DNA of 64,000 nucleotides. Source: Acidimicrobiales bacterium. GTDB lineage: Bacteria > Actinomycetota > Acidimicrobiia > Acidimicrobiales > RAAP-2. The stretch lies in NCBI GenBank assembly GCA_035702745.1, contig DASSZS010000054.1, forward strand, positions 9,656 to 73,655. The letters are read 5' to 3'. The position numbers and the translations under genes were made by a program. The notes under the pieces were generated by a model. The model saw only the letters and a list, made by a program, of their open reading frames with translations. It was not told the origin of the DNA and did not search any database. Of the stretch, positions 1 to 64,000 are shown piece after piece. How positions within the stretch are numbered: position 1 is the stretch's first letter; every line of letters begins with the position of its first letter.

Positions 1-1
1 C

Positions 2-826
2 CTCCCAGCGGCCCTCGCGGCTCATCTCGTTGAGGCGGGACTGAAGGCCGCCCCACCCGTGGAGGTCGAGCACGCCCCGGTACGCCGGGGTCGAGGCGTA
101 GAAGGCGATCTGGCGGCGCGTCTCGAGAGCGTGGCGGCGCCGCGCGTCCTCGTCCTCACCGGCCACGACCATCCCCGAGAGCGCGACCTCGACCGCCTCG
201 CGCCCTCTCCCCGAGGACGCGAGGCCGCGCTCGAGCGCCGGGAGGGTCACCTCACGCAGGTAGCGCTCGGTGGTGAAGGGATGGACGAGGAGCCCGTCCG
301 CCACCTCGCCGGCGACCTCGGTCATGCGCTCACCGACCGCCGCCACGAAGACCTTGGGCGGACCGTAGGGGTTTGGGCCGGGGTTGAAGAAGGGGGTCAT
401 CAGGGTGTGGCGGTAGAACTCGCCACGAAAGAAGAGACGGGTCCCCTCGTGCCAGGAGGACCAGATGGCCCGCATCGCGAGCACGTACTCGCGCATCCGG
501 GCCGCCGGGTGGGACCAGGGCATCGAGTAGCGCTTCTCGATGTGGGGCTTGATCTGGGACCCTAAGCCGAGCAGCAGCCGGCCGCCCGAGAGCAACTGGA
601 GGTCGTTGGCCATCGTTGCGGTAATCAGCGGACTGCGCCCGAAGGCGACCACGATGGCCGTGCCCAGGGCCACCCGACTCGTCGCCGGCGCCGCGAGGGC
701 CAAGGTGAGGAGCGGGTCGTGGCCCGTCTCGGCGCTCCAGATCCCGTCGAACCCCTCGGCCTCGAGCGCGGCGGCGCGCTCGGCGACGTCGCGCGCGTCA
801 AAGCCGATGGCGCCGTCCACCAACAC
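2..826 (-). CDS. F420-dependent LLM-class oxidoreductase, TIGR03617-like (partial, runs off the left edge)
   Basis: Own translation: VLVDGAIGFD...GIWSAETGHDP...LGLGSQIKPHIEKRYSMPWSHPAARMREY...HTLMTPFFNPG. The start is placed at GTG 826, 7 nt after a TAGGAT -10. An ATG at 835 is the alternative. Confidence 0.9.
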   Translation of the reverse strand, partial: MLVDGAIGFDARDVAERAAALEAEGFDGIWSAETGHDPLLTLALAAPATSRVALGTAIVVAFGRSPLITATMANDLQLLSGGRLLLGLGSQIKPHIEKRYSMPWSHPAARMREYVLAMRAIWSSWHEGTRLFFRGEFYRHTLMTPFFNPGPNPYGPPKVFVAAVGERMTEVAGEVADGLLVHPFTTERYLREVTLPALERGLASSGRGREAVEVALSGMVVAGEDEDARRRHALETRRQIAFYASTPAYRGVLDLHGWGGLQSRLNEMSREGRWE

Positions 827-894
827 GGCGCGCATCCTAGAACCCCGTGCGCCACCGGCCCGGCCGGTAGCGTGAGGAGGGACCAGGAGACGCC

Positions 895-2028
895 GTGAAC
901 GACGCCCGCGAAGACCCAACAGCGGTCGAGACACGCCGGGGGCGGCTCTTCGCCCGGGCGCGGCGATCCGAGGTGCCCCTGGCCACGATCCTCACCACCG
1001 TCGGCGTGGTAGCCGGCGTCTACCTGACCGGTCTCGTGCTCTACCGACTGCGCGACGTCGTGCTCTTGATGCTGGTGGGCGGCTTCGTGGCGATGCTGCT
1101 CAACCCGTTCGTCACCCGACTCGAGCACACGCGTCTGCGGCGACGTGGTGTTTCGGTGGCCATCGTCACCGTGGCCGCGGTCCTCGTCTTCATCGGCCTC
1201 GCCGTCGCCTTCGGCTATCCACTCGTGAACTCGACGACGCACCTGGTGAACGCCTTGCCGGCGTACGTCACCAAGGCCGAGAAGGGCCAGGGTTGGATCG
1301 GCCACCTGCTGGCGCACTACCACGTGCGCAGCTGGCTCAGCCGCAACTCCTCCAAGCTCGTCACCTTCGCCCAGAACCTCTCTAAGCCCGCGCTGGCGCT
1401 CGGACGTGGCGCCGTGACGATCCTCCTGGCGCTCGTCACCATGTTCGCCTTCGTCGTCTTGTTGCTCCTTGAGGGTCCCAAGATGCGACGCTTCATCTTG
1501 GACAACCTGGCCGGCGAGCACGCCGAGCGGGTGGTGCGCGTGGCCAGCCGCGTCGCTCAGGCCACGGCCGGGTACATGCTCGGCAATCTGGTCACCTCGG
1601 TCGTCGCCGGCGCCGTCATCTTCATCACCTTGGTCAGCGTGTCGGTGCCCTTCGCGTTCCTCTGGGCGCTGTGGGTGGCCCTGGTGGACTTCATACCCCA
1701 GATCGGCGGAGCGCTCGCCGGCATCCCGACGATCCTGTTCGCGTTCGTCCACTCGCTCGCCGCGGGGGTCATCACTCTCGTCGTCTTCGTCGTCTACACC
1801 AACATCGAGAACCACCTGCTCAACCCGGTGGTCATGAGTCGCACCGTGCGGATCAACCCCCTGTGGATCTTCCTCGCCGTGCTCATCGCCGCCGAGATCG
1901 GGTCGTGGGTCGGTGGGGCCTTCGGCGGATTCGTGGCGGTGCTGCTCGCCGTCCCGCTCGCCGCCACCGTCCACGTGCTCGTGCGCGAGCTCTGGGGTGG
2001 GTCGGCGCCCACGGCCCCAGAGCCCTAG
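895..2028 (+). CDS. AI-2E (UPF0118/PerM) family transporter
   Basis: Multi-pass membrane protein with LVDFIPQIG, NIENHLLNPVVMSRTVRINP motifs and an upstream RBS. Confidence 0.9.
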   Translation: MNDAREDPTAVETRRGRLFARARRSEVPLATILTTVGVVAGVYLTGLVLYRLRDVVLLMLVGGFVAMLLNPFVTRLEHTRLRRRGVSVAIVTVAAVLVFIGLAVAFGYPLVNSTTHLVNALPAYVTKAEKGQGWIGHLLAHYHVRSWLSRNSSKLVTFAQNLSKPALALGRGAVTILLALVTMFAFVVLLLLEGPKMRRFILDNLAGEHAERVVRVASRVAQATAGYMLGNLVTSVVAGAVIFITLVSVSVPFAFLWALWVALVDFIPQIGGALAGIPTILFAFVHSLAAGVITLVVFVVYTNIENHLLNPVVMSRTVRINPLWIFLAVLIAAEIGSWVGGAFGGFVAVLLAVPLAATVHVLVRELWGGSAPTAPEP

Positions 2029-2053
2029 CCGGCCGACCTATGGTGGCGGGGCC

Positions 2054-5000
2054 GTGAGCCTCTCCGATCCCCCCGTCGACCCGGTCACCCGACGCGCACT
2101 CGAGCGCGCCGTCGCCCTCATCGGAGCGAGCGCGGGCGACGAGCGGCGTGGGGGGGCTACGCGCGCGCGGCTGCGCCGGCTCCTGGCCGACCCCGACGCG
2201 GTGAGTGTCGTTCTCGGGCTCACCGACGAGGTGATGCGCTTTCGCGAGCCCGAGCGGGCGGCGCGCGCCCTGCGTCGCGCCGTCGCCCGGGTCAGCCCGA
2301 AGGGGTTCTCCCCTCTCGATCGCGCCGGTCTGCGGCTCGCCGCGGCGACCTCACGGGTCGCCCCCGGATTCGTCGTCGGTCAGGTCGAGCGGCGCGTGAG
2401 GGCCCTCACCGGCTCGTTGATTCTCGACGACGACCCCACCGGTCTCGCCCGGCGCTTCGCCGACCACCGAGCCCGCGGGTTGGGGCTCAACGTGAACGTG
2501 CTGGGCGAGGCCGTCCTGGGCGAGCGCGAGGCCGAGGAGCGCCTCGAGCGAGTCCTCGCGATGATCGAGCGCGACGACGTCGACTACGTCTCGGTCAAGC
2601 TTTCCTCGGTGGCGAGTCAGCTCGTCACCCTCGACCACGCCGGCTCGCTCGAGCGTGTCGCGGCGCGCCTGCGGCGCCTCTATCGCGCCGCGCGCGCGTG
2701 CGACGTCTTCGTCAACCTTGACATGGAGGAGTACCGCGACCTTCGGCTCACCCTCGACGCCTTCATGAGCGTTCTCAGTGAGGATGAGTTCCTCTCCCTC
2801 TCGGCCGGGATCGTGCTCCAGGCCTACCTCCCCGACTCCCACGGGGCCCTGGCCGAGCTCGCCGCGTGGGCGAGGGCCCGACGCGCCGTCGGGGGCCCGC
2901 CCGTCAAGGTGCGCCTGGTCAAGGGGGCGAACCTCGCGATGGAGACGGTCGAGGCCGAGCTGCACGGCTGGGTCGGCGCACCCTACGGCTCCAAGGCCGA
3001 GGTCGACGCGAGCTACCTGCGCCTCCTTGACGACGTCCTGGTTCCCGAGGTCCGCGACCACTTGCGCGTCGGGGTGGCCAGCCACAACCTCTTCCACGTC
3101 GCCTGGGCGCTGGAACTGGCCGCCGAACGCAACGTGGGCGACCAGCTCGACGTGGAGATGCTCGAGGGCATGGCCGACGCCGAAGCCGAGGCGCTCGTCG
3201 GGGCGGGCCAACCGGTCCTGCTCTACGCGCCGGTGACCCGACGCGACGACTTCCCGGCCGCCGTCGCCTACCTCGTGCGACGGCTGGACGAGAACACGGC
3301 GCCGGAAAACTACCTGCGCGCCGCCCTCTCCATCGCCGAGGACCCCGTCGTGCTCGACGAGCAGCGACGCCGCTTCCTCGACGCGCTCGAGGCCCGCGCG
3401 TCGGTGTCGACCGCGCGGCGCCGTCGGGCCCGGGCCCGCCGGGACACGGGCTTTGTCAACGAGCCCGACGGCGACCCGACCGACCCGGCGCTCGTCGGGG
3501 CCCTCGACGCGTCGTTCGCCGGCCTGCGCCGAGTCGACGACCTGGTCATCGACACGCTCGACCACCTCGACCTCGCCGGTGTGCCCGACTACGAGGTCGG
3601 CCGCGACCCCAACGATGAGGGGCGCCCGTGGTACCGGTACCGGGTGGCCACCCGGGCCGAGGTCGACCGGGCGCTCGAGTTCGCGAGCTCGGGCTTCGCC
3701 CGCTGGCACGCCACGCCGCGTGACGAGCGCCGCGCCCTCCTCGAACGCGCGGCCGCGGTCATGGCCGAACGGCGCGCCGAAACGATCGCGGTCATGGCCC
3801 GTGACGCCGGCAAGACCGTGGCCGAGTCGGACCCCGAGGTGAGCGAGGCCGTCGACTTCGCGCGCCACTACGCGTCTCACGCGCTCGAGGGCGCAACGTC
3901 CGAGCCACTCGGGGTGGTGCTCGTCGTGCCGCCGTGGAACTTCCCCTACTCGATTCCCGCCGGCGGGATCCTCGCGGCGCTGGCGGCCGGCAACGCCGTG
4001 ATCGTGAAGCCGGCGCCCGAGACCGTGGCCGTCGCCGAGACCCTCGTGCGTCAGCTATGGGCCGCCGGGTTGGCCCGCGACATCGTGCAGTTGGTGCCCA
4101 CCCGCGACGACGACGTCGGTCGTCACCTCGTGACCCACGTCGGGGTGAGCGCCGTGGTGCTGACCGGCTCGTACGACACGGCCCGGCTCTTCACCGGGTG
4201 GAAGCCGACACTCCACCTCTTGGGCGAGACGAGCGGCAAGAACGCGCTCCTCATCACGGCGAGCGCCGACGTCGACCTCGCCGTGCGCGACCTGGTTCAG
4301 GCGGCCTTCGGTAACGGTGGCCAGAAGTGCTCAGCCGCGAGCCTGGCTATCGTCGAACGGGCCCTCGCCGACGACCCCCGCTTCCTCGCCCAGCTGGCCG
4401 ACGCCGTGACCAGCCTCGCCGTCGGATCGGCTGCGAGCTTCGCCACCCAGGTCGGCCCCCTCATCCGCCCGCCCGGGGCGGCGCTCACTCGCGCCCTGAC
4501 CACCCTGGACGAGGGCGAGAGCTGGCTGGTGGAGCCGGTGCGACTCGACCAGGACGGCCACCTCTGGCGCCCCGGGGTCAAGCTCGGAGTGCGTCCCGGC
4601 TCGTGGGGGCACCTCAACGAGTGGTTCGGTCCGGTCCTCGGGGTGATGGTGGCCGACGGGCTCGACCAGGCCATCGAGTGGCAGAACGCCACCCCCTACG
4701 GCCTGACCGCGGGGCTGCACTCCCTCGACGTCGCCGAGATCGAGACCTGGGTCGACCGGGTCCGGGCCGGCAATCTCTACGTGAACCGCACGACGACCGG
4801 GGCCGTCGTCGCCCGCCAGCCCTTCGGCGGGTGGAAGCGTTCGCGCGTCGGCCCCACCGCCAAGGCCGGCGGGGATCACTACGTCGAGGCGCTGCGGCGC
4901 TGGCGGCCGGTCCACGACCTCGACGCGGCGCTCGCCGAAGCGCGCCGGTGGTGGGACGAGACCGGTTCGCGAGCCCTCGACCGGGCCGGGCTGGCCAGCG

Positions 5001-5419
5001 AGTACAACCTCGTGCGCTACGTCGTCTCGTCACGACCCGTCGTCGTACGGGTCAGCGACGCGACGGCCCCGACCGGAATCCGCTACGCCCGCGAGCTGGC
5101 GCGCCTCGTGGGCCTCACCCTCGAGTTCAGCGCCGCCGACGTCGTGCGCGGGCTGCTCGACGTGACCCTCGAGACTCCCGAGGAGCTCGCCGAGCGCGTC
5201 GGCGAGGGCGACCGGGTCCGGTGGCTGAGCGACGAGCCCGCCCCGGCCCTCCGACTCCTCGAGCGCGGGGCGTCGCTCGACCCGCGGGCGCTCGCCCAGG
5301 CGGGGGCCGTCGAGCTCGCCCGCTGGCTGGACGAGCAGAGCGTGTCGATCACCGCCCACCGCTACGGCAACACCCACGCCGGACCACGACCCGTCGTCGG
5401 CGGGGGCCCTCGGATCTAG
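2054..5419 (+). CDS. putA: Bifunctional proline dehydrogenase / P5C dehydrogenase
   Basis: PRODH motifs (NLDMEEY, VRLVKGANLAME, YLVRRLDEN) are fused to an ALDH domain (PPWNFP, GETSGKN, GQKCSAAS). Confidence 0.95.
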   Translation: MSLSDPPVDPVTRRALERAVALIGASAGDERRGGATRARLRRLLADPDAVSVVLGLTDEVMRFREPERAARALRRAVARVSPKGFSPLDRAGLRLAAATSRVAPGFVVGQVERRVRALTGSLILDDDPTGLARRFADHRARGLGLNVNVLGEAVLGEREAEERLERVLAMIERDDVDYVSVKLSSVASQLVTLDHAGSLERVAARLRRLYRAARACDVFVNLDMEEYRDLRLTLDAFMSVLSEDEFLSLSAGIVLQAYLPDSHGALAELAAWARARRAVGGPPVKVRLVKGANLAMETVEAELHGWVGAPYGSKAEVDASYLRLLDDVLVPEVRDHLRVGVASHNLFHVAWALELAAERNVGDQLDVEMLEGMADAEAEALVGAGQPVLLYAPVTRRDDFPAAVAYLVRRLDENTAPENYLRAALSIAEDPVVLDEQRRRFLDALEARASVSTARRRRARARRDTGFVNEPDGDPTDPALVGALDASFAGLRRVDDLVIDTLDHLDLAGVPDYEVGRDPNDEGRPWYRYRVATRAEVDRALEFASSGFARWHATPRDERRALLERAAAVMAERRAETIAVMARDAGKTVAESDPEVSEAVDFARHYASHALEGATSEPLGVVLVVPPWNFPYSIPAGGILAALAAGNAVIVKPAPETVAVAETLVRQLWAAGLARDIVQLVPTRDDDVGRHLVTHVGVSAVVLTGSYDTARLFTGWKPTLHLLGETSGKNALLITASADVDLAVRDLVQAAFGNGGQKCSAASLAIVERALADDPRFLAQLADAVTSLAVGSAASFATQVGPLIRPPGAALTRALTTLDEGESWLVEPVRLDQDGHLWRPGVKLGVRPGSWGHLNEWFGPVLGVMVADGLDQAIEWQNATPYGLTAGLHSLDVAEIETWVDRVRAGNLYVNRTTTGAVVARQPFGGWKRSRVGPTAKAGGDHYVEALRRWRPVHDLDAALAEARRWWDETGSRALDRAGLASEYNLVRYVVSSRPVVVRVSDATAPTGIRYARELARLVGLTLEFSAADVVRGLLDVTLETPEELAERVGEGDRVRWLSDEPAPALRLLERGASLDPRALAQAGAVELARWLDEQSVSITAHRYGNTHAGPRPVVGGGPRI

Positions 5420-6588
5420 GCCGGCTCGCGGGGCAGGCCCAGCACTCGCTCGGCGATGATGTTGCGCTGGACGACCGCGGTGCCTCCGCCGATGGTGAGG
5501 GCCTGGGCGTAGAGGAAGCCCCACGCCCACGAGACGCCCTCCTCGCCCCCGACGCCGCCGGGACCCCGGTCGGCGAGCATCCCCGCTGCGTGGGCCAGGC
5601 GAACGGCGAGTCCCATGACCTCTTGACCGTGGTCGTCGGCCAGCGCCTTGCGCACGCTCGCCGTCGCGCCGCTCGAGGCGCCCGACAGCGCGGCGTGGGT
5701 GATTCGACCGCGCAGGAGCCGCAGCACCTCTCCGTGGATCACCGCGCGCACCAGCGCCTCGCGCTCGCCCGGCTCGAGCGCGAGGCCCTCGCGAACGACG
5801 AGGTCGACCAGGTCGCGCGCCGTGGGGCCCCGCCCCCACAGGACACCCTCGCCCGAGAGGGCTACGCGCTCGTTGGCCAGCGTGACCTTGGCGAGTCGCC
5901 AGCCGTCGTCGACCTCGCCCAGGCGCAGGTCGTCAGCGAGCACCACCTCGTCGAGGAAGACCTCGTTGAAGGCGTGGTCGCCGGTCATGTCGACCAGGGG
6001 TCGCACGCTGACCCCCGGGGCGTCCATCGGGCAGACGAAGTAGGTGATGCCCCGCGGTCCGGGCTGGCCGGTGCGCGCGAGCAGAATCCCCCACTTCGCC
6101 AGGTGGGCGTAGCTCGTCCAGGTCTTCTGACCGGTGACGACCCAGTGGTCGCCCTCGCGCCGGGCGCGGGTGGCGAGCGACACCAGGTCGCTGCCGGCGT
6201 CGGGCTCGCTGAAGAGCTGGCACCAGAACTCCTCTCCCGAGAGGATCCCCGGCAGCCACCGGGCCTGCTGGGTCTCGGTGCCCGCGGCGAGGATCGTCGG
6301 GCCGGCCCAGCCAATCCCGATCGGGTTCACCGGCCTCGCCACACCGGCGCGGCGCAACTCGTCGTCGATCACCAGCTGGTGCTCGGGGTCGGCCCCCAAC
6401 CCCCACGGCGGCGGCCAGTGGGGCGCGACGAGCCCGGCCTCGGCCAGCTCGGCGCCGCGGGGCGAGGGGTGCGCGGCGAGGAAGCGGCGAACCGCGAGCC
6501 GGCGGGGATCGTTCTCGGGGGCCGCGTCGTCGACCCCGAGCGTGGTCGGTGCGAGCAGCCCTCGATGCGGCGTTGCATCGACGGTCAC
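5416..6588 (-). CDS. Acyl-CoA dehydrogenase (FadE-type)
   Basis: WCQLFSEPDAGSDL, GQKTWTS, FNEVFLD, LANER and QRNIIAERVLGLPR motifs. Confidence 0.92.
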   Translation of the reverse strand: MTVDATPHRGLLAPTTLGVDDAAPENDPRRLAVRRFLAAHPSPRGAELAEAGLVAPHWPPPWGLGADPEHQLVIDDELRRAGVARPVNPIGIGWAGPTILAAGTETQQARWLPGILSGEEFWCQLFSEPDAGSDLVSLATRARREGDHWVVTGQKTWTSYAHLAKWGILLARTGQPGPRGITYFVCPMDAPGVSVRPLVDMTGDHAFNEVFLDEVVLADDLRLGEVDDGWRLAKVTLANERVALSGEGVLWGRGPTARDLVDLVVREGLALEPGEREALVRAVIHGEVLRLLRGRITHAALSGASSGATASVRKALADDHGQEVMGLAVRLAHAAGMLADRGPGGVGGEEGVSWAWGFLYAQALTIGGGTAVVQRNIIAERVLGLPREPA

Positions 6589-6662
6589 GCTCCCACCGTA
6601 ACTCGCGCCGTGGCCGCGCGCACCCCGGGCCGGCCCGAGGGCGCGCCCGTATACTCCCGTCT

Positions 6663-7103
6663 ATGGCGATGGTCTTCTGGGCCGTGATCATCGTGGCCTG
6701 CGCGTGGGCCGAGTTGCACACCAACGCGCTGGTCGCCGCCTTCGTCGGCGCGAGCGCCGTCGTCGCCTTCGCCCTGGCCCTGCTGGGGGTCCCGTTCCTC
6801 GTCCAGGTGGCCGTCTGGCTGGTGGTCTCGGGAGTCGTGCTCGCCGCCCTGCGCCCGTTCGCCCTGCGCTTCGTACGTCACCGCCACCACCCCGACCTAT
6901 CGCTCCCGACTCGGGGCCCGATGACCGACCAGACGGGGTTCGTCGAGCAGGTCGTCGGCGACGAGGGCCACCCCGGCCGCGTGAGCATCAAGGGCGAGTC
7001 GTGGCGGGCGGTGACCGAGTCGGGCGAGACCATCCCCGACGGTTCGAGGGTCGTCGTGCGCCGGGCCCACGGTACGACGCTGTGGGTCGAGCGGCTCAGC
7101 TAG
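6663..7103 (+). CDS. Short NfeD-family (YbbJ-like) membrane protein
   Basis: N-terminal TM helices followed by a C-terminal OB-fold (GRVSIKGESWRA...VVRRAHGTTLWVE). A TATACT -10 lies 7 nt upstream of the ATG. Confidence 0.88.
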   Translation: MAMVFWAVIIVACAWAELHTNALVAAFVGASAVVAFALALLGVPFLVQVAVWLVVSGVVLAALRPFALRFVRHRHHPDLSLPTRGPMTDQTGFVEQVVGDEGHPGRVSIKGESWRAVTESGETIPDGSRVVVRRAHGTTLWVERLS

Positions 7104-8022
7104 CGCCCACCGCCGGCACCGCGTCGAGGACGCTCTTGATCGCCTGAGCCGCCCCGAGCAGCGCGGCGCTCTCGGCCGGCACTACGAGCTTGGTGTTGGG
7201 GCTCTCGGCGAAGCGGGCGAGGGTGTCGAGCTGCAAGATCGCGACCAGCGTGGGATCGGGCGTCTGGCCCTTGATCGCCGCGTAGACCAGCTCGATGGCC
7301 TCGGCCCGGCCCTGGGCCTCGAGGATCTGGGCCTGGCGCTGGCCCTCGGCTCGCAGGATCGCCGCCTGCTGGGCGCCCTCGGCCTCTTTTATCGCGGCCT
7401 GGCGTTGGCCGTCGGCCAGGTTGATCGCCGACTGCTGGGCGCCCTCGGACTCGAGGATCTTCGCGCGCTTCTCCTGGTCGGCCTGTTTCTGGAGGGCCAT
7501 CGCCTGGAGGATCTGGTCCGGCGGGGTGATCTCCATCACCTCCACGCGGTTGATCCTCACGCCCCACTTGTCGGTGGCCTCTTCCATCTGGGTCTGCAGG
7601 AGCGTGCCGATTCGCTCACGCTGGCTGAACGCCTCATCGAGGGTGATCGAGCCGAAGACCGCGCGCAGGGAGGTTCGCGCGAGGTTGTCGACGCTCACGA
7701 CGTAGTTCGAGTTGGTGAACAACGCCAGGCGCACGTCGACGACCTGGGAGAAGATCGTGGCGTTCACGATCACAGCCACGTTGTCGCGGGTGATCACCTG
7801 TTGGCGGTCGCCGGTGCGCGGCATCTCGCGCACGTCCACCGCGCGCAGCGTCTCGATGATCGGGATGATGAAGGTGAGCCCAGGTTGGCGGATCTCCTTG
7901 AACTCGCCGAGGCGGGTCACGACGCCGAGGAAGCCCTGCTGGACGATCCTCACCGATTTGCCGATGACGAGTATGACGAGCAGGACCACGATGGCCGCGA
8001 TCACCGCGAGGGCGATGCCCAT
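7096..8022 (-). CDS. SPFH/band-7 (stomatin/QmcA-like) protein
   Basis: N-terminal TM, QVITRDNV, RTSLRAVFG, WGVRINRVE and AEG-Q/A coiled-coil repeats. Confidence 0.92.
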   Translation of the reverse strand: MGIALAVIAAIVVLLVILVIGKSVRIVQQGFLGVVTRLGEFKEIRQPGLTFIIPIIETLRAVDVREMPRTGDRQQVITRDNVAVIVNATIFSQVVDVRLALFTNSNYVVSVDNLARTSLRAVFGSITLDEAFSQRERIGTLLQTQMEEATDKWGVRINRVEVMEITPPDQILQAMALQKQADQEKRAKILESEGAQQSAINLADGQRQAAIKEAEGAQQAAILRAEGQRQAQILEAQGRAEAIELVYAAIKGQTPDPTLVAILQLDTLARFAESPNTKLVVPAESAALLGAAQAIKSVLDAVPAVGAS

Positions 8023-8126
8023 GACCGCTCCTTCCCCGGGCGGCGCACGTCGTCCGATCTGGGCGCAGTGTATTGCCCCGGTGACGGGCCGTCGCGGCGC
8101 TGCTAGAACGGTCCCCGGGAGCTGCC

Positions 8127-9449
8127 ATGGATGTCGCCACCCTCGTCACCACCGTCCTCGACGACCAGGTCCCGCTGCGCGTCGAGGCCTACGACGGCAG
8201 CGTCGTCGAGCCGACCGTCCCCTCGAGCGCCAACGCCGTTACCCTGCGCATCCGCTCGCGCGACGCCCTGCGCCGGGTCCTCGCCCGTCCGGGCGAACTC
8301 GGTCTCGCGCGGGCCTACGTGGCCGGTGACATCGAGATTGAGGGCGACCTCGACCCGCTCTTCTACCTGCGTGCTCCCGACCCGCGCCGTTTCGCCAGTC
8401 CCGCGATCATGCGGGCCCTGGTCGAGCTCGTTGGCCGCGACGGCCTCGTCCCGCCGCCGCCGCCGCCGATCGAGGCGCGACCCCGGGGGCTGATGCACAG
8501 CCGCGCCCGCGACCGTCAGGCCGTGACCCACCACTACGACGTCTCCAACGCCTTCTACGAGATGGTTCTCGGGCCCTCGATGACCTACTCGTGCGCCCTG
8601 TGGCGCTCGAGCGAGGACGCCCTCGAAGAGGCCCAGACCCGCAAGGTCGACCTGGTGGCGCGCAAGCTCGGCCTCGCCGAGGGTGACCGCCTCCTCGACG
8701 TGGGCTGCGGCTGGGGCACGATGGCCATCCACGCGGCCGTCACCTACGGCGCCCGCTGCGTGGGCGTGACGCTTTCGGAGCCCCAGGCCCGCTACGCCAC
8801 CGAGCGAGCCCGCCGAGCTGGGGTCAGCGACCTCGTGGAGTTCCGGGTCCAGGACTACCGCGACGTCGACGACGGACCCTACGACGCGATCAGCTCGATC
8901 GGGATGAGCGAGCACGTGGGGCGCCGGGCCCTCGGTCGCTACGCCCAAGTGGTCTTCGACCTGCTGCGTCCCGGTGGACGGTTCCTCAACCACGCCATCG
9001 GTCGTCCGGTCTCGTTCGAGGAGGACCCCCGGCCGTCGCGCCTACGCGAGACGAGCCGCCAGGTCCAGGTGGCCCTCGGCCTGCGGGGTCCGTCGCGCAC
9101 GGCGAGTGCCTTCATCGACCGCTACGTCTTCCCCGACGGCGAGCTCCACGAGGTCGGCACCCTGGTCTCGATGTTCCAAGCCCACGGCTTCGAGGTGCGC
9201 CACCTCGAGAGCATCCGCGAGCACTACGGGCTCACGTTGCGCCGCTGGGTGGCCAATCTCGAGCAGCGTTGGGACGACGCGGTGGCCGAAGTCGGCCCGC
9301 AGCGGGCCCGGGTGTGGCGTCTCTACATGGCCGGCTCGGCGGTCGGCTTCGAGCGTCACCACCTCGAGGTCCACCAGGTTCTCTGCGTACGACCGGACCG
9401 CGGGCGCTCGGGCCTGGCTCTGCGCCCCCAGTTCGAGCCCGACTTCTAG
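8127..9449 (+). CDS. cfa: Cyclopropane-fatty-acyl-phospholipid synthase family SAM methyltransferase
   Basis: HHYDVSNAFY, MTYSCA, LLDVGCGWG, FIDRYVFPDGEL, HYGLTLRRW motifs. Confidence 0.9.
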   Translation: MDVATLVTTVLDDQVPLRVEAYDGSVVEPTVPSSANAVTLRIRSRDALRRVLARPGELGLARAYVAGDIEIEGDLDPLFYLRAPDPRRFASPAIMRALVELVGRDGLVPPPPPPIEARPRGLMHSRARDRQAVTHHYDVSNAFYEMVLGPSMTYSCALWRSSEDALEEAQTRKVDLVARKLGLAEGDRLLDVGCGWGTMAIHAAVTYGARCVGVTLSEPQARYATERARRAGVSDLVEFRVQDYRDVDDGPYDAISSIGMSEHVGRRALGRYAQVVFDLLRPGGRFLNHAIGRPVSFEEDPRPSRLRETSRQVQVALGLRGPSRTASAFIDRYVFPDGELHEVGTLVSMFQAHGFEVRHLESIREHYGLTLRRWVANLEQRWDDAVAEVGPQRARVWRLYMAGSAVGFERHHLEVHQVLCVRPDRGRSGLALRPQFEPDF

Positions 9450-9499
9450 GGCCGGCCCGCCGCCCGGGCCGACCCGGCGAGCCCCGGCGGATCCGTCGC

Positions 9500-10324
9500 T
9501 CAGCCGTCGTCGCCGCGCACCCCGACGTGACGGTCGTCCCAGAGCTCAAGGCCGCCGCGTATGCCCTCGGAGTTCTCCACAGTCGAGACGCGCGCGGCGA
9601 CCTCGCCGAGCTCGTCGAGCCTCACGTGGCGCGCGTTGCCCCCGCCGAGATACAGGTGGTCGAAAGCGCTCAGCACGTCGAAGTAGTCGATCGCCCGGCG
9701 TACCCGGCGGTTCCACTTCGCGTGGCCGATCCGCTTACGGGCCGCGTCGCCGAGCTGCTCGTTGAACGTGTCGCCCTGGCGGAAGGGGACCTGGGCGAAC
9801 TCCATGTGCGGCAGCATCCGCCCGTCCATGAAGAACGCGGAGCCCACGCCCGTGCCCAGGGTGAGGGCCACCTCGAGTCCACGGCCCTCGATCACCGCCG
9901 CGCCCTGGACGTCGGCGTCGTTGGCGACCCGGCACGGGGCCCGGAGAGCCCGAGCGAGAGCACCGGCCAAGTCGAAGTTCCCCCACGCCGCGACGAGTGC
10001 CGGGTCGACCCGCGAGCCGGGTCCCTTGGTGGTCACGAAGTGCGGCGCGCTGAGCACGCGGCCCCGGCGCACCTGGCCGGGGAAGCCGACGGCGACACGG
10101 TCCGCCGAGGGCAGCTGTCGCGCCAGGTCCCTCAGCGTCCCCACCAGCCGGTCCGGGGGCATGGGGTAGGTCGTCGCCACGCGGACCCTCTCGACCGTCA
10201 TCTCGCCGCGCCCGTCGAGGACGCCGGCCTTGAGACCGGTGCCGCCCACGTCGAAAGCTAGGGTCAGCGGGGGTGGGTGGACCTCCGCGCTCGGGGCGCC
10301 CGGTCGGGCGGGAGCGTCGCTCAC
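9500..10324 (-). CDS. ppgK: ROK-family sugar kinase, polyphosphate glucokinase-like
   Basis: FDVGGTGLKAG, NDADVQG, LTLGTGVGSA, YLGGGN motifs. The start is refined to GTG 10324, 7 nt after a TAGGGT -10. Confidence 0.75.
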   Translation of the reverse strand: MSDAPARPGAPSAEVHPPPLTLAFDVGGTGLKAGVLDGRGEMTVERVRVATTYPMPPDRLVGTLRDLARQLPSADRVAVGFPGQVRRGRVLSAPHFVTTKGPGSRVDPALVAAWGNFDLAGALARALRAPCRVANDADVQGAAVIEGRGLEVALTLGTGVGSAFFMDGRMLPHMEFAQVPFRQGDTFNEQLGDAARKRIGHAKWNRRVRRAIDYFDVLSAFDHLYLGGGNARHVRLDELGEVAARVSTVENSEGIRGGLELWDDRHVGVRGDDG

Positions 10325-10412
10325 CGAGTCCACCCTAGCCACGACGCCCCGTGCGCGCCCGGTCGTCGTCTCGCCGTCCCCGACGGGTCGGAGCATCGCC
10401 ACGATCCTTCCC

Positions 10413-10515
10413 GGGGCGATGGCGAGGCCCACCCCACGATCGCCGTGTCGCAGTGAGGGTTGGTGGGACCCGACCCCCACTGCGACACGGTGACCTCGTG
10501 GGGCCTCGTCGCCTC
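10413..10515. repeat. Long imperfect inverted repeat (about 100-nt hairpin) in the ppgK / kor intergenic region
   Basis: The perfect 13-bp core CCGTGTCGCAGTG (10443-10455) pairs with CACTGCGACACGG (10478-10490). It extends outward (GAGGCCC 10424-10430 / GGGCCTC 10501-10507; CACGA/TCGTG) and inward (GGGTTGG/CCGACCC). Confidence 0.85.
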
Positions 10516-10632
10516 TCGCGACGTCCTGCGCATCGCCCTGGACGAAGAGGGGTTCACGGGGCGCAGTACGCTACGGCTAACGGACCGCTGCCCCCCGGCG
10601 GGGACGGCGGCCCCTCGACGAGGGGAGTCGTA

Positions 10633-12438
10633 GTGGAACCGACGGACACGACGAGTCCCGACTACTACCACCGCGTCGTCGACTGCCAGTGGGCCTGCCC
10701 CGCCCACACCAACGTGCCCGGCTACATCCGCCTGATCGCCCAGGGTCGCGACACCGAGGCGTACTTGCTCAACCGAGAGTCGAACGTCTTTCCGGGCATC
10801 CTCGGACGTACGTGCGACCGACCGTGCGAGCCGGCGTGTCGTCGTTCGCGGGTCGACGGCGAGCCCGTCGCGATCTGCCGACTCAAGCGCGTGGCGGCCG
10901 ACCTCGCCGACGACGTGCGCGCCGCGCTAGCGCCGCTACCCTCATCGACCAACGGCCAGCGCGTGGCCCTGATCGGGGCCGGCCCCGCCTCGCTCACCGT
11001 GGCCAACGACCTCGCACCGCTGGGCTACGAGCTGACGCTGTTCGAGCGCTACGACCGGCCCGGCGGCCTCATGCGCACGAACATCCCCTCGTTCCGCCTG
11101 CCCGAAGAGGTCCTCGACGACGAGACCGCGGTCATCCTCGAGCGAGGCGTCGACGCGCGCTTCAACTCGCCGGTGACCAGCCTGCGGGCGCTGCGCGCCG
11201 CGGGCTACGACGCGGTCTTCGTCGGGGTCGGCGCACCCCGGGGCAAGGAGCTCGAGCTGCCCGGGCGCCACGACGCCCCCGACCAGGTCCACGTCGGCAT
11301 CGAGTGGCTCGAGTCGGTGGCCTTCGGTCACATCGACGAAGTCGGCGAGCGGGTGCTCATCATCGGGGTCGGCAACACCGCCATGGACTGCTGTCGCACG
11401 GCGCGCCGGCTCGGCGGCCAGGACATCAAGGTCATGGCCCGACGCCCCCGCGACTACTTCAAGGCCTCTCCCTGGGAGCTCGAAGACGCCGAGGAGGAGG
11501 GGGTGGAGATCGTCGTCAACCACGCCCCGACCCGCTTCATCGTCGAGGGGGGCCGCCTCACGGGAATGGAGTTCGAGGTCCTCGAGTGGGATGAGGGGGC
11601 GCGCCACAGCCGGGTCCTCGAGACGGTCACGGTGCCCTGCGACGACGTCATCGTGGCGATCGGCCAGGAGAACGCCTTCCCTTGGATCGAGCGCGACCTC
11701 GGCCTCGAGTTCGACGAGTGGGGCATGCCCGTCGTGGACACGACGACCTTCGAGTCCACCCTGCCCGGCGTCTTCTTCGGGGGTGACGCCGCCTGGGGGC
11801 CCAAGAACATCATCTGGGCCGTCGCCCACGGTCACCAGGCCGCGATCTCGATCGACCTGTTCTTGCGGGGTCTGTCCGTCGCGGACCGGCCCGCGCCGGA
11901 CTCGACCCTGGTCAGCCAGAAGATGGGCCTCTCCCAGTGGAGCTACCACAACGACTTCAACCCCTCGGCGCGCCAGAAGATGGAGCACCTCGAGCTGACC
12001 ACGCGTTTCAGCGCGCTCGATCTCGAGGTCGAGCTCGGCTTCAGCGCCGAGCAGACGGCGCGCGAGGTGCAGCGCTGCCTGAACTGCGACGTGCAGACCG
12101 ACTTCACCGCGAGCCTGTGCATCGAGTGCGACGCCTGCTTGGACATCTGCCCCGTGCAGTGCCTCACCATCACTCCCAACGGCCCCGAGGCCGAGCTCCG
12201 AGCGCGGCTCCGCGCGCCCGCCCTCCAGCCGGACCAGGCGCTCTTCGTCTCGCCCCCCCTACCCCAGACCGGGCGGGTGATGGTCAAGGACGAGAACGTC
12301 TGCGTGCACTGCGGATTGTGCGCCGAGCGGTGCCCGACCGCCGCCTGGGACATGGCGCTGTTCGACCTCGCGATTCCCTACGCCGGCTCCACCAATTTCA
12401 TCCCCGTCGGCACCCGACCCCTCGCGGAGGCCCCATGA
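10633..12438 (+). CDS. GltD-like FAD/NAD(P)H oxidoreductase with C-terminal 2x[4Fe-4S] ferredoxin domain (KorC-like)
   Basis: CQWACP and CDRPCEPACRR Fe-S motifs, IGAGPA and IIGVGNTAMD dinucleotide motifs, C-terminal CIECDACLDICP and CVHCGLCAERCP. It overlaps korA via ATGA. Confidence 0.88.
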   Translation: MEPTDTTSPDYYHRVVDCQWACPAHTNVPGYIRLIAQGRDTEAYLLNRESNVFPGILGRTCDRPCEPACRRSRVDGEPVAICRLKRVAADLADDVRAALAPLPSSTNGQRVALIGAGPASLTVANDLAPLGYELTLFERYDRPGGLMRTNIPSFRLPEEVLDDETAVILERGVDARFNSPVTSLRALRAAGYDAVFVGVGAPRGKELELPGRHDAPDQVHVGIEWLESVAFGHIDEVGERVLIIGVGNTAMDCCRTARRLGGQDIKVMARRPRDYFKASPWELEDAEEEGVEIVVNHAPTRFIVEGGRLTGMEFEVLEWDEGARHSRVLETVTVPCDDVIVAIGQENAFPWIERDLGLEFDEWGMPVVDTTTFESTLPGVFFGGDAAWGPKNIIWAVAHGHQAAISIDLFLRGLSVADRPAPDSTLVSQKMGLSQWSYHNDFNPSARQKMEHLELTTRFSALDLEVELGFSAEQTAREVQRCLNCDVQTDFTASLCIECDACLDICPVQCLTITPNGPEAELRARLRAPALQPDQALFVSPPLPQTGRVMVKDENVCVHCGLCAERCPTAAWDMALFDLAIPYAGSTNFIPVGTRPLAEAP

Positions 12439-14276
12439 CCCTCGAACTGACCCGCACCAGTGGTGTGAATGACTTCGCCCTGAAGCTCGCGAACGTCAAC
12501 GGCACCGGTTCGGCCAGCGCCAACAGCCTCCTCGTCCAGGCCATCTTCCGCATGGGCGTGCCGGTGTCGGGCAAGAACCTCTTCCCCTCCAACATCCAGG
12601 GTCTGCCCACGTGGTACGAGGTGCGCGTGAACGAGGACGGGTGGACGGCGCGCTCGCTCGACTACGACCTCGTCATCGCGATGAACGCCCAGACCTACGC
12701 CGACGACGTCGCTGAAGCCCGCGCGGGCGGCTACGTCCTCTACGACTCGACCTGGCCCCTCGGGCCCGAGCTCGCCCGCGACGACGTGACCTTCCTCGGG
12801 GTCCCGTTCGCCGCGTTGTGCCTCGAGAACTTCACCCAGCCGCGCGAGCGCATCCTCATGAAGAACGTCGCCTACGCCGGGGCGGTGGTGGCGCTGCTCG
12901 ACATCGACCTCGGAGTCGTCTCCGCTCTCCTCGACGAGACGTTCGTGCGTAACGCCGCGCTACGCGAGTCGAACCAGCGAGCGCTGCGTCTGGGCTACGA
13001 CTACGCCCTCGCGCACTTCGACTGCCCCCTGCCGTTCCGGGTGGAGGCCCGGAAGGAGACCGGGGAGTCCATCCTGATCGACGGCAACACCGCGGCCGCC
13101 CTAGGCGCCCTCTACGCCGGGGCGACCGTCGCCGGCTGGTACCCGATCACGCCGGCCACCGGGGTGATGGACAACTTCACCCGACTGTGCGCTCGCTACC
13201 GCCAGCGCGAGGTGCCCGGCGCGGGGCCCGACGGCGAGACCGAGATCCGTCACGACTACCTCATCATCCAGGCCGAGGACGAGATCGCCTCGATCGGCAT
13301 CGTCCTGGGTGCGGGCTGGAGCGGCGCGCGGGCCTTCACCTCGACCTCGGGACCGGGAATATCGCTCATGAACGAGCTCATCGGCCTGGGCTACTACACC
13401 GAGATCCCCGCGGTCATCGTCGACGTCCAGCGGGTGGGCCCGTCGACCGGGATGCCCACGCGCACCCAACAGGGCGACCTGCTGATGTGCGCCTACGCCT
13501 CTCACGGGGACACCCGACACATCCTCCTGATCCCGGCCGACCCCCGCGAGTGCTTCGAGTTCACCGCGCAGGCCTTCGACCTGGCCGAGCGGTTCCAGAC
13601 GCCGGTGTTCGTGTTGAGCGACCTCGACATCGGCATGAACGACTGGGTCGTGCCCCGCCTGACCTGGGACGACGCCTACCGACCCGACCGCGGCCGGGTG
13701 CTCGGCGACGCCGACCTCGCCACGATGCGCGAGTTCTACCGCTACACGGGCGAGGACGACGAGTTCGTCACCCCACGGACCCTTCCCGGCTCGGACGAGA
13801 AGGGGGCCTACTTCATTCGGGGTTCAGGCCACGACAAGTTCGGGCGCTACACCGAGTCCCCCGCCGAGTACCAGGAGGTCGTCGACCGGCTGAAGCGCAA
13901 ACACGCCGCGGCCGCATCCCGCGTGCCCGCGCCGATCATTGAGCGCCGCCCGGGCGCCACCGTCGGCATCGTGACCATAGGCAGTTGCGACCCCGCCGTT
14001 CGCGAGGCGGTCAGCGAGCTAGCGGACCGCGGCGTCGCGTGTGACCTGATGCGGGTGCGCGGATTCCCCTTCGTCGACGAGGTGCGCGACTTCGTCGAGT
14101 CGCACGCGCCGTGCTTCGTCGTCGAGATGAACCGCGACGCCCAGCTGCGCACGCTCATCTCGACCGAGACCGGGGTCCCGCCGGCCTCGATGATCCCGAT
14201 TCTCGTCTACGGCGGCTTCCCCTTGTCAGCCCGCCACGTCGTCGACGGGGTCCTGGCCCACCTGGAGAGTCACTGA
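12435..14276 (+). CDS. korA: 2-oxoacid:acceptor oxidoreductase alpha subunit (fused gamma-alpha)
   Basis: NVNGTGSASAN, WYPITPAT, QAEDEIAS, TSTSGPGISLM, VQRVGPSTGMPT motifs. Confidence 0.92.
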   Translation: MTLELTRTSGVNDFALKLANVNGTGSASANSLLVQAIFRMGVPVSGKNLFPSNIQGLPTWYEVRVNEDGWTARSLDYDLVIAMNAQTYADDVAEARAGGYVLYDSTWPLGPELARDDVTFLGVPFAALCLENFTQPRERILMKNVAYAGAVVALLDIDLGVVSALLDETFVRNAALRESNQRALRLGYDYALAHFDCPLPFRVEARKETGESILIDGNTAAALGALYAGATVAGWYPITPATGVMDNFTRLCARYRQREVPGAGPDGETEIRHDYLIIQAEDEIASIGIVLGAGWSGARAFTSTSGPGISLMNELIGLGYYTEIPAVIVDVQRVGPSTGMPTRTQQGDLLMCAYASHGDTRHILLIPADPRECFEFTAQAFDLAERFQTPVFVLSDLDIGMNDWVVPRLTWDDAYRPDRGRVLGDADLATMREFYRYTGEDDEFVTPRTLPGSDEKGAYFIRGSGHDKFGRYTESPAEYQEVVDRLKRKHAAAASRVPAPIIERRPGATVGIVTIGSCDPAVREAVSELADRGVACDLMRVRGFPFVDEVRDFVESHAPCFVVEMNRDAQLRTLISTETGVPPASMIPILVYGGFPLSARHVVDGVLAHLESH

Positions 14277-15331
14277 TGCCCTCGATAACCAAGCCCCTGA
14301 TCCCGCTCAACCCGTTGCCGCGTAACGACTTGGGGCTCACCGTGCGCGACTACGAGGGCGCGATGTCGACCCTGTGCGCGGGCTGTGGTCACGACTCGGT
14401 GACCGCCGCCATCACCTACGCCTTCTGGGAACTCTCCCTTCCCCCGCGCCAGATTGCCAAGCTGAGTGGGATCGGATGCTCCTCGAAGACCCCGACCTAC
14501 TTCGTGCGCGGCGCCCACGGCTTCAACTCCGCCCACGGCCGCATGGCGGCCATCGCGACCGGAGCGAGCGCCGCCAACCGCGAGCTCACCTACATCGGCA
14601 TCTCGGGCGACGGCGACTCCCTCTCGATCGGCCTCGGACACCTCCTCCACGCGATGCGGCGCAACGTGAACATGGTCTACGTGATCGAGAACAACGGCGT
14701 CTACGGGCTGACCAAGGGCCAGCTGTCCGCGTCGGCTGACGTCGGGTCGGCGCCGAAGAAGGGCGACCCCAACCTCCTCGCGCCGATCGACCCGATAATG
14801 GTCGGGCTCAGCGTGGGCGCGACGTTCCTCGCGCGCTCGTTCTCGGGCGACAAGGACCAGCTGGTGCCTCTACTCAAGGCGGCGGTCGCCCATCGCGGGT
14901 TCGCGGTCATCGACGTGATCTCGCCGTGCGTCACCTTCAACGACCACGAGAGCTCCACCAAGAGCTACCGCTTCGTGCGCGAGCACGAGGTCAAAGAGGT
15001 GCAGGCTGACTTCGTTCCGGTTCAGGCCCCGATCACGGCGACCGTGGGCAGCGACGTGGCGCGCGAGGTCGTCATGCACGACGGCAGCGTGATGCGCTTC
15101 CGCGCGGTCCCGGCGGGCTACGACCCGACCGATCGGCTCTCGGTGGAGTCCTACATCCGCGACCGTCAGACCCGCGGGGAGATCGCGACGGGACTGCTCT
15201 ACCTCGACGAGTCCCGGGCGGACCTCCACGAACTCAACCGCACCCCGCCCAACGCGCTCGCGAGCGTGCCCTACGAGACCCTCTGTCCCGGGGCCGACGA
15301 GCTCGACCGCCTCCAGGAGACCTTCCGGTGA
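14276..15331 (+). CDS. korB: 2-oxoacid:acceptor oxidoreductase beta subunit
   Basis: LCAGCGH, SGIGCSS, HGRMAAIATG, GDGDSLSIG, ENNGVYGLTKGQ, ISPCVTFN motifs. TGATG coupling to korA. Confidence 0.92.
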   Translation: MPSITKPLIPLNPLPRNDLGLTVRDYEGAMSTLCAGCGHDSVTAAITYAFWELSLPPRQIAKLSGIGCSSKTPTYFVRGAHGFNSAHGRMAAIATGASAANRELTYIGISGDGDSLSIGLGHLLHAMRRNVNMVYVIENNGVYGLTKGQLSASADVGSAPKKGDPNLLAPIDPIMVGLSVGATFLARSFSGDKDQLVPLLKAAVAHRGFAVIDVISPCVTFNDHESSTKSYRFVREHEVKEVQADFVPVQAPITATVGSDVAREVVMHDGSVMRFRAVPAGYDPTDRLSVESYIRDRQTRGEIATGLLYLDESRADLHELNRTPPNALASVPYETLCPGADELDRLQETFR

Positions 15332-15468
15332 GCGACGTCGGAATCGAGCCCGACGAGGGCGGCGAGGCCGCCTGCTACGCCCACCTCATCTGCCCCGAGT
15401 GCGGCGTCGCGCTCGGCGAACACGACCCGACGTCGTGTCGTACCGATTCCCGTGGGCTACCGGAGTGA
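15328..15468 (+). CDS. Small (46 aa) Cys/His-rich putative metal-binding protein, absent from the ORF track
   Basis: VSDVGIEPDEGGEAACYAHLICPECGVALGEHDPTSCRTDSRGLPE*. Its GTG overlaps the korB stop (GTGA). Confidence 0.7.
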   Translation: MSDVGIEPDEGGEAACYAHLICPECGVALGEHDPTSCRTDSRGLPE

Positions 15469-15540
15469 GAGTCCGAACTCTCGTGAACTGACGAAGAAAA
15501 CTTCATCCGACGCCCCCTCCGATGGGTAGTGTCGAAAGAC

Positions 15541-16203
15541 ATGGGGGATAATGCGGACGTGACCACAGTCGCCGTGGTTGACGACCACGTGATGGTGGCC
15601 GAGATGTTGGCCCTCACCATCACCCACGAGCCGGACCTGAGGCTCATCGGCGTCGCTCCCACCATCCAGGAGGCCTACGCCCTGGTTGACGCCGAAGTAC
15701 CCGACGTCATTCTCATGGACTACCGCCTCCCCGACGGTACGGGCATCGAGGCCGTGACGGCCATCCTCGAGCGCCACCCCGAGACCCGTATCGTCATGCT
15801 CACGGGCAGCGGCGACCACGCCCTTTTGGCGCGCGCCATCGAGGCCGGCTGCGTCGGACTGATCAACAAGGACCGTCCCGTCGGCGACGTCCTCGCCGCA
15901 GTGCGCGCGGCGGCGCGCGGCGAGCTCGTCATCCGATCCCACGAGTTCACCGGGCTGCTCGACCAGATCCGCAAGTCACCCGAGCAAAAGACCCAGCTCC
16001 TGACCTCCCGCGAGCTTGAGGTCCTCCAACTGCTCGCCAAGGGGCGCTCCACCGAGGGCATCGGCGACGACCTGTTCATATCGATCAACACCGTGCGCAA
16101 TCACGTGGCCAACATCCTGTCCAAGCTCGGGGTCCACTCCAAACTCGAGGCCGTCGCGATCGCCGCGCGCGAGGGGCTGATCAACCTCGCCGAGGGCGAC
16201 TGA
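15541..16203 (+). CDS. NarL/LuxR-family response regulator
   Basis: Receiver domain (VVDDH, ILMDYRLPDG) and LuxR HTH (LTSRELEVLQLLAKG...TVRNHVANILSKL). Confidence 0.95.
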   Translation: MGDNADVTTVAVVDDHVMVAEMLALTITHEPDLRLIGVAPTIQEAYALVDAEVPDVILMDYRLPDGTGIEAVTAILERHPETRIVMLTGSGDHALLARAIEAGCVGLINKDRPVGDVLAAVRAAARGELVIRSHEFTGLLDQIRKSPEQKTQLLTSRELEVLQLLAKGRSTEGIGDDLFISINTVRNHVANILSKLGVHSKLEAVAIAAREGLINLAEGD

Positions 16204-16330
16204 ACGTCCCCCCATTGTCAACGTCGACGCTCAGGCTCCTGAGACCTTCGCTACCATGGACGTGACGTTCGGCCGACTCCGGCGCCGACTCGGACACCCG
16301 ACGCCTCGGCCGACTGGACCGGGAGGACGC

Positions 16331-16792
16331 ATGTCGAAGAGGACAATCCGCGCAACACTGGGAGCGTTCGCCGTGGTGCTCGCGACCGCTGGGGTCGGAT
16401 GGCTCGGCGTAGGCGCCGCGAGCGCCGCGGGGGGACCGCACATCGTGGTGACCCCTCACCTCCGTCTCCACAACCGCCAGGTCGTCGAGGTGCGCGGCTC
16501 GGGCTTCAAGCCGGGCGACTCGGTGTACATCGTCGAGTGCCTGCGCAACGCCAAGGGCCAAGCTCAGTGCTACGTGCCCATGAGCCTGGGCGCGCTGCCC
16601 AAGGCGGTGACCATCACGGCGTCGGGCGCCTTGCCCACGACGCGCTTCATCGTGCGTACGGGCAAGATCGGCTCGGGGGTCTGCGGGACGACCAAGGTGA
16701 ACCTGGCGCGGTGCGCCGTCAGCGTCGGCAACGCCACGGGCGGCGACTCGACCTCGTTCCCCATCACCTTCGTGTTGCCTAAGAAGAAGTAG
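16331..16792 (+). CDS. Secreted neocarzinostatin-apoprotein-family (enediyne chromoprotein fold) protein
   Basis: Signal peptide ending ASA, then P-x-VTP-x2-L-xN-xQVVEVRGSGFKPG, C-x9-C, a second Cys pair and a C-terminal GNATGG-x5-PITF. These align with the NCS apoprotein pattern as I recall it. GGAGG RBS upstream. Confidence 0.78.
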   Translation: MSKRTIRATLGAFAVVLATAGVGWLGVGAASAAGGPHIVVTPHLRLHNRQVVEVRGSGFKPGDSVYIVECLRNAKGQAQCYVPMSLGALPKAVTITASGALPTTRFIVRTGKIGSGVCGTTKVNLARCAVSVGNATGGDSTSFPITFVLPKKK

Positions 16793-16864
16793 CCGTGACG
16801 GGCACGGGGGAGCTCGAGGGGCGGCCCCGGGAACCACGGGAGTGAGCCGGGCGGGGGTCAATCG

Positions 16865-18484
16865 GTGAGCGAAGAGGGAGAGGGCGTCGGATCAGGGATC
16901 GGCGCGCGGCTGCGTGAGGGCCGCGACCAGATCACGACGACCCTGAGGGCGCACTTCAGCTTCGCCTCGCTGCTGCTGGTCCTGTTCCTCACCTTCCTCG
17001 ACAACACGATCGCCAGCGCGGTCTTGACCAGCGTGCAGTCCGAGTTACACGCCGGGGTCACCGAGCTCCAGTGGGTCGTTGGCGGCTACGCGCTCGCCTT
17101 CGCCAGTCTGATGCTGATGGCGGGGTCCCTCGGCGACACCTTCGGGCGAAAGCGGGTGATGCTGATCGGCGTCGGGGTCTTCTGCGTCGGCTCGATCGTG
17201 TGCGCCGTGGCCCCCGACACGACCACTCTCATCGTCGGGCGCGTCGTCATGGGTGTGGGGGCCGCCGGATCCGAGCCGTCCACCCTCTCGATGATCCGCC
17301 ACATCTACCCCAACCGGCGGGCCCGGGCGCGGGCCCTCGGTGTCTGGGCGGCGGTGTCGGGTCTCGCCCTCGCCCTCGGTCCGGTGATCGGCGGGGTCCT
17401 CGTCGGGCTGTGGACGTGGCGCTCGGTCTTCTGGTTCAACCTGGTCTTCGGCGTGATCGCCTTCATCGTGTCGTCGGTCTCGCTCCAAGAGAGCGTCAAT
17501 GAGGAGCGCCGCAGCATCGACGGTGCGGGGTTCGTCCTGTCGTCGATCGCCCTGGCGCTCGCCACCTTCGCGACCATACGGGGCGAGACATGGGGCTACC
17601 GATCGAGTGGGGTCATCACGATGTACGCGATCGCCGGAGTCTCGCTCGTCGCCTACTTCGTCGTCGAGAGTCGCGTGCGCGACCCCATGCTCCAGGTCGC
17701 CTGGATCAAGAACCGGGCGTTCCTCGGCTCGACGGTCATCGCCTTCACGAGCTACTTCTCGATCTTCTCAATCTTCTTCTTCGTCGCTCTCTACCTCGAG
17801 GTGGTCGCGTCGGTAAGCGCCTACACCCTCGCGCTCGACTTCTTGCCCCTTTTGGGCGGCATGGTCGTGGCCTCTTTGGTCACGGGGAGGTGGGTGTCGC
17901 GCGTGGGTACCCGGTCTCCGCTGGTGCTGGGCTGTTTCCTGGCCGCGGCCGGCGTCCTACTCACCAACGTCGTCCTCACGCCCACCGTGGGCCTCGATCC
18001 GCTGGGCTGGACGATGGGACTGGCCGGCATCGGCTTCGGCATCGTCGTGGTGCCGATCAACCAGACCGCCCTGACCGCGATCCCCGCGACCCACTCGGGC
18101 ATCGCCGCCTCGACGATCAACACGAGTCGTGAGCTCGGTGCCGTGACCGGGGTGGCCATCTTGGGCTCCCTGGTGAACGGTCAGCTCACCGTTGACCTCA
18201 CCCGTCGCCTCGTCCAGCTGGGGATCCCGCCGGCCTACCGCCAGCTCGTCATCAACGCCGTCATCACCGGCTCGGTGAACAGCCAGGCCGCCGCCCAGGA
18301 GAAGATCTCCTCCGGCGCGGTGAAGAAGCTGATCGGTGAGGTCGTGCGCGCCGCCTACGGCGCCTTCTCCCACGGCCTCGACCTGGCCCTGACGGCGGCG
18401 GGCGTGCTCATGCTGGCGTCGGCGGTGATCGCCGACGCGACGGGCTCGAGCGACCGACGACCGCTCGTCGAGATCGAGTCCTAA
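16865..18484 (+). CDS. MFS transporter, DHA2 (EmrB/QacA) family
   Basis: FLDNTIAS, GSLGDTFGRKRV, GRVVMGVGAA, GPVIGGVL, WRSVFWFNL motifs, about 14 TM. Confidence 0.92.
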   Translation: MSEEGEGVGSGIGARLREGRDQITTTLRAHFSFASLLLVLFLTFLDNTIASAVLTSVQSELHAGVTELQWVVGGYALAFASLMLMAGSLGDTFGRKRVMLIGVGVFCVGSIVCAVAPDTTTLIVGRVVMGVGAAGSEPSTLSMIRHIYPNRRARARALGVWAAVSGLALALGPVIGGVLVGLWTWRSVFWFNLVFGVIAFIVSSVSLQESVNEERRSIDGAGFVLSSIALALATFATIRGETWGYRSSGVITMYAIAGVSLVAYFVVESRVRDPMLQVAWIKNRAFLGSTVIAFTSYFSIFSIFFFVALYLEVVASVSAYTLALDFLPLLGGMVVASLVTGRWVSRVGTRSPLVLGCFLAAAGVLLTNVVLTPTVGLDPLGWTMGLAGIGFGIVVVPINQTALTAIPATHSGIAASTINTSRELGAVTGVAILGSLVNGQLTVDLTRRLVQLGIPPAYRQLVINAVITGSVNSQAAAQEKISSGAVKKLIGEVVRAAYGAFSHGLDLALTAAGVLMLASAVIADATGSSDRRPLVEIES

Positions 18485-18491
18485 CCCGGCG

Positions 18492-18956
18492 CTAGGAGCC
18501 CTCGGCGCGCAGGCTCGCCTCGATCCCGTCGTTGAGCCGTCGCAAGAGCGAGGTGAGCGCCTCAACGTCGCTCGCGCTCCACTCCTGGCACAGCCGGGCG
18601 AGGGCCCGCGACCGACGCGCCTCCCGCTGGGCGAGGGCTCGACGGCCCCGTGGCGTCACCGTGAGCAGGGCGGCGCGCCCGTCGCGCGGATCCGGCCGGG
18701 TCGCCAGCAGTCCCGTGGCCACCATCTGGGCCACGTAGCGGCTGATGGAGGCCTTGGTGACGTGCAGCCGGTCAGCGAGCTCCGAGGCGCGAATCTGGCC
18801 GGCGTCGGCCACCTCGCGCAGGATCTCGAGCTGGAGCGGCCCCTCGGCCTCATCGAGGTGGTGGCGCAGCGGGCCGAGCAGCTGGCCGCGGCGCAGCCGA
18901 CCCCACTCGCGCTCCAGCGTCGTCGGCGCCGCGCCGGCCCCGGTCTCTCCCACCAC
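18492..18956 (-). CDS. MarR-family transcriptional regulator
   Basis: wHTH (ASELADRLHVTKASISRYV) and PDPRDGRAALLTVTPRG. Confidence 0.92.
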   Translation of the reverse strand: MVGETGAGAAPTTLEREWGRLRRGQLLGPLRHHLDEAEGPLQLEILREVADAGQIRASELADRLHVTKASISRYVAQMVATGLLATRPDPRDGRAALLTVTPRGRRALAQREARRSRALARLCQEWSASDVEALTSLLRRLNDGIEASLRAEGS

Positions 18957-18974
18957 GGTGCTAAGGTACCACGA

Positions 18975-18993
18975 TAGTTACAGGAGGTAACTA
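18975..18993. promoter_or_regulatory. Putative MarR operator TAGTTAC-N5-GTAACTA
   Basis: Perfect AT-rich 7-5-7 palindrome between the divergent -10 elements of marR (18968-18963) and the hydrolase operon (TAGCCT 18995-19000). Confidence 0.7.
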
Positions 18994-19043
18994 ATAGCCT
19001 CCGGCGCCCCGTCCCGACCGGGACGACCAGGAAAGGACAACGC

Positions 19044-19784
19044 GTGACCCACAACCTGACGGCCGAGACCATCACCATCACGGGCCACAACGGCGACGAG
19101 ATCGAGGCCTACCGCGCCGTGGCGACCGACGTCGAGCGCGCCGGATCAATCGTCGTGATCCACCACATGCCCGGCTACGACGAGGCCTCCAAGGAGATCG
19201 TCCGCAAGTTCGCGGCGAACGGCTACCACGCCCTCATGCCCAACCTCTACCACCGGGTGGCCCCCGGCGCCGCCCCCGACGACGCCGCAGCCACCGCGCG
19301 CAGCCTGGGCGGGGTTTCCGACGAGCAGCTGGTGGGCGACGTCGCCGGCGCGATGGCACACCTCAGGGCGCTGGCGACCTCGAACGGCAAGGTCGCCTCG
19401 ATCGGCTACTGCTCGGGTGGCCGCCAGTCCTTCCTCGCGGGCTGCCGACTTCCCCTGGACGGCGTGATCGACTGCTACGGCGCCTTCGTCGCGGTCGACC
19501 CGCCCTCGGAGTTCCCCCTCAAGGTCAAGGCCGTCATCGGCGAGGCCGGGAACCTCCACGCGCCGCTGCTCGGGCTCTTCGGCGCCGAGGACACCTACCC
19601 CTCCCCCGAGCAGAACGACGCCCTGGCCGCGGCCCTAAGGGCCGCCGGCAAGGAGTTCACCTTCAAGACCTACCCGGGGGCGGGCCACGCGTTCTTCGCC
19701 GTGGACCGGCCCTCGTACCGCCCGGAGGTGGCCACCGAGGCCTGGGGCGAGGTCTTTGACTTCCTCGCGCGGACGGTCGGCTGA
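19044..19784 (+). CDS. Dienelactone hydrolase family protein
   Basis: Cys-Asp-His triad motifs GYCSGG, GAED, GAGHAF. Confidence 0.92.
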   Translation: MTHNLTAETITITGHNGDEIEAYRAVATDVERAGSIVVIHHMPGYDEASKEIVRKFAANGYHALMPNLYHRVAPGAAPDDAAATARSLGGVSDEQLVGDVAGAMAHLRALATSNGKVASIGYCSGGRQSFLAGCRLPLDGVIDCYGAFVAVDPPSEFPLKVKAVIGEAGNLHAPLLGLFGAEDTYPSPEQNDALAAALRAAGKEFTFKTYPGAGHAFFAVDRPSYRPEVATEAWGEVFDFLARTVG

Positions 19785-20059
19785 TGTGCACCTACCAGAG
19801 CGAGCGGCTCACCCTTCGCGCGAGCGGCAAGACGGCCGAGGGCTGGACGCGGCTCACCGACGCGACGGTCTACTTCGACCACCCCGTGCACTTCCCGGCC
19901 GGCCACGCCCTGATGATCGACGTGCTCAACCCGGCGAAGGGACCCAGCGCCCGCGTCGCCCTCGAGCTCGACGCCGAGAGCGCCCGGGCGCTGGCCGGCG
20001 CCATCGTGCGGGCCCTCGACAGCGTCCCCGACGAACTGCGCGGCGAGCTCGCCCCGTGA
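19784..20059 (+). CDS. Small conserved hypothetical protein (DUF6295-like)
   Basis: MCT start, SGK-x2-GW, YFDHPVH-x4-HAL-x-ID, GPSARVALEL. TGATG coupling to the hydrolase. The family name is from recall. Confidence 0.8.
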   Translation: MCTYQSERLTLRASGKTAEGWTRLTDATVYFDHPVHFPAGHALMIDVLNPAKGPSARVALELDAESARALAGAIVRALDSVPDELRGELAP

Positions 20060-21786
20060 GCGTCGCGGCCACCCGTCGCGACCCGCTGGCCCGGCCCCGG
20101 TCGGACCGCTACAAGTGGCTGGTCCTGTCGAACACGACGCTCGGCGTGCTCATGGCCACGATCGACACCTCGATCGTGCTCATCGCGCTGCCCGACGTGT
20201 TCAACGGGATCCGCATCAACCCGCTAGCCCCGGGCAACACCTTCTACCTGCTCTGGATGATCCTCGGCTTCATGATCGTCACCTCGGTACTCGTGGTGAG
20301 CCTCGGGCGCCTGGGCGACATGCTGGGGCGGGTCAAGATGTACAACCTCGGCTTCGTCGTCTACACCTTCTTCTCGTTGTTGCTCTCGATCACCTGGTTC
20401 TCCGGATCCGCCGCGGCGATCTGGCTCGTCGTGATGCGGCTCTTCCAGGGGGTGGGTGCGGCCTTCCTCATCGCGAACTCGGCGGCGATCCTCACCGACG
20501 CCTTCCCCGAGGACCAGCGAGGGATGGCCCTGGGCATAAACCAGATCGCCGGCATCGCCGGGAGCTTCGTCGGACTGGTGCTCGGGGGGCTGCTCGGCCC
20601 GATCCAGTGGCGACTGATCTTCATCATCTCGGTCCCGATCGGGATCTTCGGCTCGATCTGGGCCTACCTCCAGCTGCGCGAGATCCCGGTGCGCAAGGAC
20701 CACCACGTCGACTGGGCCGGCAACCTCACCTTCGCGCTCGGCCTCGTCGCCCTCATGGTCGGGATCACCTACGGGATCCAGCCCTACGGCGGTCACGAGA
20801 TGGGCTGGACCAGCCCCTTCGTCGACGGGTCGCTGGCGCTGGGGGTGTCGAGCCTCGTCGCCTTCGCCCGGCTCGAGCGGCGTTCGTCGGACCCGATGTT
20901 CCGTCTGTCGCTCTTTCGGATCCGGGCCTTCAGCGCCGGGTCGATCTCCACCTTGCTCGCGGCGACGGGCCGGGGCGGGCTGATGTTCACCATGGTCATC
21001 TGGCTCCAGGGGATCTGGCTGCCCCTGCACGGCTACAGCTTCGCCTCCACGCCGCTGTGGGCGGGGATCGCCCTCTTGCCCCTCACGGCGGGGTTCTTGC
21101 TCGCCGGACCCCTGTGCGGCTATCTCTCGGATCGCTACGGATCGCGGGGCTTCACCGTCGGCGGGATGGTCGGCTCGGCGATCTCGTTCCTCCTGCTCGA
21201 GACGCTGCCGGCCGACTTCCCCTACCTCGCCTTCGGGGCGCTCCTGCTGTTGAACGGCCTGTCGATGGGGGCCTTCTCGGCCCCCAACCGGGCGAGCGTG
21301 ATGAACGCGCTGCCGCCCGAGCACCGCGGCGTCGGCTCGGGGATGAACTCGACCTTCCAGAACTCGGGTCAGGTGCTCTCGATCGGCATCTTCTTCACCC
21401 TCATGATCATCGGGCTCTCGCGCACCCTGCCCCCGGCTCTGCGCGCCGGCCTCGCGGCGCGCGGCGTGCCGCGCGCGGTGGCGGCCCACGTGGCCGCCCT
21501 GCCCCCCGTGACGACGCTGTTCGCCTCCTTCCTCGGCTACAACCCCATGGCCAAGCTCCTCGGGCCGCGGGTGCTCGCCTCGCTGCCGACCGGCGCGCGC
21601 GCCGCGATCGTCGGGCGGCGCTTCTTCCCCGGCATCATCCAGAGGGCGTTCGTCACCGGCCTACACCCGGCGCTCGACTTCGCCGCGGCCATCTGCGCGA
21701 TCGCGGCGGTGACCTCCTGGCTGCGCGGGTCGTCCCGGCCCTCGACGAGCGCCGTGCCCGGGGCCGAGGCGCTCGTCGTCGAGTGA
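20056..21786 (+). CDS. MFS transporter, DHA2 family
   Basis: LMATIDTSIV, GRLGDMLGR, RLFQGVGAA, WRLIFIISVPIG. GTGA overlap with the upstream gene. Confidence 0.92.
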   Translation: MSVAATRRDPLARPRSDRYKWLVLSNTTLGVLMATIDTSIVLIALPDVFNGIRINPLAPGNTFYLLWMILGFMIVTSVLVVSLGRLGDMLGRVKMYNLGFVVYTFFSLLLSITWFSGSAAAIWLVVMRLFQGVGAAFLIANSAAILTDAFPEDQRGMALGINQIAGIAGSFVGLVLGGLLGPIQWRLIFIISVPIGIFGSIWAYLQLREIPVRKDHHVDWAGNLTFALGLVALMVGITYGIQPYGGHEMGWTSPFVDGSLALGVSSLVAFARLERRSSDPMFRLSLFRIRAFSAGSISTLLAATGRGGLMFTMVIWLQGIWLPLHGYSFASTPLWAGIALLPLTAGFLLAGPLCGYLSDRYGSRGFTVGGMVGSAISFLLLETLPADFPYLAFGALLLLNGLSMGAFSAPNRASVMNALPPEHRGVGSGMNSTFQNSGQVLSIGIFFTLMIIGLSRTLPPALRAGLAARGVPRAVAAHVAALPPVTTLFASFLGYNPMAKLLGPRVLASLPTGARAAIVGRRFFPGIIQRAFVTGLHPALDFAAAICAIAAVTSWLRGSSRPSTSAVPGAEALVVE

Positions 21787-21787
21787 G

Positions 21788-22300
21788 TCAGCGGGCGTGC
21801 CGGCCGCGCCCGACGGGCGCGAGGACGGTGAGCGAGCCGTAGGTGATGAACGCGATCGCGACGTGCATCCAGACGAGCACCACGACGGCCCGCAGCGGCG
21901 AGCCGACGTAGAAGATGTACGCGTCGGGTAGCAGGAGGACCACCGATACCGCCACGGCCAGTCGCGCGTACAGCCACTCCGGGGCCGAGGTGAGCCGCGC
22001 CACCAGGGGCCAACCCACCCCGGCGAAGACGACGCCGATGACCGTCAGGCGCGCGTAGTCGAAGAAGGCGAAGTGCACGTAGCCGCGCGTGGAGGGGTAG
22101 AGGGTCGTGCCCACACGCACGAGCAGGGCGTCGGCGACGAGCGACGCGATGATCGCCACGACCGTCGCACCCACGACTCGCGCGACCGAGGGCGGTCGCG
22201 GGGGGCGCAGGTCCACGCGCGCGAGGCGCAGAACCGGCCGGGTCCAGTCGGGCAGGACGTCGTGGGCCCTCCCGAGGAGACCGGTGATGCGCACGTCCAT
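21788..22300 (-). CDS. Hypothetical membrane protein (4 TM, DUF6069-like)
   Basis: Four hydrophobic segments with LLLPD and MHVAIA motifs. The family assignment is tentative. Confidence 0.7.
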   Translation of the reverse strand: MDVRITGLLGRAHDVLPDWTRPVLRLARVDLRPPRPPSVARVVGATVVAIIASLVADALLVRVGTTLYPSTRGYVHFAFFDYARLTVIGVVFAGVGWPLVARLTSAPEWLYARLAVAVSVVLLLPDAYIFYVGSPLRAVVVLVWMHVAIAFITYGSLTVLAPVGRGRHAR

Positions 22301-22355
22301 CGCCGCGGCACTCTACGAAATGTCCCTAAGAGTTCTCTAAAGGACCGCCCGCGCC

Positions 22356-23333
22356 CTAGGAGTTCATCGCCTTGTGGATGGTGGTGACGATGCGCTCGAC
22401 CGACGGCAGGGCCATGTCCTCGAGCGTGTCGGCCGCCGGCAGCGGGATGTGGGGGGTCGTGATGCGCACGACCGGCCCGTCGAGGTCGTAGAAGGCCTCC
22501 TCGGCCACGATCGAGGCCACTTCCGCCCCCCAGCCGAGGACCCGGGGGTTCTCCTCCACCGTGAAGAGTCGACCGGTGGCCGACGTCTCTCGCAGGATCG
22601 TCTGGGTGTCGAGGGGGATCAGGGAGCGTACGTCGATCACGGTGCAGTCGATGCCGCCGGCCGCGAGCTCCTCGGCCGCCGCCAGCGCGCGCGGCACCAT
22701 GAGACCGAGCGTGGCGATCGTGGCGTGCGCCCCCTGGCGCAGCACCGTCGCCGTGCCGAGCGTGTCGAGGATCTCGCCCTCGGGGACCTCGCCCTTGCTC
22801 GGGTAGAGGGCCTTGGACTCTAGGAAGACGACCGGGTCGTCGTCGCGCACCGCGGCCGCCATCAGGCCGATGACGTCCCGGGGGTTCGAGGGCACGACCA
22901 CCTTCAGTCCGGGGATCATCATCGCCCAGTTCTCGACGCTCTGGGAGTGCTGGGCCCCGAAGCGCAGTCCCCCGCCGTTGCCCGAGCGGATGACCAGCGG
23001 GAAGCTCATCTGCCCGTTGGTCATGTAGCGCGACTTGGCGATCTCGTTGGCGACGATGTCCCAGCACACGGCGAAGAAGTCCGCGAACATGATCTCGGCG
23101 ATCGGCCGCAGGCCGGTCATGGCCGCCCCCATCGCGGCCCCCAGGATGGCCTGTTCGCTGATGGGCGTGTCACGCACCCGCACCGGCCCGAACTCCTCCA
23201 ACAGCCCGACGGTGCCCTTGAACACCCCGCCGGCTGCCGCGACGTCCTCGCCCAGGAAGAGCACCGACTCGTCCCGTCGCATCTCCTGGGCGATGCCACG
23301 GGCAATCGCCTCTCGGTAGGTCAGTTCCGCCAT
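22356..23333 (-). CDS. ThDP-dependent 2-oxoacid/acetoin dehydrogenase E1 beta subunit
   Basis: LGEDV, RDTPISEQAILG, EIMFADF, GAQHSQ, DVRSLIPLD motifs. Confidence 0.93.
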   Translation of the reverse strand: MAELTYREAIARGIAQEMRRDESVLFLGEDVAAAGGVFKGTVGLLEEFGPVRVRDTPISEQAILGAAMGAAMTGLRPIAEIMFADFFAVCWDIVANEIAKSRYMTNGQMSFPLVIRSGNGGGLRFGAQHSQSVENWAMMIPGLKVVVPSNPRDVIGLMAAAVRDDDPVVFLESKALYPSKGEVPEGEILDTLGTATVLRQGAHATIATLGLMVPRALAAAEELAAGGIDCTVIDVRSLIPLDTQTILRETSATGRLFTVEENPRVLGWGAEVASIVAEEAFYDLDGPVVRITTPHIPLPAADTLEDMALPSVERIVTTIHKAMNS

Positions 23334-24334
23334 TCGGCACCTCCGTTGGCCCAGACGTCCTTCATGAGCAAGTCCTCGCCGGGCGCGGCGCCCGCCTTGG
23401 CCGCCTCGGTGGCGGCGTCGACGTCGGCGTCGACGTCGGCCTCGATGCGCGCGAGGGTGGTCTCGTCGACCCCGAGCTCGACGAGTCGGGCCCGGTAGCG
23501 CGAGACCGGGTCGCGCTCGGCCGAGGTCCAGAACGCGACCTCCTCGTCGGGCCGGTACTTGCCGGGATCGGCCCGGGAGTGACCGCCGTGGCGGTAGGTC
23601 TCGGCCTCGATCAGGCTCGGTCCCTCACCGGCGCGGGCCCGCTCGATGGCGGTGCGCGCGACCTCGTAGACGGCGTCGGCGTCGTTGCCGTCAACGATGA
23701 TGGGCTCGAGACCGTAGGCGGCGGCGCGGTCGGCCGCCGGATGGGCCACCGCGGTCACTTCCGAGGTGCGCGTGTACTCCATGTAGAGGTTGTTCTCGCA
23801 GATGAACACGACCGGGAGTTTCCAGATGGCCGCGAAGTTGAGCGCCTCGTGGAAGGCGCCGATATTCACGGTGCCGTCGCCGAAGAAGGCCACCGCCACC
23901 TGGTCCGTCCCGCGGTACTGAGCGCTCCAGGCCGCCCCGCAGGCGATCGGCAGGTGGGCGCCGATGATGGCGTAGCTGCCCATCACCCCGTGCTCGACGC
24001 TGGTGAGGTGCATCGATCCGCCCTTGCCGGCCATGAGGCCGTTGGCCCGGCCCATCAGCTCAGCGAAGACCGGGGTCATGGCCACCCCGCGGGCGAGGGT
24101 GTGGGCGTGGCCCCGGTAGGTCGCGAACGTCCAGTCGTCGGGTCGCATGGCCGCGGCGACCCCGGCGGCGATCGCCTCCTGACCGATCGAGAGGTGGCTC
24201 GTCCCCTTGACGTAGTTCTCCAAGAACAGGTCGTAGGCGCGCGTCTCGAATCGGCGCAGGGCGACCTGGCTGCGGTAGAGCTCGAGTTTGAAGTCCACGT
24301 CGTGGACGGGAGAGGCCTCGGTGGTCGTCATCAT
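23321..24334 (-). CDS. ThDP-dependent 2-oxoacid/acetoin dehydrogenase E1 alpha subunit
   Basis: HLSIGQEA, TYRGH, GKGGSMH, FFGDG...ENN ThDP motif, TYRHGGHS. Confidence 0.93.
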   Translation of the reverse strand: MMTTTEASPVHDVDFKLELYRSQVALRRFETRAYDLFLENYVKGTSHLSIGQEAIAAGVAAAMRPDDWTFATYRGHAHTLARGVAMTPVFAELMGRANGLMAGKGGSMHLTSVEHGVMGSYAIIGAHLPIACGAAWSAQYRGTDQVAVAFFGDGTVNIGAFHEALNFAAIWKLPVVFICENNLYMEYTRTSEVTAVAHPAADRAAAYGLEPIIVDGNDADAVYEVARTAIERARAGEGPSLIEAETYRHGGHSRADPGKYRPDEEVAFWTSAERDPVSRYRARLVELGVDETTLARIEADVDADVDAATEAAKAGAAPGEDLLMKDVWANGGAEWRN

Positions 24335-24339
24335 CCCTC

Positions 24340-25587
24340 CTAGTACTTGTTCGCGATCATGAGTTCCCGGGCCGGGAAGTGGGTCAGGACCGCCGGGCCC
24401 TCGGGGGTGACCACGACCTCCTCCTCGATTCGAGCCGCCGACACCCCGTCGCTGGCCGGGCAGTAGGTCTCGAGAGCGAACACCATCCCGACCTGCAGCT
24501 CTACCGGCTCCGTGAGGCTGTTGAGCCGGCTGATGATGGGGCGCTCGTGCAGGCCGAGCCCGAGGCCGTGGCCGAACTGGAGACCGAAGGCGGCCATCTC
24601 GTCGGCGAAGCCGAACGACGTCGCCTCGGGCCAGGCCCGCGCGATGACGTCGGTCGTGACCCCCGGCTTCACGAGGTCGATGGCGGCATCCATCCACTCG
24701 CGCGCCCTCGCGTAGGCGTCGCGCTGGGGGCCCGTCGAACTGCCCACCGAGAGGGTGCGGTAATAGCAGGTCCGGTAGCCGTTGAAGGAGTGGATGATGT
24801 CGAAGAAGGCCTGATCACCTGGCCGGATGATCCGATCGGTGAAGTTGTGGGGGTGGGGGTTGCACCGTTCGCCCGAGACGGCGTTCACGGCCTCGACCTG
24901 GTCCGAGCCCATCTCGTAGAGGCGACGGTTGACCAGCGCCACCATCTCGTTCTCGCGGACCCCGGGCTTCAGGGCGTCGAAGACGTCCTGGTACACCCCG
25001 TCGACCATGGCGGCCGCCTGAGCGAGCAGGGTGAGTTCGTCGGGGCTCTTGATCTGGCGCGCGTCGAGCATGATCTGCTGAGCGTCGCGAACCTGGACGC
25101 CGGCGCGCTCGAGCTCGAAGAGGAAGGGCAGCTCGACGATGTCGAGGCCCACCGGCTGATCGAGGACCCCAGCGTCAGAGAGGAGGCCCACGATCTCGCG
25201 CACCGCCGACTCGAACAGGCCCGCGGAGGGGGCGATCGCCCCGCGCATCCCGAGCATGCCGGCTCGGCAGTTCTCCTTGGCCAACCACGGAGCGAACAGC
25301 TGGTGGTGGCGCGCGGCCGAGCCGAAGTCCCACAGGATCGGCTCGCCCCCCCGGGGGAGCAGGCAGTAGCGGGTCATCTTGTCGCCGAGCGCCCCACCCA
25401 CCCAGGTCTGGGAGACGTAGCGGATGTTGTAGAAGTCGAAGAGCAGGAGCGCCCCGAGGTCGCTGCGCTCGAGGGCCTCGCGCGCCCGCGCCAATCGGTA
25501 GGCCCGCAGCCGATCGAAGTCCACCCGGGTCTCGAAGTCGACTCCGTGGAACCCCGGCGTGGCCACGACCGGGCCGAACCCCTCCAT
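24340..25587 (-). CDS. M24 (pita-bread fold) hydrolase, creatinase/DddP/DoeA-like N-terminus
   Basis: VDFDRLRAYRL N-domain, IKSPDEL, FFD, GHGLGLGLHE, FALE and RIEE. The second metal Asp position reads GYRTCYYRT. Confidence 0.85.
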   Translation of the reverse strand: MEGFGPVVATPGFHGVDFETRVDFDRLRAYRLARAREALERSDLGALLLFDFYNIRYVSQTWVGGALGDKMTRYCLLPRGGEPILWDFGSAARHHQLFAPWLAKENCRAGMLGMRGAIAPSAGLFESAVREIVGLLSDAGVLDQPVGLDIVELPFLFELERAGVQVRDAQQIMLDARQIKSPDELTLLAQAAAMVDGVYQDVFDALKPGVRENEMVALVNRRLYEMGSDQVEAVNAVSGERCNPHPHNFTDRIIRPGDQAFFDIIHSFNGYRTCYYRTLSVGSSTGPQRDAYARAREWMDAAIDLVKPGVTTDVIARAWPEATSFGFADEMAAFGLQFGHGLGLGLHERPIISRLNSLTEPVELQVGMVFALETYCPASDGVSAARIEEEVVVTPEGPAVLTHFPARELMIANKY

Positions 25588-26519
25588 CAGCGTCCCCCCA
25601 GCCCGTCGTCGACCTCGATGCCCTCGGGCACCATCGTCAGGCCGGCGGCCCGCGCCTCCTCGGCGAGCAAGACGGCGAAATCCTCGCTGGTGTGACCGGC
25701 CCCCACCGCCGCCTGGACGATCTCAGCGCAGACCGCGGCGAGGGGCATCGGCACGTGGTGCTCGCGTGCGGCGGCCAGGCCGAGGTCGAAGTCCTTTCGC
25801 AGGAGCACCGGGGTGAAGGTCGGGGTGAAGTCAAGGTTCACGAAGGCCGGCGTCTTGTAGCGCGAGAAGGTCGAGCCGAGGACCGAGTCGTTGAGGAACG
25901 AGAGCAGCGCGCTGCGCTTGACGCCGCCGCGCTCGGCCAGGACCGTCACCTCGGCCAACGCCTGGGTGACGACACCGAGAATGACGTTGTGGCAGATCTT
26001 GACCAGCCGCGCGGCCTCGCCCTCGCCGACGTAGGTCACGCCGCGACCGATGTCGCGCAGCATCGCCTCCACCTCGTCGAAGGCCGCCCGCTCGCCCGAC
26101 ACGGCCAGGGTGAGGTTGCCGCTGGCCACCACTTTGGGGTTGCCGCTCACCGGGGCGGCGAGGAAGGCGACCCCGCGCGCCGCGCAGGCCGCCCGGACCG
26201 CGGCCGAGGTCTCGGTTGACACGGTCGAGCTGTCCACGACCACCCGCGGCGCGCGTTGCGGGTCAGCGAGCACACCCCCGGGCCCGGTCGTCACCTCGAG
26301 CAGGTCGTCGTTGGCCGAGACCATGACGAAGACCACGTCATGGCCGGCGAGGTCGACCGGCCGGTCGACCACCGAGGCCCCCCGCGCGAGTAGGGCCTCG
26401 GCCTTCGCCCGAGTGCGGTTCGTGGCCGTCACCTCGCGGCCCGCCGCGAGCAGCCGCGTCGCCATGGCCGAGCCCATCCGCCCGCATCCGATCCACCCGA
26501 TTCGCGTCGCCTCGCCCAC
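25587..26519 (-). CDS. Beta-hydroxyacid dehydrogenase family (3-hydroxyisobutyrate dehydrogenase-like) oxidoreductase
   Basis: GWIGCGRMG, NRT, APVSG, catalytic VKICHN, KDFDL motifs. Confidence 0.88.
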   Translation of the reverse strand: MGEATRIGWIGCGRMGSAMATRLLAAGREVTATNRTRAKAEALLARGASVVDRPVDLAGHDVVFVMVSANDDLLEVTTGPGGVLADPQRAPRVVVDSSTVSTETSAAVRAACAARGVAFLAAPVSGNPKVVASGNLTLAVSGERAAFDEVEAMLRDIGRGVTYVGEGEAARLVKICHNVILGVVTQALAEVTVLAERGGVKRSALLSFLNDSVLGSTFSRYKTPAFVNLDFTPTFTPVLLRKDFDLGLAAAREHHVPMPLAAVCAEIVQAAVGAGHTSEDFAVLLAEEARAAGLTMVPEGIEVDDGLGGR

Positions 26520-26533
26520 CGCGCCTCCTCCGG

Positions 26534-27274
26534 TCAACCCGTGACCGTCTCTTCGATCGACCCCCCGAGGTACAGGGCTCCGATCTCGGGATGGTGGAGC
26601 ACCTCGTGGCCGCTGCCGAGCAACCGCACCCGGCCGTTCTCCATCACCACGCCCTGATCGGCGAGGCGCAGGGCCTGTCGAGCGTTCTGCTCGACCAGCA
26701 CGATGGTGCGACCGGCCTCGTTCATCCCCCGAACGGTCTGGAACATCTGGCGCAGGGTCTTGGGGTCGAGGCCCATCGAGGGCTCGTCCAGCACGACGAG
26801 CGTGGGGTCGAGCATGAGGCCCCGGGCGAACTCCACGAGGCGCTGCTGGCCGCCCGAGAGCGCCCCGGCCTTGTCGTCAGCGCGCTCGGACACGATGGGG
26901 AAGGCCGCAGCCACCCGCTCGTAGCGCTCGGCGATGACCCGCTTGTCGCGCACGAGGTACGCCCCTAGCTCGACGTTCTGGCGCACCGTCATCTCGCGAA
27001 AGAGGCTGTGGTTCTGGGGTACCTGGACGATCCCGCGCTCCAGGATCTGACGGGGACTGCGCCCGACGAGGTTCTCGCCCTGGAAGGTGATCGACCCGAG
27101 GCGGGGACGCACCAGGCCACTCACCGTCTTGAGAAGCGTCGACTTGCCCGAGCCGTTGGGGCCGACGATGCAGGTGATGCCCCCGGCGGGCACGTCGAAA
27201 CTGACACCCTTCAAGACGTCGCCCCCGCCGTAGCCGGCGACCACCCCGTCGAAGGAGAGGACCGTCTCAGCCAC
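26534..27274 (-). CDS. livF: Liv/HAAT-type ABC transporter ATPase
   Basis: GPNGSGKST, LSGGQQ, LDEPSMGL, LVEQN. Confidence 0.9.
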   Translation of the reverse strand: MAETVLSFDGVVAGYGGGDVLKGVSFDVPAGGITCIVGPNGSGKSTLLKTVSGLVRPRLGSITFQGENLVGRSPRQILERGIVQVPQNHSLFREMTVRQNVELGAYLVRDKRVIAERYERVAAAFPIVSERADDKAGALSGGQQRLVEFARGLMLDPTLVVLDEPSMGLDPKTLRQMFQTVRGMNEAGRTIVLVEQNARQALRLADQGVVMENGRVRLLGSGHEVLHHPEIGALYLGGSIEETVTG

Positions 27275-28037
27275 CGGCCACCTCCTCGAACTCGTCGTCG
27301 CCGCCGCCTAAGTACGCGTCGAGCACCTTGGGGTCGCGGCGAACCTCCTCGGGGGTCCCCGAGACGAGGTTGCAGCCCTGGTGCATCACGGTGACCCGAT
27401 CGCACAGGCTCATGACGAACTCCATGTTGTGCTCCACGATGAGGAACGTCTTGCCCTGGGCGTTGAGGGCCCGAATCTTCTCGGCGATGCGATTGATGAG
27501 CGTGAGGTTCACGCCCCCCGCCGGCTCGTCGAGGAGGATGACCTGGGGATCGGCGACCAGCACGTAGGCGAGCTCGAGCAGTTTGCGTTGGCCGTAGGAG
27601 AGGGCGCCGGCCTGCAGCTCGGCCAGTTCCGCGATGCCGACGAAGTCGAGCAGCTCCAGGGCGGTCGCCACCTCCTCGGCCGAGGACTTGGACCGGGTGA
27701 GTCCGCGCAGCCACCCCTCCTTGCGCTGGGTCGCCACCAGCATGTTCTCGAGCACGCTCAGGCGCTCGAAGATCCGCGTGAGCTGGAAGGTCCGCCCGAT
27801 CCCTCGGGCGAAGACCTGGTTCGGCCTGAGCCCCGTAATGTCCTCGTCGCGGAAGCGCACCGCCCCCTGGTCGGCCCGGACGTAGCCCGTCACGACGTTG
27901 AACAGGGTCGTCTTGCCCGAGCCGTTGGGCCCGATGAGCCCGGCGATGGACCCCTCGTCGACCTCGAGGGAGCAAGCCTGGAGGGCCTGGACTCCGCCGA
28001 AGGCGCGGCTGACCCCCGTGACCGACAGGATCGACAT
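27267..28037 (-). CDS. livG: Liv/HAAT-type ABC transporter ATPase
   Basis: GPNGSGKTT, GIGRTFQ, LSYGQRK, LDEPAGG, VEHNM. Confidence 0.9.
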   Translation of the reverse strand: MSILSVTGVSRAFGGVQALQACSLEVDEGSIAGLIGPNGSGKTTLFNVVTGYVRADQGAVRFRDEDITGLRPNQVFARGIGRTFQLTRIFERLSVLENMLVATQRKEGWLRGLTRSKSSAEEVATALELLDFVGIAELAELQAGALSYGQRKLLELAYVLVADPQVILLDEPAGGVNLTLINRIAEKIRALNAQGKTFLIVEHNMEFVMSLCDRVTVMHQGCNLVSGTPEEVRRDPKVLDAYLGGGDDEFEEVAGG

Positions 28038-29041
28038 CAGGCCCCGCTCCCGGCGAGGGTGGTCTCGGCCGCGGCGACGGCGGCCTTCTCGCGCGCGGAA
28101 CGGCGCGTCACCCGGTCGCGGACGAAGACGACGATCCCCTGGGGCATGAAGAGGATGACGAGCAAGAAGAGCGCCCCGAAGAGGATCAGGTAGAGCGAGC
28201 TGTTGGAGAACGAGAGAGTGAGCCACTGCTGGAACGACTCGAGGATGAGCGCACCGAGCAGTGGCCCGAACAGCGTGCCGAGGCCCCCGAGGAAGGCCAT
28301 GAGGGCGATCGACACGTCAAAGAGCGGGTCGAAGACGAACTGGGGGAAGATCTGGCCGACGAACATCGCGTAGAGCGCTCCCGCCATGCCGATCGTGAAC
28401 TGCGCGAGGGCGAAGCCGGTCAGTTTCACCGCGGTGGTGTGCACGCCGAGACCGAGCGCCCGGTCCTCGTCGTCACGAATCGCCAGCATCTGTAAACCGA
28501 AGCGCGAGCGGCGCACGATGGCCGAGAGGACCGTCGCGAAGATCACCAGACCGAGGGCCACGTAGTAGAAGGGCACGTTGTAGTAGCTCTCGTTCCAACT
28601 GATGAACGGCAGGATGAGCCCCGACGTGCTCCCGGTGAAGCCGACGTTGATGGCGGTCAGCTGGAAGACGAAGAAGATCGCGATGGTTATCACGACGAAT
28701 GTGTGGCGACGCACTCGCAGGGCGATGGCCCCGATCGGCAGCGCCACGAGGGTAGCGAGGAGACCGCCGAGGGGGGCCAGCCAGAACATCGAGGCGCCCG
28801 GGGCCATATTCGCGTGGATCGACACCAGAGCCATGGTGTAGGCGCCCACCCCGTACGAGACAGCCGAGCCCAGCGCGATGTAGCCCGTGTAGCCCGAGAA
28901 CATGTTCCACGAGGTCGCACAGGCCATATAGATGAGGGTGAAGACGCCGATGGTGGTGTAGGCCGGGTTCGTCACCACCACCGGGAAGAGGGCGAGGGCG
29001 ACGAGCCCGAGCGCCCACGCGGCGCGCGACCAGTGGCGCAT
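28037..29041 (-). CDS. livM: Liv/HAAT-type ABC permease
   Basis: SWNMFSGYTG, AIRDDEDRA, LGGLGTLFGPLLGA. Confidence 0.9.
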   Translation of the reverse strand: MRHWSRAAWALGLVALALFPVVVTNPAYTTIGVFTLIYMACATSWNMFSGYTGYIALGSAVSYGVGAYTMALVSIHANMAPGASMFWLAPLGGLLATLVALPIGAIALRVRRHTFVVITIAIFFVFQLTAINVGFTGSTSGLILPFISWNESYYNVPFYYVALGLVIFATVLSAIVRRSRFGLQMLAIRDDEDRALGLGVHTTAVKLTGFALAQFTIGMAGALYAMFVGQIFPQFVFDPLFDVSIALMAFLGGLGTLFGPLLGALILESFQQWLTLSFSNSSLYLILFGALFLLVILFMPQGIVVFVRDRVTRRSAREKAAVAAAETTLAGSGA

Positions 29042-29925
29042 CAGGCCGTCCTCGCCAGTTGCTTGCCGAAGAGCCCCTGGGGGCGAAGGGACAGGACGAT
29101 GACGAGCACGATGAAGAAGGTCATGGTCGACCAGATTGGCGACCAGACCACCCCGACCACGTCCTCGAGCATCACCATCCCGATCGAGGCGACGAGAGCC
29201 CCGCCAAGGCTCCCCATCCCGCCCAGCACGATGATGGTGAGCAGGCGCGAGATCAAGTCGTAGCTCGAGCTGGCGTTGAACGCGTTCGTGGCGCCGAACA
29301 CCATGCCGCCCGCCGCCGTCACCGCGGTCCCGATGCCGAAACAGATCGTGGCGACCCTCTTCACGTTGATGCCAATGAGGGCCGCCGCCGTCTGGTCGGC
29401 CAGGGACGCACGCACGCTCGCGCCGAACCGGGTTCGATACAGCAGGACCCACAGGGCCGTGAGCAGCACCACGGCCAGGATGAAGCCGAAGACGTAGATG
29501 TAGGCGAAGTACACGCCGAAGAGCTTGAACGATTGGTTCACGTACCACGCGCTGATCTGGACGTCGTTCACCGAGAAGATCATGTTGAGTGAGCCCTCGA
29601 TGAGCAACGAGACTGCGTAGGTCACCAGGATCGACATCGCGGTCTTCTCGGGCCCTTTCAGCCGGGCCATGAAGCCCCTCTCCACCACGATCCCCACCAC
29701 GAAGAGGGTGGGGATCGTGATGAAGAGACCGACGAAGGGATCGATTCCCCAGTGCAGCTGGATCGCGTAACTCAGGTAGGCGCCCAGCACCACGAAGATG
29801 CCCTGGGCGATGTTGATGATGTCCATCACCCCGAAGATCAACGTGAGACCCGTCGCCATGAGGGCGTAGACCGACCCGGTCAGCACCCCGTCGACGATCG
29901 CGTAGGTGAGCGCGCTACCCGACAT
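29041..29925 (-). CDS. livH: Liv/HAAT-type ABC permease
   Basis: YALMATGLTLIFGVMDIINIAQG, RTRFGASVRA, IVLGGMGS, RPQGLFG. Confidence 0.9.
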   Translation of the reverse strand: MSGSALTYAIVDGVLTGSVYALMATGLTLIFGVMDIINIAQGIFVVLGAYLSYAIQLHWGIDPFVGLFITIPTLFVVGIVVERGFMARLKGPEKTAMSILVTYAVSLLIEGSLNMIFSVNDVQISAWYVNQSFKLFGVYFAYIYVFGFILAVVLLTALWVLLYRTRFGASVRASLADQTAAALIGINVKRVATICFGIGTAVTAAGGMVFGATNAFNASSSYDLISRLLTIIVLGGMGSLGGALVASIGMVMLEDVVGVVWSPIWSTMTFFIVLVIVLSLRPQGLFGKQLARTA

Positions 29926-29928
29926 CGA

Positions 29929-31179
29929 TCAGCTCTTCCAGGCCGGCTTGGGGTACAGGACCTTCACCGAGTTGGGGTCACCCACCGGGTTGACCTGGAC
30001 GAACTTCGTGCCCTGCCACTGGAAGGTGAAGGCGGTCGGGTCGACATTCTCACCAAGCTTGTTGAACTTCACCGGGCCCTGCACCGAGGACATGACCTTG
30101 CCTGAGTGCAGGTAGGCGATGATCTTGGCGTTGTTGAAGCCGTGGGTGGCCCGGACGGCCTGGGTGATCACCTCGCCCACCGAGTAGGCCTCGGCGACGT
30201 CGGAGTTGATGTCGGCCGGGGTGCCGCCGTACTGCTTGATGTAAGCCGCCACCATCGCCTTGCTGAGCGGGTTGGCCGAACCGCCGTACCACGCGTTGGG
30301 CACCATCATGCCGTTAGCGTTCTTCGCGCCCACGGCCGTCAAGAAGGCCGCGCCCTGGTCCGGTCCGCCGGTCGCGATGAAGGCCTTGGGGTTGTAGTGC
30401 GCCTGCTCGAAAGCCTGCATGAAGGCCGACACCGTGGGCACGTCGACCGAGCCGAGCACGACCACCTGGGCCTTGGCCGCGGCGACCTTGTCGGCGATCG
30501 AGGTGTAGTCGGTCACCTCGGCCGGGAAGACCGTGAAGCCAAGCGACTTGATCCCCGCCTTGGACATGATCTTCTGAGCGACCGGGAGCTGGGGCTCGGT
30601 GAAGGGGTCGTTCGAGGTGACGTAGTAGGCGGTCGTGGGACGTTGTCCCTTGGGCAGCGACGAGATCCACTTCGCGAAGGGCATGAGGTCGTTCGCCACC
30701 GGCAACGACACGTCGAAGACGTTGTTGAGGTGCGCCTGGAAGACCGACGGCGCGCCGCCCGCCCCCTCGACCATCGCGTACCCGAAACGCTCGGCCGTCT
30801 GGGCTGCCGGCACGGTGAGCAGTGACGAGAAGGGGCCGAACACCAACTGGACGTGGTCCTGGCTGATGAGGTCCTGGTAGTTCGTCACCACCTGGGTCGG
30901 ACTCGACGCGTCGGACTTGATGATGAGGTTGATCTTGTGGCCGAGCAGACCGCCGTGGGCGTTCTGCTCCTTCGCCCACAGCTCGTAGCCGCGCTGGAAC
31001 GCCTGGCCGTCGGCCGAGAAGTCGCCCGAGAGCGACAACGAGATGCCGATGTTGACCGGTGCGCCCTTGGCGAGGCCTCCCGAGCTCGCGCCGGCCGTGG
31101 AGGCCGCCGCCATCGCGATGAGTGATGCCGCGGCGACCGTGGTCGCCGCCAGCACCCTCACGGTGCTCATTCTCTTCAT
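29929..31179 (-). CDS. Liv-type (PBP1) ABC substrate-binding protein, no lipobox
   Basis: IGISLSLSGDFS, NAHGGLLG, SDASSP, VFGPFSS. The signal peptide ends in AGA with no Cys. Confidence 0.88.
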   Translation of the reverse strand: MKRMSTVRVLAATTVAAASLIAMAAASTAGASSGGLAKGAPVNIGISLSLSGDFSADGQAFQRGYELWAKEQNAHGGLLGHKINLIIKSDASSPTQVVTNYQDLISQDHVQLVFGPFSSLLTVPAAQTAERFGYAMVEGAGGAPSVFQAHLNNVFDVSLPVANDLMPFAKWISSLPKGQRPTTAYYVTSNDPFTEPQLPVAQKIMSKAGIKSLGFTVFPAEVTDYTSIADKVAAAKAQVVVLGSVDVPTVSAFMQAFEQAHYNPKAFIATGGPDQGAAFLTAVGAKNANGMMVPNAWYGGSANPLSKAMVAAYIKQYGGTPADINSDVAEAYSVGEVITQAVRATHGFNNAKIIAYLHSGKVMSSVQGPVKFNKLGENVDPTAFTFQWQGTKFVQVNPVGDPNSVKVLYPKPAWKS

Positions 31180-31281
31180 TGATTCCCCCCGAATCAATCT
31201 GTGTGACGACGTCGGTGGCTCCCCACTTTGCGGTCCACCCGCGTCGTTCGCCGGGACGGCGATGGGGTAACGCTAACGACG

Positions 31282-31311
31282 GCCCTCGGGCTAATCAAGG
31301 CGCCCGAGGGC
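31282..31311. promoter_or_regulatory. 10-N10-10 inverted repeat in the divergent promoter region of the catabolic island
   Basis: GCCCTCGGGC-TAATCAAGGC-GCCCGAGGGC. Confidence 0.5.
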
Positions 31312-31320
31312 TCTCAGCCG

Positions 31321-31333
31321 TGAAAAGATTTCA
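31321..31333. promoter_or_regulatory. AT-rich palindrome TGAAA-N3-TTTCA, candidate operator
   Basis: Perfect 5-3-5 inverted repeat that is AT-rich in a very GC-rich background. It lies between the two divergent -10 elements (TAGCGT on the minus strand, TACCAT on the plus strand). Confidence 0.5.
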
Positions 31334-31404
31334 AACGCGCGGCCCTTCTCCTGCCCTCGAGGACGGCGTTACCATCTCCAGCCATCCGGGCCGGTGGGGG
31401 GACT

Positions 31405-32505
31405 GTGACCGACGCGCTTCTGGAGACCGCCATTGCCAACTGGCAGCCCCGCTTCGTGGCGAACGGGGTCGACGCAAGTGACTATGTGCACATAGCGGCG
31501 CGACTCGAGCGCTGGGAGGACTGGTGCGCCGCGTGGTGTGAGGCCGGCGCCGAGCACGAGTCACTCGGGGTCGCCGCCCGCGCTGCGGGGAACTCACGCA
31601 GCGCCGGCGAACACCTCGCTCGCGCCGCCGTCTACTTCCACTTCGCGAAGTTCCTGTTCGTCCACGACCTCGACCAGGCCCGCGCCGCCCACGTCCGCGC
31701 CGTCGCCTCCCTGAGCGACGCCGCAGCCCATCTCGCACCCCCCGCGGCCCGACTCGAGATCCCCTTCGAGGGAACACGGCTCGTCGCTGTTTTGCGCACT
31801 CCCGACTCGGCGACGCCCCAGCCGACGGTCGTCCTGATCCCGGGGCTCGACTCGGCGAAAGAGGAGTTCCGCGAGGTCGAGCGGGCCTTCCTAGAGCGAG
31901 GCCTGGCCACCGTGTCGCTCGAGGGTCCGGGCCAGGGCGAGGTCGAGTGGGACCTGCCGATCCGTCCGGACTGGGAGGTCGTGGGCGAGGCCGCGCTGGG
32001 CTTCCTGCGGAGCCGGCCCGAGGTCGATCCGAACCGGATCGGCCTCTGGGGCGTATCCCTCGGGGGCTACTACGCCGCGCGGATTGCGGCGGCCGACCTC
32101 GGGGTGCGCGCCACGGTGGCCCTCTCGGGGCCCTACGACTTCGCGGCCGCCTGGGAGTCGCTCAACCCCCTCACCCGGCGGGCCTTCGTCGTGCGCTCCC
32201 ACAGTGCCGACGAGGCCGAGGCGACGCGACGAGCCGCGGAGCTCACCCTGGCCGGTCGCGCGGCGTCGATCACGGGTCCTCTCCTGGTCATCCAGGGCCG
32301 ACGGGATCGGCTCTTCTCGTGGCGCGAGGGCGAACGGCTCGTCGCCGAGGCGGCGGGTCCCGCGGAGTTGCTCGTCCTTGACGAGGGTAACCACGGTTGC
32401 GCGAACGTCACCTACCGACACCGGCCCTACGCTGCGGACTGGCTGGCTCGCCACCTGGGCGTGGAGCCTCGAACGACGTCTACCCCCGGAGACCCACATG
32501 CCTAA
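31405..32505 (+). CDS. Alpha/beta hydrolase, 2,6-dihydroxypseudooxynicotine (DHPON) hydrolase / FrsA / Ayg1 family
   Basis: PGLDSAKEE, LERGLAT-x2-EGPGQGE, GVSLGGYYA (Ser), QGRRD (Asp), GNHGCAN (His). These match the Arthrobacter DHPON hydrolase motifs as I recall them. Confidence 0.8.
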   Translation: MTDALLETAIANWQPRFVANGVDASDYVHIAARLERWEDWCAAWCEAGAEHESLGVAARAAGNSRSAGEHLARAAVYFHFAKFLFVHDLDQARAAHVRAVASLSDAAAHLAPPAARLEIPFEGTRLVAVLRTPDSATPQPTVVLIPGLDSAKEEFREVERAFLERGLATVSLEGPGQGEVEWDLPIRPDWEVVGEAALGFLRSRPEVDPNRIGLWGVSLGGYYAARIAAADLGVRATVALSGPYDFAAAWESLNPLTRRAFVVRSHSADEAEATRRAAELTLAGRAASITGPLLVIQGRRDRLFSWREGERLVAEAAGPAELLVLDEGNHGCANVTYRHRPYAADWLARHLGVEPRTTSTPGDPHA

Positions 32506-33844
32506 GGTCACGATGCCCCAGTTGGGAGAGACGGTGGCCGAGGGGACCGTCACCAAGTGGTTCAAGGCGGTCGGCGAGACGGTCGACAAGGGGGAGGCGC
32601 TCTTCGAGGTCTCCACGGACAAGGTCGACACCGAGATCCCCTCACCCGCCGGCGGAACCCTGACGGCCATCCTTGTCCCGGCCGGTCAGACCGTCGACGT
32701 CGGCACGACCCTCGGGCTCATCGACGAAGAACCCGAGGCCGTCACCGTTCGGGAGCAACCGGGCGCGCGAAACGACGCCGAGGCCCGCGCTGGCGATCCC
32801 CCCCTCCCCGACTCGACGAGGGGCCGTGGCGACGGCACCACCGCCGAGCGGCTCTCACCGGTGGTGCGCCGACTCCTCGCCGAGCACCACCTGGAACCGA
32901 GTGATGTCGTGGGGACGGGTCCGGCGGGGCGTATCACCCGCGAGGACGTCCTCGCCCACGTGGCGGCCCCCCTCGCGAGCACGCCGGCGACCGGCGAGGA
33001 CGCCGCCGTCTCACCGGTGGTGCGCCGACTCCTGCGCGAGCACGGTCTGAGCGTCGGCGACGTCGTCGGGACCGGCCCGGGTGGACGCGTCCAGCGTCGC
33101 GACGTGGAATCCGCTCTCACCAGGAGTTCGGGGTCGGACGAGGTCGTGCCGTTCTCGACGATTCGGCGCCTCACCGCCGAACACATGGTGCGCTCCAAGG
33201 CGACCTCAGCTCACACCCTGATGGTGCGCGAGATTGACTACGAGAACGTCGAGCGAGTCCGCCGGCGTCACGGGGCCTCATTCAAAGAGCGCGAGGGGTA
33301 CTCACTCACCTATCTGCCCTTTAACGCCGTGGCCGCGGTGCAGGCCCTCGGCGAGTTCCCACACCTCAACGCGTCCGTCGGCGACGACGCCCTCATCGTG
33401 CACGGGTCGGTCAATCTGGGCGTCGCGGTGGACCTCGACGGTCAGGGCCTGGTCGTACCCGTCGTGCGCGACGCGGCGGCTCTCTCTCTGGGCGAGATGG
33501 CGGCGCGCGTGCGCGCCCTCGCCACGGGCGCCCGCTCGAAGCGCCTCACCGTCGACGACATGTCCCACGGGACGTTCACGATCACCAACCCCGGCCCCTA
33601 CGGGACCCTGATGACCGGGGCGATCATCAACCAGCCCCAGGTGGCGATCCTCGCGACCGACGGGGTCTCACGACGGCCCGTCGTCGTCACCGGAGCTGAC
33701 GGCGAGGAGATGATCGCGATCCACTCGATCGGACTGGTCGCGCTGACCTTCGACCACCGGGTCATCGACGGGGCGTACGCCGCGCGGTTCCTCGCGCGCC
33801 TCGCCGATATCCTCGAGACCCGCGACTGGGCCCGCGAGCTCTGA
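32498..33844 (+). CDS. Dihydrolipoamide acyltransferase (E2) with one lipoyl domain and two E1/E3-binding domains
   Basis: MPQLGETVAEG, EVSTDKV (lipoyl Lys), two SPVVRRLL-x-EH...GTGP-x-GR domains, GTFTITNPG, TFDHRVIDGA. Confidence 0.92.
   Translation: MPKVTMPQLGETVAEGTVTKWFKAVGETVDKGEALFEVSTDKVDTEIPSPAGGTLTAILVPAGQTVDVGTTLGLIDEEPEAVTVREQPGARNDAEARAGDPPLPDSTRGRGDGTTAERLSPVVRRLLAEHHLEPSDVVGTGPAGRITREDVLAHVAAPLASTPATGEDAAVSPVVRRLLREHGLSVGDVVGTGPGGRVQRRDVESALTRSSGSDEVVPFSTIRRLTAEHMVRSKATSAHTLMVREIDYENVERVRRRHGASFKEREGYSLTYLPFNAVAAVQALGEFPHLNASVGDDALIVHGSVNLGVAVDLDGQGLVVPVVRDAAALSLGEMAARVRALATGARSKRLTVDDMSHGTFTITNPGPYGTLMTGAIINQPQVAILATDGVSRRPVVVTGADGEEMIAIHSIGLVALTFDHRVIDGAYAARFLARLADILETRDWAREL
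32853..33033 (+). repeat. Intragenic duplication of the E2 peripheral-subunit-binding domain
   Basis: An identical 25-mer, TCTCACCGGTGGTGCGCCGACTCCT, occurs at 32853-32877 and 33009-33033. Confidence 0.9.
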
Positions 33845-33847
33845 GCC

Positions 33848-34741
33848 ATGGTCGACCGGTTGCGCCTCGGCACCTTCACCCCGTCAGTCCTGCTCGAGGT
33901 GGCGCGCCGCAGCGGCTCGCTCGATCGGGCCGACCTCGAGGTCGACGAGGTCGCGGTCGCGTCGTCCCCGGCCCAGTTCCAGTCCCTGCTCGCCGGAGAC
34001 CTCGACGTGGTGCTCACCAGTCCCGACAACGTCCTGGCGTACCACTTCCTCTCGCGAAACCCGCTCGGTCAGCGCATTCCCCTCGTCGTGGAGGCCGCGA
34101 TCGACCGTGGACTGGGTCTGTCGCTCTGGGCCCGTGCGGGCCTCGGGGATCCGAGACCCGGGGCTCGCCTCGCCGTCGACGTGGCGACCTCGGGATTCGC
34201 GTTCGTCGGCTACGCCCTGCTCGCCCGGCGGGGCCTCGGCCTCGACGACGTCGAGGTGGTGGCCCTGGGGTCGACCCCCCGGCGCGCCGCGGCCCTCGCC
34301 GAGGGGGGGTGTGACCTCACGGTGCTGAACGCGGGCAACCAGTTCCCGGCGCGGGCCGCCGGTGCGACCCTCCTCGGTGAGGCGTGCGACCTCGGTCCGT
34401 ACCTAGGCACCGTCGTCGCGGGTCTCGCCTCACCGTCCGCCGATCGTCACCGCCTGGCCGACACCCTGGTCGAGGTGGCTCAGGCGATCGCTGAGGGTCG
34501 CCACGACGACACCGTGCGCGAGGCCGCCGCCGACCGACTGGGACTCAGCGGCCCCGACGCCTCGAGTTTCGCCGGACTGCTGCGCGATCCTGAGCGAGGA
34601 CTCGTGCCGTCGGGATGCGTCGACCGCCGCTCCATTCGCACCCTGATCGAGCTGAGGCGCGTGGCCGAACCGGACCCCGCCCTCGACGACGTCGAGGGCG
34701 GCCTCGCAGAGCTGGTGGCCCCCGGCCACCTCATCGACTAA
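33848..34741 (+). CDS. Type-II periplasmic-binding-protein-fold protein (NMT1/THI5/SsuA-like) without a signal peptide
   Basis: SSPAQFQSLLAGDLDVVLTSPDN, AVDVATSGFAF, LGSTPRRAAAL motifs. The N-terminus (MVDRLRLGTF) has no hydrophobic stretch. Confidence 0.75.
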   Translation: MVDRLRLGTFTPSVLLEVARRSGSLDRADLEVDEVAVASSPAQFQSLLAGDLDVVLTSPDNVLAYHFLSRNPLGQRIPLVVEAAIDRGLGLSLWARAGLGDPRPGARLAVDVATSGFAFVGYALLARRGLGLDDVEVVALGSTPRRAAALAEGGCDLTVLNAGNQFPARAAGATLLGEACDLGPYLGTVVAGLASPSADRHRLADTLVEVAQAIAEGRHDDTVREAAADRLGLSGPDASSFAGLLRDPERGLVPSGCVDRRSIRTLIELRRVAEPDPALDDVEGGLAELVAPGHLID

Positions 34742-34750
34742 GGAGACCCG

Positions 34751-36256
34751 ATGCGCGACACCCGTCTGAGCGACGACCTACTCGCGGCGCGACCGGTGTG
34801 GGGGTCGCTCATCGCTGGCCGGTTCCGAGACCACGCCGGGGCCGACCTGTTCAGCGTCCACGAGTCGGCGACGGGCGAGACCCTCGCCCACGTCGTCGCG
34901 GCGTCGGACACTGAGGTCGCCGAGGCGGTCGCGGACAGCCGGCGCGCCTACGACGAGACCTGGCGTCGACTCTCCCCCCGGGAACGCGCGGGCTACATGC
35001 GCGAGGTGGCCGCACGCTTCCGGGCCCACGCCGAGGAGCTCGGAGAGCTGTGCGCACGCGAGGTGGGCAAGCCCCGACGCGACGCCCTGCGGGTGGACGT
35101 GGTCTCGAGCCACACGAGCTTCGACTACTACGCCGGCATCGCCGACACGGTCCCGGGCCACATCGTGGACCAGGGCCCGATCGAGGCCCGGGTCACCTAC
35201 GAGCCCTACGGCGTCGTAGCGGCGATCCTCCCCTTCAACTGGCCCCCCATCCACTTCTCTAAGAAGTGCGCCCCGGCCCTCGCGGTCGGCAACACGGTGG
35301 TGCTCAAGCCCGGCGAGCAAGCGCCCCTGACCGTGCTGCGCCTCGCCGAGCTCGCCAACGAGGTCCTGCCCCCGGGCGTCATCAACGTCGTGAGTGGGAT
35401 CGGCGCGGGCCCGGCGCTGGTGGGCCACCCGCGCGTCGAGCGGATCTCCTTCACGGGCTCCACGCTGACCGGTCGTCGAGTGCTCGAGGCCGCCGCCAAG
35501 AACCTCACCTACGCGACGATGGAACTCGGCGGCAAGAACGCCCTGCTCGTGCTCGACGACGCCGACCTCGAGCAGGCCGTCACGGTGGCGATTGAAGGGA
35601 TGTTCTACAACCAGGGCGAGGCCTGCACCTCCACCTCGCGCATCGTGATCGAAGAGCCCCTCTACGACGAGTTCGCCCGACGCTTCGTCGAGGCCACGGC
35701 GCGCCTCGTGGTCGGTGACCCGCTGGACGGGGCCACCGACATCGGCCCCATGGTCGACGCCCGCCAACGCGATCGGGTGAACCACTACATCACGGTCGGT
35801 CTCGACGAGGGCGCCACGGTCCTCTACCGGGGCGACGTCCCCCACGAGCGTCCCCTCAGCGAGGGCTACTTCGTCACCCCGGTCGTCTTCGGCGACGTGA
35901 CGGCGTCGATGACGATCGCGCGCGACGAGATCTTCGGTCCGGTAGCGAGCCTCATGCGCGCGGCCGACGACGCGCAGGCCGTGGCCATCGCCAACGACTC
36001 CGACTATGGACTCACCGCGGCGATCTGCACCCGCGACGAATCCCGCGCCGCCCGGCTGGCCGAACGGCTCGAGGTGGGCATGGTCTTCGTGAACAACTAC
36101 ACCCGGCGGACCTACATCGGCTCACCCTTCGGCGGTGTGAAGGCCAGCGGCTTCGGGCGCGAGTACGCGCCCGAGACGTTGCACGAGTTCGTTCGCGCGA
36201 AGAACGTCCGGTTCCCCTCGGGCCGCGGACCGGTACCCGGCTGGCCGCCCCGATGA
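34751..36256 (+). CDS. Aldehyde dehydrogenase
   Basis: PFNWP, KPGEQAP, FTGST, ELGGKN, NQGEAC, EIFGPV, PFGGVKASG. Confidence 0.93.
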   Translation: MRDTRLSDDLLAARPVWGSLIAGRFRDHAGADLFSVHESATGETLAHVVAASDTEVAEAVADSRRAYDETWRRLSPRERAGYMREVAARFRAHAEELGELCAREVGKPRRDALRVDVVSSHTSFDYYAGIADTVPGHIVDQGPIEARVTYEPYGVVAAILPFNWPPIHFSKKCAPALAVGNTVVLKPGEQAPLTVLRLAELANEVLPPGVINVVSGIGAGPALVGHPRVERISFTGSTLTGRRVLEAAAKNLTYATMELGGKNALLVLDDADLEQAVTVAIEGMFYNQGEACTSTSRIVIEEPLYDEFARRFVEATARLVVGDPLDGATDIGPMVDARQRDRVNHYITVGLDEGATVLYRGDVPHERPLSEGYFVTPVVFGDVTASMTIARDEIFGPVASLMRAADDAQAVAIANDSDYGLTAAICTRDESRAARLAERLEVGMVFVNNYTRRTYIGSPFGGVKASGFGREYAPETLHEFVRAKNVRFPSGRGPVPGWPPR

Positions 36257-36262
36257 GGGGTA

Positions 36263-36288
36263 ATCGGCCCTCGGTAGTCTGGGCCGAT
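36263..36288. promoter_or_regulatory. Putative TetR autoregulatory operator ATCGGCCC-N10-GGGCCGAT
   Basis: 8-bp inverted repeat flanking the TAGTCT -10 and overlapping the tetR ATG. Confidence 0.6.
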
Positions 36289-36895
36289 GACGCGTGACCG
36301 CATCCTGGAGGCGGCGGCCCACGAGATCGAGCGCAACGGCCTGACCCAGTTCCGAGTCAAGCGCGTGGCCATGGAGGCCGGCATATCGGTCGCCCTGCTC
36401 TACAGCTACTTCAGCGATCGCGAGGACCTCATCGCCTCGGCGATCGTCCACCGGTTCCGGGCGGTTCTGCTGGACCTGGCCGAGACCTTCACCCGCCCGA
36501 TGCTCGATGTGCAGACCCCCGCGGAGCTACGCGCGGCCATCCGAACCGTGATCGTCGAGGCGCAGGTGCCCGCTCGTACCGAGGCCCGGATCCAGCGCAT
36601 CGAGTCGATGTCCTTCGCCCGCCACAACCCGACCGCCTCTCAGGGCATCGCCGAGGCGAAGAAGGAGACGGCTCAGTTCATCGTCGCCCGGGTCCAGCCC
36701 CTCGAGGAGAGGGGCCTCCTCGCCGAGGGGATGAGCGCGGTCGCCTTCGCGCGCATCTGGTACGCACTCTTCTTCGGTCAGATCGAGCTCGAGGGGGAGC
36801 ACGCGCTTTCGGTGGGTGACGAGGAGTGGCTGACGGCTCTCACCGTCCTCGCTGACGGAGCGATCCGGCGCGAGTCGAGCTCAACCCCTCGCTGA
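36287..36895 (+). CDS. TetR/AcrR-family regulator
   Basis: N-terminal HTH: RDRILEAA...VAMEAGISVALLYSYFSDREDL. Confidence 0.92.
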   Translation: MTRDRILEAAAHEIERNGLTQFRVKRVAMEAGISVALLYSYFSDREDLIASAIVHRFRAVLLDLAETFTRPMLDVQTPAELRAAIRTVIVEAQVPARTEARIQRIESMSFARHNPTASQGIAEAKKETAQFIVARVQPLEERGLLAEGMSAVAFARIWYALFFGQIELEGEHALSVGDEEWLTALTVLADGAIRRESSSTPR

Positions 36896-36900
36896 CCGCC

Positions 36901-37512
36901 TCAGTCGCGCGTGCGGAGCTCGTGGGCCCACTCGGTCACGCAGAGGGCGTAGCCGATCTCGAAGACGATCTCGCCCGTGAGCAGGTGGGTGAAGTGCCAG
37001 TCCGGCAGGGAGGCGGCAGCCACCACGCCGCCGACCATCAGCACCCAGAATCCCACGTTGGCCATGGTCGTCGCGCGCCGGCGCATGATGCGCCACGACG
37101 CACCGAGCTGCACGAGCGCCCCGACGACTCCCACCGTCATGTGGGCCCAGTTGAGGAACGCACCCTCGTTGTACGGCGTCACCAGCAGCAGGATCAGCAT
37201 CACCGAGACGACGCGCGCGCTGATCCAGCCCACCGCCTCGATTCCCTCCCCCCGCAGAATCCCGGCGAACCACCACAGTCCCACCGCGGCGACCACGTAA
37301 CCCACCACCGCGAGCACGATCGTCTCGGCGTGCACGCCGTAGTAGGAGATCCCGTCATTTTGGGCGACGTGGTCGTGAATCAACAGCACGCATAGGGCGA
37401 GGGCTCCGAAGAAGACCCCCTGGCTCGCCAGGATGATTCGTCGGGCTCGCTCGTAGGCGACGTCGGCGAGCGACGACTCGACGTCGACGCCGTGGCTCGC
37501 CCCCCCCTCCAT
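36901..37512 (-). CDS. Hypothetical multi-pass membrane protein (DUF998/Frag1-like, tentative)
   Basis: About 6 TM with GISYYG, TPY and HMTVG motifs. Its ATG overlaps the ppa stop (TGATG). Confidence 0.7.
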   Translation of the reverse strand: MEGGASHGVDVESSLADVAYERARRIILASQGVFFGALALCVLLIHDHVAQNDGISYYGVHAETIVLAVVGYVVAAVGLWWFAGILRGEGIEAVGWISARVVSVMLILLLVTPYNEGAFLNWAHMTVGVVGALVQLGASWRIMRRRATTMANVGFWVLMVGGVVAAASLPDWHFTHLLTGEIVFEIGYALCVTEWAHELRTRD

Positions 37513-37994
37513 CAGTCCGTGTAGCGCGCCCTCGAGGCCGCCAACTCCTCGAGCGCGGCGGCTCGGGGGGCGTAGTTCTCGACCTTCACCCACTTACCCT
37601 CTTCGAGGTCCTTGTACACGGTGAAGAAGTGCGAGATCCGGTCGAGGTCGGCCTTGGGGACGTCACCGATGTCCTGGGCGTCCCTCCACTGCTTGTCGTA
37701 GGCCGGGACGCAGATGAGCTTCTCGTCACGTCCCTTCTCGTCGGTCATGACACACATGCCCAGGACCCGGGACTCGATGAGGCACCCGGGGAAGGTGGGA
37801 AAGGCCGTCAGGACTAGCGCGTCGAGGGGGTCTCCGTCGCCCCCGAGCGTGTCGGGGATGAACCCGTACTCAGCCGGGTAGCCCATCGAGACGGTCAGGT
37901 GTCGGTCGAGCTTGATCTGGTGGGACTCGTGGTCGTACTCGTACTTGTTCGCGCTGCCTCGGGGGATCTCGATAATCACGTTGACGGTGTCCAC
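37512..37994 (-). CDS. ppa: Inorganic pyrophosphatase (family I)
   Basis: IEIPRGS-x-NKYEYD, YGFIPDT, DGDPLDALV, DEKGRDEK. GAGGAGG RBS. Confidence 0.95.
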   Translation of the reverse strand: MDTVNVIIEIPRGSANKYEYDHESHQIKLDRHLTVSMGYPAEYGFIPDTLGGDGDPLDALVLTAFPTFPGCLIESRVLGMCVMTDEKGRDEKLICVPAYDKQWRDAQDIGDVPKADLDRISHFFTVYKDLEEGKWVKVENYAPRAAALEELAASRARYTD

Positions 37995-38105
37995 GGCGCC
38001 TCCTCGTACGACGGCTAGCCCTATGGTAGCCAGCCCCCCGGTGGGGCCCGCGCGCGGTCCTAGACTCGCCGACGGTCCGGCGACGCCGTGGACAAGGAGG
38101 TCCTC

Positions 38106-38960
38106 GTGGAGAGAATCGGTGTAGTGGGCTGCGGCCTCATGGGTTCGGGCATCGCTGAGGTCGCGGCGCGCGCCGGCGGTCAGGTGATCGTCGTGGAGCA
38201 GGACTTCAAGTCCCTCGAGCGAGGTCGCGAGCGTGTCGACCGCTCGCTCTCGCGAGCCGTCGCCTCGGGCAAGCTGGCCGAGGACGTCGCCGAGCGCACC
38301 CACGCGAACCTCACCTTCACCCTCGAACTCGACGCGCTCGAGGACCGCGAGCTCGTCATCGAGGCGGTCGCCGAGGACGAGGCGACGAAGCTCGAGGTCT
38401 TCGCCACCTTGGACCGGGTCGTGCGCGACACCGACGCACTCCTGGCGACCAACACCTCCTCGATCCCCATCATCAAGCTGGCCATGGCCACCCGTCGCCC
38501 CGAACAGGTCATCGGGATGCACTTCTTCAACCCGGTGCCGGTGCTACGACTCGTCGAGCTCATCTCGTCGCTGCTCACCTCGGCCGAGTCGACGGCCCGG
38601 GCCCGCGCCTACGCCACCGACACCCTCGGCAAGACGGTCATCACCTCGCCGGACCGCGCGGGGTTCGTCGTCAACGCCCTGCTCATCCCCTACCTCCTGT
38701 CGGCGATCCGGATGTTGGAATCAGGATTCGCGAGCGCCGAGGACATCGACACCGGCATGGTCGTGGGCTGCGCTCACCCGATGGGCCCCCTCGCCCTGAC
38801 GGACCTGATCGGCCTGGACACCACGCTCGCCGTGGCCGAGTCGCTCTACGAGGAGTTCAAGGAGTCCCACCTCGCCCCGCCGCCGCTGCTCAGCCGCATG
38901 ACCCAAGCCGGTCTGCTGGGTCGCAAGTCGGGCCAGGGCTTCTACTCGTACCGCGCCTAG
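38106..38960 (+). CDS. 3-hydroxybutyryl-CoA dehydrogenase
   Basis: GVVGCGLMGSGIA, IEAVAEDE, ATNTSSIPI, GMHFFNPV, HPMGPL. Confidence 0.93.
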   Translation: MERIGVVGCGLMGSGIAEVAARAGGQVIVVEQDFKSLERGRERVDRSLSRAVASGKLAEDVAERTHANLTFTLELDALEDRELVIEAVAEDEATKLEVFATLDRVVRDTDALLATNTSSIPIIKLAMATRRPEQVIGMHFFNPVPVLRLVELISSLLTSAESTARARAYATDTLGKTVITSPDRAGFVVNALLIPYLLSAIRMLESGFASAEDIDTGMVVGCAHPMGPLALTDLIGLDTTLAVAESLYEEFKESHLAPPPLLSRMTQAGLLGRKSGQGFYSYRA

Positions 38961-38977
38961 CCCCCTACGCTCGGGGG

Positions 38978-39835
38978 ATGACCGGCGCCGTCACCTACGT
39001 CGTCACGCTGCGATGCCCAGACGCACCGGGCATCGTCCACGCGACGACCTCGGCCATCGTGGCCGTCGGAGGGAACATCCTGGAGAACGACCAGTTCACC
39101 GACCCGGTGACCGGGCTGTTCTGCATGCGCACGCGCTTCGAGACCGGCCTCGGCGAGACCGAGCGGGTGGGCGCCCGCCTCGGTGCGGAGCTGGAGCGAT
39201 TCTCCCCGGACCTACGGGTGCGGCGAGGGGACCAGCGCCGCCGGGCGGTCGTGATGGTCTCGGACCACGACCACTGCCTCGCCGATCTCTTCTACCGGGT
39301 CGAGCACGGCGAGATCCCCCTCGAGATCACGACGGTCGTCTCGAACCACTCGACGCTCGCCCCCCTGGCCCAGCACCACGGGGTCCCCTTCGTCGAGGTC
39401 CCCGTGACCCCCGCGACGAGGGATGAGGCGGAGGACGAGCTGCGACGGGTGGTCGCCCAGTCGGGCGCGGAGTTGATCATCCTCGCGCGCTACATGCAGA
39501 TCCTCACGCCCGCGCTGTGCGCCGAGTTCGAGGGCCGGATCGTCAACATCCACCACTCGTTCCTGCCCGGATTCACCGGCGCGCGGCCGTACCACCGGGC
39601 CTACGAGCGTGGGGTCAAGTTGATCGGCGCCACGGCCCACTTCGTCACGGCCGACCTCGACGAGGGACCGATCATCGATCAAGACGTCGCCCGGGTCACC
39701 CACGCGCGGACCCCCACGGAGCTGGTCGCTATCGGTCGGGACCTGGAGCGCATGGTCCTGAGTCGCGCCGTGAAGTTGCTCGCCGAGGACCGGGTGGCAC
39801 TCATCGGCCCGCGGACGGTCGTCTTCTCCCAGTAG
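38978..39835 (+). CDS. purU: Formyltetrahydrofolate deformylase
   Basis: N-terminal ACT domain (CPDAPGIV), HCLADL, LARYMQIL, NIHHSFLP, RGVKLIGATAHFV. Confidence 0.95.
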   Translation: MTGAVTYVVTLRCPDAPGIVHATTSAIVAVGGNILENDQFTDPVTGLFCMRTRFETGLGETERVGARLGAELERFSPDLRVRRGDQRRRAVVMVSDHDHCLADLFYRVEHGEIPLEITTVVSNHSTLAPLAQHHGVPFVEVPVTPATRDEAEDELRRVVAQSGAELIILARYMQILTPALCAEFEGRIVNIHHSFLPGFTGARPYHRAYERGVKLIGATAHFVTADLDEGPIIDQDVARVTHARTPTELVAIGRDLERMVLSRAVKLLAEDRVALIGPRTVVFSQ

Positions 39836-40003
39836 TGCGCGGGCTCGGCGCGGCCTGGTCGCCGCCGCCGGGACCCACGCGACGCTCCATCTCGGAGAGA
39901 TCCTCCGGACTCGCCCCGGCATCCTCTCTTCCCATCCGACCGTCCGCTACCGTCAGGGCCCAGAGCCGCGTCCGTTCAGCTTCTCGTGGAAGGGAGACCC
40001 GCG

Positions 40004-40543
40004 ATGCCAGGAGACGAGAGCAGCTCTACCTCGCGCATCCTCGTGATGGGGGTGTCGGGCGCGGGCAAGTCCACGGTCGGGCTCGCCCTCGCGGACCGGC
40101 TGGGCTTTCGCTTCGTGGAGGCCGATGACCTCCATCCCCCCCGGAACCGGGCCATGCTCGCCCAGGGGCGCCCCCTCTCGGACCAGGACCGTTTCCCCTG
40201 GCTGCGAGCGGTGGGCGAGCGACTGGCGGCCCCGGGCGTCGTCGTGTCGTGCTCGGCGCTCGCGCGCACCTACCGCAACGTCCTCAAGGCCCACGCGCCC
40301 GACCTGGTGAGCGTGCACCTATCGGTCTCGCCCGACGTGGCCGCCCAACGGCTCGCCGAGCGCGAGGACCACTTCGCCTCCTCGGCACTCCTCGACTCCC
40401 AGTTCGCCGCGCTCGAGCCGCTGGCGCCCGAGGAACGGGGCGTCACCCTCGACGCGACCCAACCCGTCACGACGATCGTCGAGGAGATCGCGACGGTCCT
40501 GGCCCGAGGTCTCGAGCCCTCCTCGGGGGCCGGCGCCCTCTAG
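40004..40543 (+). CDS. gntK: Gluconokinase
   Basis: VMGVSGAGKST, EADDLHP, PLSDQDRFPWL, CSAL, LLDSQF-x2-LEP. Confidence 0.9.
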   Translation: MPGDESSSTSRILVMGVSGAGKSTVGLALADRLGFRFVEADDLHPPRNRAMLAQGRPLSDQDRFPWLRAVGERLAAPGVVVSCSALARTYRNVLKAHAPDLVSVHLSVSPDVAAQRLAEREDHFASSALLDSQFAALEPLAPEERGVTLDATQPVTTIVEEIATVLARGLEPSSGAGAL

Positions 40544-40544
40544 G

Positions 40545-41774
40545 TCAGGTCACCGCGGCGCGCGCGGCGAAGCGCTCGTCGAGGTGGGCGCCGCTCTCGA
40601 CAACCTGCGCGAGACGCTTAACTGCGTCAAAGACGTCGACGTAGCGCAGGTAGAGCGGCGTGAACCCGAAGCGCGCGACGTCAGGTTCGCGGAAGTCGCC
40701 GACGACGCCCGCCTCGGCGAGCGCCCGCACGAGGCCGTAGGCGGCGGGGTGACGCAGCGCCACCTGCGAGCCCCGTCGAGCGTGCTCGCGCGGCGTTATG
40801 ACCTCGAAGACGCCGGGCAGGCGCCCCTCGAGCTGCTCAATGAACAGGTCCGTCAGGGCGAGGCTCTTCGCGCGCACCCCGTCCATCGGGGCCCGCTCCC
40901 AGACCGAGAGTGCGCCGTCGAGGGCGGCCAGGGCCACGATCGACGGCGACGACGTCACGAAGGCCCGCATGCCCGACGCCGACTCGTAGTCGGTCTCGAA
41001 GGCGAAGGGGCGGGCGTGACCGAGCCAACCCGGGAAGGGGTTACGCAGCGCGCCGTGCCAACGCTCGCGCACGTAGCAGAAGGCCGGTGCACCCGGCCCG
41101 CCGTTGAGGTACTTGTAGCCGCACCCCGCCGCGAAGTCCACGTCGGCCCCCTCCACGTCGAGGGGCACCGCGCCCGCCGAGTGCGCGAAGTCCCACAGCA
41201 TGAGCGCCCCGGCGTCGTGCACCGCGCGGGTCACCCCGGCGAGGTCGAGCATCTCCCCCGTGCGAAAGTCCACGTGGGTCAGCATCACGAGGGCGACGTC
41301 GTCGTTGAGGTGCTCGGCGAGCCGCGCGCGATCGATCGTGCGCACGCTCACCCGACGCCCCGCCCTCTCGGCCATCGCGCGCACGATGTAAAGGTCGCTG
41401 TGGAAGTTGGCGGCGTCGGTGAGCACGACGTCGCGATCGGGGCGCAGCTCGAGGGCTCCCCCGATCAGCTTGGCCAGGAGCACCGTCAAGGTGTCGGCGA
41501 CGAGCACCTCGTGGGGGCGGGCTCCGATGAGGGGCGCGAGCCGCTGTCCGAGACGCAGGGGCTGTTCCATCCACCCCTCGTTCCACCCCCGCACGAGCGC
41601 CGTCGACCACTCCCGGTCGAGGACCTCGCGGACCCGGGCCGCCGCCGGCTCGCAGACCGGACCGAGGGAGTTCCCGTCGAGGTAGATCTCCCCCTCGTTA
41701 AGTCGGAACTCACCGCGCAGCGCGGCCAGTGAGTCGACCCGGTCGAGGGCCTCACACTCCTCGCGACTCCTCAT
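40545..41774 (-). CDS. kynU: Kynureninase
   Basis: YLDGNSLG, WDFAHSAGA, GCGYKYLNGGPG (PLP Lys), RGSQV, DFREPD. Confidence 0.93.
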   Translation of the reverse strand: MRSREECEALDRVDSLAALRGEFRLNEGEIYLDGNSLGPVCEPAAARVREVLDREWSTALVRGWNEGWMEQPLRLGQRLAPLIGARPHEVLVADTLTVLLAKLIGGALELRPDRDVVLTDAANFHSDLYIVRAMAERAGRRVSVRTIDRARLAEHLNDDVALVMLTHVDFRTGEMLDLAGVTRAVHDAGALMLWDFAHSAGAVPLDVEGADVDFAAGCGYKYLNGGPGAPAFCYVRERWHGALRNPFPGWLGHARPFAFETDYESASGMRAFVTSSPSIVALAALDGALSVWERAPMDGVRAKSLALTDLFIEQLEGRLPGVFEVITPREHARRGSQVALRHPAAYGLVRALAEAGVVGDFREPDVARFGFTPLYLRYVDVFDAVKRLAQVVESGAHLDERFAARAAVT

Positions 41775-42517
41775 AGCGCACTCCTCACGTCCCACAGCGC
41801 CGGGTAGAGGCGCTGGCCGATCGTCGTCTCAAGGTAGGCCATGCCGGCGCTCCCGCCGGTGCCGGGCCGCCGACCGATCTCGCGACCGGCCATGAGCAGG
41901 TGACGGTGCCTCCAGGTCGCGAGGTTCTCGTCGTGGTCGACGAGCCGCTCGGCCACGGCGTGGAGTGCGGCCCGTTCGGGGGTGGAGTGGTCATGGTAGA
42001 GCGCCGCGAGGCGCTCGAGCACGTCCCCGGGGCCAAGGAACGTCTCGAGGCTCGCGAGGAATCCCGACCACACGTCCGGTTCGGCCGCGACCGCGCGGAG
42101 CCAAGCCCGCTGACGATCCTCGAAGAAGGGGAAGTCGAGCGCGCGCGGGTCGCCGGCGCCCGAGAGGAACTCGATCGCCCGGAACTGGAAGGATTGGAAA
42201 CCCGACGCCGGGTTCAGCGGGTCGCGGAAGCGCAGGAACTCCTCGGGCGACATGATCTCGAGGACCGCGAGGTGGCCGAGCAGAAGCCGGCCGACGTCGA
42301 CCGTGCGTGAGCGCGGCGCCAACGCCCGCCACGGCTCGCTGGCGGCCAGACGCGCCGCGGCCCGCCGTAGCTCGTCAAGCACGACCTTGAACCAGAGCTC
42401 GTAGGCCTGGTGAACGACGATGAAGAGCAGCTCGTCGTCGGCGTCGGCCGTTAGGGGCACCTGAAGGGTCAGCAGGTCGTCGATCCTCAGATAGCTCGAA
42501 TAGTCGGTCGCGGCCAC
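41771..42517 (-). CDS. kynA: Tryptophan 2,3-dioxygenase
   Basis: YSSYL, ELLFIVVHQAYELWFK, ASGFQSFQFR, GTGGSAG. Confidence 0.9.
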   Translation of the reverse strand: MAATDYSSYLRIDDLLTLQVPLTADADDELLFIVVHQAYELWFKVVLDELRRAAARLAASEPWRALAPRSRTVDVGRLLLGHLAVLEIMSPEEFLRFRDPLNPASGFQSFQFRAIEFLSGAGDPRALDFPFFEDRQRAWLRAVAAEPDVWSGFLASLETFLGPGDVLERLAALYHDHSTPERAALHAVAERLVDHDENLATWRHRHLLMAGREIGRRPGTGGSAGMAYLETTIGQRLYPALWDVRSAL

Positions 42518-42539
42518 GGTGCCCAACCCTACGCCCGCT

Positions 42540-44219
<1,680 letters not shown>

Positions 44220-44292
44220 CCCACCAGTCTGGCCGAGGACGCACGGGTTCCGAGCGGGTCGTGACGCGACAGGCCACCCGTACACTCGAGCG

Positions 44293-45756
44293 GTGCCCAC
44301 CACGACCTTCACCCGGACCCGTCACGCTCCGGACTGGCTGATCCTCTCGATCGCGTGCCTCGCTCAGTTCATGGTGGTGCTCGACGTGTCGATCGTCAAC
44401 GTGGCGCTACCCCGCATGAGCCACGATCTCCACTTCACGATCACGAGCGCCCAGTGGGTCGTAAACGCCTACGTGCTGACCTTCGCCGGCTTCTTGCTCC
44501 TCGGGGGTCGAGCGGCCGACTACTTCGGGCGCCGCCACGTCTATCTGGCCGGCATCGCCGTGTTCACGCTGGCGAGCATCGGCGCCGGATTCGCGGCCTC
44601 GGGGTCGCAGATGGTGGCCGTGCGGGCCCTCCAGGGGCTCGGAGGCGCCATCGTGTCGCCGGCGACGCTCACCATCATCGTCACCACCTTTCACGGCCCC
44701 CGTCTCTTGAAGGCCATCGGCGTCTGGAGTGCGGTGGCCGGCGCCGGCGGCGCCGTGGGCGGGCTCCTCGGGGGGATCCTGACGGGCCTCGCCTCGTGGC
44801 GCTGGGTCTTTTTCATCAACGTGCCCCTAGGCGTCCTGGCGGGCGTCGCGGCCACGATGTACCTGCGCGAGATGCGCAACACGGACGCCTCCGCCAAGCT
44901 CGACGTGACCGGCGCGGTTCTCGTGACCGGTGGGTTGGCCGCGGTGATCTACGCGGTGGTGAATACGACGACCCACCCCTGGGGCTCGTCTGCGACCCTC
45001 GAGTGGATCGTGGGCGGCGGCGTCCTCTTGATCGCCTTTTTCGTCTGGGAGGCGCGCGTCGCCTCGCACCCCTTGATGCCGTTCCGGATCTTCCGATCCC
45101 GGCCGCTCTCGACCGCCAACGGGGTGATGGTGCTCGTGGGCGGCGCCTTCTTCGCCATGTGGTACTTCCTCTCGTTCTACTTCCAGTACGTCCTCGGCTA
45201 CGGCCCGGTCCGCGCGGGCTTCGCGTTCATGCCGATGTCGATCGGCATCATCACCGGAGCCCAGATCTCCTCCCGACTCATCGCCCGGGTCGGGGTGCGT
45301 CCCCTGCTCGTCGTGGGCAGCCTGCTCGCCACCGTCGGCTTCTACTGGCTGTCGTTCGTCCAGACCACGAGCGGCTACTGGGTCAGCCTCGCTCCACCCT
45401 CGTTCTGCTGCGCCTTCGCCATGGGCGTCCTCTTCTCGCCCCTGGCCGCCGCAGCCACCGCCGGGGTGGACCGCGCCGACGCCGGACTCGCCTCGGGAAT
45501 CCTCAACACGGCCCGACAGGTCGGGGGCTCGATCGCGCTGGCGACCCTCGGCACGATCGCGGCCGATCGGACGGCGGCCCTGGTGCGCGCCGGTGTGACG
45601 GGCTTCGCGGGTGCACGCGTCGCCGGCTACGACCGCGTCTTTGAGGTCTCGGCGATCATCACGCTCGCCGCACTCGTCGTCAGCCTGGCCCTACCCCGTC
45701 ACGTGGGGCGCCACCCCGACGGGGCCCGGGCCCCACTCGTCGAGCCGGCAGGCTAG
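44293..45756 (+). CDS. MFS transporter, DHA2 family
   Basis: QFMVVLDVSIVNVALP, GGRAADYFGRR, WRWVFFINVP. Confidence 0.92.
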   Translation: MPTTTFTRTRHAPDWLILSIACLAQFMVVLDVSIVNVALPRMSHDLHFTITSAQWVVNAYVLTFAGFLLLGGRAADYFGRRHVYLAGIAVFTLASIGAGFAASGSQMVAVRALQGLGGAIVSPATLTIIVTTFHGPRLLKAIGVWSAVAGAGGAVGGLLGGILTGLASWRWVFFINVPLGVLAGVAATMYLREMRNTDASAKLDVTGAVLVTGGLAAVIYAVVNTTTHPWGSSATLEWIVGGGVLLIAFFVWEARVASHPLMPFRIFRSRPLSTANGVMVLVGGAFFAMWYFLSFYFQYVLGYGPVRAGFAFMPMSIGIITGAQISSRLIARVGVRPLLVVGSLLATVGFYWLSFVQTTSGYWVSLAPPSFCCAFAMGVLFSPLAAAATAGVDRADAGLASGILNTARQVGGSIALATLGTIAADRTAALVRAGVTGFAGARVAGYDRVFEVSAIITLAALVVSLALPRHVGRHPDGARAPLVEPAG

Positions 45757-45777
45757 TCTCGCCTCCTGCGGGTAGGC

Positions 45778-45785
45778 ATACCCGC
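45778..45785 (+). terminator. 3' arm of a short hairpin GCGGGTA-GGCA-TACCCGC (about 45768-45785) downstream of the MFS gene, possible terminator
   Basis: 7-bp stem just after the MFS stop codon, with no U-tract. Confidence 0.3.
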
Positions 45786-45865
45786 CCGCTCGCGCCCGGT
45801 CGGGGGTACGAGTCACGGCGCGGTCCTCACGGCGATGACCGCACTTCAGACATGGGGAGACATAC

Positions 45866-46963
45866 ATGCGGAGGATCAATCGGCTCGGCGCACTGATCGG
45901 GGCTGGAGCACTCGTCCTCGGGACGGTGACGGTCGGGGTCGCCACGACAGTGTCGGTCGCCTCGGCCGCGGGCAAGTTCAAGGCCTGCGTCGTGACCGAC
46001 ACCGGTGGCATCAACGACCACTCGTTCAACGCCTCGGCCTGGGCCGGTCTGCAGAACGCGGCCAAGAAGGACAAGAACATCACGGCGTCGTACCTCTCGT
46101 CGACCTCGTCGGCGTCGTACACGCCCAACATCAACAAGTTCATCTCCCAGGGTTGCGGCATCATCGTCACCGTCGGGTTCTTGATGGACGGCGCCACGGC
46201 GACGGCGGCTAACGCCCACCCGAACCAGAAGTTCGCCATCGTCGACGACGTGCCGAACGCGCCCAAGTCGCACGGCCTGCTCGCCCTCACCTACGACACC
46301 AACCAGGACGCGTTCCTCGGCGGCTACGTGGCGGCGGCGATGAGCAAGACGGGCGTGGTCGCCACCTACGGCGGCGCGGACATCCCGCCGGTGACCATCT
46401 ACATGGACGGCTTCGTCGCGGGCGTGCGCTACTACGACCTGCACATGCACAAGCACGTCAAGGTCCTGGGCTGGACCCCGTCGAAGGGCAACCGCGCCAA
46501 GGGCCAGTTCAACGGCAAGGGCACCTTCGTGGGCAACTTCACCGACCAGACGGCCGGCAAGACCATCACCTCGGGCTTCTTCGCCGACGGCGCGGACATC
46601 GTCTTCCCGGTGGCCGGTGGCGTGGGCCTCGGCTCAGTCGCGGCCGCTCAGCAGACCGGCAAGAAGCATTCGATCATGTGGGTCGACTCGGACGGCTGCT
46701 TCGCCGAGAAGGCGGACTGCGCCTACTTCATCGGCTCGGTCACCAAGGGCGTCACGACCTCGGTGGAGGACGCGGTCCTGGCCGCGGCCAAGGGCACGTT
46801 CAAGCCGGGTAGCTACGTCGGCACCCTGGCCAACGGCGGCGTCAAGTTCTACTTCGACTCCCCGACGATCCCCGCCTCGCTCAAGGCCAAGGTCCAGCAG
46901 CTGACCAAGGGCATCGAGACCGGCACGATCTCGGTCGACCCGACGAAGTACCCCGTCGGCTGA
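45866..46963 (+). CDS. BMP/PnrA-family nucleoside-binding protein, no lipobox
   Basis: KACVVTDTGGINDHSFN, IVTVGF, FLGGYVAA, GADIVFPVAG. The signal peptide ends in ASA with no lipobox Cys. Confidence 0.9.
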   Translation: MRRINRLGALIGAGALVLGTVTVGVATTVSVASAAGKFKACVVTDTGGINDHSFNASAWAGLQNAAKKDKNITASYLSSTSSASYTPNINKFISQGCGIIVTVGFLMDGATATAANAHPNQKFAIVDDVPNAPKSHGLLALTYDTNQDAFLGGYVAAAMSKTGVVATYGGADIPPVTIYMDGFVAGVRYYDLHMHKHVKVLGWTPSKGNRAKGQFNGKGTFVGNFTDQTAGKTITSGFFADGADIVFPVAGGVGLGSVAAAQQTGKKHSIMWVDSDGCFAEKADCAYFIGSVTKGVTTSVEDAVLAAAKGTFKPGSYVGTLANGGVKFYFDSPTIPASLKAKVQQLTKGIETGTISVDPTKYPVG

Positions 46964-46970
46964 CCCTCAG

Positions 46971-47015
46971 CTCACGACGAAGGCCCGGGCCTGTGGCCCG
47001 GGCCTTCGTCGTGAG
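46971..47015. terminator. Perfect 21-bp stem-loop between the binding-protein gene and the ATPase gene
   Basis: CTCACGACGAAGGCCCGGGCC-TGT-GGCCCGGGCCTTCGTCGTGAG. Confidence 0.8.
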
Positions 47016-47029
47016 TACTATGACCTTCC

Positions 47030-48541
47030 ATGCGTCTCGAACTTCGAGGCATCACCAAGAAGTTCGGTTCGCTCACCGCGAACGACCGCATCGACCTCGT
47101 CGTTGAGCCGGGGCAGATCCACTGTCTGCTCGGGGAGAACGGCGCCGGCAAGTCGACCTTGATGAACGTGCTGTTCGGCCTGCTCCAGGCCGACGAGGGT
47201 GAGATCCTCATCGACGGTGAAAAGGTGCGCCTCACGAACTCCGGTGACGCGGTACGCCGCGGCATCGGCATGGTCCACCAGCACTTCATGCTGGTGCCGG
47301 TGTTCACGGTGGCCGAGAACGTCGTGCTGGGCTTCGAGCCCACGAGGTCGCTGGACCGTCTGGACTACGCGCGGGCCCGCGAGGACATCCGTTCGGTCTC
47401 CCGGCAGTTCGGCCTCGAGGTCGATCCCGACGCGACGGTCGAGAGCCTCCCGATTGGACTCCAGCAGCGCGTCGAGATCATCAAGGCCCTCGGCCACGAC
47501 GCGCAGCTGCTCATCTTGGACGAGCCCACCGCCGTGCTCACCCCCCAAGAGGCCGACGCCCTCATGGCCATCATGCGCTCACTGACCGCTTCGGGCAAGT
47601 CGATCCTGTTCATCTCGCACAAGCTGAAGGAGGTCCGCCACGTCTCTGACGTGATCACGGTCATCCGGGCCGGCCGGGTGATCGGCTCGGTCCCGCCCAC
47701 CGCGTCGGAGAACGAGCTGGCCGCGATGATGGTCGGCCGCGAGGTGTCGCTCGTCGTGGATAAGACCGAGGCGGCCCCCCGCGAGCCCGTGCTCGAGCTG
47801 CGCGACCTGGTCGTGCGGGACGACCGTGGCCTCCCGGTCGTCGACGGCGTCTCGCTCGAGGTTCGCGCCGGGGAGATCGTGGCGCTCGCCGGGGTTCAGG
47901 GCAACGGACAGACCGAGTTGGTCGAGGCCATCACCGGGCTTCGTCACGTGGAGTCGGGATCCGTGCGCCTCGCGGGACGGGACATCACCAACCGTCCCCC
48001 GCGCGACATCCTCGACGCCGGCCTCGGCCACATCCCCGAGGATCGACAGCGCGACGGCCTCGTGCTGTCGATGTCGGTGGCCGACAACATGGTGCTCAAC
48101 ACGCCCCGACGGACGCCCTTCGCCCGCCGCGGGACGCGCAACCTGCGCGCGGTGCGTGACCACGCCGAGAGCCTGGTCGAGTCGTTCGACGTGCGCACCT
48201 CGTCGGTGGACGCGCCCCTCAGTTCGCTCTCGGGCGGCAACCAGCAGAAGGTCATCGTCGCGCGCGAGCTCTCCCGGCCCCTCGAGGCGCTGGTCGCCTC
48301 CCAGCCAACCCGCGGTCTGGACGTGGGCTCGATCGAATACGTCCACCGAGAGATCGTCCGGGTGCGCGACGAGGGCCACGCCGTACTCATCGTCTCGTCC
48401 GAGCTCGACGAGGTGATGGCCCTGGGCGACCGGGTCGCCGTCATGTTCCAGGGGCGCATCACCGGGGTCGTGGACCCCTCGACCTCGCGCGAGGACGTGG
48501 GACTCCTCATGACCGGCTCGGCCCCGGCGGGGATCGCGTGA
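47030..48541 (+). CDS. Nucleoside (CUT2/NupA-type) ABC transporter double ATPase
   Basis: GENGAGKST, GMVHQHF, LDEPTAVL, LSGGNQQK, QPTRGLDVG. Confidence 0.93.
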   Translation: MRLELRGITKKFGSLTANDRIDLVVEPGQIHCLLGENGAGKSTLMNVLFGLLQADEGEILIDGEKVRLTNSGDAVRRGIGMVHQHFMLVPVFTVAENVVLGFEPTRSLDRLDYARAREDIRSVSRQFGLEVDPDATVESLPIGLQQRVEIIKALGHDAQLLILDEPTAVLTPQEADALMAIMRSLTASGKSILFISHKLKEVRHVSDVITVIRAGRVIGSVPPTASENELAAMMVGREVSLVVDKTEAAPREPVLELRDLVVRDDRGLPVVDGVSLEVRAGEIVALAGVQGNGQTELVEAITGLRHVESGSVRLAGRDITNRPPRDILDAGLGHIPEDRQRDGLVLSMSVADNMVLNTPRRTPFARRGTRNLRAVRDHAESLVESFDVRTSSVDAPLSSLSGGNQQKVIVARELSRPLEALVASQPTRGLDVGSIEYVHREIVRVRDEGHAVLIVSSELDEVMALGDRVAVMFQGRITGVVDPSTSREDVGLLMTGSAPAGIA

Positions 48542-49782
48542 CGCCGAGCCTTCGCCGCCTCTGGGACCACTACCGCAGCGCGAGCCCGGTCACCATCGCG
48601 CTGCTGGCCCTCGTCCTCGGCCTCGTCGTCGGGGCGGTGATTATCGTCGCCACCACCCCCGCGATTCTCGACGCCTGGCGGGGCGCCGTGCACTCCTGGA
48701 CAGGGCCCGGACACGCCCTCAAGGTGACCTTCGACAACGTCGGAGCCGCCTACCGGTCGATCTTCACCGGCTCGATCGTGGACCCGCCCCAGTTCTGGCA
48801 CTCCGTTACGACCGGCCAGAACTGGACGGCGTCGCTCACGCCGTTATCGGAGACCTTCACCTACGCGACTCCCCTCGTGATCGCGAGCATCGCGGTCGGC
48901 ATCACCTTCCAGACCGGCCTGTTCAACATCGGGGCGAACGGCCAGGCGATCCTGGGCGGCGTCGCCGGGGTGGCGGTGGCGACGCTGGTCCACCTCCCGA
49001 TGGCCCTCCACCTCCCCCTGACGCTCCTCGCGGGGATCGCCGGGGGCGTCGTCGGCGGGGCCATCCCCGGGCTGCTCAAGGCCTACACCGGCGCCCACGA
49101 GGTCATCGTGACCCTCATGTTCAACTACGTGGCCTCCTACTTCATGCTCTTCTGCCTGCTCTCGACGCCGCTGCAGCTGCCCAACCAGACCAACGCCATC
49201 TCGCGCACGATGCCCGGCGGGACCCAGCTGGCCCCCCTCTTCGGTACCGCCTCGGGCCTACGGGTGAACTACGGGATCGTGGTCGCCCTCGCGGTCACGG
49301 TCTTCGCGCTCTGGCTGCTCAACCGCTCTTCGATCGGCTTCGAGTTCCGCGTCACCGGGGCCAATCCCCACGCGGCGCGGGCCTCGGGGATCAACGCTCG
49401 GCGGACCCTCGTCACGTCGTTCCTCATCTCGGGGGGCCTCGCGGGCCTGGCCGGGGTGACCTGGGTCGCCGGAACGACCCACTACATCGACCAGAACTTC
49501 CTCCAGGGCAGCGCGGGCATCGGCTTCACGGCGATCACCGTCTCGCTGCTGGGGCGCAACCGCCCGATCGGCATCGTGTGGGGCTCCCTGCTGTTCGCGG
49601 CCCTCGAGGTCGGGGGCTCGAACATGCAGGCCAACACCGGCATCCCCTACGACCTGGCAACGGTGATCCAGTCAGCGATCGTGATCTTCGTGGCGACACC
49701 GGTCCTCGTGAAGGAGATCTTCCGCCTGCGCGCTCTGCGCGCCGAGTCGGTCAAGGTCGCCACCGCCGGGTGGGGACTATGA
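48538..49782 (+). CDS. Nucleoside ABC permease (NupB-type)
   Basis: GLFNIGANGQ, GAHEVIVTLMFNYV, GFEFRVTGAN, GFTAITVSLLGRN. Confidence 0.9.
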   Translation: MTPSLRRLWDHYRSASPVTIALLALVLGLVVGAVIIVATTPAILDAWRGAVHSWTGPGHALKVTFDNVGAAYRSIFTGSIVDPPQFWHSVTTGQNWTASLTPLSETFTYATPLVIASIAVGITFQTGLFNIGANGQAILGGVAGVAVATLVHLPMALHLPLTLLAGIAGGVVGGAIPGLLKAYTGAHEVIVTLMFNYVASYFMLFCLLSTPLQLPNQTNAISRTMPGGTQLAPLFGTASGLRVNYGIVVALAVTVFALWLLNRSSIGFEFRVTGANPHAARASGINARRTLVTSFLISGGLAGLAGVTWVAGTTHYIDQNFLQGSAGIGFTAITVSLLGRNRPIGIVWGSLLFAALEVGGSNMQANTGIPYDLATVIQSAIVIFVATPVLVKEIFRLRALRAESVKVATAGWGL

Positions 49783-51071
49783 CGACCGTCACCGCCGACA
49801 CCCCCACCGTGCGCCCACCGCTCGGGCGGACCCAGGCGATCGGATGGTTCGTGGTCGTCGTGGGACTCGTCACCGTGTTCGGGATGGGCGTGGGCACGGG
49901 CTCGGCCCCGCACTCGACGCTCACCTTCACCCCGATCGACGTCAGCCACGGCGCCCCCTGGCACCTGGGCAACCTCACCCTGCCCACGGAGTGGACCCTC
50001 GTGCTGCTCGGTGCCCTCATCGTCGCCCTGGGCGCCGAGGTGCTCGTGCGCCGCCTGGTCAAAGGGGCAATGGTCCGGGTCGGACTCATGGCCATCGTCT
50101 TTTTGGTCGCGGTCCTGGTGTGGGCGAGCCGCCAGCCGGGACCCTCTCCGGTGCCGTTCATCAACGTCACAGCCATCCTGGTCGGCAGCGCGGCGATCAC
50201 GATGATTCTGATCTACGGCTCGCTCTCGGGCATCTTGTGCGAGCGGGCCGGCGTCGTAAACATCGCGATCGAGGGGCAGTTCCTCGGCGGCTACCTCGTG
50301 GGCGAGATGATCGACTCAGCGACCAACAACTGGCTGCTGGCCACGCTCGGCGGACTGGTGATCGGCGGGCTGATGGGCTGGCTCCTCGCGTTCCTGGCCA
50401 TCCGGTACCTGTCGGACCAGATCATCGTGGGCGTCGTGATCGTCACGATGTTCACCGGACTGGCCAGCTACTTCAACTCCTGGGTGCTCACTCCCTACCC
50501 CAACCTCAACAACGGCAACATCGCCTCGAACCTCGCGATCCCGGGGCTGATGAAGATTCCGATCATCGGACCGACCTTCTTCAACGAGACGGGCTACTTC
50601 TACCTCATGATGGCGCTCGTGGGCCTGGTGAGCTTCGCCTTGTTCAAGACCCGCTGGGGGCTGCGGGTGCGGGCCGTCGGCGAGCAACCCCAGGCGGCCG
50701 CCTCGGTGGGGATCAGCGTGGAGCGGATCCGCTATGTCAACGTCATCCTCGGTGGTGCGGTCGCCGGGATTGGTGGGGTGGCCTTCGCCGCCATTCAGGG
50801 GCAGTTCACCCCCTCGATCACCTCGGGCTTCGGCTACATCGCCCTGGCGGCGATGATCTTCGGTCGCTGGCGGCCCTCGGGCGCGGTCGCCGCCTGCACC
50901 CTGTTCGGGGTGTCGGCCTACCTCGCCTACAACCTCCAGTCGTACCAGGTGCCCATCTCGACCGAGATCCTCTTGATGTTCCCCTATCTCATCACCATCG
51001 CGGTGAGCGCGGGGCTCGTCGGCCGGGTCCGCCCACCGGCCGCCGACGGCATCCCCTACTCGCGCGAGTAG
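49779..51071 (+). CDS. Nucleoside ABC permease (NupC-type)
   Basis: CERAGVVNIAIEG, KTRWGLRVRAVGE, GYIALAAMIFG. Confidence 0.9.
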   Translation: MTTVTADTPTVRPPLGRTQAIGWFVVVVGLVTVFGMGVGTGSAPHSTLTFTPIDVSHGAPWHLGNLTLPTEWTLVLLGALIVALGAEVLVRRLVKGAMVRVGLMAIVFLVAVLVWASRQPGPSPVPFINVTAILVGSAAITMILIYGSLSGILCERAGVVNIAIEGQFLGGYLVGEMIDSATNNWLLATLGGLVIGGLMGWLLAFLAIRYLSDQIIVGVVIVTMFTGLASYFNSWVLTPYPNLNNGNIASNLAIPGLMKIPIIGPTFFNETGYFYLMMALVGLVSFALFKTRWGLRVRAVGEQPQAAASVGISVERIRYVNVILGGAVAGIGGVAFAAIQGQFTPSITSGFGYIALAAMIFGRWRPSGAVAACTLFGVSAYLAYNLQSYQVPISTEILLMFPYLITIAVSAGLVGRVRPPAADGIPYSRE

Positions 51072-51943
51072 GGCACCGCCCCCAGCCCGCCGACGACGCG
51101 CGCCGCGGCCGCCATCGCCGCCTCGAGGGCGCCGGCCAGCGTGTCTCCCGCGAGCCGCGCGGCGAGGTACGCGCCCGAGGCCGCGTCCCCCGCCCCCGTC
51201 GTGTCGATGACCGTCGTCGCCCGGGCGTCGACGCGGGCCCGCTCCGACCCGCGAGCCGCGACGGCGCCGTCGGCGCCCCGGGTCACCAGGACCTCGCCGT
51301 AATCGTCGACGAGCACCTCGAGGGCCCCGTCGGGTTCGGCGCACCCCGAGAGCGCCGCCGCCTCCTCGGCGTTGGCGAAGAGCATCGAGGCCGCGCGCGT
51401 GGCCGCGATGAACGCCTCGCGCCCCAGCGCGCGCAGCGGGGCCACCGAGCAGACGTCGACCGACGTCGACCACCCCGCGTCGCGGGCTCGTGCGAGCAGC
51501 GCCGCGGCGCCCTCGCGGGTCCGCCCGTCGAGGACCGTGTAGCCCGAGACGTGCAGGTGCGTCGCGTCGACCGGCAGGACGGCCTCGGCCGCGTCGGGGC
51601 TGAGCGCCCCGTTGGCCCCCCGATCGGTGAGCATGGCCCGCTGGCCCTGTTCGTCCACCAGCGCCACGACCGTGCCGGTCGCGGCTCCGGCGCGCACCAG
51701 GCGGGCCCGCACCCCGTGTCGCGCGAGGTCGTCCTCGACCAGTTGGGCGGCGTCGTCGCGCCCGGCGGCGCCCACGAAAGTCACTTCGCAGCCCGCGTGG
51801 GCCAGCGCGACGGCGAGGTTGGCGCCTGACCCGCCGCGTCCCACGACCGTCTCGGCCGGGGTGTCACTGGTGGCGGCGAACGGGGCGCGCACGCGCACCA
51901 CCACGTCGAGGACCACGTCGCCCACGACCGCGACGCGTATCAC
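51056..51943 (-). CDS. PfkB-family kinase, candidate pseudouridine kinase
   Basis: GGSGANLA, FANAEEA, VTRGADG, DTTGAGDA. GTGA overlap with psuG. Confidence 0.82.
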   Translation of the reverse strand: MIRVAVVGDVVLDVVVRVRAPFAATSDTPAETVVGRGGSGANLAVALAHAGCEVTFVGAAGRDDAAQLVEDDLARHGVRARLVRAGAATGTVVALVDEQGQRAMLTDRGANGALSPDAAEAVLPVDATHLHVSGYTVLDGRTREGAAALLARARDAGWSTSVDVCSVAPLRALGREAFIAATRAASMLFANAEEAAALSGCAEPDGALEVLVDDYGEVLVTRGADGAVAARGSERARVDARATTVIDTTGAGDAASGAYLAARLAGDTLAGALEAAMAAAARVVGGLGAVPYSRE

Positions 51944-52866
51944 CGCGCGTCGGCCCGCGCGCGCGCGACCTCTCCGGCCAGGCCGGCGTTGGCGACCACC
52001 AGGGCGCGGTTGGCGGCCACGCTCGCGCCGCCCGTAGCCTCGGCGAAGGCGGCGAGCATGACCGGGGTGACGGCCTTGCCCCTCACCGCGTCGCGCGCGA
52101 CGGCCGCCTCGGCCGCCGCGAGCCCGGCGCGGTGGAGCCGCTCGTCGAGCTCGTCGGCCTCGCCGATCGGGTGGGCGAGCACCAGGCCGGTCGGCGAGAC
52201 CGCCCGGTGCGCGACGAGGGCGCGCGCGACGTCGGCCGGGTCCTCGAGCGACCACTCCAGGGCGAAGCCGGCGTCGCGCCGGTAGAAGCCGGGGAAGCGC
52301 CCCGTGCGGTAGCCGACGACGGGCACACCGAGCGTGTCGAGGCGCTCGAGGGTCGCCCCGACGTCGAGGATCGACTTCACCCCAGAGGCGACCACGCAGA
52401 CCGGGTAGCGCGAGAGCGCCACGAGGTCGGCCGACTCGTCGTAGGTCTCGCGGGCCCCGCGGTGCACCCCGCCCAGCCCCCCGGTCGCCATGACCCCTAT
52501 CCCCACGGCCGCCGCCACGGCAATCGTGCCGGCGACCGTGGTCGCGCCGTCGCCACCGCGGGCCACGCACACCCCGACGTCGCGAGCCGAGAGCTTGGCA
52601 ACCCCGCGGGTGGGATCGGCGAGGGCGGCCAGCTCCTCGGGGCTGAGCCCCACGCGCACCACACCGCGGACGACGGCGATCGTCGCCGGCGTCGCGCCGG
52701 CGTCGCGCACGGCGGCCTCGCAGGCCGCGGCGACCTCGAGATTGACCGGGTAGGGCAGTCCGTGGGCGACGATGGTCGTCTCGAGCGCCACCACCCCACG
52801 ACCGTCGGCCAGAGCGTCGGCCACCTCGTCGGCGAGGGCGACGGGCGGCGGCGCGAGGGGGTCCAC
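51940..52866 (-). CDS. psuG: Pseudouridine-5'-phosphate glycosidase
   Basis: VALETTIVAHGLPYP, GATTVAGT, ATGGLGGVHRG, DESADL, GVKSILDV, GKAVTP. Confidence 0.95.
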   Translation of the reverse strand: MDPLAPPPVALADEVADALADGRGVVALETTIVAHGLPYPVNLEVAAACEAAVRDAGATPATIAVVRGVVRVGLSPEELAALADPTRGVAKLSARDVGVCVARGGDGATTVAGTIAVAAAVGIGVMATGGLGGVHRGARETYDESADLVALSRYPVCVVASGVKSILDVGATLERLDTLGVPVVGYRTGRFPGFYRRDAGFALEWSLEDPADVARALVAHRAVSPTGLVLAHPIGEADELDERLHRAGLAAAEAAVARDAVRGKAVTPVMLAAFAEATGGASVAANRALVVANAGLAGEVARARADAR

Positions 52867-52894
52867 GGAGAGCGAAGTGTACTGTGTGGCCCCG
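52866..52894. promoter_or_regulatory. Overlapping divergent -10 elements (psuG / cdd)
   Basis: TACACT on the minus strand (52881-52876) and TACTGT on the plus strand (52880-52885), 9 and 8 nt from the two GTG starts. Confidence 0.65.
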
Positions 52895-53313
52895 TGGCGA
52901 CCCCCCGCGAGATCCCCTGGGCCGAGCTTCGCGCGGGCGCGCGCGAGGCGAGCGCGCGTAGCTACGCGCCCTACTCCGGGGTGCGCGTGGGCGCCTGCGC
53001 GGTGGCCGAGGACGGGCGGGTGGTCGTCGGCTCGAACGTCGAGAACGCCAGCTACGGACTAACCCTGTGCGCCGAGTGCTCGCTCGTCTCTGACCTCGTG
53101 CGCACCGGTGGCGGTCGCCTGGTCGCGCTGAGCGTGGTCGCCGGCGACGGCGAGCCCCTCGCCCCGTGCGGCCGGTGCCGCCAGCTCCTCTACGAGCACG
53201 GCGGCCATGGCCTGCTGGTCGACCAGGGCGAGACCGCGCCGGCGCGCCCGCTCGCGTCCCTGCTGCCCGACGCCTTCGGCCCCGGGGACCTCGCCGGCCG
53301 GTCGAGTCGATGA
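52894..53313 (+). CDS. cdd: Cytidine deaminase
   Basis: YAPYS, GSNVENASYGLTLCAE, PCGRCRQ. Confidence 0.95.
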   Translation: MATPREIPWAELRAGAREASARSYAPYSGVRVGACAVAEDGRVVVGSNVENASYGLTLCAECSLVSDLVRTGGGRLVALSVVAGDGEPLAPCGRCRQLLYEHGGHGLLVDQGETAPARPLASLLPDAFGPGDLAGRSSR

Positions 53314-54596
53314 CCTACTCGGCCGTCGAGGTGATCACCGCCAAGCGCGACGGCCTCGCCCTCGACGATGGGGCCATCGACTGGATCCTGAGCGCCTACC
53401 TCGACGGCGCGGTCGCCGACGAGCAGATGGCGGCACTGCTGATGGCCATCTTCTTCAACGGCCTCGACGACCGCGAGCTCGCGACCTTCACGGCGCGGAT
53501 GATCGCCTCGGGCGAGCGGCTCGACCTCTCGGGCCTCTCGCGCCCCACCGTCGACAAGCACTCGACCGGCGGGGTCGGCGACAAGGTCAGCCTGATCCTC
53601 TGCCCGTTGGTGGCAGCGTGCGGGGCCGCCGTCCCCCAGCTCTCGGGCCGCGGCCTCGGTCACACCGGCGGGACCCTCGACAAGCTCGAGTCGATCCCCG
53701 GCTGGCGCGCCCGACTCACCAACGCCGAGGTCCTCGACCAGCTCGAGCGCGTCGGCGCGGTGATCTGCGCCGCCGGCGAGGGGCTGGCCCCGGTCGACCG
53801 GCGGCTCTACGCCCTGCGCGACGTCACCGGCACGGTCGAGTCGATCCCCCTCATCGCCTCGTCGATCATGTCCAAGAAGATCGCCGAGGGGACCTCGGCC
53901 CTGGTCCTCGACGTCAAGGTCGGCGCCGGAGCCTTCATCAAGGACCGTGACCGCGCCCGCGCCCTGGCGGCCACGATGGTCGCCCTCGGCGGGGCCCACG
54001 GCGTGCGCACCCGCGCCCAGCTGACCGACATGTCGACGCCCCTCGGGGTCGCCGTCGGCAACGCGCTCGAGGTGAGCGAGTCGGTCGATGTCTTGCGTGG
54101 CGCCGGGCCCGCCGACGTGCGCGAGCTCACGATCGCGCTGGCGCGCCACATGCTCGAGCTCGTGGGGATTGACGACGACCCCGCGGCGCGCCTCGACGAC
54201 GGCTCGGCCTACGCCGCGTGGCGCGATCTCGTGGCGGCCCAGGGCGGCGACCCGGACGCCGAGATGCCCCGCGCCCCCCTCGTCGAGCCGGTCCTCGCCC
54301 CCCGCGGGGGCGTCGTCGAGCGCCTCGACGCGCTCGCGGTAGGGATCGTCGCCTGGCGCCTGGGCGCCGGTCGGGCCCGCAAGGAGGACCCGGTGTCGGC
54401 GCGCGCGGGGGTGCGCTGCCTGGTGCGCCCCGGCGACGTCGTCGAGGCCGGCCAGCCCCTGCTCGAGCTGCACGCCGACGACCGCGACCATCTGGCGAGC
54501 GGCCGGGAGGTCGCGGTGGGGGCGGTGACCCTGGGTGAGGGGCCGGCGGCGGCGCCCGGCCTGCTCTACGAGGTCGTCGAAGGTGGGGCTCGGTAG
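53310..54596 (+). CDS. deoA: Thymidine / pyrimidine-nucleoside phosphorylase
   Basis: DKHSTGGVGDK, SGRGLGHTGGTLDKLESIPG, YALRDVTGTV, SIMSKK. Confidence 0.95.
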   Translation: MTYSAVEVITAKRDGLALDDGAIDWILSAYLDGAVADEQMAALLMAIFFNGLDDRELATFTARMIASGERLDLSGLSRPTVDKHSTGGVGDKVSLILCPLVAACGAAVPQLSGRGLGHTGGTLDKLESIPGWRARLTNAEVLDQLERVGAVICAAGEGLAPVDRRLYALRDVTGTVESIPLIASSIMSKKIAEGTSALVLDVKVGAGAFIKDRDRARALAATMVALGGAHGVRTRAQLTDMSTPLGVAVGNALEVSESVDVLRGAGPADVRELTIALARHMLELVGIDDDPAARLDDGSAYAAWRDLVAAQGGDPDAEMPRAPLVEPVLAPRGGVVERLDALAVGIVAWRLGAGRARKEDPVSARAGVRCLVRPGDVVEAGQPLLELHADDRDHLASGREVAVGAVTLGEGPAAAPGLLYEVVEGGAR

Positions 54597-54605
54597 CCTG
54601 GGCCG

Positions 54606-55712
54606 ATGGGAGCCCTCACCCTCGAGACCATCCGGCGCGCACCGAAGGTTCTCCTGCACGATCACCTCGACGGGGGGCTGCGCCCCGCGACGGTCGCCGA
54701 GCTGGCCCGCGAGTCGGGCTACGCGAAACTGCCGACCTACGACGTCGAGGAGCTGGCACGCTGGTTCGTCGTCGACGAGCCCGGCGCCGACCTCGTGCGC
54801 TACCTCCAAGGCTTCGCCCACACGATCGCGGTCATGCAGACCCGCGACGAGCTCGAACGGGTCGCCCACGAGTGCGCGCTCGACCTCGCCCGTGACGGCG
54901 TCGTCTACGCCGAGGTCCGCTTCGCCCCCGAGCAGCACTTAGAGCGCGGCCTCACCCTGCACGAGGTCGTGCGCGCGGTGCTCGACGGCTTCGCCTCGGG
55001 CGCCAAGGAGGCCGAGAGCGAGGGCCACCCGATCGTCGTGCGGGCGCTGCTCTCGGCGATGCGCCAGGCCGAGCTCTCCGAGACGATCGCCCAGGTGGCG
55101 GTGGACTTTCGCGACGAGGGGGTCTGCGGGTTCGACATCGCCGGCCCCGAGGACGGCTTCCCGCCCACCAAGCACCTGCGGGCCTTCCACCTCATCCAGC
55201 GCGAGGACTTCCACCTCACGATCCACGCCGGGGAGGCCTTCGGCCTGCCCTCGATCTGGGAGGCGGTGCAGTTCTGCAACGCCGAGCGGCTCGGCCACGG
55301 GGTGCGCATCGTCGACGACCTCACCGAGGGGCCGGGCGGGACCCGGCTGGGGCGGCTCTCTTCTTACGTGAGGGACCGGCGCATCCCCCTGGAGGTCTGC
55401 CCCACCTCGAACGTGCACACCGGGGCGGCGGCCTCGATCGCCGAGCACCCGATCGAGCGCCTGCGCCGGCTGCGCTTTCGGGTCACGGTCAACACCGACA
55501 ACCGGCTCATGAGCGGCATCACCCTCTCGAGCGAGTTCGCCGACTGCGCCGCGGCCTTCGCCTGGACCCTCGAGGACGTCCAGTGGCTGACGATCAACGC
55601 GGCCAAGAGCGCCTTCTTCGGCTTCACCGACCGGCTCGCCCTCATCGACGGGGTGATCAAGCCCGGCTTCGCCGCCCTACGCGCCGAGCTCGAGGCGGCC
55701 CACGAGGTCTGA
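54606..55712 (+). CDS. add: Adenosine deaminase
   Basis: LHDHLDG, YAEVRFAP, HAGE, RLGHG, CPTSN, NTDN. Confidence 0.95.
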   Translation: MGALTLETIRRAPKVLLHDHLDGGLRPATVAELARESGYAKLPTYDVEELARWFVVDEPGADLVRYLQGFAHTIAVMQTRDELERVAHECALDLARDGVVYAEVRFAPEQHLERGLTLHEVVRAVLDGFASGAKEAESEGHPIVVRALLSAMRQAELSETIAQVAVDFRDEGVCGFDIAGPEDGFPPTKHLRAFHLIQREDFHLTIHAGEAFGLPSIWEAVQFCNAERLGHGVRIVDDLTEGPGGTRLGRLSSYVRDRRIPLEVCPTSNVHTGAAASIAEHPIERLRRLRFRVTVNTDNRLMSGITLSSEFADCAAAFAWTLEDVQWLTINAAKSAFFGFTDRLALIDGVIKPGFAALRAELEAAHEV

Positions 55713-57326
55713 GAGCACCCCCTCGGCCCACGCCGCGGCGCGGGCCCGCTGGGCGGCCAGGCTCCCCCGGCGCGCCGGGGTGAGCTCGAGGTAGGCCTTG
55801 ACCTTGGGCTCGGTGCCCGAGGGGCGCACGACCACCCGGCCGTTCGCGCCCAGCCCCAGGCGCACCCCCTCGGTCGCGGGGAGGCCCCGCCAGCCCCGGG
55901 CGAGGTCCTCGACGCCGGTCACGGCCAGCTCCCCGAGGCGAGCCGGGGGGTCGGCGACGAGCCCGGCCACGGCCGCGGCGATGCGCGACGGCCCGTCGAC
56001 GCCATCGGCCCGCACCGACAGCGACGAGGTCGCGTGGACCCCGAAGGCCGTCTCGAGCTCGTCCAGACGATCGAGCAGGGTCCGGCCCCGCCCGGCGAGC
56101 TCGTGGGCGAGTCGGGCCAGGCACAGCGCCGCCGAGAGGCCGTCCTTGTCGGCCACCACGGGGTCGACGGCGAAGCCGAGCGCCTCTTCGTAGCCGAATC
56201 CGAGGCCCCCCGGGCCCCCGGCCCGGGCGATCCACTTGAAGCCCGTGAGCGTCGTCGCGCACGCCACGTGCGCCGCCTCGGCCATCGCCGCGAGCAGCGA
56301 GGACGAGACCAGCGAGGTGGCCACGCGACGGCCCTCGGCGCGCACGCCCGCCAGGAGCGTCGAGGCGAGCAGGGCCCCGATCTCGTCCCCGCGCAGGGTG
56401 CGCCAGCCCCCCGGGGTGCGCACCGCCGCCCCGAGCCGGTCGGCGTCGGGGTCGTTCGCGAGCACCAGGGTCGAGCCGGCCTTCGTCGCGCTCTCGATCG
56501 CGAGGTCGAGGGCGCCCGGCTCCTCCGGGTTGGGGAAGGGCAGGGTCGGGAAGTTGGGATCCGGCTCGTACTGGGCGGCCACCACGTCGAGGCGGCGGTA
56601 GCCGGCGCGCGCGAGCAGGTCGGTCGCGGTGGCCCCACCCACCCCGTGCAGGGGCGTGTAGGTGACCCGCAGCTCGCTCTCGCCGACCGCGAAGCGCCGA
56701 AGAAGATGGTCGCGGTAGCGCTCGAGGAGCGCCTCGTCGGCGACCTCGTGGCCCGGGCCCCCCCGCACCCCCGGTCGGGCCGGTCCCGCGCCGGCCATGT
56801 GGCGCTCGACGATCTCGTCGTCGGGCGGGACGATCTGGGCGCCGTCGTCGGCGTAGAGCTTGTAGCCGTTGTCCTGAGGCGGGTTGTGGCTCGCGGTGAC
56901 GACGATCCCGGCGCTCGCCCCGAGCGCCTTGACGCCAAAGGGCACGAACGGGGTGGGCAGGGGCCGGGGCAGCTCGAGGACCCTCACCCCGGCGCCGAGC
57001 AGGGTGGTCACGACCTCGTCGTTGAAGCGCTCCGAGCCGCGCCGGGCGTCGCGGCCCACGACCACCAGGGGGTCGGCGACGGTCCGCTCGGCCAGCCAGG
57101 CGGCGACCCCCTGGGTGGCGCGGCGCACCGTCGCCCGGTTCATCCCGGCCGGACCGGCCCTCTCGGGGCCGCGCAGGCCGGCCGTGCCGAAGCGAAGGGG
57201 CGGCTCGAAGTGGCGCGCGAGGGCCGCCTCGTCGCCCGCGGCGAGCAGCGCCTCGAGGCTGGCTCGGTCGCCCTCGTCGGGGTCGAGCGCGCACCAGGCG
57301 CGCACGCGCGCCGCCCAGTCGCTCAC
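55677..57326 (-). CDS. Alpha-D-phosphohexomutase-family phospho-sugar mutase (candidate phosphopentomutase)
   Basis: FGTAGLRG, TASHNP, DPDADR, GYEEALG, RPSGTEPK. Confidence 0.9.
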   Translation of the reverse strand: MSDWAARVRAWCALDPDEGDRASLEALLAAGDEAALARHFEPPLRFGTAGLRGPERAGPAGMNRATVRRATQGVAAWLAERTVADPLVVVGRDARRGSERFNDEVVTTLLGAGVRVLELPRPLPTPFVPFGVKALGASAGIVVTASHNPPQDNGYKLYADDGAQIVPPDDEIVERHMAGAGPARPGVRGGPGHEVADEALLERYRDHLLRRFAVGESELRVTYTPLHGVGGATATDLLARAGYRRLDVVAAQYEPDPNFPTLPFPNPEEPGALDLAIESATKAGSTLVLANDPDADRLGAAVRTPGGWRTLRGDEIGALLASTLLAGVRAEGRRVATSLVSSSLLAAMAEAAHVACATTLTGFKWIARAGGPGGLGFGYEEALGFAVDPVVADKDGLSAALCLARLAHELAGRGRTLLDRLDELETAFGVHATSSLSVRADGVDGPSRIAAAVAGLVADPPARLGELAVTGVEDLARGWRGLPATEGVRLGLGANGRVVVRPSGTEPKVKAYLELTPARRGSLAAQRARAAAWAEGVLSDLVGRLELGA

Positions 57327-58153
57327 AGGACCGGGACGAGCCGCCCGAGGAGCTCGCCCAAGGAGGCGGCCGCGCGCTGGCCGGTCTCGAGCACCGCGTG
57401 GTGGTCGAGGGGGGCCGGGCTGACCCCGGCCGCGAAGTTCGACACGAGCGAGAGCCCCACGACCTCGGCCCCGAGGTGGCGCGCGGCGATCGCCTCGAGC
57501 ACCGTCGACATCCCGACGAGCGTCGCGCCCAGGCGGCGGGCCATCTCGATCTCGGCCGGGGTCTCGTAGTGGGGGCCGCGCAGGCCGAGGTAGACCCCCT
57601 CGGGGAGGGCGACGACCCCACCGACGCGCTCGCGCAGCCGGCGGCTGTAGAGGTCGGTGAGGTCGACGAAGCGGCCCGCGTACGGCGCGGGCGGCACGGG
57701 ACCCTCGAGCGGTGAGGTCCCGGTCAGGTTGAGGTGGTCGGCGACGACCACCACCGACCCCGGGCCGATCGCGGGGTCGACGCTTCCCGCGGCGTTGGTG
57801 AGTACGACCGTGCGGGCGCCGGCCGCCACCACGGTGCGCACCGGGTGGACGACGCGGTGGGCGTCGTGGCCCTCGTAGAGGTGGACCCGCCCACTCACCA
57901 GTGCCACGGTGCGCCCGGCCAGGCGCACCGTGAGGATCGCCCCGTCGTGGCCGGCGACGCTGGGGGCGACGAATCCCGGCAGCGTCGAGGCGACCACCAC
58001 GCTCTCGGGCTCACCCAGGGCGACCGCGCCCTCGCGCCAGCCCGAGCCCAGCACGATCGCGAGGTCGTAGCGCTCCACCCCGGTGCGCGCGCACAACTCG
58101 GCGGCCGCCCGCGCGGCCAGCCCGTAGGGGTCTACTGACCGATCGTGTGCCAT
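57323..58153 (-). CDS. punA: Purine-nucleoside phosphorylase (trimeric type)
   Basis: VLGSG, GRVHLYEG, TNAAGS, GPHYETPAE, VGMSTV, SN. Confidence 0.93.
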   Translation of the reverse strand: MAHDRSVDPYGLAARAAAELCARTGVERYDLAIVLGSGWREGAVALGEPESVVVASTLPGFVAPSVAGHDGAILTVRLAGRTVALVSGRVHLYEGHDAHRVVHPVRTVVAAGARTVVLTNAAGSVDPAIGPGSVVVVADHLNLTGTSPLEGPVPPAPYAGRFVDLTDLYSRRLRERVGGVVALPEGVYLGLRGPHYETPAEIEMARRLGATLVGMSTVLEAIAARHLGAEVVGLSLVSNFAAGVSPAPLDHHAVLETGQRAAASLGELLGRLVPVL

Positions 58154-58983
58154 ACCGTGCTCGTCTCGACGAAGGCCCGCAGCCGCTTCAATCCCCGGTC
58201 CTGGGGGTCGGCGCCGCGCAGCACCCGGGAGACGCTCTCGGCCGCCAGCGCGGCGAGCTCCCCGGCGAAGTCGTCGTCGGCGCCCGCGAGGTCGAGCCCG
58301 TCGACGTCCTCGTGGCTCGCGAGCACGGGGCCGACCTCCCCGGTGCGTCCCGTGAGCACGTTGAGCGCCCCGGGCACCAGGTCGCTCGTCGCGGACATCT
58401 CGCCGAGCAGGACGGCCGGGATCGGGCGCGCCTCACTCGCCAGCGCCACGACGGCGTTGCCCGTGGCGAGTGGCGCGGCGACGGCGTCGACGAAGGCCTC
58501 GAGGGAGGAGGCCTGGTCGGCGAGCACGCCCACCACCCCGCTCGGGACCGGCACCGAGAAGTTGAAGTAGGGCCCGGCCACCGGGTTCTGGCCCCCGAGG
58601 ACTTGGGCGACCTTGTCGCACCAGCCCGCGTACCACACCAGCCGGTCGATCGAGCGACCGACACTGGCGCGGGCCTCGCCGGCGCGGACCCCCTCGGCCC
58701 GGGCGACCTGATCGGCCAGCTCGCGTGCGCGCGCCTCGACCATCTCGGCCAACCGGTAGAGGACCTGCCCGCGGTTGTAGGGCGTGAGCGACCACCACGC
58801 GCGCTGGGCCGTGCGCGCGGCGACCACCGCGTCGCGTACGTCCTTGCGCGACGCCTGGGCGACGTTCGCGAGGAAGCGGCCCTTGGCGTCGAGGACCTCG
58901 TAACTGCGCCCCGACTCCGAACGGGGGAAGGCCCCGCCCACGAGGAGCTTGTAGGTCTTTCGCACGTCGAGACGCTCAGACAT
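58132..58983 (-). CDS. Short, non-catalytic ALDH-family subunit (NAD-binding and oligomerisation domains only)
   Basis: ALDH N-domain is present, but PWNFP, FTGST, ELGGK and the catalytic Cys domain are absent. It ends in FVETSTVWH. Confidence 0.82.
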   Translation of the reverse strand: MSERLDVRKTYKLLVGGAFPRSESGRSYEVLDAKGRFLANVAQASRKDVRDAVVAARTAQRAWWSLTPYNRGQVLYRLAEMVEARARELADQVARAEGVRAGEARASVGRSIDRLVWYAGWCDKVAQVLGGQNPVAGPYFNFSVPVPSGVVGVLADQASSLEAFVDAVAAPLATGNAVVALASEARPIPAVLLGEMSATSDLVPGALNVLTGRTGEVGPVLASHEDVDGLDLAGADDDFAGELAALAAESVSRVLRGADPQDRGLKRLRAFVETSTVWHTIGQ

Positions 58984-60433
58984 CGAGGTAGGCCTCCAGC
59001 CCGTGGCGGCCGCCCTCGCGCCCGAAGCCCGACTCTCGGACTCCCCCGAAGGGGCTGGCCGGGTCGAAGCGGTTGTAGGTATTGGCCCACACGACCCCCG
59101 CGCGCAGCCGCTGGGCCACCCACAGGGTGCGCGAGCCCTTCTCGCTCCACACCCCGCAGGCCAGCCCGTAGGTCGTGTTGTTGGCCTTGGCGACGGCCTC
59201 CTCGGGCGTGCGGAAGGTCAGGACCGAGAGCACCGGGCCGAAGACCTCCTCCCGCGCGATCCGGTGGGTCTGGGCGACGTCGGTGAACACGGTCGGGGCG
59301 AACCAGTAGCCCCGCTCGGGCAGGGCGCAGGGGCTCGTGTAGCGGGTCGCACCCTCGCGCTCGCCCCAGGCGGTGAGCTCGCGGATCTTCTCGAGCTGGG
59401 CCGCCGAGTTGATCGCCCCGACGTCGGTGTTCTTGTCGAGGGGATCGCCCACGCGCAGCTGGTCGACCCGCCGGCGCAGACGGTGCAGGACCTCCTCGGC
59501 GATCGACTCTTGGACGAGGAGCCGCGAGCCGGCGCAGCACACGTGGCCCTGATTGAAGAAGATCCCGTCCACGATGCCCTCGACGACCTCGTCCAGGGGC
59601 GCGTCGTCAAAGACGATGTTCGCCCCCTTGCCCCCGAGCTCGAGGGTGAGGCGCGTGGGTCGGCCGGCCAGACGACGCAGGATGACCTTGCCGACCTCGG
59701 TCGAGCCCGTGAAGGCGACCTTGTCGAGCGCCGCGTCGACCAGGGCGGCGCCGGTCGACCCGTCGCCGGTGAGGATGTTCACCACCCCGTCGGGCAGCTC
59801 GGCCTGTTGGAGGATCTCGGCGAGGACCAGGGCGCTCAGCGGCGTCGTCTCGGCCGGCTTCAGCACGCAGGTGTTGCCGGCCGCGAGGGCCGGCGCGAGC
59901 TTCCAGGCGGCCATGAGCAGCGGGAAGTTCCAGGGGATGATCTGGCCGGCGACGCCCAGGGGGCGGGGGTCGGGCCCGAACCCGGCGTGGTCGAGCTTGT
60001 CGGCCCAGCCGGCGTAGTAGAAGAAGTGCGCCGCCGCGAGGGGCACGTCGAGGTCGCGGCTCTCACGGATGGGCTTGCCGTTGTCGAGGCTCTCGAGCAC
60101 GGCGAGCTCGCGGCTGCGCTCTTGGATCAGTCGGGCGATACGAAACAGGTACTTCGAGCGCTGGGCGCCCGTCGTCTTGCGCCACACCTTGTCGTAGGCG
60201 CGCCGGGCGGCCGCCACGGCGGCGGCGACGTCGGCCTCGCCGGCCTGGGCGACGCGGGCCAGGGGCTCCTCGGTCGCGGGGTTGATCGTCTCGAAGGTCG
60301 CGCCGTCGTGCGCCTCGACGAAGGCCCCGCCGATGAAGAGGCCGTAACTCTCGCGCAGCCGCGCGAGGGCGGCCGACTCGGGCGCCGGGTCGTACTCGAG
60401 CGCCGAGAGCGTGGAGGCGGGCCGCTCGTCCAT
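58976..60433 (-). CDS. Aldehyde dehydrogenase (catalytic subunit, likely acetaldehyde)
   Basis: PWNFP, KPAETTP, FTGST, ELGGKG, NQGHVCCAG, EEVFGPV. Confidence 0.92.
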   Translation of the reverse strand: MDERPASTLSALEYDPAPESAALARLRESYGLFIGGAFVEAHDGATFETINPATEEPLARVAQAGEADVAAAVAAARRAYDKVWRKTTGAQRSKYLFRIARLIQERSRELAVLESLDNGKPIRESRDLDVPLAAAHFFYYAGWADKLDHAGFGPDPRPLGVAGQIIPWNFPLLMAAWKLAPALAAGNTCVLKPAETTPLSALVLAEILQQAELPDGVVNILTGDGSTGAALVDAALDKVAFTGSTEVGKVILRRLAGRPTRLTLELGGKGANIVFDDAPLDEVVEGIVDGIFFNQGHVCCAGSRLLVQESIAEEVLHRLRRRVDQLRVGDPLDKNTDVGAINSAAQLEKIRELTAWGEREGATRYTSPCALPERGYWFAPTVFTDVAQTHRIAREEVFGPVLSVLTFRTPEEAVAKANNTTYGLACGVWSEKGSRTLWVAQRLRAGVVWANTYNRFDPASPFGGVRESGFGREGGRHGLEAYLDV

Positions 60434-61425
60434 CAATCCAGCGAGATCCGGTCGGGGCGGGCGTAGGCGCCCGAGCGCTGCTTGCGCCGCTGCAGGAGGA
60501 GGTCGTTCACGAGCGAGGAGGCCCCGAAGCGAAAGAGCGTCGGGTCGAGCCAGGCCGAACCGGCCGTCTCGTTCACCACCACGAGGTAGCGCAACGCCTC
60601 TTTGGTCGTGCGGATGCCCCCGGCCGCCTTCACCCCGACGAGGCGCCCCGTCGACTCGGCGAAGTCGCGTACCGCCTCCAGCATCACCAGGGCCGTGGGC
60701 AGGGTCGCGTTGACCGCGACCTTGCCCGTCGAGGTCTTGATGAAGTCGGCGCCGGCCAGCATGGCCAGCCAGCTCGCCCGGCGCACGTTGTCGTAGGTGA
60801 CGAGCTCACCGACCTCGAGGATCACCTTGAGGTGGGCCGGCCCGCACGCCTCGCGCACCGCGACGACCTCGTCGAAGACCTCGCCGAGTCGACCCGAGAG
60901 GAAGGCGCCGCGGTCGAGAACCATGTCGACCTCGTCGGCACCGGCGGCGACGGCGTCGGCCACGTCGAGGAGCTTGACGGCCCGCGAGGCGCGACCCGAG
61001 GGGAAGGCGGTGGCCACCGAGGCGACGCGCACGGGGCTGCCGGCGAGGTGGACCCGGGCCGTCGCCACGAGGTCGGGGTAGACGCACACCGCCGCCACCG
61101 CGGGCGCGTCGGGCTCGTCGGGGTCGGGACGGCGGGCCTTGGCGCACAGCGAGGCCACCCGCCCGGGGGTGTCGGCGCCCTCGAGGGTCGTGAGGTCGAC
61201 CATCGACAAGGCGAGGTCGATCGCGGCGCGCTTGGTCTCGCGCTTGAGCGAGCGCGTCGCCAGCTTGGCCGCGCGCGCCTCGGCGCCCACCGCGTCCACG
61301 CCCGCCAGTCCCTGAAGGAGGCTGCGCAGTTGCGCCTCGGACTCGACCACCGGGACGCTCGCCCCGGGGCGGGGCCGCACGGCCCGCTCGTCGTCGACGA
61401 CGAGGCGCAGGGGGGCCGGGCTCAC
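60433..61425 (-). CDS. deoC: Deoxyribose-phosphate aldolase
   Basis: DLTTLEGADT, AAVCVYP, VATAFPSG, HLKVILE, FIKTSTGK, GVKAAGGIR. The start is refined to GTG 61425 from a TAGCGT -10. Confidence 0.95.
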   Translation of the reverse strand: MSPAPLRLVVDDERAVRPRPGASVPVVESEAQLRSLLQGLAGVDAVGAEARAAKLATRSLKRETKRAAIDLALSMVDLTTLEGADTPGRVASLCAKARRPDPDEPDAPAVAAVCVYPDLVATARVHLAGSPVRVASVATAFPSGRASRAVKLLDVADAVAAGADEVDMVLDRGAFLSGRLGEVFDEVVAVREACGPAHLKVILEVGELVTYDNVRRASWLAMLAGADFIKTSTGKVAVNATLPTALVMLEAVRDFAESTGRLVGVKAAGGIRTTKEALRYLVVVNETAGSAWLDPTLFRFGASSLVNDLLLQRRKQRSGAYARPDRISLD

Positions 61426-61465
61426 CCCGACCACGCTACCAACCGTGATCCCCACGCCCCCGGGC

Positions 61466-62029
61466 TCAGGCGCGATAGCGGGGCAGCTCGCCGGCCGCGC
61501 GACGCGCGGACAGCCTCGGCGCGCGACGGTCCTTGTCGCTGACCCTCGCCGGACCGCTCAGGGGCCAGGGCACGGCGAGCGCCGGGTCGAAGGGGTCGAT
61601 CTCTAACTCCATCGCCGCGTTGTAGGGCGAGGAGAGCAGGTAGCACAGCGCGGCCTCCTCGCTCGTCACGCAGAACCCGTGCGCCACCCCGGCCGGCAAG
61701 AAGACGGCCCGGCCGGCGTCGGCCGCGAGCTCGACCGTGGCGACCGCGCCGAAGCTCGGCGAGCCCTCGCGCACGTCGACCACGACGTCGACCAGCGTCC
61801 CGTAGGCGCAGGTCACGAGCTTCGCCTGCCCCTCGGGCGCGAGCGAGTAGTGGAGTCCGCGCACCACGTCGCGCGCCGACATCGAGAGGTTCGCCTGAGC
61901 CAGGGTCCACTCCACCCCGAGCTCCTCGAGCGCCGCGCGCTGGAACCACTCGCGGAAGAAGCCCCGCTCGTCGGGCCACACCGGCGAGGAGAGGACGTAG
62001 GCGCCCTCGACCTCCAGGGCGGTGCTCAC
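61466..62029 (-). CDS. rmlC: dTDP-4-dehydrorhamnose 3,5-epimerase
   Basis: DERGFFREWF, QANLSMS, RGLHY, QAKLV, AHGF. Confidence 0.93.
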   Translation of the reverse strand: MSTALEVEGAYVLSSPVWPDERGFFREWFQRAALEELGVEWTLAQANLSMSARDVVRGLHYSLAPEGQAKLVTCAYGTLVDVVVDVREGSPSFGAVATVELAADAGRAVFLPAGVAHGFCVTSEEAALCYLLSSPYNAAMELEIDPFDPALAVPWPLSGPARVSDKDRRAPRLSARRAAGELPRYRA

Positions 62030-63000
62030 GCGCTCGCCGTGAGCGGGCGCCACCAGGCCGCGTTCTCCCGGTACCACGCCACGGTGGCGGCGAGGCCCTC
62101 GTCGAAGTCGACCGAGGGCGCGTAGCCCAGCTCGTCGCGGATCTTCGACCAGTCCACGCAGTAGCGCCGGTCGTGGCCGAGCCGGTCGGCGACCGGCTCG
62201 ATCGCCGACTCGTCGGCGTCCATCAGGGCCAGGATCCGCCGGGTCAGCTCGAGGTTCGTCAGCTCGGTGCCGCCGCCGATGTTGTAGATCTCCCCTGGCC
62301 GGCCCCGCTCGAGCACGGCCAGCAAGCCCCGACAGTGGTCGTCGACGTGGAGCCAGTCGCGCACGTTCCTTCCGTCGCCGTAGAGCGGGACGGTACGCCC
62401 CTCGAGCAGGCGGGTCACGAACAGCGGGATCACCTTCTCGGGGAACTGGCGCGGTCCGTAGTTGTTCGAGCACCGCGTGACCATCACCGACAGACCGAAC
62501 GTCCGGTGGTAGGCCAGCGCGGCCAGGTCCGAGCCCGCCTTGGACGACGAGTAGGGCGAATTGGGCTCGAGCAGGTGGTCCTCGCGCCAGGCGCCCACCG
62601 CGATCGAGCCGTAGACCTCGTCGGTCGACACGTGGACGACGCGCTCGACGCCGGATCGCCGCGCGCTCTCGAGGAGCTGGTGCGTGCCGACGACGTTGGT
62701 CTCGTAGAAGGGCCGCGCCCCGGCGATCGAGCGGTCGACGTGGCTCTCGGCCGCCAGGTGCACCACCGCGTGGGCCCCGGCGAGGGCGGCCTCGACCGTG
62801 GTCGGATCGAGGATCGAGCCGTGCACGAAGCGCGCGCGAGGGTCGGCGAGAGCCCCCTCCAGGTTCTCGAGCCGGCCCGAGTAGGTCAGCGCGTCGAGCA
62901 GGACGACGTCGTCGTAGCCGAGTCGTGGCGCCTCATCGAGCAGCATCTCGGCGAAGCGCGAGCCGATGAAGCCGGCCGCTCCGGTGACGACGACGCGCAT
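62026..63000 (-). CDS. rmlB: dTDP-glucose 4,6-dehydratase
   Basis: TGAAGFIG, HLAAESHVDRS, STDEVYG, YSSSK, NNYGPRQFPEK, DRLGHDRRY. Confidence 0.95.
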   Translation of the reverse strand: MRVVVTGAAGFIGSRFAEMLLDEAPRLGYDDVVLLDALTYSGRLENLEGALADPRARFVHGSILDPTTVEAALAGAHAVVHLAAESHVDRSIAGARPFYETNVVGTHQLLESARRSGVERVVHVSTDEVYGSIAVGAWREDHLLEPNSPYSSSKAGSDLAALAYHRTFGLSVMVTRCSNNYGPRQFPEKVIPLFVTRLLEGRTVPLYGDGRNVRDWLHVDDHCRGLLAVLERGRPGEIYNIGGGTELTNLELTRRILALMDADESAIEPVADRLGHDRRYCVDWSKIRDELGYAPSVDFDEGLAATVAWYRENAAWWRPLTASA

Positions 63001-63030
63001 GACACCTCCCGGGGCGAAATCGGCAGGTCC

Positions 63031-63044
63031 GTATACTACTGGAG
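63031..63044. promoter_or_regulatory. Overlapping divergent -10 elements (rmlB / rmlA)
   Basis: TATACT on the plus strand (63032-63037) and TAGTAT on the minus strand (63038-63033). Confidence 0.65.
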
Positions 63045-63826
63045 TGAAGGGAATCATCCTGGCGGGCGGCACCGGCACCCGCCTCTACCCCATCACCCGC
63101 GCGGTCTCCAAGCAGCTGCTGCCGGTCTACGACAAGCCGATGGTGTACTACCCGCTGAGCACGCTGATGCTCTGCGGCCTGCGCGAGATCCTCGTCATCA
63201 CCACGCCCCACGACCGACCCGCCTTCGAGCGGCTGCTGGGCGACGGCGCCGACCTCGGGCTGCGCCTGCGCTACCAGGTCCAAGACGCCCCCAACGGGCT
63301 CGCCGAGGCCCTGATCTTGGGCGAGGAGTTCCTCGCCGGCGACAAGTGCGCCCTCATCCTCGGCGACAACCTCTTCTACGGGCCGGGGCTGGGCACCCAG
63401 CTCGCGACCCACCGCGAGGTCGACGGGGCGCTGATCTTCGCCTACCAGGTCGCCGACCCCTCGGCCTACGGCGTGGTCGAGTTCGACGAGTCCGGTCGGG
63501 TCCTCTCCATCGAGGAGAAGCCGGCGACCCCCAAGAGCAGCTTCGCCGTGCCGGGCATCTACTTCTACGACGAGCGCGCGAGCGCCTTCGCGCGCACGCT
63601 CACCCCGAGCGGCCGCGGCGAGCTCGAGATCACGGCCCTCAACAACCTCTACCTCGAGCGCGGCGAGCTGCGCGTCGAGGTGCTGAGCCGGGCGACCACC
63701 TGGCTCGACACCGGCACCCACGAGTCGCTCTACGAGGCCGGGGGGCTGATCCGGACCATCCAGCACCGCACGGGGCTGCGCGTGGGCGACGTCGAGCAGA
63801 TCGCCCGGGACCAGGGCTGGGTCTAG
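63044..63826 (+). CDS. rmlA: Glucose-1-phosphate thymidylyltransferase (short C-terminus)
   Basis: GIILAGGTGTRLYP, SKQLLPVYDKP, ILGDN, EEKP, RGELEIT, WLDTGT. Confidence 0.93.
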   Translation: MKGIILAGGTGTRLYPITRAVSKQLLPVYDKPMVYYPLSTLMLCGLREILVITTPHDRPAFERLLGDGADLGLRLRYQVQDAPNGLAEALILGEEFLAGDKCALILGDNLFYGPGLGTQLATHREVDGALIFAYQVADPSAYGVVEFDESGRVLSIEEKPATPKSSFAVPGIYFYDERASAFARTLTPSGRGELEITALNNLYLERGELRVEVLSRATTWLDTGTHESLYEAGGLIRTIQHRTGLRVGDVEQIARDQGWV

Positions 63827-63875
63827 GGGGTCGCGACCGCCGTCCTAGAGTGGGGCCCAGTCGCAGAGGAGGTCT

Positions 63876-64000
63876 ATGTCCACCATCGCCGTCCCCGCCC
63901 CGCGTCGCGTCCTCGCCGACGCCGTCCCGCGCACGCTGCTGGCCGAGACCGCCCTGGTGGTCGGGGCCGCCGGCGTCATGGGCCTGCTCGCCCAGATCAC
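63876..64000 (+). CDS. bioY: Biotin transporter BioY (partial, runs off the right edge)
   Basis: GAGGAGG RBS. MSTIAVPAPRRVLADAVPRTLLAETALVVGAAGVMGLLAQI resembles the actinobacterial BioY N-terminus. Confidence 0.7.
   Translation, partial: MSTIAVPAPRRVLADAVPRTLLAETALVVGAAGVMGLLAQI

Follow-up and report, generated by a model that had tools for sequence, protein, structure and literature searches.

A conserved divergent gene set around a cysteine-bearing M24 metalloenzyme forms a predicted catabolic pathway in Acidimicrobiales

Fourteen genes are arranged in two divergent arms in the window, i.e. the whole stretch of 64,000 nucleotides of Acidimicrobiales DNA analysed here (~70% GC). The order, strands and tight junctions of all 14 open reading frames match those described in a previous sequence-only reading, as does the placement of the E1 and E2 genes on opposite arms, and Pfam and NCBIfam domains agree with the labels given there. 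The features are listed below.

22356..23333, minus strand: E1beta (Transket_pyr and Transketolase_C)
23321..24334, minus strand: E1alpha (E1_dh, E 2e-77)
24340..25587, minus strand: M24 (Peptidase_M24, E 2.5e-37)
25587..26537, minus strand: beta-hydroxyacid dehydrogenase (NAD_binding_2 and NAD_binding_11)
26534..27274, minus strand: livF, LivF-type ATPase (ABC_tran, E 6e-32)
27267..28037, minus strand: livG, LivG-type ATPase (ABC_tran and BCA_ABC_TP_C)
28037..29041, minus strand: livM, LivM-type permease (BPD_transp_2, E 1.4e-29), start picked from the GC3 profile
29041..29925, minus strand: livH, LivH-type permease (BPD_transp_2, E 4e-30)
29929..31179, minus strand: SBP (Peripla_BP_6, E 2.6e-48)
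31180..31404, no strand: divergent intergenic control region (conserved blocks)
31405..32505, plus strand: FrsA/DHPON-type alpha/beta hydrolase (PF06500)
32498..33844, plus strand: E2 dihydrolipoyl acyltransferase (Biotin_lipoyl, two E3_binding, 2-oxoacid_dh)
33848..34741, plus strand: PBP-fold protein (Foldseek of the AF2 model; no Pfam match)
34751..36256, plus strand: NAD(P)-dependent ALDH (Aldedh, E 1.5e-151)
36287..36895, plus strand: TetR-family repressor (TetR_N, E 4.7e-10)
36901..37512, minus strand: conserved hypothetical protein, convergent on TetR (no Pfam match)

GC3 is 0.85-0.96 across all 14 reading frames. In the minus arm, the SBP and livH genes lie 3 nt apart, 1-nt overlaps occur at livH/livM, livM/livG and dehydrogenase/M24, and the overlap is 8 nt at livG/livF and 4 nt at livF/dehydrogenase, given the TTG start at 26537. 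A gap of 5 nt separates M24 from E1alpha, which overlaps E1beta by 13 nt. In the plus arm, the hydrolase and E2 genes overlap by 8 nt and the later gaps are 3, 9 and 30 nt; the hydrolase is translationally coupled to E2, as the dehydrogenase is to M24. The set comprises a full HAAT ABC importer and complete E1alpha, E1beta and E2 components, with E3 absent. The term 'island' used previously is loose; no tRNA, integrase or compositional break was found in the window.

Twelve of the 14 genes recur in identical divergent layout in Acidimicrobiia-type MAGs, with SBP-livHMGF-dehydrogenase-M24-E1alpha-E1beta on one arm and hydrolase-E2-TetR on the other. Since this layout is shared by 10 or more independent MAG loci, the gene set is more than a chance assembly. 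A palindrome, TGAAAnnnTTTCA (TGAAAAGATTTCA), is located between the two arms at 31321..31333. It is the single match in the 64-kb window, against 0.03 expected by chance, and 11 of 12 related TetR-type loci carry the motif in their divergent intergenic region, with seven matches elsewhere in 1.42 Mb of other loci. Because it is unique in the window and lies between the arms both here and in these relatives, it is likely a candidate operator common to both arms and bound by TetR. Across eight loci, the intergenic region is otherwise only 52% identical and contains conserved blocks, including TTGAnn-17-TAGCGT-like promoter elements. The earlier proposal that the two arms form one unit is thus borne out by the conserved divergent synteny and the conserved palindrome. 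TetR orthologues keep the same position in eight loci. The family of the hypothetical protein at 36901..37512 also adjoins TetR in loci L006, L010 and L012, and this protein may be associated with the gene set.

The SBP is of the secreted type, with an N-terminal signal-like hydrophobic stretch, and belongs to the HAAT (Liv-type) importer. Other possible starts of its gene lie at 31197 or 31170. Its best NCBIfam matches, UrtA and LivJ, are weak; the PDB entries closest to it bind amino acids or amides (E 2e-16), and it is 63-96% identical among syntenic loci. Transporters (HAAT, MFS, NitT/TauT, CUT2 sugar type) and regulators (TetR, LacI in 42 loci, GntR, XRE-cupin, ROK) both vary by lineage and so do not reveal any single chemical class.

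Among 82 loci, the dehydrogenase gene lies upstream of M24 in 73, and this pair, not the hydrolase, is the invariant core. Partners are E1 (53 loci), E2 (42), ALDH (43-44), a liv transporter (42), the hydrolase (25-30) and the PBP-fold protein (25-31). Single-operon versions exist as FrsA>HIB>M24>ALDH, M24>ALDH>E1>E2 and M24>VOC>E1>E2. Roseobacter plasmids carry SDR-M24-E1alpha-E1beta-E2-SSADH-E2-LpdA, and the hydrolase gene was not found in any Roseobacter plasmid locus examined. In Haloferax, the genes next to an M24 of the same Cys type encode an NAD(P) oxidoreductase and a TPP enzyme.

The M24 protein, named 'Xaa-Pro peptidase' in public annotations, carries a prolidase-like GHGLGLxLHE motif and retains the metal ligands D263, H340, E373 and E388. 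Its second Asp is replaced by Cys274, at which alignment to prolidase 1pv9 places D220; prolidases and DddP, in contrast, have Asp at this position. The cysteine is present in 81/81 homologues, and the motif extends to Roseobacter, Paenarthrobacter and Haloferax homologues. Across Actinomycetota, M24 is 73-98% identical; at 73-85% identity, its conservation far exceeds that of its neighbours. Those M24 enzymes characterised as non-peptidases, namely creatinase, ectoine hydrolase and DddP, all use small zwitterionic carboxylates. Although DddP is the best NCBIfam match, it scores 96 bits against a cut-off of 600. DddP has Asp307 as a ligand and Tyr366/Asp377 as catalytic residues (PMC4108388); in M24 the Asp307 equivalent is Cys, which breaks the ligand set, and Tyr366/Asp377 have no match by offset from the His ligand. 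Assignments as DddP, ectoine hydrolase or creatinase were rejected. In line with the earlier remark that several M24 proteins are not peptidases, M24 is an atypical 'pita-bread' metalloenzyme and probably a non-peptidase.

The dehydrogenase belongs to the beta-hydroxyacid family (HIBADH/tartronate-semialdehyde-reductase-like), which also includes GHB/SSA reductases. It stays under every NCBIfam equivalog cut-off (best TSR, 165 vs 341 bits), its best PDB match is 2-(hydroxymethyl)glutarate dehydrogenase, and its VK..HN motif, including the catalytic Lys, is kept in 62 homologues. E1alpha is a TPP-binding protein of PDH/acetoin type (PDH_E1_alph_y 336 bits, under the 394 cut-off), closest in structure to human PDH E1alpha and with the GDG...NN TPP motif; E1beta exceeds the NF006667 cut-off (348 vs 321 bits). 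E2 has one lipoyl domain, two E3-binding domains and a catalytic domain, with the TDK lipoyl-lysine and DHRxxDG motifs. Domains and motifs therefore confirm complete TPP/lipoyl components. In most other Actinomycetota, E1/E2 are only ~35% identical to these and fused (type B), and could serve a different step.

The hydrolase aligns full-length to 2jbw (E 1.4e-38) with a conserved GxSxG Ser, Asp and His triad, in keeping with the relationship to DHPON hydrolase proposed previously. GLDS.KEE, GPGQGE and GVSLGG are invariant family-wide; the protein could equally be an esterase, a lactonase or a thioesterase. The ALDH is BADH/aminobutyraldehyde-dehydrogenase-like, below all equivalog cut-offs, and its orthologues (61-64% identity) adjoin the cluster in Mycolicibacterium and Wenjunlia. 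The PBP-fold protein has no Pfam match and no signal peptide in its sequence; its AF2 model (pLDDT 95.5) has SsuA, ThiY/Thi5, DszB and TauA as top Foldseek matches, and it is predicted to be a cytoplasmic SsuA/THI5-class protein. Most Acidimicrobiia-type loci lack it, and MFS-PBPf-ALDH also occurs alone. The PBP-fold and ALDH genes are an accessory two-gene insert, a strain-specific add-on.

A search for a described pathway carrying this gene set matched none, in line with the sequence-only reading. With moderate confidence, the genes are read from their sequences as one catabolic regulon under TetR repression, serving a small polar hydroxylated, probably N-containing carboxylate, rather than as a peptidase or BCAA cluster. 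The CUT2, LacI and ROK sugar types found elsewhere favour a small polar hydroxylated compound, and an amide-, amidine- or ureide-like substrate (hydroxy-amide or amidine) is the best reading. The imported ligand would relieve TetR repression. The dehydrogenase and M24 would then act back to back, in an order guessed from gene order only: a hydroxyl would be oxidised and a C-N bond (less likely C-S) cut beside a metal-chelating carboxylate or alpha-hydroxy-amide. The hydrolase would take off a second acyl/ester group or split a beta-dicarbonyl, the resulting 2-oxo acid or acyloin would be converted to acyl-CoA by E1/E2 with a housekeeping E3, and any aldehyde fragment would be oxidised by ALDH. 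No aminotransferase or deaminase is conserved among the loci, although one would be expected were an amino acid set free.

The substrate was previously proposed to be an acylated aromatic or N-heterocycle. In a scenario close to that proposal, an N-heterocycle or alkaloid side-chain pathway, the hydrolase would cut an acyl group from a hydroxylated pyridine/pyrimidine-like ring, and the freed amino- or hydroxy-acid would pass through dehydrogenase, M24, ALDH and E1/E2, by analogy with lower nicotine catabolism in Arthrobacter. Among known enzymes, DHPON hydrolase 2jbw has this hydrolase as its closest relative in the set, and suitable partners exist in some relatives only: mycobacterial clusters with Mo-hydroxylase, FAD amine oxidase, CN-hydrolase and SSADH-like ALDH, cytosine/guanine-deaminase-like amidohydrolases in one operon with HIB-M24 (5 loci), and a single M. 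vanbaalenii locus adjoining a urease operon. However, Mo-hydroxylase is found in 14/82 loci and amine oxidase in 6/82, the hydrolase is missing in ~2/3 of M24 loci as well as in those Roseobacter plasmid loci, the window has no oxygenase, Mo-hydroxylase or ring-cleavage gene, and all Acidimicrobiia-type loci likewise lack a hydroxylase, oxidase or ring-cleavage gene. Nothing in the window thus suggests an aromatic or heteroaromatic substrate; this part of the proposal is only partly supported, and such a pathway is unlikely.

There is a similarly small chance of an acetoin-type pathway of acyloin cleavage, in which the dehydrogenase would turn a polyol-like compound into an alpha-hydroxyketone, E1/E2 would yield acyl-CoA and an aldehyde for ALDH, and M24 would perform a preparatory deamidation or elimination. 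E1alpha is indeed nearest to the PDH/acetoin 'y-type', but acetoin-type and 2-oxoacid-type E1 cannot be told apart by any sequence feature. In Streptomyces and Roseobacter, the genes of E1beta and E2 flank that of ALDH, but the core 12-gene set is devoid of ALDH. In several loci, SDRs (best match acetoin reductase or 2,3-butanediol dehydrogenase) take the place of the HIBADH-type enzyme, and CUT2 transporters and LacI/ROK regulators are found in many, whereas the window has an amino-acid/amide-type transporter and TetR; the role of M24 is also unaccounted for.

An orphan pantothenate/pantoate (vitamin B5) pathway is a speculative candidate that we consider improbable. M24 or the hydrolase would be the pantothenase, the dehydrogenase a pantoate 4-dehydrogenase and ALDH an aldopantoate dehydrogenase; a malate-type dehydrogenase would yield 2-oxoisovalerate and E1/E2 isobutyryl-CoA. 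To our knowledge, this route (classical Pseudomonas work) is the sole described sequence that calls for a 2-oxoacid dehydrogenase and a decarboxylating malate-type dehydrogenase together with an amide hydrolase, a 4-hydroxy-acid alcohol dehydrogenase and an SSADH-like ALDH. An SSADH-like ALDH recurs around M24, the dehydrogenase family includes the GHB/SSA reductases, and malic-enzyme-like genes near M24 (4 loci and R. opacus), PanE/ketopantoate-reductase-like genes (3 loci) and methylmalonyl-CoA-epimerase-like VOC genes (24 loci) were found. The malic-enzyme and PanE associations are nevertheless few, the window is devoid of malic-type or isopropylmalate-type dehydrogenase, its ALDH is not SSADH-like, E1 is nearer PDH than BCKDH, no beta-alanine-handling gene is conserved, and the PBP-fold protein, Mo-hydroxylase and similar partners are unaccounted for. 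The classical pantothenase, reported with an acyl-enzyme and not a metal, also counts against this route. In its favour, no protein had yet been assigned to pantothenase activity as of 2023 (PMC10393543).

Ordinary BCAA/peptide use, with a LivFGHMJ importer, M24 as dipeptidase, E1/E2 as BCKDH, the dehydrogenase as HIBADH and ALDH as MMSDH, fits the family names and the public M24 annotation at face value. It is very unlikely, as no protein reaches the HIBADH, MMSDH or BCKDH equivalog cut-off, acyl-CoA dehydrogenase, enoyl-CoA hydratase and aminotransferase are absent from the set, the modified M24 metal site is invariant over 81 sequences with identity far exceeding that of its neighbours, Roseobacter versions have sugar-type transporters and the set includes a DHPON-type hydrolase. 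Organosulfonate (DHPS/sulfolactate-type) use, in which a YihU-like dehydrogenase and GabD-like ALDH would give a 3-sulfo-2-hydroxy acid and a DddP-like M24 would eliminate sulfite to supply a 2-oxo acid to PDH-like E1/E2, is suggested by the profile match of M24 to that C-S lyase, a 91-bit dehydrogenase match to sulfolactaldehyde reductase, the SsuA/TauA resemblance of the PBP-fold protein and the NitT/TauT-type ABC and LLM monooxygenase with flavin reductase adjoining some clusters, but is extremely improbable since these matches all fall far below family cut-offs, M24 lacks the DddP residues, and sulfite exporter and sulfite dehydrogenase are not conserved.

Overall, the 14 genes probably form one conserved, repressor-controlled breakdown pathway, which hundreds of Actinobacteria and, for some of its genes, marine Alphaproteobacteria carry, and whose central enzyme, the Cys-bearing M24, is an unusual member of the M24 "peptidase" family.

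The 14 reading frames proposed in the sequence-only reading have a GC3 of 0.85-0.96 in a window of about 70% GC, which is the signature of real actinobacterial genes, and each of the labels given to them was matched by Pfam and NCBIfam. They form two divergent arms, organized as follows.

22356-36895, both strands: the whole cluster
Minus arm, in transcription order: Peripla_BP_6 solute-binding protein (SBP), LivH, LivM, LivG, LivF, beta-hydroxyacid dehydrogenase, M24 protein, E1alpha, E1beta
25587-26537, minus strand: the dehydrogenase
24340-25587, minus strand: the M24 protein
Plus arm: FrsA-like alpha/beta hydrolase (DHPON type), E2, a protein without Pfam match, aldehyde dehydrogenase (ALDH), TetR regulator
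36287-36895, plus strand: the TetR regulator

Three over-long ORFs were shortened to GC3-supported starts before the junctions were measured. The tight packing claimed for the genes was confirmed, with overlaps of 1-13 nt or gaps of 3-9 nt and a single exception of 30 nt before tetR. Unrelated genes set sharp limits to the cluster: a DUF6069-like gene lies to its left, and an ORF without assignment and an inorganic pyrophosphatase gene lie to its right. It had been called an island, but in the sense of a mobile element this is rejected, as neither a tRNA nor an integrase is present and the composition shows no break. Four neighboring features were recorded on either side.

18492-21786: MarR regulator divergent from an operon of dienelactone hydrolase, a DUF6295 protein (91 aa) and an MFS transporter (576 aa), just left of the cluster
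36901-37512, minus strand: 203-aa ORF with strong GC3 and no Pfam match, convergent on tetR with a 5-nt gap
38124-39835, plus strand: 3-hydroxyacyl-CoA dehydrogenase, then PurU (formyl-THF deformylase with ACT domain), 1.2 kb right of the cluster
40545-42526, minus strand: kynureninase (Aminotran_5 and KYNU_C) adjoining tryptophan 2,3-dioxygenase, a kynurenine-pathway pair without an adjacent formamidase gene

The MarR unit forms the same flank in the closest metagenome-assembled genome (MAG; L003). The 203-aa ORF may belong to the regulon, the same family adjoining the TetR gene in three related loci (L006, L010 and L012). Neither the 3-hydroxyacyl-CoA dehydrogenase nor PurU is kept with the cluster in the loci compared, and the kynurenine-pathway pair is by synteny unrelated to it.

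Judged by profile scores, each part of the cluster belongs to a known superfamily and none reaches the equivalog level of a characterized family except generic ones (E1beta subfamily, HAAT transporter and TetR). The M24 protein represents a distinct subfamily with a modified site that probably retains metal binding. Its best NCBIfam profile is DddP (NF043017) with 95.9 bits for a cut-off of 600, and the ectoine hydrolase profile TIGR02993 gives 64.9 bits for a cut-off of 613. The Peptidase_M24 pita-bread domain is present and four of the five prolidase-type ligands (D, D, H, E, E) are kept. In the alignment to Pyrococcus furiosus prolidase these are D263, H340, E373 and E388, the second Asp position being occupied by Cys274. 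This cysteine is invariant in 81 of 81 M24 sequences, as are 194 of the 415 positions. It is Cys274, together with scores far below the cut-offs, that argues for a separate subfamily, which also carries a prolidase-like GHGLGLxLHE motif.

The two-domain pita-bread fold is shared with DddP, DoeA/EutD and creatinase. DddP structures are the only ones to align over the full length (4s01, E = 2e-17), and DoeA and creatinase align more weakly. The six metal ligands of DddP are Asp295, Asp297, Asp307, His371, Glu406 and Glu421, with an Asp where the M24 protein has Cys274 (PMC4108388); Tyr366 and Asp377 are catalytic positions. The residue replaced by the cysteine is Asp307, and the positions of Tyr366 and Asp377, mapped by offset only, are occupied by Gly (His-5) and Leu (His+6). 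The C-terminal domain is nearest to prolidase/aminopeptidase P (M24B; 5cdl, E = 9e-24), with which it shares the GHGxGLxxHE motif. However, the N-terminal domain has no match in prolidases, and the D-to-C change and the extreme conservation in a catabolic operon setting distinguish the protein from these peptidases. Like DoeA/EutD, the M24 relatives are encoded in a small-molecule catabolic operon beside an SSADH-like ALDH, but neither DoeB (deacetylase) nor DoeD (aminotransferase) occurs among the conserved neighbor families. In the ectoine system the gene of DoeA adjoins that of DoeC. In contrast to the non-peptidase members DddP, DoeA and creatinase, the M24 protein is consistently accompanied by a dehydrogenase and a TPP enzyme. 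Membership of the DddP, ectoine hydrolase or creatinase families is ruled out by the scores and the ligand change.

The other genes code for an importer and a set of catabolic enzymes. The importer is a complete HAAT-family system (LivFGHMJ type) with a Peripla_BP_6 SBP, two BPD_transp_2 permeases and two ATPases, one of which has a BCA C-terminal motif. The dehydrogenase contains NAD_binding_2 and NAD_binding_11 domains (6PGDH type) and conserves the catalytic Lys/Asn motif VK..HN. It stays below the equivalog cut-offs for HIBADH (141/292 bits), TSR (165/341), LtnD (120/350) and YihU (91/348), and its nearest structures are 2-(hydroxymethyl)glutarate dehydrogenase and glyoxylate/succinic-semialdehyde/GHB reductases. 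E1alpha matches E1_dh (E = 2e-77), carries the TPP motif GDG(X)~25NN as FFGDGTVNIG...ICENNLY and is nearest to PDH E1alpha (PDH_E1_alph_y, 336 bits, under the cut-off of 394). E1beta combines Transket_pyr and Transketolase_C and passes the cut-off of the generic E1beta subfamily model only. E2 has one Biotin_lipoyl, two E3_binding and one 2-oxoacid_dh domain, with STDKVD at the lipoyl-lysine and FDHRVIDG, and falls under all equivalog cut-offs. This organization resembles AcoABC[L] and PDH-type complexes in the separate E1alpha (TPP motif) and E1beta and in an E2 with lipoyl, E3-binding and DHRxxDG catalytic domains. It also resembles AcoABC[L] in that an acetoin-reductase-like SDR and an ALDH share the operon in the cluster's relatives. 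Unlike in these complexes, E1 and E2 are encoded on opposite arms, E1 follows the M24 gene, no E3 is present and every NCBIfam equivalog cut-off is missed except the generic E1beta one. The search for a dedicated E3 (dihydrolipoyl dehydrogenase) covered the 14 genes and their immediate flanks; the Roseobacter version of the cluster carries lpdA.

The hydrolase matches PF06500 (E = 6e-16) and its best structure by far is 2jbw (E = 1.4e-38, residues 9-350 versus 26-363), the DHPON hydrolase of the pAO1 nicotine pathway of Arthrobacter nicotinovorans, to which it aligns in full length. The Ser-Asp-His triad and its flanking motifs are kept: GVSLGG, GRRDRL and GNHGC align with the triad positions of that enzyme and do not vary among 25 homologues. 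FrsA itself is an esterase. For the plus-arm protein without Pfam match, the PBP fold assigned from sequence was supported by an AlphaFold model (pLDDT 95.5) that matches SsuA, ThiY/Thi5, TauA and DszB; since it has no signal peptide it is cytoplasmic. The ALDH of the window is BADH-like, and the ALDH commonest beside M24 elsewhere is SSADH-like (555-582 bits, cut-off 646).

The gene set is also found co-localized in other genomes, its dispersal having been named beforehand as grounds for giving up the proposal of a common pathway. Public data contain at least 120 clusters of M24 relatives at 81% identity or more. When a single genome was scanned for each GTDB species, at least 588 relatives were confirmed, of which the best 80 loci were analyzed. 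Two metagenomic contigs, whose M24 is 82-85% identical, have the hydrolase, E2 and TetR genes transcribed to the left and SBP, livHMGF, dehydrogenase, M24, E1alpha and E1beta to the right. Roughly twelve Acidimicrobiia-type MAGs retain a 12-gene core, with identities of 57-98% (tblastn with the 14 window proteins, best 80 of at least 588). Among these MAGs, within the same best 80 of at least 588, the PBP-fold protein and ALDH are confined to the closest relative (L003) and one further locus (L008), and are therefore an inserted accessory pair. The trio of MFS transporter, PBP-fold protein and ALDH is found alone elsewhere.

Neighbor families were obtained by clustering the GC3-filtered ORFs of 82 loci, the genomic ones being the best 80 of at least 588, and this scope applies to all the counts that follow. 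The dehydrogenase-M24 pair is almost universal, its order is constant and the two genes usually overlap. Frequent partners are E1 (53 loci), ALDH (43-44), E2 and the Liv-type transporter (42 each), and LacI is as frequent (42). The PBP-fold protein (25-31), the DHPON-type hydrolase (25-30), a Glyoxalase_4/VOC protein resembling methylmalonyl-CoA epimerase (24) and GntR-FCD regulators (22) come next. Rarer are Mo-hydroxylase (14), MFS (11), XRE-cupin (9), CMD (8) and FAD amine oxidase (6), and rarest a cytosine/guanine-deaminase-like amidohydrolase (5), malic-enzyme-like (4) and PanE-like (3) proteins. In some loci operons of hydrolase, dehydrogenase, M24 and ALDH, of M24, ALDH, E1 and E2, or of M24, VOC, E1 and E2 occur, indicating that the member genes work together. 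The E1/E2 component is of two types. Separate subunits, 74-87% identical to those of the window, are found in the Acidimicrobiia-type MAGs, a few Streptomycetaceae and a Nocardioidaceae MAG, the last two with the order dehydrogenase-M24-E1alpha-E1beta-ALDH-E2. Most of the remaining Actinomycetota among the best 80 of at least 588 loci have a fused alpha-beta E1 that is only about 35% identical.

Some loci contain further genes. In three of them (L001, L004 and L005, about 14-19 kb) E1beta is directly followed by a GntR-FCD regulator, a transketolase with its N and C halves encoded separately, another dehydrogenase of the HIBADH type and an enoyl-CoA hydratase, a block absent from the window. 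Three Mycobacterium/Mycolicibacterium loci (L084, L088 and L089, about 1-10 kb) share a recurrent block beside the genes for the PBP-fold protein, LacI, dehydrogenase and M24. It consists of a Mo-hydroxylase, a DHPON-type hydrolase, an FAD amine oxidase, two proteins with LVIVD repeats and an ABC system of the NitT/TauT type whose binding protein is NMT1-like; L088 lacks the M24 gene. In Mycolicibacterium vanbaalenii (L083, 1210-7512) a complete urease operon (ureAB, ureC, ureG, ureD, ureE and ureF), headed by its own Peripla_BP_6 protein, is located 1 kb from the PBPf-MFS-ALDH-liv-dehydrogenase-M24 cluster and about 1.4 kb from the LacI gene in front of it, in this species only.

Homologues on plasmids, retrieved by protein search, fall into three groups. 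In Roseobacters (Phaeobacter, Tritonibacter and Marinovum) the M24 protein is 62-64% identical and is encoded in an operon SDR-M24-E1alpha-E1beta-lipoyl-E2-SSADH-E2cat-LpdA, which adjoins a CUT2 sugar-type ABC system and, in Marinovum, also a ROK regulator. On two of these plasmids (L090 and L094) E2 is split into lipoyl-domain and catalytic-domain proteins with the SSADH gene in between, and the operon is headed by a 'solute-binding' protein of 580-610 aa. In Paenarthrobacter and Rhodococcus the M24 protein is 56% identical and its neighbors include fused E1, E2, VOC, amidase, HAAT transporter, RidA, and flavin reductase or malic enzyme. One such Paenarthrobacter plasmid of 42 kb also carries a Pycsar-type anti-phage pair (cyclase and effector) and a zeta-toxin gene (L095, 14635-15964). 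In haloarchaea the identity drops to about 35%, and on Haloferax volcanii pHV4 the neighboring genes encode a TPP protein of the ALS type, an NAD(P) oxidoreductase and hydantoinase A/B. The motif GYR[TS]CYYRT is kept by all plasmid and haloarchaeal M24 homologues found. As it persists across all three groups, the dehydrogenase, the Cys-type M24 and the TPP enzyme are the deepest conserved unit.

That both arms form one unit, as first proposed, is borne out by the divergent layout kept in relatives and by a palindrome conserved between the arms. When the divergent intergenic regions were aligned (mean identity 52%), conserved promoter-like blocks emerged together with the palindrome TGAAAnnnTTTCA, which has a single match in the 64-kb window (31321-31333; 0.03 expected by chance). 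Of 12 TetR-type loci, 11 carry it in the corresponding region between the arms, as against 7 matches in 1.42 Mb of other loci. With a TetR_N HTH protein present, and its candidate operator conserved in orthologous loci and unique in the window, there is good indirect evidence that one TetR would control both arms through this predicted operator. A scan for sigma-70 consensus promoters found no match, as expected for an actinobacterium of 70% GC. Rfam gave no riboswitch or other RNA clue to the ligand at E <= 1 in the 21-38 kb part of the window, and nothing except a tRNA in seven related loci.

The cluster thus comprises an importer and enzymes that, by family, would be able to oxidize an alcohol, hydrolyze or eliminate at a metal center, hydrolyze at a serine and convert a 2-oxo acid or acyloin to acyl-CoA. 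Proposals for the substrate draw on family-level analogies and sparse accessory genes. We would give an even chance to a general scheme, with its presumed order of steps, in which the substrate is a hydroxylated carboxylate, small and polar, that contains an amide- or amidine-type bond. It is favored because the transporter is of the amino-acid/amide class, M24 is coupled to a hydroxy-acid dehydrogenase, the ALDHs that recur belong to omega-oxo-acid or amino-aldehyde types and, to our knowledge, every characterized non-peptidase M24 acts on small zwitterions of this kind.

Cleavage of an acetoin-like acyloin is kept alive as an alternative by the sugar-type transporters and regulators of other loci and by the ALDH gene embedded elsewhere between E1 and E2. 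The degradation of pantothenate or pantoate, with the M24 protein or the DHPON-type hydrolase as pantothenase, is the most concrete candidate, albeit an improbable one. The enzymes of classical pantothenate degradation (EC 3.5.1.22, 1.1.1.106, 1.2.1.33 and 1.1.1.84) are orphans. Its reaction types (amide hydrolase, 4-hydroxy-acid dehydrogenase, semialdehyde dehydrogenase, decarboxylating malate-type dehydrogenase and 2-oxoacid dehydrogenase) correspond, by chemical logic only, to recurrent families. The SSADH-like ALDH, the malic-enzyme-like genes, E1/E2 and the VOC protein that resembles an epimerase suggest a series from alcohol through aldehyde, malate-type acid and 2-oxo acid to acyl-CoA, which is the one in this gene-less pathway; the decarboxylating dehydrogenase is absent from the window. 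The pantothenase protein was still unidentified in 2023, and the pathway offers no gene sequences for comparison (PMC10393543).

The acylated aromatic or N-heterocycle of the sequence-only reading finds some support outside the window, in mycobacterial super-clusters that add a Mo-hydroxylase, an FAD amine oxidase, a CN-hydrolase and an SSADH-like ALDH around the hydrolase, as in the nicotine cluster, and none inside it. Nicotine/ketone dehydrogenase, 6-hydroxynicotine oxidase and dihydroxypyridine hydroxylase are all absent from the window, and we know of no M24, HIBADH-type or E1/E2 genes in the nicotine pathway. Three further candidates were considered, of which the last two are rejected. 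A valine/BCAA catabolic cluster, which would comprise BCKDH, acyl-CoA dehydrogenase, enoyl-CoA hydratase, HIBCH, HIBADH and CoA-acylating MMSDH, is improbable in view of the missing acyl-CoA dehydrogenase and hydratase and of the ALDH score (249 bits versus 448 for MMSDH). Urea release has an anecdotal link, as no urease is seen in M. agri and two other Mycobacterium loci, nor among the families that three or more of the 82 loci (best 80 of at least 588) share within 10 kb of M24. Sulfonamide degradation was considered since the Paenarthrobacter plasmids with the 56% identical homologue come from sulfonamide degraders, but no link is seen, the sad genes being on other replicons and the heterocyclic moieties accumulating as dead ends.

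The earlier statement that the gene set fits no known pathway stands: a full-text literature search found none for the gene combination, for DHPON hydrolase with M24, HIBADH and acetoin dehydrogenase, or for pantothenate catabolic enzymes. The Cys-variant M24 (GYR[TS]CYYRT), its obligate dehydrogenase partner and a TPP enzyme might define, with a likelihood that we place slightly short of even, a previously undescribed cross-phylum pathway with a new non-peptidase M24 activity, the pantothenate/pantoate gene set being its most concrete version. Its range covers Actinomycetota, Roseobacter plasmids and, remotely, haloarchaea. The cluster itself would be a repressor-controlled pair of catabolic operons built around a TPP/lipoyl dehydrogenase, with a possibly new M24 activity at its center.

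If this reading is true, a well-delimited pathway whose substrate nobody has named is present in at least 588 species-level genomes. As the family of its key enzyme is routinely annotated as 'Xaa-Pro peptidase', the M24 annotation would probably be wrong in hundreds of genomes. Culturable carriers exist, among them Mycolicibacterium vanbaalenii, several strains of Streptomyces (one being Streptomyces sp. YIM 121038), Phaeobacter inhibens P92, Tritonibacter mobilis F1926 and Marinovum algicola DG898. The identity of the ligand would extend the short list of non-peptidase M24 chemistries (creatinase, ectoine hydrolase and DddP), would explain the recruitment of a dedicated PDH-like E1/E2 and might supply an orphan pathway, for instance vitamin B5 degradation, with its genes.

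Follow-up and report, generated by a model that had tools for sequence, protein, structure and literature searches.

Lipid anchoring of solute-binding proteins has been used as a genomic clue to the number of membranes that surround a cell. According to a standard review, freely diffusing binding proteins occur in Gram-negative bacteria only (PMC3971661), so a free protein in a monoderm needs some form of retention. In a window of 64,000 nucleotides from the genome of an Acidimicrobiales bacterium (GCA_035702745.1, DASSZS010000054.1:9656-73655), two ABC-type binding proteins carry no lipobox. A first-pass annotation of this DNA took both for soluble proteins and proposed that the lineage retains them by a special route, such as a periplasm-like compartment under an outer layer. 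We asked whether the two proteins depart from the lipoprotein norm, how they would be exported, and what they say about the cell envelope. The bacteria concerned are abundant, mostly uncultured soil Acidimicrobiales.

Two binding-protein genes in separate operons

The first-pass annotation had treated positions 29929-46963 as one span. Both open reading frames were correctly placed at its two ends, but the minus strand carries the Liv-type gene, and the stretch comprises two unrelated operons about 15 kb apart. The features are as follows (arrows mark predicted cleavage sites here and below).

26534..27274, minus strand: livF-like ABC ATPase (Pfam)
27267..28040, minus strand: livG-like ABC ATPase (start approximate)
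28037..29044, minus strand: livM-like permease, BPD_transp_2 (start approximate, by analogy with L100)
29041..29925, minus strand: livH-like permease, BPD_transp_2 (Pfam)
29929..31179, minus strand: Liv-type substrate-binding protein (HAAT family, Peripla_BP_6), ATG at 31179, 416 aa, no cysteine
31087..31179, minus strand: predicted signal peptide of the Liv-type binding protein, residues 1-31 (MKRMSTVR, then VLAATTVAAASLIAMAAA, then STAGA↓SS)
45866..46963, plus strand: BMP/PnrA-like substrate-binding protein, 365 aa (Pfam, PDB alignment, AlphaFold model)
45866..45967, plus strand: predicted signal peptide of the BMP binding protein, residues 1-34 (n-region MRRINR; long Gly/Thr/Val-rich h-region; c-region SVASA↓AG)
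45986..45988, plus strand: codon of Cys41 of the BMP binding protein, in the middle of beta1 (FKACVVT), invariant
47030..48541, plus strand: ABC ATPase of the BMP operon with two fused ATP-binding domains (Pfam)
48538..49782, plus strand: BMP-operon permease 1, BPD_transp_2 (Pfam)
49779..51071, plus strand: BMP-operon permease 2, BPD_transp_2 (Pfam)

Both proteins are genuine binding proteins of ABC importers, and each gene adjoins its own BPD_transp_2 permeases and ABC ATPases. The Liv-type protein belongs to the HAAT/LivK group, with a match to PF13458 (Peripla_BP_6; E 2.6e-48, 166 bits against a Pfam gathering score of 31.7) and four downstream transporter genes in a livHMGF-type operon; it probably binds branched-chain amino acids or related compounds. 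The BMP protein matches PF02608 (Bmp; E 1.1e-45, 156 bits against a gathering score of 24.1) and has a type I binding-protein fold (PDB matches down to E 9e-39; AlphaFold model with pLDDT 81), which it shares with the nucleoside-binding lipoproteins PnrA/TmpC, BmpA-D, and Med/NupN (PF02608; PDB 2FQW, 9Q1U, 6SHU, 7X0R). It also has their operon type, a fused double ATPase with two BPD_transp_2 permeases, and the same TDxGGxxDxSFN ligand-site strand. Beyond this family likeness, the gene sits in a nucleoside catabolism cluster, and its ligands are therefore probably nucleosides.

Absence of a lipobox in both proteins

The N-terminus of the Liv-type protein reads MKRMSTVRVLAATTVAAASLIAMAAASTAGA↓SSGG and that of the BMP protein reads MRRINRLGALIGAGALVLGTVTVGVATTVSVASA↓AGKFKACVV. 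Each combines a basic n-region, a weakly hydrophobic, uncharged h-region, and an A-x-A type site without Pro at +1, the sequence features of Sec export and signal peptidase I cleavage (MKRMSTVR...STAGA↓SS; MRRINR...SVASA↓AG); the predicted site of the Liv-type protein has the form S-x-G-A↓S-S. A lipobox, [LVI][ASTVI][GAS]C, is absent from the end of the h-region in both proteins, and the fold is not preceded by a flexible linker such as monoderm binding-protein lipoproteins usually have, the predicted site being separated from the first strand by 3 residues in the BMP protein and by about 10 in the Liv-type protein. Neither protein has a C-terminal hydrophobic tail or sorting motif, and the BMP fold, which spans residue 38 to the C-terminus, leaves no room for another anchor.

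It is extremely unlikely that a lipobox has been missed through a wrong start or faulty gene calling, or that the core cysteine of the BMP protein serves as a non-canonical lipidation site, and we found no point in support of either. For the BMP gene, no start codon lies between the preceding stop and 45866, which rules out an in-frame extension, and the Liv-type ORF can be extended upstream by 6 codons only, so there is no hidden upstream lipobox. A G-rich ribosome-binding site lies 5-8 nt upstream of both starts, and both N-termini recur with conserved sequence in hundreds of separate assemblies. The whole Liv-type protein contains no cysteine (zero for P0121/P0122). The only N-terminal cysteine of the BMP protein, C41, preceded by F-K-A, is a folded-core residue in the first beta strand and not a lipidation site, as the first-pass annotation had said of the Cys in KACVV: in PDB alignments, the mature PnrA/Lbp chains begin opposite residues 35-39, and C41 falls within 'KIKIGMVTDVGG', and in the AlphaFold model residues 1-34 have a pLDDT below 50 and beta1 comprises residues 38-44. 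Many lipoprotein homologues keep this cysteine (KAC[MLV]V[TS]D) beside their own lipobox Cys. As far as sequence evidence can refute them, both a hidden upstream lipobox and lipidation of the core cysteine are refuted.

Comparison with known binding proteins

BMP binding proteins outside this clade are usually lipoproteins, which bears out the norm invoked in the first-pass annotation: 54 of 75 stand-alone BMP representatives carried a lipobox by regular expression and about 60 by eye (about 72-80%), and these more distant homologues are, by their predicted signals, mostly canonical lipoproteins, with a linker of 15-50 residues rich in S/T/G/P/E after the lipobox Cys. The characterised PnrA/BMP members and most homologues show L-x-[AG]-C followed by a linker, whereas the protein in the window has A-x-A directly ahead of beta1. 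A missing Cys within about 35 residues is unremarkable on its own; the contrast with the family norm is not due to chance.

The Liv-type protein shares its fold family and a livHMGF-type operon with LivJ/LivK of Gram-negative bacteria (HAAT, PF13458; PDB 1Z15, 4N0Q), as well as their export logic, a signal peptidase I signal with a mature protein that would begin just before the fold. In contrast to LivJ/LivK, the host here is an actinobacterium that presumably has one membrane only, with no outer membrane to hold a free protein. Binding proteins that are not lipoproteins are a known minority in ordinary monoderms, since LocateP placed 96 of 124 Firmicute binding proteins as lipoproteins, 6 as secreted, and 11 as N-anchored, the last two amounting to 17/124 without a lipobox (PMC2375117), and since the BMP protein of the classical actinomycete Actinocorallia (P0255) also lacks a lipobox. 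Unlike the scattered Firmicute exceptions, the non-lipoprotein state is fixed here throughout one clade, in hundreds of sequences from three orthogroups.

Conservation of the signal type among homologues

The sample comprised about 360 homologues in three binding-protein orthogroups of uncultured Acidimicrobiales, namely those of the two window proteins and a third, Peripla_BP_6 orthogroup from the related locus L017; all three pair with BPD_transp_2 permeases and two share one Pfam family. A lipobox was found in 0/120 BMP homologues (two regular-expression matches were the core beta1 Cys), in 0/120 members of the third orthogroup, and in one cluster among 120 Liv-type homologues. This cluster (P0200/P0419) was the sole one with a canonical lipobox in the entire sample; otherwise, the survey across relatives that had been suggested in the first-pass annotation returned the signal peptidase I type throughout. 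The taxonomic boundary of this clade is approximate, and the BMP representatives are mostly metagenome proteins.

Positions -3 and -1 of the site were 77-98% conserved across the three orthogroups. In the BMP proteins, -3 was A in 93%, -2 was mixed (S62 G15 T14), -1 was A in 91%, and +1 was A in 83%, while the c-region columns flanking the site were only 44-48% conserved. The site read S89-G96-A98↓S88-S86 in 113 Liv-type orthologues and A77/S16, a variable position, and A91 in the third orthogroup. The N-termini, the starts, and this conservation agree with the initial assignment of both proteins to the signal peptidase I type. Pairwise identity in the three orthogroups was 0.55, 0.54, and 0.34 in the signal region versus 0.72, 0.75, and 0.79 in the mature part.

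The exceptional cluster is a syntenic Acidimicrobiales orthologue, at least 90% identical to an allele of the signal peptidase I type, with a canonical lipobox and a linker that were recently gained together. Here a signal peptidase I site has been exchanged in place for a lipobox plus linker, a natural instance of such a switch. The allele turns up repeatedly in ENA and JGI assembly contigs, and its presence implies that a lipoprotein pathway is usable in the clade. A search of metagenome contigs for the source of the lipobox cassette found only this allele again.

Proposed export of unanchored binding proteins

We consider it probable, judging from these sequence features, that both proteins undergo Sec export and signal peptidase I cleavage and become unanchored soluble binding proteins. 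Each would be synthesised with a Sec-type signal peptide and, once exported, cut at the conserved small-x-small site, ASA↓AG in the BMP protein and AGA↓SS in the Liv-type protein. The mature protein would carry no lipid, would begin 3 (BMP) or about 10 (Liv) residues ahead of the first beta strand, and would thereby resemble the periplasmic binding proteins of Gram-negative bacteria. It may function in soluble form between membrane and wall, kept near its permease by wall sieving and docking affinity with no covalent anchor. The non-lipoprotein state has been passed on and has persisted throughout an entire family-level clade of uncultured Acidimicrobiales from soil and peat. Simple rules and conservation suggest this cleavage and this fate of the mature protein: the conserved -3 and -1 positions, the weak h-region, and the 3-10 residues to the first strand favour release of a free protein. 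Small-x-small matches come easily, because A, S, T, and G abound along the whole of the c-regions.

The main rival to a free soluble protein is retention by an uncleaved or poorly cleaved signal, with a single membrane helix tethering the protein near its permease, a reading that we regard as somewhat unlikely. The uncharged N-terminal stretches, at 25-34 residues, are long enough for such a helix, and the BMP h-region is unusually conserved (G98, L94, G96, T91, L88), including two Gly seven residues apart, as a functional retained helix would be. Transmembrane anchoring is a recognised alternative to lipid for binding proteins in monoderms (PMC3971661), and, besides the 11 N-anchored Firmicute binding proteins, LocateP records N-terminal retention of many Gram-positive proteins that have a putative SPase I site (PMC2375117). 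However, the summed Hessa free energy of the best 19-mer was positive in 98%, 100%, and 89% of the sequences in the three orthogroups (medians of +1.5, +3.4, and +1.5 kcal/mol), and this weak hydrophobicity suggests cleaved signals rather than stable membrane anchors. In each orthogroup, moreover, conservation is higher at -3 and -1 than at the adjacent positions, and the signal region evolves faster than the mature protein; a BMP tether would measure only about 8 residues. Export of the BMP protein by the Tat route, with signal peptidase I cleavage afterwards, is suggested by an RR pair in the n-region that is 92-93% conserved, but we judge it very improbable. The Tat consensus is S/T-R-R-x-F-L-K, whereas the BMP context, I/V-R-R-L-(G/V/A/T)-(T/A/M), has neither a polar -1 residue nor the F-L-K portion; the protein in the window reads M-R-R-I-N-R (clade consensus I-R-R-L-G-T), and the Liv-type protein has no RR. 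The BMP family is not known to require a cofactor. Neither protein contains the Tat motif, and both were rejected as Tat substrates.

Implications for the cell envelope

The soluble form proposed in the first-pass annotation is favoured by the sequences, but its special retention route or outer layer is not supported: the window and about 100 related loci are silent on envelope architecture, and non-lipoprotein binding proteins already form a minority in ordinary monoderms. As yet, the trait does not amount to evidence that the envelope is unusual. Cultured Acidimicrobiia are Gram-positive by description, which argues against a lineage-level difference in which the lipoprotein pathway is weakened or altered and most binding proteins are soluble in a periplasm-like compartment under an outer barrier (an outer membrane-like layer, S-layer, or sheath, for example). 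We hold such a difference to be improbable. In its favour, all three sampled orthogroups are of the signal peptidase I type and BMP homologues elsewhere are mostly lipoproteins. Acidimicrobiales are also listed in a divergent Lgt subgroup without R143 and R239, residues needed for Lgt function in E. coli, and Acidimicrobium ferrooxidans has a single, divergent Lgt homologue, PF01790 (PMC13251419). On the other hand, the three orthogroups are all linked to BPD_transp_2 and two belong to one Pfam family, the lipobox allele described above implies a usable lipoprotein pathway, and a BMP protein of the signal peptidase I type also occurs in the ordinary actinomycete Actinocorallia. The Lgt features would likewise favour, and the lipobox allele oppose, the reduced lipoprotein biogenesis that the first-pass annotation had raised. 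Pfam found no outer-membrane or S-layer gene among the window genes, and no lgt or lspA among the roughly 50 scanned. Our literature search found no study of the Acidimicrobiia envelope or lipoproteins.

A broader conjecture, to which we give little credence, is that Acidimicrobiales, and perhaps other deep-branching Actinomycetota (Gaiellales), have for the most part abandoned the lipid anchor on ABC binding proteins, which would mostly be of the signal peptidase I type, alongside a divergent Lgt. Soluble proteins of about 40 kDa would then need to be kept in by the envelope, in a periplasm-like compartment as yet undescribed in this group. If a whole class of Actinomycetota exported unanchored binding proteins, either lipid anchoring would be an unreliable clue for deep-branching Gram-positives or an undescribed envelope would hold soluble proteins, and this would tie in with an Lgt lacking R143 and R239. 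The present finding is narrower: across the clade, three transporter systems have conserved the same type of signal.

Flanks of +/-10 kb in 80 related genomes (L008-L087) and 14 further loci were also surveyed with signal and lipobox heuristics, which gave many false positives (e.g., internal thymidine phosphorylase segments) and were not relied upon. Beyond the window ends, nothing relevant was present upstream. The surveyed regions were largely syntenic and poor in exported proteins, and gave one more binding-protein orthogroup, that of L017. A DUF3089 protein on a Gaiellaceae-like contig (L099) may be a lipoprotein, with VLGGC↓GG and without a basic n-region.

Two binding-protein operons

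The window has a G+C content of 70.7%. Its source is an uncultured Acidimicrobiales bacterium. The nearest public relatives (93-97% protein identity) come from soil metagenome bins that carry the label Actinomycetes or Acidimicrobiales; a second tier (61-68%) is made up of bins from peat, bog, fen, and Danish soil, assigned to Acidimicrobiaceae or Acidimicrobiales. The two substrate-binding proteins studied here, one Liv-type (Peripla_BP_6) and one Bmp/PnrA-like (BMP), are encoded in the following setting.

Features of the two operons and their surroundings
22356-26537 and 31405-36256: Liv operon flanks, with genes for branched-chain 2-oxoacid dehydrogenase E1 alpha, E1 beta, and E2, a 3-hydroxyisobutyrate dehydrogenase-like protein, an M24 peptidase, a FrsA-like hydrolase, and an aldehyde dehydrogenase
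29929-31179 (-): Liv-type binding protein (PF13458, E 2.6e-48), then two BPD_transp_2 permeases and two ABC ATPases
45866-46963 (+): BMP/PnrA-type binding protein (PF02608, E 1.1e-45), then a fused double ATPase and two permeases
51940-61455: compact nucleoside salvage/catabolism cluster, with a pseudouridine-5'-phosphate glycosidase-like gene, pyrimidine nucleoside phosphorylase, adenosine deaminase, phosphomutase, purine nucleoside phosphorylase, aldehyde dehydrogenases, and DeoC

The Liv operon is embedded among branched-chain 2-oxoacid dehydrogenase and 3-hydroxyisobutyrate dehydrogenase genes, in an order kept in the related loci L007 and L100, and this neighbourhood is in keeping with the import and degradation of branched-chain amino acids or peptides. 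A nucleoside ligand for the BMP protein is supported by the nucleoside cluster that adjoins its operon. By appearance, both systems look like working nutrient importers.

Lipobox absence and the core cysteine

The N-termini of both proteins were exactly as reported in the first-pass annotation, and neither contains a lipobox; only strand and span needed correcting in that observation, as the genes lie in two separate operons and the Liv gene is on the minus strand. Neither ORF can be lengthened at its 5' end so as to uncover a lipobox, and a G-rich ribosome-binding site precedes both starts. The Liv protein has no Cys at all. The first Cys of the BMP protein (C41) had been assigned to the folded core, and this was borne out: it aligns with the hydrophobic middle of strand 1 in solved PnrA, Lbp, and BmpA-type structures and lies within beta1 (residues 38-44) of the AlphaFold model, in which residues 1-34 are unstructured (pLDDT <50). 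Many lipoprotein homologues of BMP have both a lipobox Cys and the 'KAC' core Cys, indicating that the two are independent. Two regex lipobox matches among BMP homologues were this core Cys in 'FLAC' variants and were rejected.

Conservation of the signal type across the clade

A signal peptidase I (SPI) type signal is fixed clade-wide in each of the three orthogroups sampled. None of the best 120 BMP homologues (62-96% identity) carries a lipobox, and their architecture is uniform. Nearly all of the best 120 Liv-type homologues (68-100% identity) lacked Cys and conserved the SGA/SS site (slashes mark predicted cleavage), the only lipobox exception being the cluster of P0200. The third orthogroup is formed by a distant paralogue from the Peripla_BP_6 family, which at the related loci L017 and L018 is accompanied by a separate set of livHMGF genes. 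No canonical lipobox was seen in its best 120 homologues, which were named Acidimicrobiales and, for some, Gaiellaceae. A Cys within the h-region occurred in three sequences in total (P0128, P0139, and P0496), all of which kept the downstream A-x-A site.

Probable signal cleavage and fate of the proteins

Conservation at the cleavage site (% per column) was A93-x-A91/A83 for BMP, S89-G96-A98/S88 for Liv, and A77-x-A91 for the third orthogroup; positions -3 and -1 were conserved and adjacent positions more variable in all three, a contrast sharpest in BMP and the third group. The h-regions, although long, are weakly hydrophobic: in 89-100% of sequences the best 19-mer has a positive summed Hessa free energy. 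Divergence is faster in the signal region than in the mature part. The predicted site is followed by the first strand after 3 residues in BMP and approximately 10 in Liv, leaving no linker, and the two proteins contain neither another anchoring domain nor a C-terminal motif of this kind. Gram-negative periplasmic binding proteins have the same architecture. This likeness, together with the above four lines of sequence evidence for cleavage, makes it fairly probable that both proteins would be exported by Sec and then cleaved by signal peptidase I, so that the mature forms, predicted to begin at A35 (BMP) and S32 (Liv), would be left unanchored.

The main alternative is that the signal stays uncleaved as a membrane helix. 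In its favour are the long uncharged stretch and the notable conservation of some BMP h-region positions (G98, L94, G96, and T91), and many such proteins remain N-anchored in Gram-positives according to LocateP (PMC2375117). We regard a retained helix as doubtful. A Tat route is improbable, since the residues around RR depart from the Tat consensus.

For a signal sequence, the BMP signal peptide (45884-45940) shows unusually strong conservation (RR 92-93%, G98, L94, L88, G96, T91), and its two near-invariant Gly residues are seven residues apart.

Distant BMP homologues

An exhaustive search of 50%-identity representatives yielded 75 stand-alone BMP proteins that were scored. A lipobox was present in 54 of these by strict regex, and in approximately 60 when truncated N-termini were judged by eye. 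The classical lipoprotein pattern thus prevails among the more distant stand-alone proteins: L-[AST]-[AG]-C and, after it, a long S/T/G/P/E linker; one lipobox-bearing representative came from Streptomycetaceae. SPI-type representatives cluster among those nearest the query, with examples at 52-64% identity (P0073, P0244, P0245, P0249, P0251, P0274, and P0331). Exceptions ran both ways: P0293 (56%) is a lipoprotein, whereas an SPI-type signal occurs in P0255, a protein of Actinocorallia, which is a classical actinomycete.

Many distant BMP homologues are 600-1100 aa long (including P0248, P0265, P0283, P0285, P0288, P0292, P0305, P0326, and P0329) and have N-termini resembling Ser/Thr protein kinases (…LGxGGFGxVY…) and a C-terminal BMP domain, an arrangement suggesting that these domains may serve as extracellular sensors. 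P0241-P0243 are lipoproteins of approximately 700 aa with two matched BMP stretches each.

A natural switch of anchoring mode

In the Liv-type homologues P0200 and P0419, LVLSAC precedes an S/T/G-rich linker of 28 residues, and P0420 is SPI type (SVAVTSTSGA/STNS). All three belong to one 90%-identity cluster, and their loci share synteny with the window. We compared the alleles at the DNA level.

Allele comparison
L007:10001-10170 (P0200/P0419) versus L096:3001-3130 (P0420): in-place switch

The alignment spans 411 columns including gaps, with 87% mean column identity and closely aligned flanks. Approximately 90 nt encoding the lipobox LSAC and the S/T/G linker stand in place of approximately 50 nt encoding the SPI site, and the exchange spans precisely three elements: the last part of the h-region, the cleavage site, and the linker. 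By eye, the inserted stretch appears less G+C-rich than its flanks; a search of metagenome contigs for a donor copy of it found none. The contigs bearing one or other allele derive from assemblies at ENA and JGI, including two similarly numbered JGI metagenomes. These results show that anchoring is a labile trait in evolution; they also suggest that the lipoprotein state was acquired together with its tether and that at least one close relative can use a lipoprotein route.

Lipoprotein pathway of the lineage

According to a standard review, freely diffusing binding proteins occur in Gram-negative bacteria only (PMC3971661), and among 124 binding proteins of three Firmicutes, 96 were placed as lipoproteins, 6 as secreted, and 11 as N-anchored (PMC2375117). 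Against these statements, SPI-type signals in three of three orthogroups are somewhat unexpected, at approximately the 1% level if the background is 20-25%, in a small and biased sample (all with BPD_transp_2 permeases, two from one Pfam family). Both proteins belong to known families and use a known export mode, which is a minority mode among monoderm binding proteins.

The first-pass annotation had gone further and proposed a special retention route and possibly reduced lipoprotein biogenesis. No pointers to an outer membrane or S-layer were found within the window, and the envelope proposal is neither backed nor contradicted by the present data. Lgt (PF01790) is present in 12,956 of 13,512 genomes, with one copy in Acidimicrobium ferrooxidans, and Acidimicrobiales are among the lineages whose Lgt lacks R143 and R239, residues otherwise fully conserved (PMC13251419). 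An Lgt of this kind would fit an alteration of the lipoprotein pathway without showing that the pathway is reduced.

Other exported and lipid-related genes

A CMAS-family (cyclopropane or mycolic-acid type) lipid methyltransferase is encoded at 8127-9449 (+; PF02353, E 1e-86), and related contigs carry a gene for an LPG_synthase_TM protein (L088) at the position just upstream of the window. Both proteins act on membrane lipids. A third exported protein of the window, a small neocarzinostatin-family protein (16331-16792, +; PF00960, E 1e-7), also has an SPI-type signal (...GVGAASA/AGG) and has an MFS transporter and a response regulator of the LuxR type as neighbours. On the related contig L099, a DUF3089 protein (85-1242, +) begins with MLVGLAAAATVLGGC/GGTKRGTTTT, which is lipobox-like and has no basic n-region. 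Its gene lies 9 kb upstream of the SPI-type binding protein P0522, and it is possibly a lipoprotein coexisting with SPI-type binding proteins. The N-terminal pattern of P0522 is that of homologues named Gaiellaceae (P0535 and P0538).

Follow-up and report, generated by a model that had tools for sequence, protein, structure and literature searches.

RESULTS

Gene organization of the locus

In the window (the whole stretch of 64,000 nucleotides analyzed here), deoC, a long and a short aldehyde dehydrogenase (ALDH) gene, a purine nucleoside phosphorylase (PNP) gene and a mutase gene form a single string of overlapping genes, with the deoA and add genes adjacent. The ORF list and a reading of the sequence place the two ALDH genes and the elements associated with them on the minus strand throughout. 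The deoC gene (60433..61455, minus strand; 340 amino acids as listed, start approximate) encodes a long form of deoxyribose-phosphate aldolase. Its product scores 175.9 bits against TIGR00126 (cut-off, 117.3), residues 80 to 320 match E. coli-type DERA structures (E = 6e-50), and the motif FIKTSTGK is conserved. The deoC stop codon, TGA, overlaps the start of the long ALDH gene (58976..60436, minus strand), the product of which comprises 486 amino acids from a TTG at 60436 or 485 from the ATG at 60433 that gene callers use. Two proteins of 485 residues (P0391 and P0392) are 100% identical to the long ALDH.

The short gene (58132..58983, minus strand) encodes an ALDH-like protein of 283 amino acids. 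Its ATG (58983-58981) lies 8 nt inside the long gene, which ends with a TGA at 58978-58976; the overlap reads ATGTCTGA (58976..58983, minus strand) and is preceded by a Shine-Dalgarno-like GGAGG at 58993-58997. As read from the junction sequence, the PNP gene (57323..58153, minus strand; NF006054, 286.7 bits with a cut-off of 218) starts 22 nt inside the short gene. It shares a 4-nt GTGA overlap with the gene of a phosphoglucomutase-family mutase (55677..57326, minus strand), in which all four PGM_PMM Pfam domains were found. This mutase, which remains beside the PNP gene in related loci, is probably the phosphopentomutase of the pathway, judging by its context. The genes for thymidine phosphorylase (deoA; ~53310-54596, plus strand; NF004490, 579 bits) and adenosine deaminase (add; 54606-55712, plus strand; NF006847, 554 bits), both scoring above the cut-off, occupy 53310..55712 and are convergent with the deoC-ALDH operon. 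Both ALDH genes are currently annotated as "aldehyde dehydrogenase family protein," and the short one is easily taken for a fragment. Among the NCBIfam models, no equivalog scored above its cut-off for either protein, and neither receives a specific name.

The long protein is a complete catalytic module with a shortened flap

The long ALDH covers positions 2 to 457 of the 461 in the Pfam Aldedh profile (E = 1.6e-158). As stated in the original prediction, which was made from the DNA sequence alone, all catalytic motifs are present: a motif search located PWNFP (residues 168-172; 59921-59935), KPAE, GSTEVG (59690-59707), ELGGK (59627-59641) and the catalytic cysteine motif VCCAG (59528..59542), all on the minus strand. 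PWNFP, ELGGK and VCCAG align with Asn165, Glu261 and Cys295 of the ALDH16 structure 6MVR, residues named for this enzyme in PMC12041015, and the triad is thus present.

Exactly 11 residues (LDHAGFGPDPR, residues 148-158; 59963..59995, minus strand) separate YAGWADK from PLG at the site of the classic oligomerization beta-hairpin, and a loop of this length occurs in 66 of 72 long orthologues. Compared with the classic tetrameric ALDH 5GTK, the long protein shows a 9-residue gap at the hairpin and ends, with GLEAYLDV, 8 residues before the end of the 5GTK chain. The loop length and the end at EAYLDV had thus been read correctly from the sequence; the hairpin, which had been called missing, is not wholly absent but shortened by ~9 residues. 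The best structure match of the long ALDH is to residues 9 to 474 of the Loktanella ALDH16 6MVR (E = 2e-166, 557 bits), followed by the classic ALDH family (E = 2e-124, 419 bits). The N-terminal module of the Loktanella enzyme shares the shortened loop (9 amino acids versus 11 here) and ends at the same place.

The short protein keeps the flap and lacks the catalytic motifs

The short protein matches only positions 9 to 231 of the Aldedh profile (E = 9.8e-36). PWNFP, ELGGK, the Cys motif and GSTxxG are missing from it and from all 81 orthologues, in line with the claim that it lacks the catalytic domain and cofactor motifs. It does have a full-length flap hairpin of 22 residues, VAQVLGGQNPVAGPYFNFSVPV, after YAGWCDK (residues 125-146; 58546..58611, minus strand), and its C terminus, FVETSTVWHTIGQ, includes the flap strand FVETSTVWH (residues 271-279; 58147..58173, minus strand). 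These two elements had been singled out in the original prediction, and an AlphaFold model of the short protein (pLDDT 87.9, pTM 0.88) shows them as beta strands, at residues 139-147 and 150-154 for the hairpin and 272-280 for the tail. Taken together, motif counts, the 5GTK alignment and the model bear out the proposal that parts of the ALDH oligomerization flap absent from the long protein are retained in the short one.

The best Foldseek matches of the model are to the C-terminal domain of ALDH16 in 6MVU, 6MVS and 6MVR (TM 0.88-0.89 over 284-285 columns); the TM score against classic ALDHs is ~0.80 over 250-263 columns. At the sequence level, residues 8 to 279 align with residues 500 to 763 of 6MVR (106.7 bits), and this alignment includes the terminal strand, which pairs with EVKTIWV of fused ALDH16. 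Classic ALDHs align to the short protein up to approximately residue 249 only. Going by the model, the short protein consists of a Rossmann-like fold, devoid of NAD and catalytic motifs, and a beta-flap.

The two proteins correspond to ALDH16 split at its linker

On the evidence of their sequences, the long and short proteins together are ALDH16 split at its interdomain linker, since both best match 6MVR (767 amino acids) and do so on adjacent, non-overlapping parts. The split point falls within the ALDH16 linker of ~26 residues. When joined, the two proteins show a whole-chain identity of 46 to 50% with fused ALDH16 orthologues; for the short protein and the C-terminal part of ALDH16, identity is 31 to 32% in a structure-based alignment and 31 to 34% in MAFFT alignments. 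We speak of a split variant rather than of a plain ALDH16 member because the two ORFs lie in different frames, overlap by 8 nt and have their own start codons and are not one polypeptide as in ALDH16.

According to reviews, the extra C-terminal domain of ALDH16 is Rossmann-like, does not bind NAD and is involved in oligomerization; it represents a non-functional cofactor-binding fold, and the tertiary contacts of ALDH16 mimic the quaternary contacts of classic ALDHs (PMC12041015, PMC8160307). The structures 6MVR, 6MVS, 6MVT and 6MVU are those of Liu and Tanner 2019 (J Mol Biol 431:524), whose findings are summarized in these two reviews. The statement in the original prediction that this complementarity had not been characterized is therefore overstated, as the same reviews describe it within one ALDH16 chain; the interpretation is largely right, but less new than had been thought. 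The ALDH16 family identity had gone unrecognized there.

Conservation of the short gene

At a threshold of 50% identity and E <= 1e-30, the short family comprises 435 clusters, and at least 586 genome stretches from Actinomycetota, Streptomyces included, encode a relative of the short protein. Among the best 120 clusters, a single one falls outside a length of 280 to 285 amino acids. The hairpin segment measures 22 residues in 80 of 81 short orthologues, NPVAGP.FNFS does not vary in alignment A1, and a 10-residue block containing the C-terminal flap strand has a conservation of 0.92. The Rossmann-like core is conserved like the flap, and mean column identity among Acidimicrobiales relatives amounts to 84%. 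No stops were seen within the short gene among 81 orthologues. Its median dN/dS (0.345) is close to that of deoC (0.324), with 0.265 for the long gene, indicating purifying selection. Of 80 Actinomycetota loci, 79 have the long gene immediately before the short one, the exception being genome L076, where the two are 2 kb apart. The organism is contained in soil and mine-drainage DNA runs. Metatranscriptome contigs gave matches only to short conserved ALDH motifs, at 90 to 95% identity, and are uninformative on co-transcription.

deoC precedes both the split and the fused form

Where a locus extends far enough to be informative, deoC is immediately upstream of the split pair (74 of 74 loci). 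It is also immediately upstream of fused ALDH16 in all eight proteobacterial loci checked, where the other neighbors differ and include a ribokinase-family kinase, RbsD/FucU, a DeoR regulator and sugar transporters. The deoC found ahead of fused ALDH16 in Phaeobacter shares 48% identity with that of the window. A literature search found no paper tying ALDH16 to deoC, operons or nucleoside genes, and no report of deoC linkage for either the split or the fused form; a paper on deoxyribose catabolism mentions no aldehyde dehydrogenase. For Streptomyces coelicolor, SCO4914 is named deoC in one paper, which gives SCO4913 only as an ALDH homologue by similarity. The split ALDH most likely removes acetaldehyde released in deoxynucleoside breakdown; this role downstream of DeoC, already put forward in the original prediction, is in keeping with the strict deoC linkage seen for both.

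DISCUSSION

We consider it probable that the gene pair is a split ALDH16, acting as a two-subunit heteromer that oxidizes DeoC-derived acetaldehyde. The long and short proteins most likely form a two-subunit enzyme, for which there is strong indirect support, since the parts that are separate here are fused in ALDH16. We infer that the two associate physically as follows. The alpha subunit would be the long protein (~52 kDa, estimated from its length), contributing the catalytic module, the NAD site and the Asn/Glu/Cys triad; like the N-terminal module of ALDH16, this protein has lost most of the oligomerization flap. The beta subunit would be the short protein (~30 kDa, likewise estimated), that is, the C-terminal domain of ALDH16 as a separate chain with an ALDH-derived Rossmann-like fold, which has lost the NAD and catalytic residues together with the whole catalytic domain and kept the full three-stranded flap. 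Beta may replace the partner subunit of a classic ALDH dimer, its flap resting on the alpha catalytic domain in the way seen inside the single chain of ALDH16. Two alpha-beta units could then pair to an alpha2-beta2 particle that mimics both the ALDH16 dimer and the classic tetramer, and the overlapping start and stop codons may aid 1:1 synthesis. In the cell, deoA or PNP, the mutase and DeoC would act in sequence to yield acetaldehyde, which would then be oxidized by the alpha-beta enzyme.

Modeling with a one-chain surrogate did not support this arrangement. The long and short proteins, placed head to tail as one chain and modeled by AlphaFold with fused ALDH16 and short-only rows, gave a pTM of 0.59 and, against 6MVR, a TM of 0.58-0.60 with an rmsd of 20 Å. 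The two folds are right and their relative placement is not reproduced. The misplacement is likely due to the 10-residue junction, compared with ~26 residues in ALDH16, and to the shallow alignment.

Of the other explanations, the possibility that the short ORF is a decaying, functionless remnant of a duplicated ALDH gene has a negligible probability in our judgment. The lack of a catalytic domain and of cofactor and catalytic motifs might suggest decay, but a remnant would not be expected to show the near-constant length, the spread over at least 586 genome stretches, the 84% column identity, the deoC-like dN/dS of 0.345, the absence of stops and the confident fold reported above. The conservation and selection data refute this reading and agree with the original prediction that the gene is no decayed fragment. 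It is also very improbable that the pair is made as one ALDH16-like polypeptide through a +1 ribosomal frameshift at GTC-TGA in ATGTCTGA. A shift after GTC would continue in frame as LDV-ERLDV, and 52 of 71 loci, from different classes, retain the 8-nt overlap. However, such an overlap is also explained by two-frame coding constraints, and the junctions of other lineages (-4, -1, 0 and +3 to +71 nt) differ in sequence. In each of the 80 loci, a candidate start codon for the short ORF is found where one would be expected, and in the ATGTCTGA-type junctions, including that of the window, a GGAGG precedes the ATG by 9 nt. We recognize no slippery site of any known type, and the resulting junction of 10 residues would be far shorter than the ALDH16 linker. 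On these grounds we reject a frameshift fusion.

Less easily dismissed, though still unlikely, is a long ALDH that is self-sufficient, with the short protein doing a separate job, such as regulation through ligand binding or partnership with DeoC or PNP. The surrogate did not dock the domains as in ALDH16, the Rossmann-like core is conserved too and would permit another binding function, and the genes are 2 kb apart in L076. Against this, the homologous domain is covalently fused to the catalytic module in ALDH16, the best match of both proteins; the indels of the long and short proteins are complementary and conserved; and the genes are adjacent in all 80 loci but that one, usually with overlapping start and stop codons. 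A somewhat stronger case, if a minority one, can be made that the assembly is as proposed and the substrate is a different one, either another small- or medium-chain aldehyde or glyceraldehyde 3-phosphate. The activity on record for the family (PMC12041015) is that of Loktanella ALDH16 on hydrophobic medium-chain aldehydes, hexanal among them, and no equivalog model names the split ALDH. Yet deoC stays upstream of both forms in two phyla while the other neighbors change, the proteobacterial pair sits with the kinase, RbsD/FucU, regulator and transporter genes named above, and acetaldehyde is the DeoC product that requires an aldehyde dehydrogenase.

The split ALDH16 proposed here shares with the Loktanella enzyme the shortened flap loop, the end point of the module and the intact triad, and the NAD-free Rossmann-like domain with its beta-flap is the closest match of the short protein in both sequence and fold. 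In contrast, ALDH16 is a single chain of 765 to 795 amino acids with a linker of ~26 residues, rather than two polypeptides from overlapping genes, and the hairpin segment of the short protein is 3 residues longer than in Loktanella. The position of deoC immediately upstream is common to bacterial ALDH16 in its fused and split forms. Human ALDH16A1, a variant of which is linked to gout and serum urate and for which an interaction with HPRT1 has been proposed, has the same two-part architecture. A fused protein of eukaryote-like composition, as judged from its sequence (P0265), matches the short protein as well (E = 1.8e-46). Vertebrate ALDH16A1 has no catalytic triad and is inactive (PMC10650815), whereas the catalytic module is intact here and only the second module is "dead."

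The classic homotetrameric ALDHs (ALDH2, ALDH1A1 and B. cereus 5GTK) have the same catalytic chemistry and fold, with 37 to 45% identity between the one-chain surrogate and the first 50 structure matches listed, and their oligomerization domain corresponds to the hairpin and terminal strand of the short protein. Each of their subunits has a flap of its own that is swapped between identical partners, whereas here a non-catalytic subunit would supply it. DmpFG and BphIJ likewise pair an acetaldehyde-releasing aldolase with a dehydrogenase that is encoded beside it and consumes the acetaldehyde. Their dehydrogenases are of the CoA-acylating kind, from a different superfamily, and a physical complex with a tunnel has been demonstrated, while the tie between DeoC and the ALDH, for which the original prediction suggested a possible complex, is one of gene adjacency here. 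The C-terminal domain of type B and C PutA is also an ALDH-derived, NAD-free Rossmann fold that governs oligomerization of the ALDH module (PMC12041015). It is part of a proline dehydrogenase/P5C dehydrogenase chain in an unrelated pathway, and we regard it as an analogue rather than the nearest relative, since no PutA chain is among the 50 Foldseek matches listed for the short model.

ALDHs are textbook homo-oligomers. If our reading is correct, a natural, widespread ALDH that pairs a catalytic subunit with a dedicated non-catalytic partner of ALDH descent would represent an unusual architecture. The split form also offers a ready-made experiment on the C-terminal domain of ALDH16, as its parts can be expressed apart or together. 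ALDH16 has long been called the most enigmatic ALDH family and its function is described as unknown; the deoC linkage of the fused and split forms provides a testable physiological role. Conceivably, removing DeoC acetaldehyde was the ancestral job of ALDH16, and the Actinomycetota form is an obligate live/dead alpha2-beta2 particle that is possibly docked to the long-form DeoC, a scenario that we put forward only tentatively. Were this ancestral role true, it would give a rationale for testing the genetic tie of the inactive human ALDH16A1 to urate and purine handling. In the genomes that carry the gene pair, the split ALDH would complete a deoxynucleoside pathway that otherwise ends in toxic acetaldehyde.

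Results

Gene context. The two ALDH genes belong to a string on the minus strand of the window in which starts and stops overlap: deoC (61455-60433, 340 aa), the long ALDH (60436/60433-58976, 486 or 485 aa), the short ALDH-like ORF (58983-58132, 283 aa), a purine nucleoside phosphorylase (58153-57323), and a phosphoglucomutase-family mutase (57326-55677). On the plus strand (53310-55712), genes for thymidine phosphorylase and adenosine deaminase point toward the mutase gene, and the 3' end of add shares about 36 nt (55677-55712) with that of the oppositely oriented mutase gene. Directly upstream of deoC is a dTDP-rhamnose gene set (61466-63826) consisting of an rmlC-like gene, rmlB, and a divergent rmlA. 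The rmlC-like gene lies within a longer listed ORF and scores slightly under the cutoff (149.8 versus 155.75 bits); the 5' ends of the ORFs listed for rmlB and rmlA overlap, so that translation probably starts further inside each. The G+C content of the DNA is 70 to 79%. The long ALDH is 100% identical to a protein of an Acidimicrobiales metagenome-assembled genome, and its sequence also occurs in soil and mine-drainage metagenomes.

Features of the two proteins. According to the original prediction, the long protein is a catalytically complete ALDH that lacks two parts of the oligomerization domain, and the short one lacks the catalytic domain and retains exactly these parts. Every element of this description is present in the sequences. 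The long ALDH covers the whole Pfam Aldedh profile (E = 1.6e-158) and carries the NAD and catalytic motifs PWNFP, KPAE, GSTEVG, ELGGK, and VCCAG; exactly 11 residues separate YAGWADK from PLG, and the C terminus reads GLEAYLDV. Aligned with the classic tetrameric ALDH 5GTK, it has a 9-residue gap at the hairpin and stops 8 residues short of the 5GTK end. For the short protein, the profile match is confined to the first half (positions 9-231) and none of these motifs is found, while a 22-residue segment following YAGWCDK and the tail FVETSTVWH are both predicted to form beta strands. Both lengths are conserved, the loop being 11 residues long in 66 of the 72 long orthologues and the segment 22 residues long in 80 of the 81 short ones.

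The short gene is maintained. The short ORF had also been proposed not to be a decayed fragment, and this is borne out by its constant length, its intact reading frame, and the dN/dS check that had been called for. All but one of the best 120 relatives (90%-identity clusters) are 280 to 285 residues long, and no internal stop was found in any of 81 orthologous ORFs. The short gene has a median pairwise dN/dS (Nei-Gojobori; pairs with dS of 0.1 to 1.0) of 0.345, deoC one of 0.324, and the long gene one of 0.265; codon bias, which is extreme in these genomes, inflates the absolute values. The short gene is thus under constraint comparable to that of a bona fide enzyme gene. Mean conservation is high throughout (0.79, versus 0.84 for the long protein), rising to peaks around the W-YAGW-DK motif, in the N-terminal strands, and in the terminal strand; the Acidimicrobiales relatives all share NPVAGP.FNFS, and their terminal RLRAF.ETSTVWHT varies little or not at all.

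An exhaustive search of 50%-identity representatives returned 435 relatives of the short protein at E ≤ 1e-30. Most are free-standing, at about 275 to 300 residues; three fused proteins (815 to 833 residues) occur among the best 150. A genome scan yielded at least 586 stretches encoding a relative, the hosts including Acidimicrobiales, Streptomyces, Geodermatophilaceae, Lentzea, Nocardioidaceae, and others. Among the 50%-identity representatives, P0184 (833 aa) is a fused, ALDH16-like protein of seemingly actinobacterial composition whose linker is long and rich in proline; neither PWNFP nor the Cys motif is left in its catalytic module (…FVDRRHHGHHLLVQES…), so that it looks like a bacterial pseudoenzyme version, and P0253 (820 aa) likewise lacks the Cys. 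In the metagenome gene calls P0159 (484 aa) and P0003 (468 aa), a short-type protein is joined to part of a long ALDH or to other sequence. The middle stretch of P0159 is garbled, which suggests a frameshifted read-through of a draft assembly rather than a natural fusion.

The pair corresponds to ALDH16. Among solved structures, both proteins find their best match in one enzyme, ALDH16 from Loktanella sp. (767 residues; 6MVR, 6MVS, 6MVT, and 6MVU). The long ALDH matches its residues 9-474 (E = 2e-166; next family, 2e-124), and the short protein aligns over its whole length, terminal strand included, with residues 500-763; alignments of the short protein with classic ALDHs reach only to about residue 249. 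Modeled with AlphaFold (pLDDT 87.9, pTM 0.88), the short protein retrieved ALDH16 chains as top Foldseek hits (TM 0.88 to 0.89 over 284 to 285 columns), compared with a TM of about 0.80 over 250 to 263 columns for classic ALDHs. In an alignment with 17 fused orthologues, the N-terminal module of ALDH16 resembles the long ALDH in its shortened loop (9 residues) and ends at the same point, after which comes a linker of about 26 residues. Past this linker, GLD-RTAKLYIGG is the counterpart of the N-terminal RLDVRKTYKLLVGG of the short protein. The pair thus represents an ALDH16 divided inside its interdomain linker.

When the long and short proteins were joined as a one-chain surrogate, aligned with fused ALDH16 and short-only sequences and modeled with AlphaFold2, both halves folded (mean pLDDT 81.8), but pTM was only 0.59 and segments 452-474, 486-493, and 618-621 were of low confidence. 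The folds were right and the relative domain placement of 6MVR was not reproduced (TM 0.58 to 0.60, rmsd 20 Å, 774 columns); a likely cause is the 10-residue junction, much shorter than the natural linker, together with a shallow alignment.

One chain or two? The short gene lies directly downstream of the long gene in 79 of 80 loci, and an identical 8-nt overlap, ATGTCTGA, forms the junction in 52 of 71. At junctions of this type, GGAGG is embedded in the Leu-Glu-Ala codons of the long gene, 9 nt before the ATG; in other lineages the junction is a -4 or -1 overlap or a small gap, with a candidate start codon of the short ORF at the expected position. This arrangement is typical of two translationally coupled subunits and argues against a frameshift fusion that yields both proteins as one chain, an explanation we regard as very improbable. 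The exception, L076 (4001-6001), a locus from one uncultured Actinomycetota genome, has both genes intact and about 2 kb apart. The gap there holds two opposite-strand ORFs, one seemingly a peptidase of the M15/VanY type and the other rich in coiled-coil-like sequence.

Linkage to deoC. In all 74 loci with sequence reaching that far, deoC is directly upstream of the split pair. The same holds for fused ALDH16 in all eight loci checked (Phaeobacter, Loktanella, and Ruegeria genomes, one further genome assembly, one metagenome contig, and three plasmid/replicon loci), and in these Alpha- and Betaproteobacteria (L081-L088) the single-chain ALDH16 always follows a long-form deoC (328 to 339 aa in L081-L085). 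On the three rhizobial/Burkholderiaceae replicons (fused ALDH16 loci L086:2447-5840, L087:2413-5837, and L088:2473-5840), ALDH16 is accompanied by some of a DeoR regulator, RbsD/FucU, a ribokinase-family kinase, and sugar ABC transporters: DeoR, deoC, ALDH16, and RbsD/FucU on pSymB of Sinorhizobium meliloti; deoC, ALDH16, RbsD/FucU, ribokinase, and an ABC transporter on a Caballeronia plasmid; and ribokinase, deoC, and ALDH16 on an Agrobacterium plasmid. Judging by gene content, the proteobacterial clusters look like a deoxyribose utilization cluster. The other neighbors vary by locus, and deoC and ALDH16 therefore constitute a conserved unit in two phyla.

The window DeoC is a true aldolase of the E. 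coli type (E = 6e-50) in a long form, with about 80 extra N-terminal and 20 extra C-terminal residues relative to E. coli DERA. It is 48% identical to the Phaeobacter DeoC from about residue 59 to the end, and the extensions are partly common to this protein, encoded before a fused ALDH16 (from about residue 59, and including a C-terminal GAY motif).

Discussion

The architecture of the long/short pair is explained by ALDH16. By sequence, the pair would seem to share the features that define ALDH16, to which we likened it, save that it comprises two polypeptides rather than one; being otherwise ALDH16-like, it is therefore termed a split variant. Two reviews of the ALDH16 structure describe an extra C-terminal domain that apparently does not bind nucleotide and takes part in an unusual dimer mimicking the classic ALDH tetramer, its tertiary contacts imitating the quaternary ones of classic ALDHs in what the authors call "trans-hierarchical similarity" (PMC12041015; PMC8160307). 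Hence, the complementarity that the original prediction regarded as uncharacterized is already known, but within one chain; for the two-gene form, no mention was found in the literature that could be searched. Unlike the window pair, human ALDH16A1 has lost the catalytic triad (PMC10650815). An analogous Rossmann domain that binds no NAD is found at the C terminus of type B/C PutA, where it controls oligomerization (PMC12041015), although it is not the nearest relative of the short protein.

Taken together, the findings support the core of the idea of the short protein as a live, complementary, noncatalytic partner whose place is probably downstream of DeoC; the suggested complex with DeoC is unsupported. 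DeoC yields glyceraldehyde 3-phosphate and acetaldehyde, and from the gene context, oxidation of the latter would be the obvious role of an adjacent NAD-dependent ALDH. The only citable ALDH16 activity is on medium-chain aldehydes such as hexanal (PMC12041015).

The searchable literature likewise yielded no paper in which ALDH16 appears alongside deoC, operons, or nucleoside catabolism. A paper on deoxyribose catabolism sets out a kinase/aldolase pathway without mention of any aldehyde dehydrogenase, and one on Streptomyces coelicolor identifies SCO4914 as deoC and SCO4913 merely as an ALDH homologue by similarity. As far as we could find, the widespread split ALDH16 and its universal linkage to deoC are undescribed, and together they offer a simple handle on the function of the enigmatic ALDH16 family.
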